Shown piece after piece: positions 1 to 44,104 of a stretch of 44,104 nucleotides of DNA. Origin of the DNA: a virus (Duplodnaviria; Caudoviricetes); IMG/VR virus record IMGVR_UViG_3300002307_000090, positions 1-44,104 of that record. One strand, 5' to 3'. The translations under genes and the position numbers were made by a program. Below the pieces are notes generated by a model. That model was given only the letters and a program-made list of their open reading frames with translations. It was not told where the DNA came from and made no database searches. Position 1 is the first letter of the stretch. Each line of letters begins with the position of its first letter.

Positions 1-2
1 CT

Positions 3-1919
3 GCTTTCAAAAAGAACTATGATAAATTCAAGAAGACACATCCTGATGCAACACTGAAAGACTATATTGCCAGCTTGAAAAAGACTGTCAAAGAGTCAGA
101 AACATCATCAATGCTTGCAGCAGATCACCCAACAAAGAAATCAGGTGCAAAAGAGCAGAAGAAGATTGGCAAGTACAATCGTCAGATCACAAAGCCTGAA
201 GTTGTTGACGAAGCAGCAAAGCCTGACTTCTTGGACATGGACAAAGACGGCAACAAGAAAGAGCCATTCAAGAAAGCTGTTGCAGACAAAAAGAAGAAAG
301 TCAAAGAAACATACGACTTCTCTGCATGGGACTCGCAACTCACACAATTGATTGAGGGTAAGAAGCCTGCTTCAATCAATGAAAGTGCTCGTTCAATCAC
401 AAAGCGCAAGCAACTGAATGAAGAGGGTCTTGCTGATCTGTTTGCAATGTTGAAGAACGCTGGCATGCAAGCTCCACAACAACCTGAAGTTGAGGTTGAA
501 ATTGAGAGTGATCCAGAACAAAACACAGCAGCGTATCGTGATGGAGACATGGGCGTTTATGACGGCACAGGCAGTCCAGCATCACCCACACAAACAGCAG
601 ATGGCGATGACCCACACTCAAAGTTTGACGACGCAAGCGATGTACCAGTCATGGCAATGCCACGTGGTATGGGCATGAGTCAAAACACAGACGGCGTTGA
701 ATCACAAGTTGTAGAACCGGTGATGTCGGATGAAGTGATTGATCATCTTCAAAGCGGCGAGTCAGATGATTCAGGCGACGATACACTTGCATTCATCAAA
801 AAGACAATGAATCACGGTGAAACTCCAGTTGAAGTTGTTCAGACTCAAAAGCAAACAACTCCACAGGGTAATGGTGACTTTGAAGATGAAGTTGCAGAAG
901 ACAATGAGCCAGCAGTTGCTCCACGTGCAACAGGCGGATCACCAAGCCCAATGGCAAACAAGCAAGCTCAGTCAATGGACGTTCAAGAAGATGACGTTGA
1001 AGAGGGCAATGCTTTCTCTGGTGCAGTTGCGAAAGCAAAAGCAGACGGCATTCAAAAGGGCGAGAAGATCAACGTTGGTGGCAAGCAATATCCTGTGAAG
1101 GAAGAGGGCGAAATCAATCCAAACAATGGTGATCTTGCAGCAGACGAAGCGGGCGAAGCTGCTCAAGACAACGCTGCAGGCGCATTTGATCAAGCTCAAG
1201 CACAATCACAGCCAATGAACGAACAGGGCGACGAAGAAGGTTCTCACGAGAAGATTGGCAACATGCTCAAGAAGATCGAGCGTATTCTTGCTGCTCACAA
1301 GAAGACCAAAGGTGCTGACAAAGATTCAAAAGCTCCAAAGAAGAAAGTTGAAGAAGACGAAGACAACATGAACATGGTTGCCAATCGTCATTCAGAACTT
1401 GAAGTCAATGAAGACTTATTTGCGGGTTCAGACACATCAAAGGGTGAGGGTCTTACAAAGTTAGCACGTGTTATTCGCAGCGTTCAAACTCCTGAACAAT
1501 ATGAATCAGCAAGAAAATATGCTCAGATGATGTTCAAGCGTCTTGACTCTGAAAATACCTCAATTTCAAGCATGGGCAAAACCAATCGTCTGATCAATGA
1601 CATCAAAGCAGACTTGAAAGCAAAAGCACGTGAGATGGGAGTCAGTGTTGGTGGAAGTCATGGATTGCCAATCGGTCATCATCTTGATGAAAGTCAACTC
1701 ACAGAATGGGCCAATACGCCAAGTCAACTGAGCGATGAAGAAACATTCACAACAGACATTGACTTTATCACCAAGAACATCAGCGGTGGACTCAACAATC
1801 AAAAGCAAGATCAAACTCTTGTGGGTTCGGGACCATCACGTGTTGTCACTCAGACAGAGCGTGAAACTGTCGGCCAGTCAATGGGAGCACTTCTCAAGAA
1901 ACTTGGCGGTATCAACTAA
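3..1919 (+). CDS. Acidic low-complexity virion/prohead-core-like protein, 5' truncated by window
   Basis: Frame is open from position 3. Very E/D/Q-rich, with a KPDFLDMDKDGNKKEP motif, many [ILVM]-x-E sites (VKES, INES, LNEE, MNEQ, VNED, LDES, LTEW) and C-terminal LLKKLGGI. Function inferred. Confidence 0.55.
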   Translation, partial: AFKKNYDKFKKTHPDATLKDYIASLKKTVKESETSSMLAADHPTKKSGAKEQKKIGKYNRQITKPEVVDEAAKPDFLDMDKDGNKKEPFKKAVADKKKKVKETYDFSAWDSQLTQLIEGKKPASINESARSITKRKQLNEEGLADLFAMLKNAGMQAPQQPEVEVEIESDPEQNTAAYRDGDMGVYDGTGSPASPTQTADGDDPHSKFDDASDVPVMAMPRGMGMSQNTDGVESQVVEPVMSDEVIDHLQSGESDDSGDDTLAFIKKTMNHGETPVEVVQTQKQTTPQGNGDFEDEVAEDNEPAVAPRATGGSPSPMANKQAQSMDVQEDDVEEGNAFSGAVAKAKADGIQKGEKINVGGKQYPVKEEGEINPNNGDLAADEAGEAAQDNAAGAFDQAQAQSQPMNEQGDEEGSHEKIGNMLKKIERILAAHKKTKGADKDSKAPKKKVEEDEDNMNMVANRHSELEVNEDLFAGSDTSKGEGLTKLARVIRSVQTPEQYESARKYAQMMFKRLDSENTSISSMGKTNRLINDIKADLKAKAREMGVSVGGSHGLPIGHHLDESQLTEWANTPSQLSDEETFTTDIDFITKNISGGLNNQKQDQTLVGSGPSRVVTQTERETVGQSMGALLKKLGGIN

Positions 1920-1937
1920 GCACTACGAACAAGCATC

Positions 1938-1966
1938 AAGGGCACCACGGTGCCCTTTTTGTTTTC
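1938..1966 (+). terminator. Rho-independent terminator
   Basis: AAGGGCACC-AC-GGTGCCCTT hairpin followed by TTTGTTTT, just after the stop of the first ORF. Confidence 0.8.
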
Positions 1967-1973
1967 TGGCAAC

Positions 1974-1981
1974 GATAAATA
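1974..1981 (+). promoter_or_regulatory. T4-late-like promoter GATAAATA
   Basis: Matches the TATAAATA-type consensus upstream of the structural operon; GAGG SD before ATG 2006. Confidence 0.7.
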
Positions 1982-2005
1982 CATGATAACGAGGCACTCA
2001 ACATC

Positions 2006-3826
2006 ATGGCAATGCAGATCATAAATTACGGATCATATCCAGACGCAAACAACGCTGACTCAATACGTCTTGCGTTCATGAAGACCGACAACAACTTTTA
2101 TGAGTTGTACGGCAATCTTGCGAACATAGCAGGCAACGTGTCTCAGATCACAGCAGGTGATGGCATTCTTGTGAGCAATCCCACAGGTGATGTGACATTG
2201 GCAGCACAATTCGCAGCACTGACTGTACACTCAAACACACTGACAGTCACTGGTCTTGGCGGAATAATTCCACCAGGTGGCAACGCAAACGCAGACTACA
2301 CAGTTGACTCAACAACAAACACACTGATCATTGAACTTGCTTCAAACATTGCTCCAACATTCTCAGACACAATCATCACGGGCAATCTTGCGGTTGATGG
2401 CAACATCACAGTGCCAACGGGCACAGTCACACTTGCCACAGGCAATCTTGAACTTACCTCAGGCACATTCACGGGCAATATTCAAACAGCAAACGCAAAC
2501 ACAATCTTGTTTGCAGACGCAACAGGAATTGTGACATCAGACACAAATCTGACATATGTTCCTGGAAACTTGACGCTGAATCTTGGCAACATTGACGCAC
2601 AATCATTCAACGCTGGATACGCAGTCAACACAGTCAATTTGTCAACCACCAACGCAACAGTGTACGCTGCTCTTGCAGTTGGCGGAAACGTAAACATCAC
2701 AGGCAATATCACAACACAGGGCAATGTTGAAATTGACGGGTCAGCAAACATTGTGGGCAATCTTGACGTTGCTGATGTCGTGTCAACAGGCAACATCACT
2801 GCTCTAACATTCATTGGTGACGGTGGAAATCTTACAGACTTAGATGCATCGGCATTGACAACAGGTACAGTGTCAAACACGCTGTTGTCTGGAACATATA
2901 CAATCAACGTTGCAGGCACAGCAACAACAGCAGGCACAGTCACAACAAACGCACAGCCAAACATCAACTCAGTTGGCACATTGTCTGCACTTGCAGTATC
3001 AGGCAATGTCAACGCAGCAAACGTTGTTGCCAGTGCAAACGTTGTTGCAAACAATATGTCTGTCACAAACAACATTGTGACCAACTTACTGGTATCAGCA
3101 ACAGTCTTTGCATCAGGTACGGGTCAATTTGGCAATGTCATTTCAAACAATGCAAACTTCAGCGGTGCTATCACAGCAAACAGTGTGACAGTAAACACAT
3201 CGCTCACAGCGGCCAATGCACAAATCACAGGCAACTTGTTGGCAAACAATGCCACGGTAACCTATGCTCTTGCAGCAAACAGTGTGACAGCAGGCAATCT
3301 TACAGTTGCCAACACAATCACAGCAGTTGCATTTGACGGTGCATATGTCACAGTCACAGGCGCAGCAAACTCATTGACAGTCAACACACAACAAGCTACA
3401 GTCACAGGCAACGTGTATGCGGGCAACGTTATATCAAGTGGTGTTGTGACAGGAACAAACTTCACTGCCACTGGTACAGTTGCATCATTGCAATCAACAG
3501 TGATTGCCAATGTCACAGCCGGCAATGTCAACGCAAACACAAACATCAACACAACAACGCTGACAGCAACAGGCAACGTCAACGCAGCAAACATCAACAG
3601 TGCAAGTCGTGTTGTTGGTACCGTGTTGGTTGCACCTACCGCTCTTGTGACAACAGTGCAAGCAACCAACGTGATCGCAGCAAACGCAATCACTGCCGGT
3701 GCCGTACAGTTCACGGGTCTTGCAAGTGATCCTTCGCCAGCACCTGGACTAATGTACTACAACAACGTCACAGGACAAATGCGACTGTACAACGGCGTTC
3801 TTTCACAATGGCAGAATCTAAACTAA
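2006..3826 (+). CDS. Tail fibre/spike-like structural protein (N/T/V/A/G-rich beta repeats)
   Basis: 606 aa. N-terminal phage anchor-like segment (DSIRLAFMKTDNNFYELY), repeated GNVxAxN units, TNAQPNINSVGTL motif, C-terminal PGLMYYNN...W module. Confidence 0.7.
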   Translation: MAMQIINYGSYPDANNADSIRLAFMKTDNNFYELYGNLANIAGNVSQITAGDGILVSNPTGDVTLAAQFAALTVHSNTLTVTGLGGIIPPGGNANADYTVDSTTNTLIIELASNIAPTFSDTIITGNLAVDGNITVPTGTVTLATGNLELTSGTFTGNIQTANANTILFADATGIVTSDTNLTYVPGNLTLNLGNIDAQSFNAGYAVNTVNLSTTNATVYAALAVGGNVNITGNITTQGNVEIDGSANIVGNLDVADVVSTGNITALTFIGDGGNLTDLDASALTTGTVSNTLLSGTYTINVAGTATTAGTVTTNAQPNINSVGTLSALAVSGNVNAANVVASANVVANNMSVTNNIVTNLLVSATVFASGTGQFGNVISNNANFSGAITANSVTVNTSLTAANAQITGNLLANNATVTYALAANSVTAGNLTVANTITAVAFDGAYVTVTGAANSLTVNTQQATVTGNVYAGNVISSGVVTGTNFTATGTVASLQSTVIANVTAGNVNANTNINTTTLTATGNVNAANINSASRVVGTVLVAPTALVTTVQATNVIAANAITAGAVQFTGLASDPSPAPGLMYYNNVTGQMRLYNGVLSQWQNLN

Positions 3827-3827
3827 G

Positions 3828-6800
3828 ATGAGTACATGGAACACATCGTCTGGTCTGATTGCTTCACCCTCTCAGGGTCAGCCATTCACATTCACGCTTT
3901 CAGCATCACCAACGCTGGGTGGAGTGATCACATATGTGCTGCAACCCAACACATTTTTGCCTGCGGGTCTGACACTGAACGCAAACACCGGTGTGATTAG
4001 TGGTACACCTCTATACGTCACAGTCAACACGCTAAGCGTCTTTACAATCAGTGCAACTGAAACAACATCAGGCGGTAATGTATTCACCAACCCAGCTTCG
4101 TTCTCAATCAACGTTACAAACTTAACGTGGTCAACACCGCAGGGCAGCATTGGCGTTTTTGCAGAATCATTCCCAGTCAACTATCAGTTTGCAACCATTC
4201 CAAGTCAGAATACAAACACAGTCACGTACACACTGCTCAACGGAACATTTCCCGCAGGTACACTCGCACTTGACTCAACAGGATTGCTCACGGGTTTGCC
4301 AGCAGAAACTGCACAGTCATACACAACCACGTTTACCATTCGTGCTCAAGAATACAACGGTTCAACGCTTATAGCATTCAAAGACAGAACATTCTCGATG
4401 ACTGTTGACATTGCTGTTCCCAATCCCGAGTTTACAACTCCAAGCGGAACACTTTTTACAGCATACGATTCTGTATGGCAGTATTTTCAACTTCAATACA
4501 TTGATCAAAACCCAACCAGCGCACTTGTTATTTCACTGGCAATAGGCATACTACCTTCAGGACTTGAATTGACTCCCGAGGGCGTGATTCGTGGATACGC
4601 ACGACCACCCATCGACAGTACTGGAAACCCTATCAATCAAACATACACGTTCTCACTTGAGATCAGTAGTGACACAGGTCGCAGTTTGACAGCATACAGC
4701 ATTACAATCAACAATCAACAACTAATTTCAGGATTTGTAGGTCGTTCTCCAACAATTTTGAATACGCAACCATTGAGTATTGTGATTCCCGCTGATGATC
4801 AATACGGACCCTACTATCTATCATCAAACAATCTTGGAGACTTCAATCAGAATACTGACTTTATCTTCAAGATGATTGGGTATAATTTTGACACTGACAA
4901 TAATACTGATTTGACATATGTGATCAACGAACCACAGGGCAGCAATCTTGACGCAAATCCTGCCACTGGATGGATCAGCGGTTTGTTGCCAACTATCAAT
5001 CAGAATATTGAGACATACAACTTTACAGTGTCTGTTCACAAAACATCTAATCCTACACTGACCAGCGGAACATTCTTGTTCACTGCTACAATCATTGGGG
5101 ACATCAACTCACAAGTTGCATGGGTCACCGCCTCAAATTTGGGCACAATCAACAACGGAGCAATTTCTGATCTGCAAATATTGGCAACGAACTCATCACA
5201 ACTTGAACTAAACTATCGCATTGCTGGCAATCAAATACAATCAAATTTCAAAACAATCGTCAATACCGGCGCACAATTTGAAACATTTGGAGATGTAGGT
5301 GCTTATGTTACTGGAACACCGGATGGACAAACTTGGACACAGCAACCTTCGATCAACAGTTCGGTAAGCTTGCTGTACTTTACCTCTGCTGTGTACAATG
5401 CTGTCGATCAAATTACTGTTGTCGTAGGATACAATCAAACTGATGGATCAATCATTGGTCAAATACCAGACTCAACCGGAGTATTCATTCCATCATCGTC
5501 AGTGGCTGAAACACAACTTAACTATATACTGCTTACTGGATCTACATACATTGCGGTAGGAAACAACGGAACAATCACGCTGACCACAGACCCAAGTGTG
5601 TGGAATATAATCGCAACGACTGGTACAACACAAAATCTAAACTCAATATGCTTTGGAGCATCTAAATTCATAGCAGTCGGAGACAATGGAACAATACTTA
5701 GTTCGTTTGATACTGTGACTTGGACATCTCAAGTATCGGGTGTTACAACATCATTACGCTCAATCATATACACAGGAACAACTTACATTGCAGTAGGCGA
5801 CTTGAACACGATTCTAACATCATCTAATGGTATAGATTGGACTCTAAACACAAACATTGAACAGCACTTAGTTGCAAATACTAATTTGCAAACGTACAGC
5901 TATAAGTCAATATGTATAGACAGTTCAAACACTCGTATTATGGTTGTTGGAGACTATGGATCAATATTGATCAGTCTTGACGATGGATTCTCGTTTACTC
6001 TTCTTCAAAACTTAATCACAACGTCAACACTGTATCAAGTTATTTACGATAGTGTCAATACAAATTCGTTCTATATGGTTGGCGATGTAGGGGCAATTCT
6101 TCAGTTCAACAACGACTTATTGTCATCAAGTTATACATTTTTGACCAGCCCTACACTTACAAGATTGCCACCTGATCTAGAACTACTAAGTACAGGAGAG
6201 ATCAGCGGACGTTTGGCATTTGAATCAACTGAATCAATTGCTGCAGCAGGAGAAACACGTCAATACGTATTCACGATTCAAGCGTACTCAACACAGTTCT
6301 CAGAGATCAGTGCCATAAAGCAATTTACGCTGACTACATATCAAAAATATTATTTGCCCTATGATAACATTTATATCAAAGCACTGATGTCAATGGATGA
6401 TCGCTATAAGATCAACACACTGATTCACAATGGCAACTTGATACCACCTGAATACGTGTATCGCCCAAATGATGTATACTTTGGTGTGGCTGATAGTGTA
6501 GTCTATCAACATATCTTTGGTGTTCCATCAGTTGCAACCAATGACTTCTTTCAAACTTACATTGATGCAGTACAGATCAATCATTACTGGCGCAACATTA
6601 CGCTTGGTGAAATCAAAACAGCAGTTGCTCGTGACACAAACAACAACATTATATACGAAGTTGTTTACAGTCAAGTGATAGACGATCTTGTGAACAATCA
6701 GAACGTATCAATCTCAAAAGAAATCATCTGGCCACGCAACATTGATCTACACTTGAACGACTGGTACGATTCACTGACTACACAGTATGTATCTGAGACC

Positions 6801-7490
6801 TATCAAGAAGATGTTCAGCCATTGGTCAAGACTTACTTGTCGTCTATTGACGGTTTTACACTGGCGCTGAACGCAGTTGATGATATCACAGTGGGAATGA
6901 ATCTGACTCCTATTGTAGGCAACACAATCACAAACAATTTAGACAACACTCCTCCAATCGTGACTGCAGTTGACATTGCAAATCAAACTGTTACGGTTGA
7001 CGTGGCTCAAACATTGACAACTGATGAACAAATACTGTTTAGATTGCCCACTTACACCGCACTTACGCCAGGAATTGCTCGTACACTGTATCCAAACTCG
7101 CTACCAAATATGCGTCAGCAAATCGATGATGCTATTGGCAATGTCAATGACCCACAACTATTGCCACTTTGGATGACATCAGTACAGCTAGACAATACAA
7201 TTCTTGGATTCACACCGGCATGGGTCATTACATACTGTAAGCCAGGAACATCAGCGATCATTCAACGGAACATTCAGACACAGTGGCCGTATGTCTTGAA
7301 TCAAATTGATTTTGAACTAGACAGATTTGAAGTTGATCGTTCTAAGACATTCAACTACGAGGGTGTAACTAGTGGCGGTGTGCCAATTTGGAATACTCTA
7401 CCAAGTGCTCAGCCAAACATTACAAACAATGCAGCAGATCAGTATGTATATTTCCCAAGAAAAACCATACTGCCCAATCAAACACAATAA
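3828..7490 (+). CDS. Large baseplate/tail protein with Ig-like (He_PIG-type) repeats and an inserted beta-propeller
   Basis: 1220 aa. LPAGLTLNANTGVISGTP-type Ig repeats; FIAVGDNGTIL-type propeller blades at about 5229-6161. Confidence 0.7.
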   Translation: MSTWNTSSGLIASPSQGQPFTFTLSASPTLGGVITYVLQPNTFLPAGLTLNANTGVISGTPLYVTVNTLSVFTISATETTSGGNVFTNPASFSINVTNLTWSTPQGSIGVFAESFPVNYQFATIPSQNTNTVTYTLLNGTFPAGTLALDSTGLLTGLPAETAQSYTTTFTIRAQEYNGSTLIAFKDRTFSMTVDIAVPNPEFTTPSGTLFTAYDSVWQYFQLQYIDQNPTSALVISLAIGILPSGLELTPEGVIRGYARPPIDSTGNPINQTYTFSLEISSDTGRSLTAYSITINNQQLISGFVGRSPTILNTQPLSIVIPADDQYGPYYLSSNNLGDFNQNTDFIFKMIGYNFDTDNNTDLTYVINEPQGSNLDANPATGWISGLLPTINQNIETYNFTVSVHKTSNPTLTSGTFLFTATIIGDINSQVAWVTASNLGTINNGAISDLQILATNSSQLELNYRIAGNQIQSNFKTIVNTGAQFETFGDVGAYVTGTPDGQTWTQQPSINSSVSLLYFTSAVYNAVDQITVVVGYNQTDGSIIGQIPDSTGVFIPSSSVAETQLNYILLTGSTYIAVGNNGTITLTTDPSVWNIIATTGTTQNLNSICFGASKFIAVGDNGTILSSFDTVTWTSQVSGVTTSLRSIIYTGTTYIAVGDLNTILTSSNGIDWTLNTNIEQHLVANTNLQTYSYKSICIDSSNTRIMVVGDYGSILISLDDGFSFTLLQNLITTSTLYQVIYDSVNTNSFYMVGDVGAILQFNNDLLSSSYTFLTSPTLTRLPPDLELLSTGEISGRLAFESTESIAAAGETRQYVFTIQAYSTQFSEISAIKQFTLTTYQKYYLPYDNIYIKALMSMDDRYKINTLIHNGNLIPPEYVYRPNDVYFGVADSVVYQHIFGVPSVATNDFFQTYIDAVQINHYWRNITLGEIKTAVARDTNNNIIYEVVYSQVIDDLVNNQNVSISKEIIWPRNIDLHLNDWYDSLTTQYVSETYQEDVQPLVKTYLSSIDGFTLALNAVDDITVGMNLTPIVGNTITNNLDNTPPIVTAVDIANQTVTVDVAQTLTTDEQILFRLPTYTALTPGIARTLYPNSLPNMRQQIDDAIGNVNDPQLLPLWMTSVQLDNTILGFTPAWVITYCKPGTSAIIQRNIQTQWPYVLNQIDFELDRFEVDRSKTFNYEGVTSGGVPIWNTLPSAQPNITNNAADQYVYFPRKTILPNQTQ

Positions 7491-7513
7491 ATATTACAAT
7501 AACTGGACATACT

Positions 7514-8530
7514 ATGACATCAGCAATCAATACAGGATCAATGAGCGTAAGCTACCCAACGCCCGGAGTGAACAATTCCTCACAGGGTATGCGTGACAAC
7601 TGGGCATCTATCAAGACAAATCTAGACAGTGCTGGAACAGAGATCACTGATATGCAGGGCAAAGTACTGTTGAAGTCTGCACTCTCAGGCACAACACTCA
7701 ACAATGACATGGCCAATGCACAGATCAGCAACGCATTGACACTGGGATTTCGAGCATCAACGTTCAATCTTGGCAACAATCTTGCAAACACAGTGCTGGT
7801 CGATCTGACAAACGGCGATGTACAGTATGGCACAATCACAGCCAACGCACAGCTTCAGTTTGCCAAATGGGCCCCAACCGGAACACAAAGCAACGTGCAA
7901 CTGATACTCAACGTTGCCAACTCATCAGCAGTCTTATCATTGCCTACAAACGTAACACACGGTGTATACTCAATCAAGAATTATCTTGGCAACGGTTCTA
8001 CTCCAGGCGGCCAAATTGCATTGCCAGCACGTGATGGTCATCTTGAGTATGTATTCTCGACCATTGATTGTGGAGCAAACGTCACGATTTCTCCAGTGAA
8101 TATTCCACGTCAATCGCAGCAAATTGCCAAGCGTATTGTAGAGAGTGCTGTAGGTATAGCAGGAGACTTGGCAGGTGATGTGTGTATTGGAACAGGTTTC
8201 GGTGTTGGCACAATCAACATTGTTAACGGCGGCAGTTTATACCCAACAGCCCCAACAGTCATAATTTCTCCACCGGATGTCCCGGGTGGAGTTACCGCCA
8301 CTGCAACTGCTACAATCGCAGGTGGAATCGTTACCGCTATCGTTATTAACAGAAACGGTAATGGATATTTAAAAGTACCAACAGTTACACTTACCGGCAA
8401 CGGCAGTGGCGCAACAGCAAATTGCACACTGACCACTGTTCCAAATTACATGTACTACTGTACCAATAACTACGATGGTACAACTGCAATTTGGAATATA
8501 TTAGCAACTCAACCTTGGTTATTATCATGA
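7514..8530 (+). CDS. Virion structural protein (baseplate/tail associated)
   Basis: Likely start ATG 7514 after AATAAATA (7486-7493) and a GGA SD. YPTPGVNNSSQGMRDNW N-terminus; NYMYYCTNNYDG...W C-terminus. Confidence 0.6.
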   Translation: MTSAINTGSMSVSYPTPGVNNSSQGMRDNWASIKTNLDSAGTEITDMQGKVLLKSALSGTTLNNDMANAQISNALTLGFRASTFNLGNNLANTVLVDLTNGDVQYGTITANAQLQFAKWAPTGTQSNVQLILNVANSSAVLSLPTNVTHGVYSIKNYLGNGSTPGGQIALPARDGHLEYVFSTIDCGANVTISPVNIPRQSQQIAKRIVESAVGIAGDLAGDVCIGTGFGVGTINIVNGGSLYPTAPTVIISPPDVPGGVTATATATIAGGIVTAIVINRNGNGYLKVPTVTLTGNGSGATANCTLTTVPNYMYYCTNNYDGTTAIWNILATQPWLLS

Positions 8531-8766
8531 TGACTCACCCACTAATCGGTTCTGTAGAAGACAAGACCGATGAAGAACTGACAACGATCATTTCCGATCT
8601 TACCAAGAAGTACAGCTATATGTCTCGTATGCACAATCAGGCAATGATGAATCAACTTATCATGACACTGAACACATACAGACATGAACAGTCCAAGCGT
8701 CAATTGGCTGCTTGGGAAAAAGGTGCCGCAGATGCCGGCGCCGATGATAAGATCGATATACAATAG
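8527..8766 (+). CDS. Hypothetical small helical protein
   Basis: ATGA overlap with the upstream stop; about 79 aa. Confidence 0.6.
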   Translation: MMTHPLIGSVEDKTDEELTTIISDLTKKYSYMSRMHNQAMMNQLIMTLNTYRHEQSKRQLAAWEKGAADAGADDKIDIQ

Positions 8767-8767
8767 T

Positions 8768-8807
8768 TGTCCAAAACACTTGACTTCTACACTCAGTGTG
8801 TTATACT
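8768..8807 (+). promoter_or_regulatory. Sigma70 promoter with upstream TGTCC box; leaderless
   Basis: TGTCC-N7-TTGACT-N16-TATACT with extended -10 TG; ATG 6 nt after the -10. Confidence 0.75.
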
Positions 8808-8813
8808 GTGTAG

Positions 8814-9320
8814 ATGAGAACTGACATTTACGGCCAAATCATTCTATCCGAACAGGATATCTGCGAAGCAATGTTGCAGAGTCCTGACAGAATATTATCC
8901 AAAATATACATAGACCAACCAATAAATATCAATGATGAATTGGAATTGAATGAAATACCCGTGTTTGTTGAGTATGTAAACAGTTCTGAAACAATCGAAG
9001 AGTTTGATCAAAGACTACAAAATAATTGGCATATGCCAGAAGAATACAAAACTTTCGATATTGCACAATGGGTATTGGAACAATGTAAAACTGATCATGA
9101 ACGTCAACGAGTTGGCGAAGAGTTATTGATGTATCTAGATCGAAATTTGTTTTCACTACTACAATACATAAAGTATTTGGTGGACACAATGCGTAAGCAC
9201 AACATAGTATGGGGAGTAGGACGTGGTAGTTCTGTTTCTAGCTATGTACTATATCTGATCGGCATTCATAAGATTGATTCTATGTATTACGATTTGGATA
9301 TAAAAGAATTTTTAAGATAA
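8814..9320 (+). CDS. dnaE: DNA polymerase III alpha (DnaE)-like N-half of a split minimal core
   Basis: RVGEEL...YLVDTMRKHNIVWGVGRGSSVSSYVLYLIGIHKID...EFLR matches DnaE RLxxEL...VGPGRGSxAGSLVAYxLxITxxDP...ERFL. It stops just before the DxD motif. Confidence 0.85.
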   Translation: MRTDIYGQIILSEQDICEAMLQSPDRILSKIYIDQPININDELELNEIPVFVEYVNSSETIEEFDQRLQNNWHMPEEYKTFDIAQWVLEQCKTDHERQRVGEELLMYLDRNLFSLLQYIKYLVDTMRKHNIVWGVGRGSSVSSYVLYLIGIHKIDSMYYDLDIKEFLR

Positions 9321-9329
9321 GGAAATACA

Positions 9330-9725
9330 ATGAGCGATATGCACAAATCAGCAATGGGTCGTACGGTAGATATGGCTGCACTACGAGCAAAAAACGAACA
9401 CACTCGTGCAGTTGGCAACATGAACGTCAATGCACGTGGCGATGTTATTGACAGCAACAATGAAGTTATCAATGACAACAACAAGCGTGTCAATGAGTAC
9501 TACATGAAAAGCGCAATGAATCGTGGTGTTAGACCAACTGGAATCAACACGGCGCCTAGTCCAATTATAGGAGAAGTGGCTCCAATTCAACAAACTTCAA
9601 TGCCACAACCAGATCCAATTTCAGTGGCGGAAGAATTGCATCCAGATGAGTTGGATTTTGATGATCATGATGAAGAGATCGTAAAAGAAGAACCGAAAAC
9701 AAAGAAAAACAATTCATCCAAATAA
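9330..9725 (+). CDS. Hypothetical protein
   Basis: 131 aa with AAGGA SD; RAVGNMNVNARGD motif, acidic tail. Confidence 0.7.
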   Translation: MSDMHKSAMGRTVDMAALRAKNEHTRAVGNMNVNARGDVIDSNNEVINDNNKRVNEYYMKSAMNRGVRPTGINTAPSPIIGEVAPIQQTSMPQPDPISVAEELHPDELDFDDHDEEIVKEEPKTKKNNSSK

Positions 9726-9726
9726 C

Positions 9727-9755
9727 TTGATGTTTAATCTATAACACAGTATAAT
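9727..9755 (+). promoter_or_regulatory. Sigma70 promoter; leaderless
   Basis: TTGATG-N17-TATAAT; CATCC 7 nt upstream of the -35; ATG 6 nt after the -10. Confidence 0.7.
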
Positions 9756-9761
9756 ACACAC

Positions 9762-10127
9762 ATGAATACTAAAATCAGCTATGCAGCACATCAACTTAAT
9801 TCCAATCAACTCGTTCCGTTGAAAGATACCATTATCGTCAAAGATATGGTCTTCAAGGAGCGAATGGTTGGTTCAATCATTATCGTCAAAGATGACGGCA
9901 AGGATTCGGGTATCAGACCACGTTGGGCAGAAGTCTACAAAGTCGGCCCAGATCAACACGATGTCAAAGTAGGCGAGTATGTACTTGTCGCACACGGACG
10001 TTGGACCCGTGGAATTGATATCGAAGACGAGAACGGTCACACAACCATTCGCAAAGTCGATCCTAAAGACATCTTGCTTGTCGATAGTGTCAGGCACGAA
10101 GACGAAACTCAATCAACAAAAGTATGA
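9762..10127 (+). CDS. groES: Co-chaperonin GroES-like
   Basis: LVPLKDTIIV...GSIII...AEVYKVGP...VKVGEYVL...DIL follows the GroES pattern. Confidence 0.8.
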   Translation: MNTKISYAAHQLNSNQLVPLKDTIIVKDMVFKERMVGSIIIVKDDGKDSGIRPRWAEVYKVGPDQHDVKVGEYVLVAHGRWTRGIDIEDENGHTTIRKVDPKDILLVDSVRHEDETQSTKV

Positions 10128-10393
10128 TCAGACGTCAACTTCAAAAAATAATTCGTTGGGCAATGAATTATGGGTCTAGTGTTTGTGAACAGCCCGTGTC
10201 AACCTCTAGTTTGAACGGTAAAGGAATGAACTTCTCGATTTATTCAGCCAGCGGTGGTCATGTTATGGAGTATCGTATGTACGACGAGAAGACTGATAAG
10301 ATGATCAACAACTTGCATATTATAACCAGCGATCAAGACATGGGCGAAAGAATCGGTCTGATCGTTACAACTGAAATCTTAAGAAACCACTAA
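10124..10393 (+). CDS. Hypothetical protein
   Basis: 89 aa, ATGA overlap with groES. Confidence 0.65.
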   Translation: MIRRQLQKIIRWAMNYGSSVCEQPVSTSSLNGKGMNFSIYSASGGHVMEYRMYDEKTDKMINNLHIITSDQDMGERIGLIVTTEILRNH

Positions 10394-10394
10394 C

Positions 10395-11333
10395 ATGACA
10401 CTACACAACAAACTCTGGGTCGAGAAGTTTCGCCCAAGTACCGTTTCGGACTACGTTTTCGTAGACGAACGGCAAAAGCAACAAGTCAACGACTGGATCG
10501 CATCAGAGTCTATTCCCAATCTACTACTGAGCGGAGAACCAGGAACAGGCAAGACCACACTGGCAAAAGTGCTGATGAATGAATTGGGCATTGATGAATT
10601 CGATGTGCTTGAGATCAACGCATCACGTGAGAACGGTGTTGATGTTATTCGTGACAAGATTCTAGGTTTCGTACAAACAATGCCCTTTGGCAAGTTCAAA
10701 GTCGTACTGTTAGACGAGGCAGACTACATGACTCCAGCGGGTCAGGCCATGCTGCGTGGTGATATTGAAACCTATCACAGTTCAGTGCGTTTTATCTTGA
10801 CTTGCAACTATGCACACAAGATTATCCCAGCACTGAAAAGTCGTTGTCACGAGTTTCATATCACCAAGACAGACAGAACCGAGTTTACTGCACGAGCAGC
10901 AACGGTCTTGGTCACAGAAGGTATTGAATTTGATCTTGACACACTTGATGCGTATGTAGGAGCAACTTATCCAGACTTACGCAAGTGTTTGAATCAATTG
11001 CAAGCCAACAGTTCAACTGGCAAACTGCTACAGGTTCAAAACAGTGTGAACGATCAAGATGCAATGCTTGTCGAAATCACCGATCTGTTCAAGGGCGGCA
11101 AGATCACAGAGGGTCGTCAGCAACTCTTGCAGTTCTTGGGTTTCAACCCAACACGTCTTGAAGACTTGTACAAGTGGATGTATCAGAACTTGAACTTGTG
11201 GGGCAAGACTGACGAACAAAAAGACGCAGCCATTATCGTGATTAGAAACGGTCTGGCAAATCTATCATTGGTTGGCATTCCCGAGATAAGTCTTGCGGCA
11301 ACTATGATCGAACTTACACAAATAAAAGGATAA
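10395..11333 (+). CDS. gp44: Sliding-clamp loader large subunit (T4 gp44/RFC-like AAA+)
   Basis: LWVEKFRP, GEPGTGKTT, INAS, DEAD and SRC motifs. Confidence 0.92.
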   Translation: MTLHNKLWVEKFRPSTVSDYVFVDERQKQQVNDWIASESIPNLLLSGEPGTGKTTLAKVLMNELGIDEFDVLEINASRENGVDVIRDKILGFVQTMPFGKFKVVLLDEADYMTPAGQAMLRGDIETYHSSVRFILTCNYAHKIIPALKSRCHEFHITKTDRTEFTARAATVLVTEGIEFDLDTLDAYVGATYPDLRKCLNQLQANSSTGKLLQVQNSVNDQDAMLVEITDLFKGGKITEGRQQLLQFLGFNPTRLEDLYKWMYQNLNLWGKTDEQKDAAIIVIRNGLANLSLVGIPEISLAATMIELTQIKG

Positions 11334-11335
11334 CA

Positions 11336-11611
11336 ATGAGATACTTGATGTTGACATTCTACAGACAGCCGGGTGGCCAAATCAACGAAGAGCGCAAAGT
11401 CGCTGCAAATCTTAAGCCACGTGATCTGCAACAATGTAGCGTGATCATGGACTACAAAGAAGAAAAGGTTATCAAGTGTGTAATCGAGGGCAAAATGGTA
11501 CCTACATCGTTTGAGAAATTGAACGAGTACTACAAAAAGGTTTACCCAGAAGCAATCGATCAACTTGAACTTATCAATCATGAACGATTTGAACCAAAGA
11601 GCATACTTTAA
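11336..11611 (+). CDS. Hypothetical protein
   Basis: 91 aa, AAGGA SD, in operon. Confidence 0.65.
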   Translation: MRYLMLTFYRQPGGQINEERKVAANLKPRDLQQCSVIMDYKEEKVIKCVIEGKMVPTSFEKLNEYYKKVYPEAIDQLELINHERFEPKSIL

Positions 11612-12195
11612 TGAGCAATGTAATCTTAACTGATGTAGACGGTGTACTTCTCAACTGGGAGTATGCTTTCGACACCTGGATGCAAACACACGGTCACTCT
11701 AAAGTCGCTGGTGGAGAATACAAGTACGACATTGGCAAACGATACAACATTTCTAAAGAACAAGGCAAGCAACTGATCAAGTACTTCAACGAAAGTGCTG
11801 CCATTGGTTTTCTACCACCCTTACGTGATGCCATGCACTATGTCAAGAAGCTACACGAAGAACACGGTTACGTATTTCACGCTATCACTTCACTTTCAAC
11901 AGACAAGAATGCTGTACATCTGCGTGAAATGAACTTGAAGAAACTGTTTGGCGAAACCGCGTTTGAACGGATCGTATGTCTAGACACAGGCGCAGACAAA
12001 CTCGACGCATTGACTCCGTATCGTGATAGCGGTCTATGGTGGCTTGAAGACAAGATCGACAACTGTATTGATGGAATAAATGTTGGACTCAAGTCGTTGT
12101 TAATGGAACATGGACACAACATGGACTTTGATCATTCAGAAATACCTCGCGTCAAAAATTGGCGCGAGGTATACGACATCGTGTTGGGAAATTAA
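11611..12195 (+). CDS. HAD-superfamily 5'(3')-nucleotidase-like (T4 30.2-like)
   Basis: ILTDVDGVLLNW motif I, AITS motif II, K and LEDK motif IV. Confidence 0.8.
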   Translation: MSNVILTDVDGVLLNWEYAFDTWMQTHGHSKVAGGEYKYDIGKRYNISKEQGKQLIKYFNESAAIGFLPPLRDAMHYVKKLHEEHGYVFHAITSLSTDKNAVHLREMNLKKLFGETAFERIVCLDTGADKLDALTPYRDSGLWWLEDKIDNCIDGINVGLKSLLMEHGHNMDFDHSEIPRVKNWREVYDIVLGN

Positions 12196-12965
12196 CGATA
12201 GAGTTTCAGAATCTCTCCGATCAGTCTGTGACGCTGAATGTCACGATGATCAAAATAGCAGGTCTCAATGCCCTCTGTTGGAGACTTCTGCAACTTGTCT
12301 TGTAAGTCCATCAATCCATTGTCAACAGACTTCCTGTCTGTTTGCTCAATATCACCAGTCACAACGATCTTAGAACCCACACCAATACGAGTGAGAAGCA
12401 TTTTCAACTGCGTTGGTGTGGCGTTTTGCATTTCATCGGCAATGATCCATGTGTTCTTGAATGTACGACCACGCATATATCCCAACGGCGCAAATTCAAC
12501 AATCTGATCTGCCAACATACCCTCTACCTCTTTGACAGCGTAGAACTCATGTAGAACGTCAACCATGGGTCTGACCCACGGCGCTAATTTTTGATTCAAA
12601 TCACCTGGTAAAAAACCATGTTGTTCATCTTCAATCGAAACGTTTGGACGACATAGCACAATACGATCACACTCACGATTTCGCATTGCTTGGATAGCTG
12701 CCAAGATAGCCAGATATGTCTTTCCCGTACCCGCTGGCCCACTCACGACCACTACATCGGTGTCTTCGTTTTGAAGCGCCAGAATGTATGATTCTTGATT
12801 GACTGTTTTGGGAACTAAGTTAACAGCTTTGCGCTGTTTTTGTGGATTGAAACTTACTATATTCGATGTGGTCTCCATAGGTTGCTTTTGATAGAAAGTT
12901 TGATAGTGTTTTTGTGTTGAGTAGTCTTGTTCTTTTCTTAATGCACTGCTTTTTTTTCTTGACAA
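12192..12965 (-). CDS. phoH: PhoH-family ATPase
   Basis: GPAGTGKT, RGRTF, DEMQN, GDIEQTD. Probable TTG start at 12965 behind an AGGAG SD; minus-strand TGTAAATA late promoter at 13007-13014. Confidence 0.92.
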   Translation of the reverse strand: MSRKKSSALRKEQDYSTQKHYQTFYQKQPMETTSNIVSFNPQKQRKAVNLVPKTVNQESYILALQNEDTDVVVVSGPAGTGKTYLAILAAIQAMRNRECDRIVLCRPNVSIEDEQHGFLPGDLNQKLAPWVRPMVDVLHEFYAVKEVEGMLADQIVEFAPLGYMRGRTFKNTWIIADEMQNATPTQLKMLLTRIGVGSKIVVTGDIEQTDRKSVDNGLMDLQDKLQKSPTEGIETCYFDHRDIQRHRLIGEILKLYR

Positions 12966-13006
12966 GGTAAATCTCCTGAGGGTTGATCTGCTCATAACAG
13001 ATAAAG

Positions 13007-13134
13007 TATTTACAAACTGCAAACGTGCAGCATAATGCGTGTCATTTCTTAGAAAATCATGATAAATAAAAAGCTGTACCACATGTTATTGGTTATCTTT
13101 CAAAAACACTATTCATATATTAAAATGATAAATA
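13007..13134. promoter_or_regulatory. Divergent late-promoter region
   Basis: Minus-strand TGTAAATA at 13007-13014; plus-strand GATAAATA at 13061-13068 and 13127-13134. Confidence 0.65.
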
Positions 13135-13141
13135 CTTTACT

Positions 13142-13765
13142 ATGAAAGAAAAAACATTCTTAGATACACCCCAATGGGAAGAAATCGTCAATAACGTCAA
13201 GGGCATCATGACCTCTGATGGTACTATGACTACGCTGCTTGACTTTGAGCGTGTGCTAGACGAAGCAGACATCTATGCGTTCAAGAACTGGGGTCTGGGA
13301 GAACTGGTTGACGGACCCATTATTCGTCGCTATGAAGTGATCTGTACGTTCATGTGGCCCTTAGGTGTTATGCCTGACCCACGTGGAGCAAAACGATTGC
13401 TACCCTTGGGTTGCAATGTCAAATTCAAAAAGACAGGCATCAAAGTGCCTATTCAAATTCAAGAGCCTGATGACTTTAAACCAGGCACACACTATCCAAA
13501 ACTGATTGATCGTAAAGTATGGCTTGTAAACATTACAATGCCCAAAGAACTAATGAACGACATTCGTGAAGGCACTATCGATCTTGCTGGTCAAAACATT
13601 GACCTTGAAGACCTTGATGACGCATACGCTAAAGACTATGACACTGATGATCTGAAAGATTATGAAGACGAAGAAGGCGGTGAACAATCTCCAGGCGGTG
13701 CTCCAGACATGGGCATGGGCGGCGGAATGGGCGGTGGACTAGCTCCCGGCGGTCTAGGAATATAA
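13142..13765 (+). CDS. Late phage protein, function unknown
   Basis: 207 aa. DFERVLD...KNW..GELVDGP...MPDPRG core, acidic/Gly-rich tail, leaderless after late promoter. Confidence 0.7.
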   Translation: MKEKTFLDTPQWEEIVNNVKGIMTSDGTMTTLLDFERVLDEADIYAFKNWGLGELVDGPIIRRYEVICTFMWPLGVMPDPRGAKRLLPLGCNVKFKKTGIKVPIQIQEPDDFKPGTHYPKLIDRKVWLVNITMPKELMNDIREGTIDLAGQNIDLEDLDDAYAKDYDTDDLKDYEDEEGGEQSPGGAPDMGMGGGMGGGLAPGGLGI

Positions 13766-13766
13766 T

Positions 13767-14309
13767 ATGAAACAGCTAAATGAAAGCTTACAACATTTAG
13801 ATTTTGAAAATCAATTGTTGACAACCATGGGCATTGACAAATACGCATCAAGCATTGGCAATGATGAAGACTTTATCACTCTGAACTTTACAGTGCGAAG
13901 CAAACCCGGAGCAGATGATTTGGTCAACTGGTTAGAGCGTGGATACGACTGGATCGTGGATGCTGAAACAAGTCCAGGTGAAGTCACAGATGGAAAATTC
14001 TTGGTGTTTGCTGAACTCAATCGTCGCACCAATGCCGCAAAACGCATATATGAAATTATGGCAGACTTGGAAACACTTACTGGATTAGACGCAGAAGAAT
14101 GGAAGTTGAACATCGGAGACAGTATGTATCCAGCATCAGAAGAAACCATCAAAAAGCACATTGCACTTAGCCCGTTGGAATACAAAGAGCAACACGAAAC
14201 CGAATTGAATGAAATGCGTGTGATCGCTGGTCTTGAAGAAGTTACCATTTATAATGGCAAGAAAGATGCAGCAATTCAAGCAATGCAACGATCAGCCGGA
14301 ATCATATAA
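13767..14309 (+). CDS. Late phage protein, probably head-associated
   Basis: 180 aa. MKQLNES N-terminus; LNEMRVIAGL and AMQRSAGII motifs. Confidence 0.65.
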   Translation: MKQLNESLQHLDFENQLLTTMGIDKYASSIGNDEDFITLNFTVRSKPGADDLVNWLERGYDWIVDAETSPGEVTDGKFLVFAELNRRTNAAKRIYEIMADLETLTGLDAEEWKLNIGDSMYPASEETIKKHIALSPLEYKEQHETELNEMRVIAGLEEVTIYNGKKDAAIQAMQRSAGII

Positions 14310-14311
14310 TC

Positions 14312-14352
14312 TGTCCAAACTGCTTGACAGCATTATCTACCTGTGTTATAAT
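14312..14352 (+). promoter_or_regulatory. Consensus sigma70 promoter with TGTCC box; leaderless
   Basis: TGTCC-N7-TTGACA-N17-TATAAT; ATG 5 nt after the -10. Confidence 0.85.
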
Positions 14353-14357
14353 TCTGT

Positions 14358-15128
14358 ATGGATTACTATAGCGCACTAGGCATCTCTAAGACTGCCACAC
14401 AACAAGAAATCAAACAAGCTTATCGCAAGCTGGCGGCTAAGCATCATCCGGATCGAGGCGGATCAACCGAAGAATTCCAAAAGATCGAAGAAGCTTATCG
14501 CACACTAAGCGATGAAGAGAAACGTCAGCAGTACGACAATCCAAATCCCTTTGGTCAAGGTGGAGCAGGATTTGGTGGATTCAACTTTGGCGGTGGCAGT
14601 CCATTCGAGGAAATATTCAAGCAGTTCAATCAACCACGTCAGCGTATGTACACAGTCAATGTGTTTGTCACGCTTGAGCAAGTATCACGTGGAGACACAG
14701 AGACAATTCAAGTTCAAACTCCAGCCGGTCCCAAAACATTTCAAATCAAAGTGCCAAAGGGCATTGAAGACGGACAGCGAGTCAACTATGAGAACTTGAT
14801 GCCAGACGGTGTGTTGCAAATCATGTTTAGAATTCATCGTCACACAAAGTTTGAACGTCGCGGTTTGGACTTGGTGACCATTCTCAACATTTCGGTGTTT
14901 GATTTGATCTTGGGAACTGACATTGAGTTCATCACCATTCACGATCAAACACTGTCGGTCAAAATCCCACCACGCTCAAAGCCAATGTCCAATTTGCGAA
15001 TCCCAAATCACGGATTGGAAGCATCCAACGCTAAAGGTGACCAATATCTATTGCTTTCCCCTGTAATACCTGATACAATCAGTACTGACTTACTTACTGC
15101 TCTGGAAAAAGAGCGCAAACAAGGATAA
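14358..15128 (+). CDS. dnaJ: DnaJ class II (CbpA-like) co-chaperone
   Basis: J-domain with HPD, G/F-rich linker, C-terminal substrate domain, no Zn finger. Confidence 0.9.
15051..15079 (+). promoter_or_regulatory. Internal sigma70 promoter for clpA
   Basis: TTGCTT-N17-TACAAT inside the dnaJ 3' end. Confidence 0.5.
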
Positions 15129-15131
15129 TAT

Positions 15132-17438
15132 ATGATCAATAACCCAGATGTAGAACGCATTATTGAACAGGCAATTCAATTTGCCAAACAACGCAATCAT
15201 GAATATGTCACTCTAGAGCATACGCTATTGAGCATGATCACAAGTGAACCATTCAAGAAACAATTGGAAAAGTTCGGCGTTCAAACTGATCTGATGATGA
15301 TGGATGTTTCAGGATATCTTGACGGGTTAGTATCACTTGTGGCAAAAGACACTAGTGTTCCAGTACAGCCTAGAAAAACCAACACACTTGATCGCATGTT
15401 CAGCCGTGCAGTCACGCAAGTGCTGTTCACGGGTCGCAGACAAATCGAAATCATCGACTTATATTTGAGTATGATTCACGAAACCAACAGTCACGCATCG
15501 TATTTCTTGTTGAAATGGGGTGTGACAAAAGTAGAATTCATTGCATTCTGGAAACAAAATTTTAATATGACAAAACACGTTGATCGCTTGAGCGAAGAAC
15601 AAGCCACTGAAATCCTCGAAGAATATACAATCAATCTTACCGCACTTGCACGTGACAACAAGATTGAACCCGTGATTGGACGTGAGCAGGAGATTCAAGA
15701 TATTATCATGATTCTTGCCAAGAAGTTCAAGTCCAACGTATTGATGGTCGGTGATCCAGGTGTGGGTAAGACTGCAATCGCAGAGGGCATTGCATCACGA
15801 ATCATCACAAATGACGTGCCAGACTTTTTGAAAAATCACGAACTGTACTCACTTGAGATCGGGTCATTGCTGGCAGGATCAAAATATCGTGGTGACTTTG
15901 AAGAGAAAGTCAAGAACGTGATTGACGCATTGACAACAAAAAAGAATGTCATTTTGTTCATTGACGAAGCACACACCATGAAGGGTGCAGGTGCCGGCAC
16001 ATCCAGTTCGCTTGACTTTGCCAATATGTTCAAGCCTGCAATCACAAAGGGCACACTCAAGATCATTGCATCAACAACTTGGGAAGAATTCTACGAGTCG
16101 TTTGAGAAAGATCGTGCATTGATGCGTCGTTTCTATCGTGTGGGCGTCGATGAACCTGATATGGAAACCACAGAAAAGATTCTCACTGGTCTTTCAGAAC
16201 GCTTGAACGAGTTTCACAATGTTGTCATTCAGCCCAGTGCCGTCAAAGCGGCAGTTGAACTGAGCAACAGATACATTCATGATCGCAAGAACCCTGACAA
16301 GTCAATTGACTTGATTGACGCTGCGTGTGCAAAAGAACGTGTGGCAAACTCACAGGGCACCAAGATTACTGACGTTGAAATCAAAGAGCAAGTGACAAAG
16401 ATGTGTGATATCCCAGAGGACAAAATGTCAACTGATGTGTCAGACAAGATGATGACGCTTGAAAGCACGATTCACGACAAACTGTACGGTCAAGATTCGG
16501 CAGTCAAAGATGTGCTTGACAGAATCTATGTGTCGTATGCTGGTATTGCCAACGAGAAAAAGCCAATGGCATCATTCTTGTTCTTGGGCCCAACCGGCAC
16601 TGGTAAGACTGAGTTTGCAAGATTGCTGAGTTCACATCTTCAAATGCCCTTGCTCAAGTATGACATGAGTGAGTATCAAGAGAAACATTCAGTGGCAGCC
16701 TTGATCGGTGCTCCACCAGGATATGTTGGATTCTCGGACTCAAACTTGGGCGGTGGTAAGATCATCAACGATTTGTCAAAGAACCCATACTCTATTCTAC
16801 TGTTTGATGAAGTCGAAAAAGCTCACCCTGATGTGTACAACTTGTTCTTGCAATTGCTGGATGAGGGTCGTATCACAGGCACAAACGGTAAGACAGTCAA
16901 TGCCAAGAACACAATCGTGATCATGACTTCAAACTTAGGTTCTGCTGATAGTGAGCGCAACAACATTGGTTTCGGCGAACAGGGCAAAACAGGCGAAGAC
17001 GAGAAAGCTCTTAAAGAGTTCTTCAAACCTGAGCTGCGTAATCGTATTGATGCTATTGTCAAGTTCACCAAGCTTGATGACTTGTCGATCAAGAAAGTTG
17101 TGGTCAAGTTTGCAAACGAACTGCGTACACAGCTTCAAGATCAACACAACATCACACTGACACTGACTGAGCCTGTGGTTGACTATCTCGTGCGTCAGGG
17201 ATACGACTCCAAGATGGGCGCACGTCCTCTTGCTCGTAAGATTGATGAACTGGTTCGTGTACCCTTGAGCAAGAAAATCTTGTTTGATCGTGTCAAGAAC
17301 AGTGATATCACTGCTGTGCTTGTGCCAAACGAGGGTATTGACTTTGAAATCACCGCAAAGCCGCACGATCATACTGCAACTGTCGGTACCGATGGTGTCA
17401 TTTATGTTCAGGGTGATTTGTTTGATAACTCAAAGTGA
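15132..17438 (+). CDS. clpA: ClpA-like Hsp100 AAA+ unfoldase
   Basis: Clp N-domain, GDPGVGKT/FIDEAH, GPTGTGKT/FDEVEK, PPGYVG pore loop, IGF loop, no M-domain. Confidence 0.92.
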   Translation: MINNPDVERIIEQAIQFAKQRNHEYVTLEHTLLSMITSEPFKKQLEKFGVQTDLMMMDVSGYLDGLVSLVAKDTSVPVQPRKTNTLDRMFSRAVTQVLFTGRRQIEIIDLYLSMIHETNSHASYFLLKWGVTKVEFIAFWKQNFNMTKHVDRLSEEQATEILEEYTINLTALARDNKIEPVIGREQEIQDIIMILAKKFKSNVLMVGDPGVGKTAIAEGIASRIITNDVPDFLKNHELYSLEIGSLLAGSKYRGDFEEKVKNVIDALTTKKNVILFIDEAHTMKGAGAGTSSSLDFANMFKPAITKGTLKIIASTTWEEFYESFEKDRALMRRFYRVGVDEPDMETTEKILTGLSERLNEFHNVVIQPSAVKAAVELSNRYIHDRKNPDKSIDLIDAACAKERVANSQGTKITDVEIKEQVTKMCDIPEDKMSTDVSDKMMTLESTIHDKLYGQDSAVKDVLDRIYVSYAGIANEKKPMASFLFLGPTGTGKTEFARLLSSHLQMPLLKYDMSEYQEKHSVAALIGAPPGYVGFSDSNLGGGKIINDLSKNPYSILLFDEVEKAHPDVYNLFLQLLDEGRITGTNGKTVNAKNTIVIMTSNLGSADSERNNIGFGEQGKTGEDEKALKEFFKPELRNRIDAIVKFTKLDDLSIKKVVVKFANELRTQLQDQHNITLTLTEPVVDYLVRQGYDSKMGARPLARKIDELVRVPLSKKILFDRVKNSDITAVLVPNEGIDFEITAKPHDHTATVGTDGVIYVQGDLFDNSK

Positions 17439-18126
17439 TTTCACACGTGATAATTCCAGACTGACTTTATACCACGATACGTTCAAGTATAGAGTCAGTA
17501 TGGATATTGATGGCATAGAGTATTTTAGACGTGCAAAAACATACGAACAATTTATAGAGGTGTGTGAATTCATTACGCCCTCTAGATTTATTCATGGCAA
17601 AACAATTCAAAAATTCGTTGATTGGCGCGGCATCAATGACCCAGAAAAATTTATGGTGCGTATCTCTCATGGAAGTTTAAATGTATACTTTAATGAGTTT
17701 GATATCATCAATGACTTGTTAGATAGGTTCACTGATGTTGAGAAAACACGTCAGCACACAAAGTATTGGTACTGTGAGCCAATGCCAAATTACGACAAGG
17801 GTGTGCTTTATCGAGTAAATCCCAAGCACAAGTATAGAATCTATATGAAAAGTCGCAGATACACTAATGATGAGCGTAAAGAACTTCTTTCTTATCTTAG
17901 CAATAAGAACGTTCATTTTGCAGAAGCAATGATGAACTGGTTTCATCTGGCGCCTGATACCGCGTTCGGTTCTGCAAACTGGTTTGGATTTCGTTCAGGA
18001 ACAATTTGGGCATATCCAAGTAATTTCTTTGATTTTGATGACGAATCACTTATTACAATGCTGTACTTGAAATATCCCGACTTGATAGGAAAAGTCTTTG
18101 AGATACAACAAAAGATAAATACTTGA
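17404..18126 (+). CDS. Hypothetical protein (start uncertain, 17404 or 17422)
   Basis: Long aromatic-rich ORF filling the gap after clpA. Confidence 0.6.
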   Translation: MFRVICLITQSDFTRDNSRLTLYHDTFKYRVSMDIDGIEYFRRAKTYEQFIEVCEFITPSRFIHGKTIQKFVDWRGINDPEKFMVRISHGSLNVYFNEFDIINDLLDRFTDVEKTRQHTKYWYCEPMPNYDKGVLYRVNPKHKYRIYMKSRRYTNDERKELLSYLSNKNVHFAEAMMNWFHLAPDTAFGSANWFGFRSGTIWAYPSNFFDFDDESLITMLYLKYPDLIGKVFEIQQKINT

Positions 18127-18139
18127 CGGAGCATTTATC

Positions 18140-18304
18140 ATGGCACAAATCCACGAAGAAGTTATCATTATCAAACTAAGCAAGCTGGTTAAAAACGACG
18201 CAGAAGCAGGTGTATTAGCATCAGTTGACATTGTTACAGCACTTGAGCAAGTTGTTCAAGAGTTAGTAGGTGATACAGTCATTGTTGAAGTCGAGAAAGC
18301 ATAA
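18140..18304 (+). CDS. Small late protein (54 aa), absent from the ORF track
   Basis: MAQIHEEVIIIKLSKLVK...VEVEKA; GGAG SD; GATAAATA at 18114-18121; TAATG coupling to the next gene. Confidence 0.75.
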   Translation: MAQIHEEVIIIKLSKLVKNDAEAGVLASVDIVTALEQVVQELVGDTVIVEVEKA

Positions 18305-18705
18305 TGGCACAGGGCACCACAGTTGTTCTTATCCCTCAAACCGCATATCCTGGGCCACCAGGAACTACGGCTGCTTACGTTGGAGAAAAACAACAAGCGG
18401 CTGCTTACTATCTTGCCAATCGTGATTTGCAAACTATCAGTTGGAATCTAGGTCAAGTCCCGCAGCCACAGAATCAAATGAGTAATCCAGTATTCGTTGG
18501 AAACATTTTCATTCAGGCTAGCATTGCCACAAGTCCAACAACAGACAATGATTGGTTTGGTGTGTATCAACTAGATACTACTCCCAATCCCAACAACAAC
18601 GTTCAGCAGGGCTACTATAATCTCAAGGGCAACTACGTGTGGCTCAGAGCAGTAGTGCGTGACTGGACTCAGGGCGCAATATCTCTAGTAGCAGCGAGTT
18701 ACTAA
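18304..18705 (+). CDS. Probable virion structural protein (beta-rich)
   Basis: 133 aa. FVGNIFIQASIA...DWF...GNYVWLRA resembles the C-terminal part of 41772..42632. Confidence 0.6.
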   Translation: MAQGTTVVLIPQTAYPGPPGTTAAYVGEKQQAAAYYLANRDLQTISWNLGQVPQPQNQMSNPVFVGNIFIQASIATSPTTDNDWFGVYQLDTTPNPNNNVQQGYYNLKGNYVWLRAVVRDWTQGAISLVAASY

Positions 18706-18881
18706 TGAACAAGCAACAACTTCGCAGACTTATTCGTGAAAGCAGAACCTTGATGCGTACTGCTACGCCTGAGCAAAAAGTTCGCTTGTTGTCGCTTATT
18801 CGTGAAAGCTATCGTAAAATCAAAGCTCAACAGTTAATCGAATCACAACCCATTGATACCGATTACTTAGAAGAAAAATAA
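18705..18881 (+). CDS. Small late protein (58 aa) with LIRES repeats, absent from the ORF track
   Basis: MNKQQLRRLIRES...LLSLIRES...LIES...DYLEEK; TAATG coupling. Confidence 0.65.
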   Translation: MNKQQLRRLIRESRTLMRTATPEQKVRLLSLIRESYRKIKAQQLIESQPIDTDYLEEK

Positions 18882-18943
18882 AAATTTTTCGATCACTCAT
18901 CTGTGCTGTAAATAGTAGTATCATTTACAACATAGGATGAAAA

Positions 18944-19867
18944 ATGTCAACTAAGAAATCAAAAGAAAAACTAATTCCGGTGGATGCAGTTCAAGAAATT
19001 GCAGACAAGGCCCCACAAGCAGCAAGTATCGGCGGTACCGGTGAACAACCACCCGCAGCAGCTCCAGCAGAAGCAGCACTACAGCCTGGACAACAACAAA
19101 TTCAAGTTAACGTAGAGTTCTTGAAGACCACACGAGTTCACATTGGTATGCCATGCTACGGTGGTATGCTAACAGAATCAACGTTCATGTCTTTCATCAA
19201 GTTTGGTAACACTGCACGTCAACTTGGTATTGACTGGACATTGGAAACAATGGTCAATGAATCATTGATCTCACGTGCTCGTAATACACTAACAGCAAAG
19301 TTCTTGCATCAGAAAGAATCAACACACTTAATGTTTATTGACGCTGACATTGGTTGGGAAGCGTGGCATCTGTTGGCCTTGTTGAATCATGACAAAGACA
19401 TGATCGGTGGTCTGTATCCAATGAAGACCATGCCAATCAAGTGGGTTGTCAACGGTTTTGAGGGCGCAGAAGAGGGTCCAAACGGTCTACAAGAAGTTTC
19501 AAAAGCCGGTACTGGTTTCTTATTGACCAAGCGTGATGTATTTGCCAAGATGGCCACACACCCAGCCGTTAAAGCGTACAAGAACGACATCGGTCTTGAT
19601 CCAGTTTACGATCAATACTTGCGTACATACTGGGACACAGCGGTTCGTCAAGGTCGCTACTACAGTGAGGATTGGACCGCATGTGAAAACTGGCGTGATC
19701 TGGGCGGTCGTATCTGGATGGACAAGCGTATTCTGTTGCGTCATCAGGGATCGTATAACTTCTGTATTGAGAATCAAGACCATCTGTTGAGCACAATTGG
19801 CCCGATGTATTTGGAACAGCAGATACAACAAGGCAAAGTTCAAAAGATCGATACATCAGCGAAATAA
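18944..19867 (+). CDS. GT-A fold glycosyltransferase (GT2-like)
   Basis: IGMPCYGG, SRARN, FIDADI (DxD), GTGFLL, SED, H motifs; TGTAAATA at 18907-18914. Confidence 0.8.
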   Translation: MSTKKSKEKLIPVDAVQEIADKAPQAASIGGTGEQPPAAAPAEAALQPGQQQIQVNVEFLKTTRVHIGMPCYGGMLTESTFMSFIKFGNTARQLGIDWTLETMVNESLISRARNTLTAKFLHQKESTHLMFIDADIGWEAWHLLALLNHDKDMIGGLYPMKTMPIKWVVNGFEGAEEGPNGLQEVSKAGTGFLLTKRDVFAKMATHPAVKAYKNDIGLDPVYDQYLRTYWDTAVRQGRYYSEDWTACENWRDLGGRIWMDKRILLRHQGSYNFCIENQDHLLSTIGPMYLEQQIQQGKVQKIDTSAK

Positions 19868-19896
19868 AAATGGAGGCTTCGGCCTCCATTTTGTTT
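19867..19896 (+). terminator. Intrinsic terminator with C(UUCG)G tetraloop
   Basis: AAAATGGAGGC-TTCG-GCCTCCATTTT. Confidence 0.9.
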
Positions 19897-19923
19897 GACA
19901 CGCACTGAGCATCGTGCTATAAT
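19895..19923 (+). promoter_or_regulatory. Consensus sigma70 promoter; leaderless
   Basis: TTGACA-N17-TATAAT; ATG 6 nt downstream. Confidence 0.85.
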
Positions 19924-19929
19924 CACTCA

Positions 19930-20559
19930 ATGACTATTTACTATCTATACATCAAGACGCATCGAGTCACCGGATTAAAATATTTCGGACAAACGATACA
20001 GGATCCTTTCAAATATCGAGGGTCTGGTCCATATTGGAAAAAACATCTTCAAGAATATGGATATGATATTGATACAGAGATAGTTCTTGAAACTATCGAT
20101 AAGAATGAACGTAATCGTATCGGACGAAAACTTAGCTCATTGTGGAATGTTGTTGAAAGTGACGAATGGGCAAACTCTATACCAGAAACAGGTGGCGGAT
20201 CATTCAGCGGAGAATGGAATCCGAATCGCGGAAAGAAAGGACCAGATCATCCAGCTTATGGACGAATCGATTCTGAAGAAACAAAAAAACTCAAAGCAGA
20301 AGCGAAGAAGGGATCAAAAAACCCATTCTTTGGCGTGACAGGTAAAGATCACCCAGGGTCAAAGATAGATAAGCGCGGAGCAAATAATCCAACATACGAC
20401 CCCACTATATTTACGTGGAGAAATGATGAGAGTGACGTGACGCACTATATGACTAGACAAGAGTTCAAATCGCTGGGTATATTGTCAAAAGCCTCAGTGG
20501 ATAGATTGGCAAGAGGTTCGTATCCGTCGCACAAAGGCTGGCGGATCGTCCGAGACTAA
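19930..20559 (+). mobile_element. Free-standing GIY-YIG-like (Seg-type) homing endonuclease with NUMOD-like repeats
   Basis: YLYIK..TGLKYFGQT..Y.GSG.YW...E...N-GG nuclease domain; SEETKKL and NPFFG NUMOD3-like motifs. Confidence 0.75.
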
Positions 20560-20567
20560 ATACAAGT

Positions 20568-21458
20568 ATGAACTTAAAAGAATTAGATTCCTTCAAAATG
20601 AGTGACGCTGTTGTATTACACGACACGCTGAACCCTGCACTATTCAATGACGAACACATGCGTAGTGATGTTCGTGCAAAACTGCTGGAGATTGCAGAAG
20701 AGTTTATCGACTATCTTGGTGTTTCAAATCTAGATGTTCGAGATATTACTATCTCAGGTAGCAACGCAGCATACTCATACACACCGCACAGCGACATTGA
20801 TCTACATATCATTGCAGACATGTCCAAGTTCAACAATGATGCCATATATCGTGAGTTGTTTACGGCAAAAAAGAATCTGTTCAACGCTGATCACAATATC
20901 AAAGTTAGAGGTTACGATGTTGAACTGTATGTTCAAGACAGTTCAAAACCTGTTCGCAGTCTTGGCGAGTACAGTGTTGAACACAACAAGTGGATCAAGT
21001 TCCCATCAAAGAAACGTGCAAACTTAGATCACTCATCAGTCGAAAACAAGTTTAAGAAGTTGGTCCAATTGGGACAACTGGCACTACGCTCGTCTGACAT
21101 TGACGCATTGAGCGATGTACTATCAACACTCAAGCGATATCGTCAAGCAGGTCTTGATGAACACGGTGAGTTTGGACCCGAGAATCTTGCGTATAAAGCA
21201 CTGCGCTCACAGGGACTGGTAGACAAACTGTACAGTCACATGGATGTACTCAAGAGCAAGCAGTTGAGTCTTGACGAGCAACTCTATGAAGCCAGTGGTT
21301 ACATCCCATCCGAGAAAGAAAAGAATGATCCACGCTTCAAGACAGCTCTGACAGTTGACGTACACCCAGATAGTATACAGCAAAATGCCAAAAAACTGGG
21401 TTCAAAGATAGCTCGAAGTGGTGTACCACCCACACTAAAACCATCAGGCAAGATATAA
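20568..21458 (+). CDS. Pol-beta-superfamily nucleotidyltransferase
   Basis: ITISGSNA...SDIDLHI (GS..DxD) and third acidic residue in VELYVQD; late promoter ACTAAATA at 20555-20562. Confidence 0.8.
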   Translation: MNLKELDSFKMSDAVVLHDTLNPALFNDEHMRSDVRAKLLEIAEEFIDYLGVSNLDVRDITISGSNAAYSYTPHSDIDLHIIADMSKFNNDAIYRELFTAKKNLFNADHNIKVRGYDVELYVQDSSKPVRSLGEYSVEHNKWIKFPSKKRANLDHSSVENKFKKLVQLGQLALRSSDIDALSDVLSTLKRYRQAGLDEHGEFGPENLAYKALRSQGLVDKLYSHMDVLKSKQLSLDEQLYEASGYIPSEKEKNDPRFKTALTVDVHPDSIQQNAKKLGSKIARSGVPPTLKPSGKI

Positions 21459-21517
21459 ATTTTTCCACTATAGGTAGTGAATATAAATAAATTCACTAAC
21501 CATCAAGGAATATTTTT

Positions 21518-22210
21518 ATGATCGACGCAGCACAAACAGTAGATACCGTTAAGTTACGCTTTTACGTAGACTGGCTTTATCAAAATCACATTTATGATGA
21601 GGGCGACAGCGGCTTTCATAAAGACTTAACCAGTCAAATCGTCAAGCAATACATCGACCCAATCAATCTTAAGAAAGATGCCAAGATCATTGACTTAGGA
21701 TGTGGCCCTGGATACTTTCTTGATGAAATGAAAGCTCGTGAGTACACCAATTTGATTGGCATCACACTATCACCTGGCGATATCAAGATGTGTCAAGAAA
21801 AAGGTCACACAGTTCAAGCTCTTGATTTGACATTTTTGCCACAATCACAGGGTTACGATGACGAGTCAGTAGACTTTATCTTCTTGCGTCATGCTCTTGA
21901 ACACTCACCCTATCCTATCATTTCATTGATGGAATACAATCGTGTACTCAAGCAAGATTCAAAGATTTATATCGAAGTACCAGCTCCTGACTGTGATCGT
22001 AGACACGAATGGAACTTGAATCACTATTCAATTCTTGGAGCTAATCAGTTAGCAGCACTGTTGAATCGCACAGGCTTTGACATCGATGACTTCAAGACAA
22101 TTGAATTTGATCTAACAATTGGACAAAAGGAAGATGGCACACCTAATGTTGCACGTGAACGGTTTTACTGTATCGTAGCAACTAAGAAACGCCCACTTGA
22201 TATCAAATAA
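21518..22210 (+). CDS. Class I SAM-dependent methyltransferase
   Basis: IIDLGCGPG, VDFIFLRHALEH, RVLK; TATAAATA at 21482-21489. Confidence 0.85.
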   Translation: MIDAAQTVDTVKLRFYVDWLYQNHIYDEGDSGFHKDLTSQIVKQYIDPINLKKDAKIIDLGCGPGYFLDEMKAREYTNLIGITLSPGDIKMCQEKGHTVQALDLTFLPQSQGYDDESVDFIFLRHALEHSPYPIISLMEYNRVLKQDSKIYIEVPAPDCDRRHEWNLNHYSILGANQLAALLNRTGFDIDDFKTIEFDLTIGQKEDGTPNVARERFYCIVATKKRPLDIK

Positions 22211-22235
22211 GCACTTTATACCGTTATAAATAACA

Positions 22236-22262
22236 AACCCTAGCATAATACCTAGGGTTTTT
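22236..22262 (+). terminator. Hairpin/terminator between two late promoters
   Basis: AACCCTAG...CTAGGGTT plus T-tract; TATAAATA at 22225-22232 and GCTAAATA at 22272-22279. Confidence 0.6.
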
Positions 22263-22286
22263 GCGTAATTGGCTAAATACTTTACT

Positions 22287-22613
22287 ATGGCCACACAATT
22301 TTACAGAACGCTTGATGATATTATAAAACTCAAGCAAGAGAATCAGCAACGACTTCAAGATCGAGTTGCTGACATAAATGAAAATACTGCTAACTCATCA
22401 TATGATGACGAACTAGCAGCACTTAAATCAAATTTAAAAACAATCGGAGTGAGCAATTCACTCACAGAGCAATCAATTGAAGACAAGTTCATTGATAAGA
22501 GCAAGCGTTTAGAGTTCATACGTGAACACAATATTAAACACGGCTCACCACGCTGGTTTCGGGTCATGTACGCACGACCAGAACTGACCGGCGAAGATCC
22601 ATTCGGAGAATAA
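22287..22613 (+). CDS. Hypothetical late protein
   Basis: 108 aa from ATG 22287; INE and LTE sites; NIKHGSPRWF C-terminal motif. Confidence 0.65.
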   Translation: MATQFYRTLDDIIKLKQENQQRLQDRVADINENTANSSYDDELAALKSNLKTIGVSNSLTEQSIEDKFIDKSKRLEFIREHNIKHGSPRWFRVMYARPELTGEDPFGE

Positions 22614-22614
22614 C

Positions 22615-24177
22615 ATGGCAGATGACAATAAATTCGTCAGACCAAAGGGAGTTCAGATCAGTCTGTCCTCACAACAAGTACAAGAGTATGTAAAGTGCTG
22701 CCATCCTGATACAGGGTATGAGTACTTTATGCGAAACTATTTTTACATACAACACCCAGTAATGGGGCAGTTGTTATATAATCCCTATGACTTTCAGATC
22801 AAACTGATTGACAACTATCACGCAAACAGATTCTCGGTATCAATGATGCCACGCCAGACAGGTAAAACAACCTCCGCTGCAGGCTACCTCTTATGGTACG
22901 CTATGTTTCACCCTGATAAGACAGTACTGATCGCAGCTCATCAATACTCGGGCGCACAAGAAATCATGGATCGTATTCGTTACGCATACGAAATGTGTCC
23001 ATTCTGGTTGAAAGCTGGAGTTGAAACATACAACAAGGGCAACATTGACTTTGAAAACAAATCACGCATTGTAGCACGAGCAACCACTGAAAAGACCGGT
23101 CGTGGTATGTCACTATCCCTACTGTATCTTGACGAGTTCGCATTCGTGCGACCATCAATAGCAAAAGAATTCTGGACTTCAATATCACCTACACTATCTA
23201 CTGGTGGTAAATGTATTATCACATCAACCCCTAATAGTGATGAAGATCAGTTTGCAACAATTTGGAAACAAGCCAACAAGAAAGTCGATGAGTATGGAAA
23301 TCCCACACCAGTTGGCGTCAATGGCTTTTCGCCCTTTAGGGCGGAGTGGTGGGAACACCCAGATCGTGACGAAAAATGGAAGACAGAAGAGATCGGTAAG
23401 ATCGGTGAAGAACGTTTTCGTCGTGAACATGGTCTTGAGTTTATTATCGATGAAGAAACTCTTATCGACAGTCTTGTATTGAGCAGACTGAATGCAGTAG
23501 ACCCACAGTACAAGACAGGTCAAGTACGCTGGTTCAAGAAACCCTCAAAAGAGCATATCTATACCGTTGCACTAGACCCATCAATGGGTACAGGCGGTGA
23601 CCCTGCTGCTATTCAAGTGTTTGAAGCAGATACAGGAGATCAAGTTGCAGAGTGGAGACACAATAAGACTCCTATCCCTGAGCAAATCATTCTACTGGCT
23701 GACATTTGTGGACGAATACACGAAGACACTGGTGGCAAAGCACCTATATACTACTCACTTGAGAACAACTCTATAGGCGAGGGCGCATTGATCTCATTAT
23801 CAGAGTACGGTGAAGAGAACATCAAGGGTAGTATGCTGAGTGAGCCCAAGCGACTTGGACAAACTCGCAGATATCGTCGTGGTTTTGAAACATCACAGCG
23901 CAGCAAGCTAGATGCTTGTTCAAAACTCAAGAACTTGCTTGAGAATGACAAGCTGCGTATTCAATCACAACTGCTGATCTCAGAACTCAAGACGTTTGTT
24001 GCTGCACGTGGTAGCTATGCTGCCAAGATCGGAGAAACAGATGACTTGGTCATGAGTACATTGCTGGCAATCAGAATGTTTCAGAATCTACAAACATATC
24101 ACGTTGACATCAATAAGCATATACGTGATCACGTTGAAAGAATTGAGCCAATGCCGTTCTTTGCCATGATAGGATAA
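22615..24177 (+). CDS. terL: Terminase large subunit (T4 gp17-like)
   Basis: PRQTGKT Walker A, YLDEFAF Walker B, TSTPN, ALDPS and DDLV nuclease motifs. Confidence 0.95.
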   Translation: MADDNKFVRPKGVQISLSSQQVQEYVKCCHPDTGYEYFMRNYFYIQHPVMGQLLYNPYDFQIKLIDNYHANRFSVSMMPRQTGKTTSAAGYLLWYAMFHPDKTVLIAAHQYSGAQEIMDRIRYAYEMCPFWLKAGVETYNKGNIDFENKSRIVARATTEKTGRGMSLSLLYLDEFAFVRPSIAKEFWTSISPTLSTGGKCIITSTPNSDEDQFATIWKQANKKVDEYGNPTPVGVNGFSPFRAEWWEHPDRDEKWKTEEIGKIGEERFRREHGLEFIIDEETLIDSLVLSRLNAVDPQYKTGQVRWFKKPSKEHIYTVALDPSMGTGGDPAAIQVFEADTGDQVAEWRHNKTPIPEQIILLADICGRIHEDTGGKAPIYYSLENNSIGEGALISLSEYGEENIKGSMLSEPKRLGQTRRYRRGFETSQRSKLDACSKLKNLLENDKLRIQSQLLISELKTFVAARGSYAAKIGETDDLVMSTLLAIRMFQNLQTYHVDINKHIRDHVERIEPMPFFAMIG

Positions 24178-24228
24178 TACCCTCTGTGCGTAGTTTTGAT
24201 AAATAATAGATAACCTAGAGAATTCACT

Positions 24229-25764
24229 ATGCCAAAAAGTCCTAAATCAATCAACGCTGATCTGTATAACCTACTAGACAGTCGCGGATTCAACATTAGC
24301 ATGAAGGCCAGTAGCGGTAAAGCCGTTCCTGTGCCCGAAGAAGCTGATGTGTTTGAGTTTGAATTTCAAATTGGCGATCATGATTACGGTACTGTCACTC
24401 TTACCATTGACGGTCTAAAAGACTTGATCGTATACTTTGGTAAGGGTGTTTCTAACACTAGCAGCGGAGAACAAAACAGTTGGGTGCAGTTTGTCAAGCA
24501 AATCAAGAAGTTTGCAATGCGTCATCAACTAGGGTTCAAGCTCAAAGACATGGATCGTTTGGAAAAAGATATGAAATTTCGTGATCACACAAAAAAGATA
24601 GACGAGGGATACTACGGCAACAAGCACACATCATACAGCGACAACGGCCCACCATCGATCAAGATGATTCTCAAGCACAACAAGCAGCTTGAAGAGGGTG
24701 ATGCACGATATCGCTATGTTCAGCGCATCTTTCTTGAAAATGAAATGGGCGAACGTGTACTGGTACCATCAACAAAGCCATCAGTAGGTCGTGCATTTGC
24801 AAGACATCTTGCAGAGGGTGGTCAATACAACGATGAACGCTGGAAGCACATTGCGGAAATCACAGAAGACATCAAGAAGCTGGGTGGATTTGTTCGTGCA
24901 ACACGCACATCACAGTTCAACGAGTCAGTACAGCGCATTGTCACAGAAGCAACTACACACTATAAGAACTTGCGTGAGACAATGAAGCGTCTTGCAAGTG
25001 GGCGTGGATACAACACGTACTTTGAGTCATGGACTCCAACACTCATGGAAGATCAGGACACAGCAAGCTTGACAGAACTGTTCAAACATAGTACACTAGA
25101 CACTAGAATCGAAACAGCAATCCCAGTACTGAGCAGACTCAACATTGCAATCACTGAGAACAGTGACATTGACATGTTTGAAGCATGGGCAAACAACATT
25201 ATCGACGAAGCATTGATCCCAAGTCAACCTGATCAACAAGACACTCTGATTGATTTGTTGGGACCTGACTCAGATTTCATGCCATTGGGTCCTGATGGCG
25301 GCAGCGCAATCGGTGAATTGATGGGCGTGCTTGAAGACGAAGAACTCAATGATCGTTTACGCACAGCAGCAAAGCGTGATCCAAATCGTGACGCAAAGCC
25401 TATTATCACTGGATGGATGTCAGAGCAAAACGGCGAATCATATGATGAGATTCTTGATCAGATCGAGCCACGCAGTGATGGGAAAGTTGATCATGACGAA
25501 AGCGAACCTGAACCAGAAGTCAGCAGTGACGAACCTGAAGTCAGCAGCGATGATCAAGATGAGTTGCCAGATTTGCCACCAATGCCAGAAGAACCAGGCG
25601 CAGCACCAGCACAGAATGGTCAATTGCCAGAGTTGCCTGATCTACCACCAATGCCTCCAGTAAAAGAAGAGCACTTATTCCGTGATCCTAACATTCGTGC
25701 TCTTAAGTATCCAGCACAGGTCAATGAATCGCTAGAACGAATCAAGCGTCTAAGTGGTTTGTAA
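24229..25764 (+). CDS. Late acidic protein, probably head-associated
   Basis: 511 aa. GATAAATA at 24198-24205; IDEG/FNES/LMED/ITEN/VNES sites; Pro-rich repeats; C-terminal LERIKRLSGL. Confidence 0.6.
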   Translation: MPKSPKSINADLYNLLDSRGFNISMKASSGKAVPVPEEADVFEFEFQIGDHDYGTVTLTIDGLKDLIVYFGKGVSNTSSGEQNSWVQFVKQIKKFAMRHQLGFKLKDMDRLEKDMKFRDHTKKIDEGYYGNKHTSYSDNGPPSIKMILKHNKQLEEGDARYRYVQRIFLENEMGERVLVPSTKPSVGRAFARHLAEGGQYNDERWKHIAEITEDIKKLGGFVRATRTSQFNESVQRIVTEATTHYKNLRETMKRLASGRGYNTYFESWTPTLMEDQDTASLTELFKHSTLDTRIETAIPVLSRLNIAITENSDIDMFEAWANNIIDEALIPSQPDQQDTLIDLLGPDSDFMPLGPDGGSAIGELMGVLEDEELNDRLRTAAKRDPNRDAKPIITGWMSEQNGESYDEILDQIEPRSDGKVDHDESEPEPEVSSDEPEVSSDDQDELPDLPPMPEEPGAAPAQNGQLPELPDLPPMPPVKEEHLFRDPNIRALKYPAQVNESLERIKRLSGL

Positions 25765-25766
25765 TC

Positions 25767-27752
25767 ATGAAAGAGCTGAAACTATTTGAAAGTTGGGCCG
25801 ATGGTGTCATTGGAAAATACAGTGAAAGCAAAACTGTTCTCACAGAGGGCAAGGGTCACTTAGATCATCCAGAAGATGCAATCTTTCTTGGCGGCCCACA
25901 GTATGCTCAAACCGCAGTCAAGTCTATTGTCAAAACAGCAAAGACTCCATCAACTGTAACCATCAAGTGGGACGGATATCCTGCTCTGATCTTTGGTCGT
26001 GGACCCGATGGCAAGTTTGCAATATTGGACAAGCATATGTTCAACAAAGCAGGCGGTGAAGCACGTAAGGTATACTCTCCGCAACAATTTATGGCATACG
26101 ATCATGCACGTGGCGCAGATCGTGGTGACTTGTACACAATCATTCAAAACATTTGGAAAGGATTGGCACAAGAAGATCAATCACTGGGCTATTACTGGGG
26201 AGATTTTCTTTTCTCTAAGCCACTAGAAGCACAAAACGGTCTGTACACATTCAAGGCAAACCCAAACGGCATTACATATACAGTTGATGTCAACAGCACA
26301 GTGGGCAAATTGATCACAAACAAGATTGCAGGCGTTGCAGTTCATCAATTTATCCCAGCAGATGCAGCAAGCACAGATGATGCAGTAAGTCTCAACGGTA
26401 CAATCGGCAATTTGAAAAACACATCCAACGTTGCAATTGTACCAAGCGCAATGCCAAACGCAGTCAAGATTCCCGTAGACACAGCACTTGTCAATAAGTG
26501 TTTGTCAGAAATAAGCGCAGCAGGTCCCGGCATCACTCAATTGATGACTGCTCCACAAGGAACAAAAGCTTTTTACAACTCTAACTTGTTCACAGTATAT
26601 ATCAATCAACGTGTTGTTAGCGGTGATCTAAGTCGCAGAACACTGGCATCAGGGTTCATGAAGTTTGCACAAGATCGTATTGCTAAGAGCAAAATAAGTG
26701 AAGCTGCAAAACAAAAATTGCTGCAACACTTGAATGAAAACAAAAAAGCAATTGTAGATGCGTTCAATATTTGGGCAGACGTATACAATTTGAAAAACAC
26801 AGTTGTCAACAAGCTAGATCAAGCAAGCAAGAGCAGTCCTGTCAAAGGATACTTGCAAGACGGAACACAAACTCAAGAGGGCTTTGTTGCAAATGGATTC
26901 AAGTTCGTTGACAGAATGGGCTTCAGTCGTCAAAACTTGGCCGCTGTTAGCAATCGTCCAGTCAATGAAGCAAGTGGCAAAAAACCCACACGCACAATTG
27001 CAATATATCCAGGACGATTTCACCCTTTTCACAAGGGTCATGCCGCCAGTTTCAAACAACTAGCTCAAAAGTACGGGCCAGAGAATACGTTTCTATCATT
27101 GAGCGCAAAACAAGAACAGCCTAAGAGTCCATTCACAGCACAAGAACGTGCAAAAATGGCACGTGCAGTAGGCATACCAGCAAAGAACATTCTAAGCGTT
27201 GTAAATCCCTACAAGAACGATGAATATATTTCAAAATTAAAATTGGATCCAGATGCAACACGAATGGTGTTTGGCGTCAGTCAAAAAGACATGGCCACTG
27301 ACCCACGCTTTGCATTCAAGCCCAAGAAAGACGGTTCAGCATCGTACTTTCAACCTGCTGACAAGAATGCAACACAGCCTATGAGTCAACATGCGTACAT
27401 TGATACTACTGACACAGTAGACTTCCCTATCGCAGGCCAGAGTATGCGTGATGCCAGCAGTATCAGATCAGCGTATGCAAGCGCAGATGAAAAGACAAGA
27501 ATCAAAATTCTTCAAGACTTGTACGGTAAAAATTACGCAGCAATCAAACCTATATTCGATCAAGGTTTGGGCACACTGAACGAGGGTGACAATCCAAATT
27601 TCTTTGGTTTTGGTGGCGGAAGTTCATCAGCGATCCCAGGAACTCCACTTGATTTGCAACCACAACCTACCAAGCGTCAAAAGAAAATTGCAAGCATCAA
27701 CTCTGCACTGACAAAGAAGTTCACGCAGCGTCGTAAGTCAGAAGAAGAATAA
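25767..27752 (+). CDS. Fusion of an ATP-dependent RNA-ligase-like nucleotidyltransferase and a HIGH-family (NMNAT/cytidylyltransferase-like) domain
   Basis: KWDG, WGDFLF, EGFV, KFVDR ligase-type motifs, then YPGRFHPFHKGH, PFTAQER, ASSIR. Confidence 0.75.
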   Translation: MKELKLFESWADGVIGKYSESKTVLTEGKGHLDHPEDAIFLGGPQYAQTAVKSIVKTAKTPSTVTIKWDGYPALIFGRGPDGKFAILDKHMFNKAGGEARKVYSPQQFMAYDHARGADRGDLYTIIQNIWKGLAQEDQSLGYYWGDFLFSKPLEAQNGLYTFKANPNGITYTVDVNSTVGKLITNKIAGVAVHQFIPADAASTDDAVSLNGTIGNLKNTSNVAIVPSAMPNAVKIPVDTALVNKCLSEISAAGPGITQLMTAPQGTKAFYNSNLFTVYINQRVVSGDLSRRTLASGFMKFAQDRIAKSKISEAAKQKLLQHLNENKKAIVDAFNIWADVYNLKNTVVNKLDQASKSSPVKGYLQDGTQTQEGFVANGFKFVDRMGFSRQNLAAVSNRPVNEASGKKPTRTIAIYPGRFHPFHKGHAASFKQLAQKYGPENTFLSLSAKQEQPKSPFTAQERAKMARAVGIPAKNILSVVNPYKNDEYISKLKLDPDATRMVFGVSQKDMATDPRFAFKPKKDGSASYFQPADKNATQPMSQHAYIDTTDTVDFPIAGQSMRDASSIRSAYASADEKTRIKILQDLYGKNYAAIKPIFDQGLGTLNEGDNPNFFGFGGGSSSAIPGTPLDLQPQPTKRQKKIASINSALTKKFTQRRKSEEE

Positions 27753-27760
27753 ATATAAGC

Positions 27761-30502
27761 ATGAGATATTATCAGATACAACTTGATGAAGTACGTATGG
27801 CTCCGTCAAACTTGAAACAGTTTGCCAACAGCAAAGAGGCAGAGGGCATCATGGCCGGCTTTGAAGCTGAAGTTATATTTCGTGGAGCAAACGGCTCCAA
27901 CTATTCTGAAGAATCTGAACCTGATTATGATCTAGATCAACGTACACGCGGAATTAGCAGCGTTATAAACTTCTTTGAGGGTAATGGAGAATATAACAGT
28001 GATAATGATCTTCGTCGTCTAGAAGAAGAACTTCAAAACGATTACTATGAGTGGCTAGGAGAAGCATCATCAGAATACTTTTTTGCAAATGCAAATCGCA
28101 TTGTCAAAGATTATATTGAGGAAAGTGACGAATGGGATTGGGACGACGCCATCACTGAAGCTCTTGAGAATGAGGGATACTCGGAAGAAGATATTGCCGC
28201 AGCATTTGCAGCAAAGAAAGCTATATACGCTGCACGAGCAAAATACGATGATGATGCACTGGACGCGGCTCGCAAGAAATACGCAGAAGCATTTGGTATC
28301 TGGGTAGATGGTCAAACACTTGCTGGCGATATGCTTGATAAACAAGTCGAAGAAACTATCGAGAAACAAGACAAACTGTACTATGAAGCACAAGAAAATG
28401 CTCGTGAAGCATTTGAAGAGTCTAGTGACGGTGATACTGAAGAGTGGATGAACAGCGTAGGTCTACGTCACATGACCGATATCGTGAATAGATACGCCAT
28501 TGAGTGGCCCTACTGGACACAAGGTAATGAAGACAACGAGGGTACATTCACAGTAGAAGCGGCCGAACGCATGGCAGCTAGTTTTCAAAAAATATTGCCA
28601 GCGGGTCAAAAGATCAAAGTGACTAACTGGGCTGGCAAAGATAAAGAACACGACACTTGGTATTTTGAAAGTGATGGGTCAATTGAGCCAGATGATTATA
28701 ATGATTTGGCATGTGAGATTGTATCTCCGCCTATGCCGTTGAAAGAATGTCTAGAGATGCTTGACAAGTTTTTTACATGGCTCAAAACTGAAGACGGATA
28801 CACCAATGATAGTACTGGCTTTCACATGGGCGTTAGTATGCCTGAGCAAGATACATCAAAAATCGATTTTACAAAGCTGGCACTATTCTTGGGCGATAAG
28901 CACGTACTTGAAGAGTTTGGTCGTTTGGGCAATACATATTGTAAGTCAGCACTGGGCATCATTGAAAACCGCTTATCTCAGGGCGATGTTGATCCAAAGA
29001 AAGTATTAGAATACTTGAAAGAAGGTCTGAACAAAACTGCAAGCTCACTGTTGATGCAATCTACTGGTTTTGGAAAATTCGTAAGTATCAATCCAAAAGA
29101 AAAATACATTGAGTTTCGCAGTGCAGGTAACGAAGACTACTCAGAGAACATATCTAAACTACAAGATACATTGAGTCGTTATGCACAGTCAATGTACATT
29201 GCCTCGCATCCTAATATGTATCGTAAAGAATACGAAAAGAAGCTGTACAAACTATTAGAGCCTACTGAAAAAGATTTTCGTGCTGCAAAAGAAATATCAA
29301 GATTTTCTGCGGGATTCTTAGACGATACTGAAATTGCTCAATGGTACGCTTGGTTGAAAAAGAAATTAGAAAAGTCACAAACCAATCGTGTGGCTAAAAA
29401 GGGCGATCAGTTGATGTCTTGGAAAGTAACGAGCAAGCGCAACCCTTATATTAGCTTAGATGTACTGGCAATGAACGAAGAAGAGGCTATTGAAGCTGCT
29501 CAAGATGGCGATAAACAATTTGCAAGATATGAACTTCATACTCTTTCTGCTGATCCAGTTCGTCGTGCAACCGAAGATGAAGTATATCGGTACAAGGCTT
29601 CAAAACGAGCCAAAGAGAACAAGACTGCTAAAGGTACGCAATGGGAAGTGTACAACAAAGAAACTGGCAAAGCAGTGTATCGATTCAATAACCCAGAAAA
29701 TACAATTCAAAGTGGGATTGGTGCTGCACTAGAGTGGTACAATGATTTATCGCCCGATGAACGCCCAGCCGAGGCTCGTCAACTAGGAGTCAGACCTGCT
29801 CAAGAAGGACTTCCAGGTACAAAATCACGTTATCGTGTACGCAATACACGAACTAGTAGTACTGCAACAACCACTGAGGCATTTGCATCACCAGAAGAGG
29901 CTATTGCTTGGGCTCGTCGTCGTTCACCTGATACCTTTCCGTTTGAAGACGATGTTACAGCCGAACCGTTGGCATTACCGGTTGCTCCTCCCGCGACTGA
30001 GGCTGATCCAAACGGAAACTTTGTCATTCGTAGAAAAGATGAAGATGGTCGCCCGATCGGACCAATCTTGTTCAGATTTCGCGCACCAGCAATCAACGAT
30101 GCTGCTCAGATAGCACTGCAATGGTCACGAAATAATAATCTACAAAATCAAGTGCGATTAAGTCACGTTGGAGATGTTCCAGTTGAGTTATTAAACCCTC
30201 ATGAGCGTAATCACGCTCAACGAGAATTAGACGACGCCTCATCAAGAGCAGAAACCCCAGTCACGCAAGGAGAATGGGGCGGCGCACCAGCCAGCGCACA
30301 AGATTCAAGAGCAACAGACTCGGCCCAAGCTGGAGAAAATTTCACAGGTCGTTGGGAAATTCGCAATCGTAATACTGGAGAAGTGCTACACACTCTTACT
30401 GGTATTGGCAACAGCGTGAATGTAGCCAGATTCGGTGCTCAACGATGGGCAGAACGAACTGGGTATGATGACGAGTTCGTAGTGCGCCCAGTTTTTAGCT
30501 AA
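27761..30502 (+). CDS. Putative amidoligase (COOH-NH2 ligase, glutamine-synthetase-like fold) with C-terminal repeats
   Basis: GFEAE, ESDGSI, EIVSPP, STGFHMGVS, KFVSIN, IEFRS motifs; AATAAATA at 27748-27755. Confidence 0.8.
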   Translation: MRYYQIQLDEVRMAPSNLKQFANSKEAEGIMAGFEAEVIFRGANGSNYSEESEPDYDLDQRTRGISSVINFFEGNGEYNSDNDLRRLEEELQNDYYEWLGEASSEYFFANANRIVKDYIEESDEWDWDDAITEALENEGYSEEDIAAAFAAKKAIYAARAKYDDDALDAARKKYAEAFGIWVDGQTLAGDMLDKQVEETIEKQDKLYYEAQENAREAFEESSDGDTEEWMNSVGLRHMTDIVNRYAIEWPYWTQGNEDNEGTFTVEAAERMAASFQKILPAGQKIKVTNWAGKDKEHDTWYFESDGSIEPDDYNDLACEIVSPPMPLKECLEMLDKFFTWLKTEDGYTNDSTGFHMGVSMPEQDTSKIDFTKLALFLGDKHVLEEFGRLGNTYCKSALGIIENRLSQGDVDPKKVLEYLKEGLNKTASSLLMQSTGFGKFVSINPKEKYIEFRSAGNEDYSENISKLQDTLSRYAQSMYIASHPNMYRKEYEKKLYKLLEPTEKDFRAAKEISRFSAGFLDDTEIAQWYAWLKKKLEKSQTNRVAKKGDQLMSWKVTSKRNPYISLDVLAMNEEEAIEAAQDGDKQFARYELHTLSADPVRRATEDEVYRYKASKRAKENKTAKGTQWEVYNKETGKAVYRFNNPENTIQSGIGAALEWYNDLSPDERPAEARQLGVRPAQEGLPGTKSRYRVRNTRTSSTATTTEAFASPEEAIAWARRRSPDTFPFEDDVTAEPLALPVAPPATEADPNGNFVIRRKDEDGRPIGPILFRFRAPAINDAAQIALQWSRNNNLQNQVRLSHVGDVPVELLNPHERNHAQRELDDASSRAETPVTQGEWGGAPASAQDSRATDSAQAGENFTGRWEIRNRNTGEVLHTLTGIGNSVNVARFGAQRWAERTGYDDEFVVRPVFS

Positions 30503-30513
30503 TAGGAAATAGT

Positions 30514-31011
30514 ATGAGAATAAATGAAATCATAACAGAGTCAACAGACCTCGAAGAAGGATGGAAAAGTAAACTAGGTGCAGCAGCACTAGCAGGTGCG
30601 GCAATGCTTGGTGGAGGACATACTGCTCATGCTCAGAATCAACAACCAACTGCACAGACACAGCAAGCACCCGCTAAATGGAACAACACATTGAGCAATC
30701 CCAATACAACTTATGGTACTATTGGAACGCTGACCCCATTTTATAAAGCTGGAAAATTAAGCAAAGCTGACAGCGATCTTTACAATAAGATGCTACGAGC
30801 ATTTGATCAAGAACGTCAAGTAAATCCCAACTTAAAAACAGATGCAATAAACAAATACTTTGGGGAAAACTATTCCAGATCACAGCAACTTCTCAATAAG
30901 TATGCAAATGATCCAAACAAAAACTGGGAGCCATTTACCAGTCAGGCAATTGGAGCATTACGCACACTAGATAAAGCGTTGCAGAAAGAACAAGCCTATA
31001 ACTCTCGTTGA
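30514..31011 (+). CDS. Late protein with acidic leader and signal-peptide-like segment
   Basis: MRINEIITESTDLEE-GWKSKLGAAALAGAAMLGGGHTAHA-Q; AGGA SD. Confidence 0.7.
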   Translation: MRINEIITESTDLEEGWKSKLGAAALAGAAMLGGGHTAHAQNQQPTAQTQQAPAKWNNTLSNPNTTYGTIGTLTPFYKAGKLSKADSDLYNKMLRAFDQERQVNPNLKTDAINKYFGENYSRSQQLLNKYANDPNKNWEPFTSQAIGALRTLDKALQKEQAYNSR

Positions 31012-31052
31012 TTCTAATTCGGTCAACAAAATCCTCAATCTTTCCAATAAAT

Positions 31053-31102
31053 GATAAATACTATTGACATGCAGATATTAGTACTGTATAATATCTACAT
31101 GT
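31053..31102 (+). promoter_or_regulatory. Tandem late and sigma70 promoters of the SSB gene, with inverted repeat
   Basis: GATAAATA at 31053-31060; TTGACA-N17-TATAAT at 31064-31092; 14-bp IR arms at 31067-31080 and 31089-31102. Confidence 0.8.
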
Positions 31103-31178
31103 TGCATAGGAATTCCTCCTATTACACTAGTTGATACATGAAGTAAATTACTCTACATTTTACATAAAGGAAAGACAA

Positions 31179-32225
31179 ATGAGTTTAGCAGACATTCGCG
31201 CCAAATTGGCCGCACAAACCACGGGTGGTCAAAACACAAAAGCCCGTACACCAAACGATCAAGCCCTGTTTCCATTCTGGAACATCAAAGCAGGCGAAAC
31301 AGCCCAAGTACGTTTTCTACCAGACGCTGATCCAAACAACGTTTTATTCTGGGTTGAAAAGGCAGTTATCAACTTGACATTCAACGGTGTCAAGGGAACT
31401 AACGATGACAAGCAATACACGGTCAAAGTGCCATGCATGGAAATGTATGGAGAGAACTGCCCTATCATTCAAGAAGTTCGCACATGGTACAAGGATGAAA
31501 GCTTGACCGAAACAGCGAACAAGTACTGGAAGAAGCGTACATACTTGTTTCAAGGTTTCGTCAAACAAAACCCACTCTTGAACACAGGCAATCCAAAAAC
31601 AGAGGATACACCTCCAGAGAATCCAATTCGCAGATTCGTGATCACACCACAAGTATTCACCGTGATCAAAGCATCATTGACTAACCCAGAGATCGAAGAA
31701 ACACCAACCAACTACGAGCGTGGTTTGAATTTCAACATCTCCAAGACAGTCAAGGGTGACTACTCAGACTACACAACCAGTCAGTTTGCTCGTAAAGAAA
31801 CTGCACTAACAGAAGCAGAATTGGCAGCAATCGAACAGTATGGTTTGTTCAATCTCAAAGACTTCTTGCCTAAGAAGCCAAGTGAGGCAGAGCAACGCAT
31901 CATCAAAGAAATGTTTGAAGCATCAGTTGATGGTCGTCCATACGATGCAGAAAAATGGGCAGCATACTACAAGCCTTGGGGCTTAGAAGTTGCAACAACC
32001 GCTCAGCGTGAAGACGATGACGAGCCATTTGAAACCAAAGCTCCAGCACCACGTGCATCAGCACCAGCTCCAGTGGCAGAATACAAATCGCCAGTTGCAG
32101 CAGTAGGGGTTTCATGGGACGATGAAGCACCTGCCGCACAAGAGAAGGTTGAAGTTTCTGCCACTAAATCAAACGCTAATGACATTTTAGCTATGATTCG
32201 TAGCCGTCAGAACAAACCTGCCTAA
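31179..32225 (+). CDS. gp32: Single-stranded DNA-binding protein (T4 gp32-like)
   Basis: Start ATG 31179 after AAGGA. MSLADIRAKL, VRFLP, PC..YG..CP, YWKKR, DY..S.F. Confidence 0.85.
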   Translation: MSLADIRAKLAAQTTGGQNTKARTPNDQALFPFWNIKAGETAQVRFLPDADPNNVLFWVEKAVINLTFNGVKGTNDDKQYTVKVPCMEMYGENCPIIQEVRTWYKDESLTETANKYWKKRTYLFQGFVKQNPLLNTGNPKTEDTPPENPIRRFVITPQVFTVIKASLTNPEIEETPTNYERGLNFNISKTVKGDYSDYTTSQFARKETALTEAELAAIEQYGLFNLKDFLPKKPSEAEQRIIKEMFEASVDGRPYDAEKWAAYYKPWGLEVATTAQREDDDEPFETKAPAPRASAPAPVAEYKSPVAAVGVSWDDEAPAAQEKVEVSATKSNANDILAMIRSRQNKPA

Positions 32226-32239
32226 TCAATAGGTCCAGC

Positions 32240-32270
32240 CCAGTACCCAGTTCATTCTGGGTACTGGTTC
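32240..32270 (+). terminator. Hairpin/probable terminator after the SSB gene
   Basis: CCAGTACCCAG-TTCATT-CTGGGTACTGG; weak U-tract. Confidence 0.55.
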
Positions 32271-32286
32271 ACAACTGGAGAATAAC

Positions 32287-32526
32287 ATGACACTACCAGA
32301 AGAACGCTATCGTGCCATTAAACAGGGCAAGAAGCTGCTAGAAGAATTATGCGATCCTGGCAGAACACCACGTGTTCCGGGAATTGTACGTGAACGAGCA
32401 AGATCAGCACTTAGACACTATCCAACTGAATATGAACTAGATCGTATGGCTACTAGTTGTCCAGAATTGCTTGACTCGGAAGAGTTCTCGCTGTACAATA
32501 AACAACTAATGAATAAAGGATTATAA
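32287..32526 (+). CDS. Small conserved phage protein (resembles the BPSL0761 family from memory)
   Basis: MTLPEERYRA...TPRVP..VR..AR..LRHYP; GGAG SD. Confidence 0.6.
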   Translation: MTLPEERYRAIKQGKKLLEELCDPGRTPRVPGIVRERARSALRHYPTEYELDRMATSCPELLDSEEFSLYNKQLMNKGL

Positions 32527-33170
32527 TGAGTTTCGCTTCTACTCATCTGATGATCAAACGGCATCGAGTCACGGGTCTTATGTATTTTTGTAAGACTACG
32601 GCTCAGGACCCGTTTAAATATCAGGGGTCTGGGCGATACTGGAAAAATCATCTTAAGAAACACGGACGACACGTCGATACTATTTGGTCTCAACTATTTA
32701 CCGATAAAAATGATATAGTCGAGTTTGCTTTATTCTTCAGCGATTTTCATGATATTGTAAAGCATAGAGACCCAAACGGAAAAAAAACTTGGGCAAATGA
32801 AGTTCCGGAAGACGGACTTCAGGGCGGACAGAATCGAGGAATGAGCGGCCCCGGAATTACTAATTATGGAAATACTCACACAGAAGAGGCAAAAAAGACG
32901 ATGGCTCTTTTTGGAGATTCTAACGGTATGTACGGGAAAAATCATACTCTCGATTCAATAGAAATGATGAAGAAAAATCGTCCGAGTCAGACAGGATCCA
33001 AAAACCCAGTTGCCAGACCATGCCACACACCGAACGGATGGTTTGATACTGTTCGAGAAGCAACTAAGAACGAAAGCATTAGTGAACCGACACTGAGGAC
33101 GAGATTACAATCGACTGATGAAAAATATAAAGAATATTACTATAAAGGAAATGAAAATGAAACCATTTGA
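32526..33170 (+). mobile_element. Free-standing GIY-YIG-like homing endonuclease
   Basis: HRVTGLMYFCKT..DPFKYQGSGRYWKNHL, paralogous to 19930; HTEEAKK and NGMYGKNHT NUMOD3-like motifs; overlaps the uvsX start. Confidence 0.75.
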
Positions 33171-34215
33171 TTTGAGCGGATTTAGAAAGAGCATTACAAA
33201 GAGCATCGAGGGATTATCGATTGGGTTCAGTGATCCGACTGACTGGATTTCCACCGGAAATTTCGCACTGAATTATTTAATATCGGGCGACTTCAACAAG
33301 GGAATTCCTCTTGGAAAAGTTACCGTATTTGCAGGTGAATCGGGTGCAGGTAAGTCCTATATCTGTTCTGGTAACGTGATCAGAAATGCCCAAGCACAGG
33401 GAATCTTTGTCGTGCTTATCGATAGCGAGAACGCACTTGACGAGTCATGGCTACATGCTCTTGGGGTTGATACATCCGAAGACAAACTGCTGAAACTCAA
33501 TATGTGCATGATCAACGATGTTTCAAAAACTATCTCCGTCTTCATGAAGGACTACAAAGCAATTCCCATAGAAGATAGACCGAAAGTCTTGTTTGTCGTT
33601 GACTCACTCGGTATGCTAATGACTGATATTCAAGTTGAACAATTTGATAAGGGTGATAATAAAGGTGACTTTGGTCACAAACCACGTCAATTGAAAACTC
33701 TTGTTACCAACTGTGTGAATATGTTTGGAAGCAACAATGTTGGATTGATCGCGACCAATCACTCGTATGAGTCACAAGACCCATACTCACCGGATCCAAA
33801 GATTTCTGGTGGTAGTGGTTTCGTATACGCATCATCAATCGTGGTTGCTATGAAGAAACTCAAGCTGAAACTTGACGATGAAGGTACCAAAGTAAGTGAA
33901 GTACTGGGTATTCGTGCCGGTTGCAAGATTATGAAGACACGTTATGCCAAGCCGTTTGAAGATATCGAACTACAGATTCCATACTCAACTGGTATGAATC
34001 CATATTCGGGTTTCTTTGATCTGCTTGAAAAGCGTGGTCTGATTAAGAAGGACGGTATTCGTTATGCTTACACTGATCTTAACGGTGAAGTACACAAGTA
34101 CTATCGTAAAGAATGGGCTAAGAACGCAAACGGAATCTTTGAACTTGTGATGTCTGAATTTGACCAAAAACAAGCTGGGATAAATACAGAAATTACGGAG
34201 GATGAAGAAGAATGA
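33157..34215 (+). CDS. uvsX: RecA-like recombinase (UvsX)
   Basis: GESGAGKS, DSENA, VVDSLG, TNHSY, SGG; start ATG 33157 after AAAGGA. Confidence 0.92.
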   Translation: MKPFDLSGFRKSITKSIEGLSIGFSDPTDWISTGNFALNYLISGDFNKGIPLGKVTVFAGESGAGKSYICSGNVIRNAQAQGIFVVLIDSENALDESWLHALGVDTSEDKLLKLNMCMINDVSKTISVFMKDYKAIPIEDRPKVLFVVDSLGMLMTDIQVEQFDKGDNKGDFGHKPRQLKTLVTNCVNMFGSNNVGLIATNHSYESQDPYSPDPKISGGSGFVYASSIVVAMKKLKLKLDDEGTKVSEVLGIRAGCKIMKTRYAKPFEDIELQIPYSTGMNPYSGFFDLLEKRGLIKKDGIRYAYTDLNGEVHKYYRKEWAKNANGIFELVMSEFDQKQAGINTEITEDEEE

Positions 34216-34502
34216 GTTCAAACAGTTCAGGATTGGCGTTAGCCTATGAGTTATGGCACATTGTCAAAGAAAGTATTTCAAGTATTGACCGTGACAGTAT
34301 TGCCGAAAGCGTGGTATCAACTCTAATCGATCATGATTGTGGACCCTTGCAAATCAAAGCTGCATTTCGTGGTGATTCAGATATCATTGAGGCAGTAAAT
34401 CGTCACATTGATTTTGATGAAGCTGACGAGGATGAAGATGAAGATGACGAGATCGACTATACATTTGACGATCATGACAACGACGAAGACGAAGATTGGT
34501 GA
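34212..34502 (+). CDS. Small acidic hypothetical protein
   Basis: 96 aa, D/E-rich tail ending in W; GATAAATA at 34179-34186 upstream. Confidence 0.65.
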   Translation: MSSNSSGLALAYELWHIVKESISSIDRDSIAESVVSTLIDHDCGPLQIKAAFRGDSDIIEAVNRHIDFDEADEDEDEDDEIDYTFDDHDNDEDEDW

Positions 34503-34505
34503 TAA

Positions 34506-34961
34506 ATGAAATGGTACACACGAGTAATTCAAGATTTATCCGTATTGCCCGACTTTATTCAACACTACGAAAGTGAGTTGAACGAGGCCAAATATGACAC
34601 TCATATCAAGGGCAATATGGAGAAGAATCTAGCAGCACTGCCAGGAATTACCGAGCAGCGATTCAACCAATTACAGGAAATCGAAAGTGTACTAAACTTC
34701 TTGAACATTCAACTCAAGAAGATTCGCAGCGCAACATTCAAGAAATATCTTGAAGCTTATAATCGTGCGCTGACAAGTAGAGACGCAGAGCGTTATGTTG
34801 ATGGAGAAGCAGATGTCATTGACATGGAAACGCTGATCAACGAAGTAGCACTGTTGCGTAATCGCTGGCTGGGTATCATGAAAGCACTAGAAAGCAAAAA
34901 CTTCATGATGGGTCACTTGGTAAGACTCAAAACAGCAGGAATGGAAGACTTTTCCATCTAA
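34506..34961 (+). CDS. uvsY: Recombination mediator (UvsY-like)
   Basis: 151 aa, helical; YLE.Y.RAL...DAERYVDGE...KALESK pattern; follows uvsX. Confidence 0.7.
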   Translation: MKWYTRVIQDLSVLPDFIQHYESELNEAKYDTHIKGNMEKNLAALPGITEQRFNQLQEIESVLNFLNIQLKKIRSATFKKYLEAYNRALTSRDAERYVDGEADVIDMETLINEVALLRNRWLGIMKALESKNFMMGHLVRLKTAGMEDFSI

Positions 34962-34973
34962 ATATTGCTTAGT

Positions 34974-35032
34974 AAAGTGTTGCGTAAAAACAACACTTTT
35001 TTCTTGACTTTTATTCCATTTTCGTGTAAAAT
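34974..35032 (+). promoter_or_regulatory. Early sigma70 promoter with upstream palindrome
   Basis: AAAGTGTTG-N8-CAACACTTT, then TTGACT-N17-TAAAAT at 35004-35032. Confidence 0.75.
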
Positions 35033-35069
35033 ACACACATACACTCGAAAAACAAACAAGGAATTAAAG

Positions 35070-35297
35070 ATGAATCAAAAAGTCGCTCAAGCCCTCTCCG
35101 CTCAGTTTCAAGGCAAAATGACTCAGGCAGTCGAAACACTGTATCAAGCTCGTCTTGCCCAACGCCGTAAAGAGGCAGCTTTGGCAAATGCTCGTAATGC
35201 TGCATCGGCTATGTTCGATGACGAACGCGCATTACGTGCTATGTACGTAGGGCGTCTTGAGGGCTGGCAGGGAAAATCTTGGTATACTGGCGTTTAA
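35070..35297 (+). CDS. Small early hypothetical protein
   Basis: 75 aa from ATG 35070 after AAGGA. Confidence 0.65.
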   Translation: MNQKVAQALSAQFQGKMTQAVETLYQARLAQRRKEAALANARNAASAMFDDERALRAMYVGRLEGWQGKSWYTGV

Positions 35298-35340
35298 GCA
35301 GTATTCAATCTCAAAACACACACTTATACACAGGATTAAA

Positions 35341-36018
35341 ATGGCACGTACAAAACAACCCGTAGTGACTTATTCAACTGAGCTAGTATTTGCGGCAGCC
35401 TGTGCGGCTGATCGTATCAATCAAGGCGAGTACATTTCAGCAACAACCGATTTGACAATCGAAGCTGTTCGTGCCCGCATTGCGAAATCTACTAACAAAT
35501 CCTTAATGCTGGAATTGCTAAGCAAACCTGAGGGCATCACTGACGAAGATCGTGCTAAAGCACTCTTAGTAATGCAGAACTTTCAGGCACTTACATTCAA
35601 GCTTTTGAACGGCAAAGTACTGAGCGAGTTCGATGCAAAAGCACTGGATTTGGCATCATCTGAGACACTCAGAGATCGTGATATCGGCGTGGTTGCATAC
35701 TTGCCAGTGGGCTATGCACGTGCCATGACTCGCCGTTCAGTCGATGAACGTTTGCGTGACTGCGCTGTTGGTTTTGTTGGCGCAGTAAACACTAAAGTAT
35801 CGCTTAGTATCGAAGTACTAAAGAATACTTATTCTCAAAATTACGGCTGTTATTTCGTGAGTGCGATTACTAAAGATAATTTAGCAGTCAATTTCGCAAC
35901 AAGTCACGGTCAGACATTCGCACTAAATCAAACTTATGACATTACTGCTAAGGTAAAAGCTCATTACGAGGGTTCAGTCACTAAGCTAAACTTTGTGAAA
36001 ATCGCAAAAAAAGCTTGA
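35341..36018 (+). CDS. Early hypothetical protein, possible C-terminal OB-fold
   Basis: Start ATG 35341 after AGGA; beta-rich C-terminus FVG...ITAKVKAH...TKLNFVK. Confidence 0.6.
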   Translation: MARTKQPVVTYSTELVFAAACAADRINQGEYISATTDLTIEAVRARIAKSTNKSLMLELLSKPEGITDEDRAKALLVMQNFQALTFKLLNGKVLSEFDAKALDLASSETLRDRDIGVVAYLPVGYARAMTRRSVDERLRDCAVGFVGAVNTKVSLSIEVLKNTYSQNYGCYFVSAITKDNLAVNFATSHGQTFALNQTYDITAKVKAHYEGSVTKLNFVKIAKKA

Positions 36019-36043
36019 CGGTAATTCGGTAATTTGCTATAAT
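36015..36043 (+). promoter_or_regulatory. Early sigma70 promoter with direct repeat in spacer
   Basis: A-tract, TTGACG-N17-TATAAT, CGGTAATT x2 at 36019-36034. Confidence 0.8.
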
Positions 36044-36078
36044 AGTAGTATTGAATCGATAAACAAATAAGGAAATAC

Positions 36079-37116
36079 ATGGCTACTTCAATTCGTGTCG
36101 CTCGTGGGTCGTACAAAGATTTCTCAATCGAGAATATGGTTTTCACTTTGGCTCGCCCTATTGAGTCAAGCGGTGGGCGCATTCAAGTCAAAAACAACGG
36201 CTCGTTGCCCACAAAAAGCAAGCAAGTTTACATTGACTCGGACAATTTCGAGATTCTGCAAACTGGTCGTACTGTCACAGGCGTGACAAATTTCATTCCC
36301 GAAGTCAAGTCAGAGGAACCCGTTGTCGTGGAATCTGACGAAGATGCAATGAACCGCATTGCAACACGCTTTGCAATTCTTGATGAAATGTCATCAGCTT
36401 GCATTGCCTCAAACATTCGTGCCTTGATCGTGTCGGGCCCTCCCGGAGTCGGCAAGTCACACGGCGTTGAAACACAGCTTGAAAAGTCATCACTGTTTGA
36501 TCGTCTCGGCGGCAAGAAAATTCGCTATGAGATTGTCAAGGGTGCAATGTCAGCATTGGGTCTGTACTCAACACTGTACAAATTTAGTGATGCCAAGAAC
36601 GTTTTGGTTTTCGATGACTGCGACATTTTCCATGACGAAGATGCTCTCAACATTCTCAAAGCTGCGCTGGATTCTGGCAAACGCCGCAAGATTTTCTGGA
36701 ACACTGACAGTCGCAAATTGCGTGATGAAGGTATTCCCAACTCATTCGATTTCAAGGGTTCAGTGATTTTCATCACCAACTTGAATTTTCAAAGTGCCCG
36801 TGGCAAAATCGCCGCTCACGTTGAAGCACTGCAATCACGTTGTCATTATCTTGATCTGACAATCAACACTGAACGTGATCGTATGTTGCGTATCAAGCAA
36901 GTGCATCGTGATGCCGAAGACACAGGTGGTTTGTTCAAGGACTACGATTTTGAAAGTGGCGAAGATCAAATGATCTTGGATTTCATGTGGGAACAACGTG
37001 AGAATTTAAGCGAAGTTTCTATGCGTATGGCATTGAAGATCGCCGACCTTGTGCGTATCAGTCCCAACAACTGGAAGGTTCTCACAGAGAACACCTGTTT
37101 CAAACACCGCCGATAA
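36079..37116 (+). CDS. Phage AAA-family ATPase
   Basis: GPPGVGKS, LVFDDCD, IFITN, ALQSR. Confidence 0.8.
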   Translation: MATSIRVARGSYKDFSIENMVFTLARPIESSGGRIQVKNNGSLPTKSKQVYIDSDNFEILQTGRTVTGVTNFIPEVKSEEPVVVESDEDAMNRIATRFAILDEMSSACIASNIRALIVSGPPGVGKSHGVETQLEKSSLFDRLGGKKIRYEIVKGAMSALGLYSTLYKFSDAKNVLVFDDCDIFHDEDALNILKAALDSGKRRKIFWNTDSRKLRDEGIPNSFDFKGSVIFITNLNFQSARGKIAAHVEALQSRCHYLDLTINTERDRMLRIKQVHRDAEDTGGLFKDYDFESGEDQMILDFMWEQRENLSEVSMRMALKIADLVRISPNNWKVLTENTCFKHRR

Positions 37117-37124
37117 TCTGACAA

Positions 37125-37198
37125 GTGTCCAAAAACCCGCTCAGGCGGGTTTTTTGTTGTCGTGTCAAAAAACCCGCTCAGGCGGGTTTTTTGTTGTC
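37125..37198. repeat. 37-bp tandem duplication of a bidirectional terminator
   Basis: GTGTC(C/A)AAAAACCCGCTCAGGCGGGTTTTTTGTTGTC at 37125-37161 and 37162-37198, one mismatch. Confidence 0.92.
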
Positions 37199-37235
37199 CG
37201 TATATATTGACATTCTCAGCATATATAAGTATAAT
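37195..37235 (+). promoter_or_regulatory. Consensus sigma70 promoter with TGTCC box; leaderless
   Basis: TGTCC-N7-TTGACA-N17-TATAAT; ATG 7 nt downstream. Confidence 0.85.
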
Positions 37236-37242
37236 ACAAAAT

Positions 37243-38700
37243 ATGAGAGAATGTAAACTAATAATCAATGACGAAGTAAACGTCAGGTTCGATGGACTGG
37301 ATGTATCAGACAGACGAAATCTGGTCAAGATGTTTGAGTATGAAAAACCGGGTGCCAGATATATGCCGGCTGTCAGGCTTGGAAGATGGAATGGAAAAGT
37401 TCCGTACTTCAATCTTAACGGCAATTCCTATATCAACCTACTGCCAGAGATTCTACCCTACTTAGATGAACGCAATTATGATATTGAGCTGATTGACAAT
37501 CGTGACTATAAAACATCATTTGAATTCACCCAAGTAGACGAAAACTTTTTCGAGGGTCGTGTATGGCCAGTGGGACATGAGCGAGAGGGTCAGCCTATTG
37601 TACTGCGTGACTATCAGATCAAGATCGCCAACGACTTTTTCCAACACCCACAAAGCATACAAGAAGTAGCCACAGGCGCAGGCAAGACAATCACATCAGC
37701 AGTCTTATCAAAGTCTATCGAACAATATGGCAGATCAATCGTGATCGTGCCCAACAAGTCATTGGTCGGTGCCACTGAAGCTGACTATATAAACGTAGGC
37801 ATGGACGTGGGCGTGTACTTTGGTGATCGTAAAGAGTACAACAAAACGCACACAGTATGTACATGGCAAAGCTTGAACAATCTGCTTAAGAGTACCAAGA
37901 GCGGAGACGCAGATGTGACCATTCAAGATTTTATTGAGGGCGTGGTTATGGTGCTGGTCGACGAAGTACACGGTGCAAAGGCAGAAGCACTCAAAGAATT
38001 GCTGGGTGGCGTTATGTCACGTATTCCCATTCGTTGGGGTTTTACTGGAACCATTCCAAAAGACAAGTTTGCATTCTCGGCACTGTTGGTCAATCTTGGC
38101 CCAGTAACCAATCATCTGACTGCAAGTGAGCTACAGGAAAAAGAAGTACTGGCTCGTTGTCATGTGAACATTGTACAGCTACAGGATGGAGTAGAACTAG
38201 AAAACTATCAAAGCGAACTCAAACACTTATTGGGTGACAAGAAACGTCTAGACGAGCTGGGCAAAATCATTGACAAAGTAGTTGAGACAGGCAACACGCT
38301 TATTCTTGTTGATCGTGTAGCAGCAGGTCATGAGTTAGAGCAACGTATTGCAAACTCAGTGTTCTTAAGCGGTAAAGACAAGGTCAAAGATCGTGACGTA
38401 GAGTACAAAGAGGTTGCTATCACAGACGATAAAGTTATTATTGCTACATACGGTATCGCTGCCGTTGGTTTGAACATACCACGCATCTTCAACTTGGTCA
38501 TGATTGAACCAGGAAAAGGATTCACCCGAGTGATTCAGTCGATTGGTCGTGGCATCAGGAAAGCCGAAGACAAGGACTTTGTTCAGATTTGGGACTTGAC
38601 ATCAAGTTGTAGATTTGCCAAACGTCATTTGACCGTAAGAAAATCGTTTTATCGTGAAGCAAACTATCCATTTACTGTTGCTAAACATAACTATAAGTGA
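37243..38700 (+). CDS. uvsW: SF2 DNA helicase (UvsW-like)
   Basis: LRDYQ, ATGAGKT, DEVH, TGT, QSIGRGIR; start ATG 37243. Confidence 0.9.
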   Translation: MRECKLIINDEVNVRFDGLDVSDRRNLVKMFEYEKPGARYMPAVRLGRWNGKVPYFNLNGNSYINLLPEILPYLDERNYDIELIDNRDYKTSFEFTQVDENFFEGRVWPVGHEREGQPIVLRDYQIKIANDFFQHPQSIQEVATGAGKTITSAVLSKSIEQYGRSIVIVPNKSLVGATEADYINVGMDVGVYFGDRKEYNKTHTVCTWQSLNNLLKSTKSGDADVTIQDFIEGVVMVLVDEVHGAKAEALKELLGGVMSRIPIRWGFTGTIPKDKFAFSALLVNLGPVTNHLTASELQEKEVLARCHVNIVQLQDGVELENYQSELKHLLGDKKRLDELGKIIDKVVETGNTLILVDRVAAGHELEQRIANSVFLSGKDKVKDRDVEYKEVAITDDKVIIATYGIAAVGLNIPRIFNLVMIEPGKGFTRVIQSIGRGIRKAEDKDFVQIWDLTSSCRFAKRHLTVRKSFYREANYPFTVAKHNYK

Positions 38701-38712
38701 TATAATAACACT

Positions 38713-39213
38713 ATGAAAATACTCACTCTTGACAATACAGCGTACAATCTTGAAAATCTCCCAGAAGAGATTGATGATTTAAGATTCGCAATCTTAGACA
38801 ATTCAAATCCACAGTCGGTGGACTATCATTACATTCCACTTATCTTTTTGGAATCATTCAACAGTCCGGCATTAGTATTGCGTATTGGTGATGCTCAGAT
38901 CAAAATGCCATTGGATTGGCAAATCTTGATTGGTGAAGCTGAAATGGGCGATCTTGAAACGTTACCACTTACATCAATCAATGATCGTGGCTTCAACGCA
39001 TTTGAGTTTAACCCGCTGAGCGGCTTTAGACCTTCATTTCTTGACATTGAGATTCTGGATGTGTATCATGATGTTACATGGTTTGCGCCCAGATTGAAGA
39101 ACGGTCAATTCTTATGCGTACCTATTGATGACTCACCCAAGCCACGCTGTATTTACTTTGTCAAAGAAGTCAGTCGTAACTGTGAGATAATCGATTATAA
39201 TCAGGCGTTCTAA
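38713..39213 (+). CDS. Beta-rich hypothetical protein
   Basis: 166 aa; own promoter TTGCTA-N17-TATAAT at 38678-38706, leaderless. Confidence 0.7.
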   Translation: MKILTLDNTAYNLENLPEEIDDLRFAILDNSNPQSVDYHYIPLIFLESFNSPALVLRIGDAQIKMPLDWQILIGEAEMGDLETLPLTSINDRGFNAFEFNPLSGFRPSFLDIEILDVYHDVTWFAPRLKNGQFLCVPIDDSPKPRCIYFVKEVSRNCEIIDYNQAF

Positions 39214-39483
39214 ATGTCACTATACTATCAAGACCCCACCTATGTCATGGTAATTGATGTTGATCAAGCTGCCAAAATAGATCATGCAATGGCGACCGAT
39301 AATTCAACGCTAACTCTAAAACGTCCAGCGAACTATTGGTGGGAGGCTCAAAACAGATTCTTAGGACGACACAACGCACGATACGGCCAAGTGATAAAGA
39401 AATACAATCCATATGTGTGGAAGAGAGAACTTATTTTTGACACAGAACAAGACGCAGTTATGTTTTATCTAAAGGTATTATAA
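39214..39483 (+). CDS. Hypothetical protein
   Basis: 89 aa; C-terminal F.TEQDAVMFYLK motif of a type common in small phage proteins. Confidence 0.6.
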   Translation: MSLYYQDPTYVMVIDVDQAAKIDHAMATDNSTLTLKRPANYWWEAQNRFLGRHNARYGQVIKKYNPYVWKRELIFDTEQDAVMFYLKVL

Positions 39484-40076
39484 TGGCAACCAAGAAAGCA
39501 GCAACACCCGCTGACGAGAAGTTTCAGAATCAAGACTTTGACTTGTTCAAGGCTATTGATGCTATTGACGCAAAGAACTATGACTGGTTCGCAAACTTAA
39601 CTGACGAACAGCGTAAGAAGTTTGTACCCTATATGATGACGCATTGGATCAGTTCAGTCAAAAAGACTGGCATAGTCGGTGCGTATTATGTTATGAGCGT
39701 AGATGCAAATGCCAACAAGCATTTGTTTGACGAGCATATTATGAGTCATCCAGAGTTACAATGGAAGATGTTGTGTGCGGCAAGTCCAGGAATTGGAAAA
39801 CAGTTTCACAGTTGGATTCCACATCTAAATGTCAAAGTGTCGCAACTCAAAGAACCAGCAACAAAGAAAGAAGTCAAAGACTATTTCAGCAAAGTATACG
39901 CAGGAATCAAACCAGAAGTACTAGACGATATTGCAGCAAGTTATACGCAAAGTCAACGACATGCACATACCTTGGCCAAAATGTATCCCAATATGAAACG
40001 TGAAGACATTGAGCAATTGTCTAAAATTGTAAGCGAGAAAGACATTGAAGACTACGAACGAGAATCAGGCAACTGA
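39483..40076 (+). CDS. gp62: Clamp loader small subunit (T4 gp62-like)
   Basis: FDLFKAI...KKFVPYMM.HW.S...HPELQW.ML...GKQFH.WI pattern. Confidence 0.6.
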   Translation: MATKKAATPADEKFQNQDFDLFKAIDAIDAKNYDWFANLTDEQRKKFVPYMMTHWISSVKKTGIVGAYYVMSVDANANKHLFDEHIMSHPELQWKMLCAASPGIGKQFHSWIPHLNVKVSQLKEPATKKEVKDYFSKVYAGIKPEVLDDIAASYTQSQRHAHTLAKMYPNMKREDIEQLSKIVSEKDIEDYERESGN

Positions 40077-40758
40077 TAAAGAAGAATATCGCTGCGATCA
40101 TTGCAAGCGATCATTCGTCAAACCAGCCAGTTTTATGAATCACATGTGTGAGCAAAAACGTCGTTGGATGGACAAGGACAAACCGCAAAACCGTATTGCA
40201 TACTCAGCATGGTTGAACTTCTATAAAACGGTACAGCCATCAAGAAAAAAGCGTGACTATGCTGACTTTATTGGCAACGCATACTATCGTGGATTTATCA
40301 AGTACGGCATTTATTGCGTAGAAGTTGGAGTGGTAAACCCAGATCGTTATGCAGCATACTTGCTCAACGAAAAAGTAGCACTAGACAACTGGAACAGCGA
40401 CAAAGTATACACCAAGTATTTGATCTTTTATCTACGTCAAGAAGACGGCATGGATGCTGTTCGTCGTAGCATTGATCATATGCTTACTCTAAGTGAAAAC
40501 GAAAACGTAGAATTGCGTGATGTTTTTAGATATGTAAACTCAAACAAAGTCTGTCAGTACATTTGTTCGGGCAAGATTAGTCCATGGGTACTGTACTTAA
40601 GCAAGTCGGGTCCCGAGTTTTTGTCAAAACTCAATGACGATCAGCGTAATGTTATTTTTGAATACATTGACCCAGAGCGTTGGAACATTAAGTTCAAGCG
40701 TGACACAGACGAAGCAAAAAGCGTAAGCACAGTGCTAGAACAAATATCAGGATTGTAA
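40045..40758 (+). CDS. Zn-finger replication-cluster protein (start uncertain)
   Basis: YRCDHCKRSF......NHMC finger; helical body with GKISPW. Confidence 0.65.
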   Translation: MKTTNENQATDKEEYRCDHCKRSFVKPASFMNHMCEQKRRWMDKDKPQNRIAYSAWLNFYKTVQPSRKKRDYADFIGNAYYRGFIKYGIYCVEVGVVNPDRYAAYLLNEKVALDNWNSDKVYTKYLIFYLRQEDGMDAVRRSIDHMLTLSENENVELRDVFRYVNSNKVCQYICSGKISPWVLYLSKSGPEFLSKLNDDQRNVIFEYIDPERWNIKFKRDTDEAKSVSTVLEQISGL

Positions 40759-41363
40759 TGACTAAACGATTTGTAAGTGATATCGATATCGATCTAGGTG
40801 ATCGTAGCATACTGCTGCCCTATCTAGATACAACTCCTGCTGCCATACGCAACGAGACTGTACGCAGACACAACTCTGGAGTATATGTCACGGATATCCC
40901 ACATGATCCGATCAACAGCATTGCAGCTATTGATTATAACGTGGCAGAAGATCGTGGCTATGTCAAGCTTGACTTGCTGAATGTATGGCTGTATCGTCAC
41001 GTGCGTGATGAACAGCATCTTGTATCGCTTATGCGTGAGCCAAACTGGAGCAAACTTAGTGACAAGTCGTATGTTGAGAATCTGATTCACATTGACAATC
41101 ATTATGAAACCATGACAAAGATGGAGCCTATTACAAGCATACCAAGATTGGCAATGTTCTTATCGCTGATCAGACCAGGAAAGAAACATTTGATTGGGAA
41201 AAGTTGGAAAGAAATCGCAGATACTATCTGGACAATTGATGAGGGTGGTTATAGTTTCAAGAAGTCACACGGTATAGCTTATGCACATCTTGTTGTGGTA
41301 CATATGAACTTGCTGCTTGAAGACAGCACTGCACTACAGCATACGCTTAACAAGAGTGATTGA
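40758..41363 (+). CDS. dnaE: DNA polymerase III alpha (DnaE)-like C-half of a split minimal core
   Basis: SDIDID, HNSGVYV, GYVKLDLL, LSLIRPG and YSFKKSHGIAYA match DnaE PDxDxD, HAGGVVI, GLVKFDFL, ALFRPG and YGFNKSHSAAYA. Confidence 0.88.
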   Translation: MTKRFVSDIDIDLGDRSILLPYLDTTPAAIRNETVRRHNSGVYVTDIPHDPINSIAAIDYNVAEDRGYVKLDLLNVWLYRHVRDEQHLVSLMREPNWSKLSDKSYVENLIHIDNHYETMTKMEPITSIPRLAMFLSLIRPGKKHLIGKSWKEIADTIWTIDEGGYSFKKSHGIAYAHLVVVHMNLLLEDSTALQHTLNKSD

Positions 41364-41711
41364 TTTACGCTTGATGCGTTTCTTTGCTAGTTCATTCATA
41401 CTTGTAGCGGGACCATGTAGAATTTCTAAGCCCTTGTTGTTGAATGTTTTTAAGTAGGGTCTAAAAATTGTCCAATCGTCTTTCAAGAATATATTGATGG
41501 GTATCAATCGATTACTTTCCCACCACCAGTTTTCTCCAAGATCAAGAAACACTGTTTTGAGTTCTTGATTGACTATGCTGCCGTAGTCATAGAATGTCGT
41601 GACAATATCATCACGATTCTGTACGATGCCAACATACTCCAGATTTGCATATACGCAAACTGTAATGAATGGATGGGTCTCGCTTAACTTCTGAAAAAAA
41701 TCATTGATCAT
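41334..41711 (-). CDS. Late hypothetical protein
   Basis: 125 aa; YVGIVQN...WWWESNRLIPINIFL; minus-strand TATAAATA at 41733-41740. Confidence 0.75.
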   Translation of the reverse strand: MINDFFQKLSETHPFITVCVYANLEYVGIVQNRDDIVTTFYDYGSIVNQELKTVFLDLGENWWWESNRLIPINIFLKDDWTIFRPYLKTFNNKGLEILHGPATSMNELAKKRIKRKSITLVKRML

Positions 41712-41715
41712 ATGT

Positions 41716-41754
41716 CATAAATAGTATGAGTATATTTATACAACTCGATAAATA
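41716..41754. promoter_or_regulatory. Divergent late promoters
   Basis: Plus-strand CATAAATA at 41716-41723 and GATAAATA at 41747-41754; minus-strand TATAAATA at 41733-41740. Confidence 0.7.
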
Positions 41755-41771
41755 CTAAAAAGGAATTAAAT

Positions 41772-42632
41772 GTGACAGCACAAACACAAGTTTATCTATA
41801 CAATCAGCGACAGCTTGTGGTTTTACTGCAAACATTAGGAGCGGGAGATTCTAGGAGATATGAAGTGGTATACAGTAAGAACTTAACGATTAGTAGAGGT
41901 GTGGATAACATCCTTGAATTCGCCTTTGTAAACCAGAATCAAAAACCGGTCGATGTTAACGGCAAAAGCATAACCTGTAGAATTTTAAATCCTACTGGCA
42001 CTGAGATACTGATTCAGAAAAGTCTGGATCCTATATTCCCTATCACAGGGATCATGTGCTTACGTTTGAGCAAAGCTGACATTGAAAACATCAATGCTCA
42101 GTACTGCTACTACAGTCTAGAGATTCCAGTTGATACATTCGACTATCCAGTGTTTGTAGACGCACAGGGTGGAGCACGTGGCGATATTACAATTGTAAAC
42201 TCGGTACTGCCTTCATTTGTCCAATCTAAAGAAGTCACAATACCAAGTCACGTACAACCGTTTGGTCAATCGGGCAATGTGAATCCTGAAGTTGCACCAC
42301 CTAACTCGGGTCAACCATCGATATACTACAGTTCAACTATCAATACAGTTGAGGCTCCGGTGTTATCCACGCAAGTGTTCATGGAGAAATTCACTGGCAA
42401 CATTCAATGGCAGGGTAGCACACTGGCAGACTTTAGTTTGTTTTACCCATTAGCAGCTCCAGTGGTATATGCCAATAACACAATCACAGAGGGCTTCAAT
42501 CTTGAGGGATATCACCCATACGTTAGATTGAAAATCGTCAACGAGGGTACTTACCCAGTTGTTCCCGTTGGGCCACCCGGCAATCAATTACCTGTACTAC
42601 AGGGCGATATTACAAGAATTCTGGCTAGATAG
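41772..42632 (+). CDS. Virion structural protein (BppU-like Ig N-domain)
   Basis: GTG start with AAGGA SD. N.LEF.F.NQ.QKPVD...G...L.L...D pattern; late promoter. Confidence 0.55.
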   Translation: MTAQTQVYLYNQRQLVVLLQTLGAGDSRRYEVVYSKNLTISRGVDNILEFAFVNQNQKPVDVNGKSITCRILNPTGTEILIQKSLDPIFPITGIMCLRLSKADIENINAQYCYYSLEIPVDTFDYPVFVDAQGGARGDITIVNSVLPSFVQSKEVTIPSHVQPFGQSGNVNPEVAPPNSGQPSIYYSSTINTVEAPVLSTQVFMEKFTGNIQWQGSTLADFSLFYPLAAPVVYANNTITEGFNLEGYHPYVRLKIVNEGTYPVVPVGPPGNQLPVLQGDITRILAR

Positions 42633-42634
42633 CT

Positions 42635-42687
42635 TGTCCAGATAACTTGCGTTTAACACTAAGACATAGTATAATATGCTATGTCTT
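42635..42687 (+). promoter_or_regulatory. Sigma70 promoter with TGTCC box, embedded in a terminator-like hairpin
   Basis: TGTCC-N7-TTGCGT-N17-TATAAT; AAGACATAG/CTATGTCTT arms flank the -10 and are followed by Ts. Confidence 0.75.
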
Positions 42688-42703
42688 TTTCTATTTGTAA
42701 ATT

Positions 42704-43705
42704 ATGAGCAACATTATTATCGAAACCACCTTGAATCTGTGGCAAAATGGTCGCAAGGTCAAGCGAACTGGTAACGGCTGGCTTTCAGGAAATGCCGTTT
42801 GCTGCGAGTTCAACAATCAAAGCAAAGATCGACGTGGTCGTGGCGGCATCATTGTCGAGAACGATAAGATTAGTTGGCATTGTTTCAACTGTGAGTTCAA
42901 GACAAGCTACACAGCAGGTCGTATGTTGAATCAACGATACAAGAATCTATTGTTGTGGCTAGGAGCAGATCAACATCTTGTGGATAAGATGACCATGGAG
43001 TCGCTTAAGATTCGTGAAGAAACACAGGGTGCTGCCAAGTACTTGAACAGAGTTCAGAATTCTACACTAGAAATCAAATTTAAGACTACGCAACTGCCAG
43101 ATGAAAGCGAGTTGCTAGATATCAACAACGCAGAACACAGTTTTTATATCGAATATCTTAAGACACGTGGCTTGTCATATGATAGCTATACGTATTATGT
43201 GACACCAAAAGAAACTGGACGTGACGCACACAGAATTATCATACCCTATTACTATAATGGACAACTAGTTGGTAATACCTCAAGATATATCGATGATCGC
43301 AAGCCTAAGTATATCTCTGATCAACAGCGTGGGTACGTGTTTAACATTGATGCACAACAGAAAGATTGGCAAGCGTGTATTATGGTTGAGGGTCAGTTCG
43401 ATGCAATTGCAATTGGTGGCTGTGCGTACATGGGAAGTACAATTCTTGATGAACAAGCAAACGTTATAAGCAGACTGCGTAGAAAGATTATTGTAGTGCC
43501 AGATAGAGATAAAACGGGAATGGAAGTATGTGATCGTGCGCTAGAATTAGGATATCACATTAGCATACCCAACTGGGCTGATGATGTTAAAGATACCAAT
43601 GACGCAGTGCTACGATACGGCAGACTAGCAACCACAATGAGCATACTTCAAGCTGCGACAAGCAGTAAGATCAAAGTAGAAATGATAAGGAAGAAAATTA
43701 CGTGA
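42704..43705 (+). CDS. gp61: DNA primase (T4 gp61/DnaG-like)
   Basis: Zn ribbon (CC...HCFNC); TOPRIM VEGQFDA, PDRD, KDTND. Confidence 0.9.
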   Translation: MSNIIIETTLNLWQNGRKVKRTGNGWLSGNAVCCEFNNQSKDRRGRGGIIVENDKISWHCFNCEFKTSYTAGRMLNQRYKNLLLWLGADQHLVDKMTMESLKIREETQGAAKYLNRVQNSTLEIKFKTTQLPDESELLDINNAEHSFYIEYLKTRGLSYDSYTYYVTPKETGRDAHRIIIPYYYNGQLVGNTSRYIDDRKPKYISDQQRGYVFNIDAQQKDWQACIMVEGQFDAIAIGGCAYMGSTILDEQANVISRLRRKIIVVPDRDKTGMEVCDRALELGYHISIPNWADDVKDTNDAVLRYGRLATTMSILQAATSSKIKVEMIRKKIT

Positions 43706-44104
43706 CGCCGATTGAATATACACACGACATACAAGAATTGTTTTTAAGAATGATGTTGACTGATGCTCAACTCTATACCAGAGTCAGCAACATTATGAAC
43801 AGCGAGAATTTTGAACGCACACTAAGACCAGCAGCAAAGTTCTTGGTAGAGTTTAGTGAAAAGTACAACGCAATACCAGACGCAGAACAAATCAAGGCTA
43901 CAACTGGCCTTGACATTGCTTTGATTCCAGGAATGCGTGACAGTGATACAGAGTGGTTTCTAGATGAATTTGAAAAGTTCACCAAGCGTCAAGAACTTGA
44001 ACGAGCAATCTTGAAATCAGCAGACTTGCTTGAAAAGGGAAACTATGATCCAGTCGAAAAGCTGATCAAAGATGCAGTGCAAATTTCATTGACAAAAGAC
44101 ATGG
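43702..44104 (+). CDS. gp41: Replicative helicase N-terminus (T4 gp41/DnaB-like), 3' truncated; absent from the ORF track
   Basis: GTGA overlap with the primase stop; open to the window end (IQELFLRMML...WFLDEFEKFTKRQELERAIL...KDAVQISL); follows primase. Confidence 0.75.
   Translation, partial: MTPIEYTHDIQELFLRMMLTDAQLYTRVSNIMNSENFERTLRPAAKFLVEFSEKYNAIPDAEQIKATTGLDIALIPGMRDSDTEWFLDEFEKFTKRQELERAILKSADLLEKGNYDPVEKLIKDAVQISLTKDM

Follow-up and report, generated by a model that had tools for sequence, protein, structure and literature searches.

A split minimal DNA polymerase III α (Pol III α) has been described in the group 2.2 jumbo phages (Iyer et al. 2021, Viruses 13:63, PMC7824862); the text sections of that article on the enzyme contain no residue map, fused form or experiment. 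In the bacterial enzyme, E. coli Pol III structures assign H511 and K553 to the primer, the RPG motif to the template and the RGS motif to the dNTP (bioRxiv 10.64898/2026.06.29.735100). Y754 stacks on the incoming base and H760 is the steric gate (PMC8485763; bioRxiv 10.64898/2026.06.29.735100), while the R390A change cuts catalytic efficiency 27-fold (bioRxiv 10.64898/2026.06.29.735100). A viral minimal nucleotidyltransferase-fold polymerase that serves in repair beside a replicase is also known, the African swine fever virus Pol X (PMC11646218).

The locus analyzed here, from a giant freshwater phage, encodes a predicted enzyme of the first kind. The novelty implied in a preliminary description was wrong in view of Iyer et al. 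2021. The locus is not a discovery because the family is published and abundant, with 5,699 clusters for the C-terminal (C) half and at least 7,997 for the N-terminal (N) half. The present analysis adds a residue map of the minimal Pol III and a fused N+C form, P0295. Our literature searches found no bench test of split minimal Pol III function.

Two distant genes and their correspondence to DnaE

The two genes lie 31 kb apart in the window, the whole 44,104-nucleotide stretch analyzed. The N half (P0001, 168 aa) is the ORF at 8814..9320 on the plus strand and ends in GVGRGSS...EFLR followed by the stop; the C half (P0002, 201 aa) is the plus-strand ORF at 40758..41363 and starts with MTKRFVSDIDID. 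They total 369 aa. Both ORFs agree with the preliminary description of colinear, non-overlapping DnaE halves, and sequence comparison confirms them as the two halves of a split minimal Pol III α. The N half matches Pfam DNA_pol3_alpha (E 6.9e-10), the profile proposed as a check, and PHROG profiles labelled DNA polymerase match the two halves, 11127 at E 6.5e-42 and 11778 at E 1.8e-56. In a PDB sequence search the N half matched weakly (E 0.056-0.058) and the C half had no relevant match.

Structure models place the N half on E. coli DnaE 271-393 and the C half on 395-793, so that the cut between the chains falls at 393/395. By model and alignment, N-half residues 58-168 correspond to the palm segment 271-393, and residues 7-45 bear a weak resemblance to E. 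coli 237-275, the final PHP/linker segment. The C half is equivalent to 395-793 with no helical thumb and only a small part of the index finger. When 48,161 PDB chains were searched by structure, the best seven matches of each model were all C-family polymerases (Z of 6.7-10.4 and 7.0-11.2; the next were at 3.7 and 3.4). Foldseek with the N-half model returned nothing at E <= 0.001, yet DnaEs held ranks 1-10. The pair has the Pol III palm fold, equivalents of D401, D403 and D555, and the RGS motif. The layout of the replicative DnaE1-3 and PolC enzymes, a single PHP-Pol3-(HhH)2 chain with an OB domain, is absent, the chains being 168 and 201 aa and the models stopping at E. coli 793.

Cyanobacterial-type split-intein DnaE carries IntN and IntC sequences at its facing ends. 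Neither phage protein matched any intein family, in line with the earlier statement that no intein is present at either end. A split intein was rejected, as the N half ends in EFLR and 7 residues precede D8 in the C half; 87 of 88 C-half homologues likewise begin just 1-17 residues ahead of their first Asp. Trans-splicing was likewise rejected given the fixed stop, the separate start codons and an Rfam scan of the window with 0 matches.

Homologues of the C half were found in 96 phage records and of the N half in 89. Among the 60 C-half matches listed, identity is 38.9-46.8% over 90-95% of the C half, and the matches include Atu_ph07 (E 2e-45) and GAP32 (E 1e-31); Sharanji, a phage cultured on E. 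coli K-12, is also a relative by this search. The 60 N-half matches listed have 39-48% identity over 58-76%. Having the N half first, 31 kb ahead of the C half, is incidental: of the 15 other records that contain the pair, 14 have the C half ahead, at 37-119 kb from its partner.

Active-site residues kept and lost

Conservation of the C half was scored in 88 full-length representatives of 27-55% identity (62 of the 150 representatives, all under 178 aa, were left out). The motifs given in the preliminary description, namely D8/D10, K70-x-D72, R139-P140-G141, S170-H171-x-x-A174-Y175 and the GS motif, were all found. Equivalents of primer, template, base-stacking and steric-gate residues are kept in 63-88 of the 88 divergent homologues, and the proposed check on the catalytic Asp residues gave 87-88 out of 88. 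D8-I-D10 (40779..40787, plus strand) corresponds to the catalytic D401 and D403 (87/88 and 87/88). K70-L-D72 (40965..40973, plus strand) supplies the equivalents of the primer-phosphate contact K553 and of catalytic D555, each in 88/88. R139-P140-G141-K142 (41172..41183, plus strand) contains the counterpart of the template contact RPG at E. coli 639-641 and then a Lys, with R139 and P140 in 87/88 each and K142, a family-specific Lys at the site of the index-finger deletion, in 79/88. Y165...F167-K168-K169-S170-H171...Y175 (41250..41282, plus strand) aligns with Y754, F756, H760 and Y764; Y165 is kept in 63/88 (Phe in 5 more), H171 in 86/88 and Y175 in 76/88 (Phe in 8 more).

In the N half, R137-G138-S139 (9222..9230, plus strand) matches the incoming-dNTP motif R362/G363/S364 in 200 of 200 aligned sequences, 79 of which had been fetched by their GRGSS pattern. 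The alignment also has a fixed C-terminus, E-F-L-R-stop (9306..9320, plus strand). All 200 sequences have Arg or Lys at this final position, where the chain terminates in 195 of 199 homologues. E165 occupies the R390 position, which is Glu or Asp in 200/200. Besides the R390 equivalent, the index finger (R709-K715) has been lost relative to E. coli, profile positions 144-155 of the C half spanning E. coli 641-739, and the thumb is reduced to a hairpin.

This hairpin is predicted at C-half residues 26-43 (40833..40886, plus strand; model strands 26-31 and 35-43), with H38 and G41 in 86/88 each and A28 in 83/88. Judged by motif order, it likely represents what is left of the thumb strands, and its H38 corresponds to the primer contact H511. 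The D10-H38 gap is 27 residues (25 from D12) and not the approximately 22 first reported between DxD and HNSG; its E. coli counterpart has 107. The assertion that no duplex-gripping domain is left is not supported, as the hairpin with H38 (86/88) and K70 (88/88) remains.

Co-occurrence, a natural fusion and gene neighborhoods

In the proposed check on co-occurrence, all 5 complete relatives, and also phage Paride, encode a single copy of each half and a family B polymerase (PolB). Contigs chosen by the N half carried the C half in 10/10 cases; those chosen by the C half carried the N half in 4/6, the two misses being 54-58% complete. PolB was found in 6/6 complete metagenomic relatives and Paride. 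It was not found among the 51 ORFs of the window, and judging from these relatives this phage's genome presumably encodes one. The T4-like core genes in the window are UvsW, a gp32-type SSB, the clamp loader and DnaG. A check for the missing domains as separate genes detected no PHP, DNA_pol3_finger or HHH_6 profile match in the 5 complete relatives, with controls positive in 10-14 of 14; very diverged domains may escape such profiles because PF17657 missed the C half too in those genomes. The earlier picture of a two-chain minimal DnaE core lacking PHP, clamp-binding/HhH and OB domains is supported, in a phage group that carries PolB.

P0295 is a natural 375-aa fusion of the N and C halves, and of nothing else, in DnaE order, known from one record. 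Its N part matches alignment A2 with 98.9% probability (E 1.4e-17), its C part matches at E 1.9e-38, and a PF07733 match crosses the junction (residues 97-207). It was 1 among the 150 listed of 487 matches; a fusion search at 379-2000 aa found none and its companion covered 110-352 aa, so a protein of 375 aa was missed because it fell between the two ranges. The contig with P0295 measures 2,415 bp, and the closest relatives of P0295 occur as separate halves. Searches of viral and metagenome contigs gave no locus for it, and the two halves share a locus in 0 of 243 loci. A quick tree, with 7 of 87 branches starred, groups it with the stand-alone C halves P0289 and P0314 (SH-aLRT 93); whether fusion or fission came first is not readable from it. 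In the ESM Atlas, P0295 hits clusters of 355-378-aa DnaE-like proteins (score 0.93-0.94), either natural minimal enzymes or fragments. The fusion indirectly backs the pairing of the halves.

The N half has GroES and the clamp loader as neighbors, away from the primase. Directly downstream is a candidate partner gene (phrog_14844; 9330..9725, plus strand), whose homologue lies within 60 bp of the N half in 77 of 78 loci. The C half lies between other genes. A DnaG-type primase, assigned by profile matches (42704..43705, plus strand), is two genes (1.3 kb) past it and falls inside the fetched downstream flank in 51/55 loci; in Paride the primase is followed by the DnaB helicase. UvsW is upstream in 20/23 loci. 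Gene position is weak evidence for a role, and the N half is not by the primase. The most constant neighbor of the C half is a convergent gene overlapping its 3' end (phrog_11637; 41334..41711, minus strand), with a homologue in 77/80 loci; our searches found no family match for its product.

Upstream, a C2HC zinc-finger gene (phrog_11058; 40045..40758, plus strand) overlaps the C-half start in TAATG at 40756-40760. The suggestion that this coupled gene encodes a further subunit fared unevenly. It belongs to the same block in 23/23 loci with about 10 kb upstream, but adjoins the C half in just 13/61 related loci, inserted genes often intervening elsewhere, and we do not single it out as a subunit because coupling held at only those 13 loci. 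An identity with T4 gp59 (for the zinc-finger protein) or gp62 (for the product of the gene at 39483) found no support by hhalign (probability <= 0.6%, with shallow profiles), and PDB and Pfam searches returned zinc-finger matches or noise alone.

Proposed role and comparison with known systems

We consider it probable, from sequence and models, that the halves pair as a C-family core of about 370 residues that adds dNTPs to a primer on a DNA template, a few at a time, beside PolB. Of the two chains, N contains the nucleotide-binding RGS motif, and C contains the three metal-binding Asp residues along with counterparts of the residues that contact primer, template and sugar. The cut may be a natural boundary because DNA binding by E. 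coli Pol III leaves palm 271-393 unaltered, and the chains could therefore fold apart and then dock. Conserved K142, K168 and the terminal Arg/Lys of the N chain may stand in for the lost R390, R709, K714 and K715 contacts. With no clamp-binding, HhH or OB domain, no helical thumb and little of the index finger left, the enzyme is expected to be slow and distributive, and it may be error-prone. Because the finger that closes over the dNTP is mostly gone, catalysis could be weak or depend on a further subunit. The position of the C half between UvsW and the primase-helicase genes suggests, as the most likely job, a part in T4-type replication and recombination, in which the enzyme would extend primers or gap ends over short patches. 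To our knowledge, T4 replicates without such an enzyme. The acidic R390 position and the single record of the fusion are observations against the proposed pairing and role.

The loss of the index finger hints at a place for another protein, and the two chains could instead be the catalytic core of a larger, processive, multi-subunit polymerase of one strand, in which small phage proteins add the finger, clamp link or proofreading. We think this unlikely. The candidates are the products of the genes at 9330 and 41334, the zinc-finger protein and an Rv2179c-like DEDDh-type exonuclease (PF16473). Homologues of the first two are near-invariant neighbors (55/55 loci each, with at least 5.5 kb and at least 4 kb downstream, respectively). 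The exonuclease is directly ahead of the C half in 28/79 loci, within 1.3 kb in 47/79, and encoded in 5/5 complete genomes. However, it is 41-47 kb away in 3 of those 5 and was not found within the window, and as a fixed proofreading subunit it was rejected. The null result for PHP, finger and HhH profiles in the 5 complete relatives and the fusion of N and C alone also speak against further subunits.

The same losses (R390, index finger, helical thumb, clamp and OB domains) would suit a non-replicative nucleotidyltransferase acting in template-independent tailing, de novo NTP priming, or DNA or protein nucleotidylation, and the pol β-type fold is common to template-independent enzymes. Such activities, raised in the preliminary description, are disfavored because the template-contacting RP (87/88) and the steric-gate His (86/88) are kept. 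Equivalents of H511, K553, R639-P640 and H760 are among the best kept residues (86-88/88) and the phage already has its own DnaG primase gene 1.3 kb past the C half, making this reading improbable. The residue pattern favors a primed, templated, dNTP-selective polymerase of low processivity. There is very little chance that a captured dnaE is decaying into these two fragments, or that the halves are separate non-catalytic binding proteins. The genes are far apart in different operon-like blocks and key basic residues are lost, but the catalytic Asp residues are kept in 87-88 of 88 divergent homologues, the protein lengths and the cut position are fixed, the phage records and clusters are numerous, and the fusion follows DnaE order. 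Both halves are also under purifying selection, as the dN/dS check on relatives bore out. Using pairs with dS of 0.05-1.5 (182 of 3,160 for C and 40 of 3,160 for N), the median dN/dS is 0.15 for the C half (23 disjoint pairs) and 0.22 for the N half (16 disjoint pairs), with a range of 0.05-0.49 across all disjoint pairs.

Pol α and B. subtilis DnaE extend primers and hand over to a replicase. By analogy the phage pair might be a family C polymerase smaller than any other, essential in a T4-type replisome for extending DnaG primers before PolB takes over. It would work without an index finger, with the final Arg of one chain filling out the triphosphate site in the other. We consider this possibility rather unlikely. 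If it were so, the 375-aa fusion would be a ready single-chain model of minimal Pol III. An active enzyme would define the minimum for a Pol III core and explain why a second polymerase is kept as a single-copy core gene alongside PolB. Given the fused homologue and the residue map, function can be tested directly on one small protein.

The likeness to African swine fever virus Pol X is an analogy in working only: as described, that enzyme is a family X polymerase, a single chain paired with an AP endonuclease, with no detected sequence relation to the phage pair. With bacterial DnaE and PolC (PMC3919608; PDB 2HPI, 5M1S, 5LEW, 3F2B), as far as these sources describe them, the pair has in common the palm fold, the three Asp residues, the motif order, RGS, RPG and the Tyr/His nucleotide pocket. 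It differs in having 369 aa against 1160, in two chains, and in lacking the PHP catalytic domain, (HhH)2, clamp motif, OB and CTD; its thumb is a hairpin, its index finger is mostly deleted and its R390 position is acidic. Compared with the split Pol III in the sections of Iyer et al. 2021 that treat it, we find no difference in architecture. Both have two distant genes, for an N NTP-binding unit and a C Mg2+/template-binding unit, and belong to the same phage group, with relatives Atu_ph07, RaK2, GAP32 and PA5oct (Rak2/GAP32/PA5oct-type). Judging from the complete relatives, the present pair would also share the lack of other Pol III domains and the company of a family B polymerase.

The two genes and their predicted folds

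The preliminary description had proposed a split, miniaturised DnaE core, and both of its open reading frames are present in the window: the N half (8814-9320, plus strand) codes for 168 aa and the C half (40758-41363, plus strand) for 201 aa. The N half matches the Pfam profile DNA_pol3_alpha (profile positions 16-94, E 6.9e-10). The similarity to that profile did not extend to the C half, which had no match in the Pfam profile search but is fitted by PHROG 11778, which is labelled as a DNA polymerase (E 1.8e-56). The split does not stem from misassembly or a frameshift, because near-identical independent records share both lengths, 168 aa in the N halves P0123-P0126 (97-99%) and 201 aa in the C half P0003 (97%).

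For the C half, the predicted model (pLDDT 88.4) matches PolC 966-1309 and E. coli DnaE 395-793 in alignments of 197-199 residues (Z 6.7-10.4, rmsd 3.2-4.0). In the N-half model (pLDDT 83.9), residues 58-168 correspond to E. coli 271-393, with 107 residues aligned at an rmsd of 3.0 and Z 9.6 (the best Z was 11.2). Residues 1-57, a stretch barely covered by the fold comparison, may include what is left of the PHP end, as suggested by weak profile similarity to E. coli 237-275. When divergent C halves are combined into a profile, its hits on E. coli DnaE fall into three segments in order: 399-417, which is not significant by itself, then 539-641 and 739-769. From D10 to H38 the 88 homologues have 22-37 residues and E. 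coli has 108; from R139 to H171 they have 31-46 and E. coli 121, so the C half carries two large deletions.

Distribution, proposed pairing and neighbours

The window, which makes up the entire 44,104-bp record, encodes T4-like terminase, SSB, UvsX, UvsY, UvsW, clamp loader, PhoH, GroES, ClpA/B and DnaG. By tblastn of 50,697 phage records, the C half was found in 96 and the N half in 89; the 60 matches listed per half are jumbo phages of the Rak2/GAP32/121Q/PA5oct/Atu_ph07 type, a few as partial records. Gene blocks of phage Paride match the window's blocks around both halves. In the window (8814-24177), the block with the N half, clamp loader and ClpB comes before the one with terminase, SSB and UvsW, the reverse of Paride's linear order. 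Sequencing runs matching the window best are mostly freshwater or lake metagenomes. Near the terminase lie a pol-beta-like nucleotidyltransferase (20568-21458; weak Pfam match, E 0.005) and a DUF6267 plus cytidylyltransferase-like protein (25767-27752). Two NUMOD3-type homing endonuclease genes (phrog_314) are at 19930-20559 and 32526-33170.

Among 17 large records, each selected for having one half, all 17 have the C half and 15 have the N half, each time in single copy and on the same strand. A natural fusion, P0295 (375 aa), joins an N half (1-180) by a short linker to a C half (190-370) with every motif in DnaE order, giving indirect support to a pairing of the halves. P0295 is a single record from a contig of 2,415 bp, known from its protein record; that an artefact should have joined just these ends in frame seems improbable. 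Its nearest relatives (51-58% on both halves) have halves split by 17-24 kb. Querying the ESM Atlas with P0295 returned clusters of 52-108 members whose proteins, 355-378 aa long, carry DNA_pol3_alpha and finger families; where the phylum is known, it is most commonly Bacillota. They may be further minimal DnaEs in a single chain, or else fragments.

Neighbours were counted in 80 viral loci per half, scored where the flank was long enough. The N half is constantly accompanied by the 9330 gene, GroES and the clamp loader (55/55). Directly upstream of it, 36 of 79 loci have a gene of about 200 aa of no known family (as at L153:4755-5357), which the window lacks; Paride has a 235-aa gene in this slot. 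The C half neighbours a convergent gene (41334-41711, minus strand; 55/55), primase (51/55), the Zn-finger gene (40045-40758, plus strand; 23/23, directly adjoining in 13/61) and UvsW (20/23). The convergent gene is highly conserved, and its product has a basic tail and a WWWESNR motif that does not vary. In 58 of 77 loci the gene overlaps the 3' end of the C half; searches for its family and fold found none. The Zn-finger gene encodes a eukaryote-like C2H2/C2HC finger on a conserved phage core protein, with C17, C20, H33 and C35 invariant in 45/45. In L032 (2949-3506) and 46 other C-half loci, a gene for an Rv2179c-like 3'-5' exonuclease is inserted shortly before the start of the C half; the window is without it. 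It holds the adjoining slot in 28 of 79 loci and lies far from the C half in three of five complete genomes. In PA5oct, neither half bears a virion mass-spectrometry note, whereas nearby genes do.

Residues kept and lost, and the probable activity

Conservation was counted on 88 full-length C-half representatives (27-55% identity, out of 150 listed), with roles taken from the accessible parts of a cryo-EM study of E. coli Pol III (bioRxiv 10.64898/2026.06.29.735100) and of PMC8485763. Equivalents of the catalytic Asp residues are kept (D401 and D403, 87/88 each; D555, 88/88), as are H511 (86/88), K553 (88/88), R639 and P640 (87/88 each) and H760 (86/88). The Y754 position has Tyr in 63 and Phe in five; that of F756 has Phe in 73 and Tyr in nine. 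R362-G363-S364 equivalents are found in 200/200 closer N halves, a partly circular count, since the motif itself was used to fetch 79 of them. The two chains being a relic is very improbable in our judgement.

The R390 position is lost (Glu or Asp in 200/200 N halves), and so is the R709/R710/K714/K715 segment. Family-specific basic residues occur at K142 (79/88) and K168 (82/88, plus five Arg), and the last residue of the N chain is Arg or Lys in 200/200, the actual terminus in 195/199. These may stand in for the lost contacts. On DNA binding, palm 271-393 is reported as mainly unchanged while the D401/D403 part moves (bioRxiv 10.64898/2026.06.29.735100, accessible part); the phage cut falls at this boundary.

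The enzyme would have kept the Pol III means of holding the last primer bases, reading the templating base and rejecting ribose, and dropped those of contacting a long stretch of duplex, binding the clamp and closing tightly. Because of this pattern the halves are probably a two-chain polymerase that is primed and templated, selects dNTPs and works distributively on short patches. The non-replicative alternative of a template-free or protein nucleotidyltransferase appears improbable. The place beside primase leans towards extension of primase products, and the analogy with Pol X towards filling recombination and repair gaps; sequence alone cannot separate these roles.

The halves could instead be the core of a larger complex, which we consider rather unlikely. 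Of the genes that the preliminary description proposed to look for, PolB (family B polymerase) is present in all five complete relatives, and PHP was detected in none. Profile searches of these five genomes for PHP, finger and HHH_6 found nothing, and the N half was the sole PF07733 match, which speaks against the reassembly of an ordinary replicase out of recognisable pieces; unrecognisable ones may exist. PolB is encoded in 12 of the 17 large records, including the complete ones and Paride (the five misses are 50-60% complete), and in three of five further records, including the single complete one. The 524-kb record G020 has two separate family B polymerase genes (C1:19736; 509331) and one match per half.

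Relation to described polymerases

Literature searches, which covered papers outside subscription, found no follow-up test of the split Pol III family, and "DNA polymerase" occurs nowhere in a term search of the accessible text of a 2026 jumbo-phage review (PMC13282480). A 2026 survey of bacterial polymerases, as its accessible part states, dropped fragments below 200 residues (PMC12926913). The accessible part of Iyer et al. (PMC7824862) describes a split Pol III beside a family B polymerase, with the guess that it serves one strand or repair; before them, the Atu_ph07 paper, in the part available, had annotated an alpha subunit of Pol III shared by Rak2-like phages (PMC6102473). By its sequence, the window pair is another member of this family described in 2021, whose activity is only predicted within the searched literature. 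Readers of that paper would not be surprised by the pair, but the fused homologue, together with the lost index finger, makes the function of the family an easy question to test.
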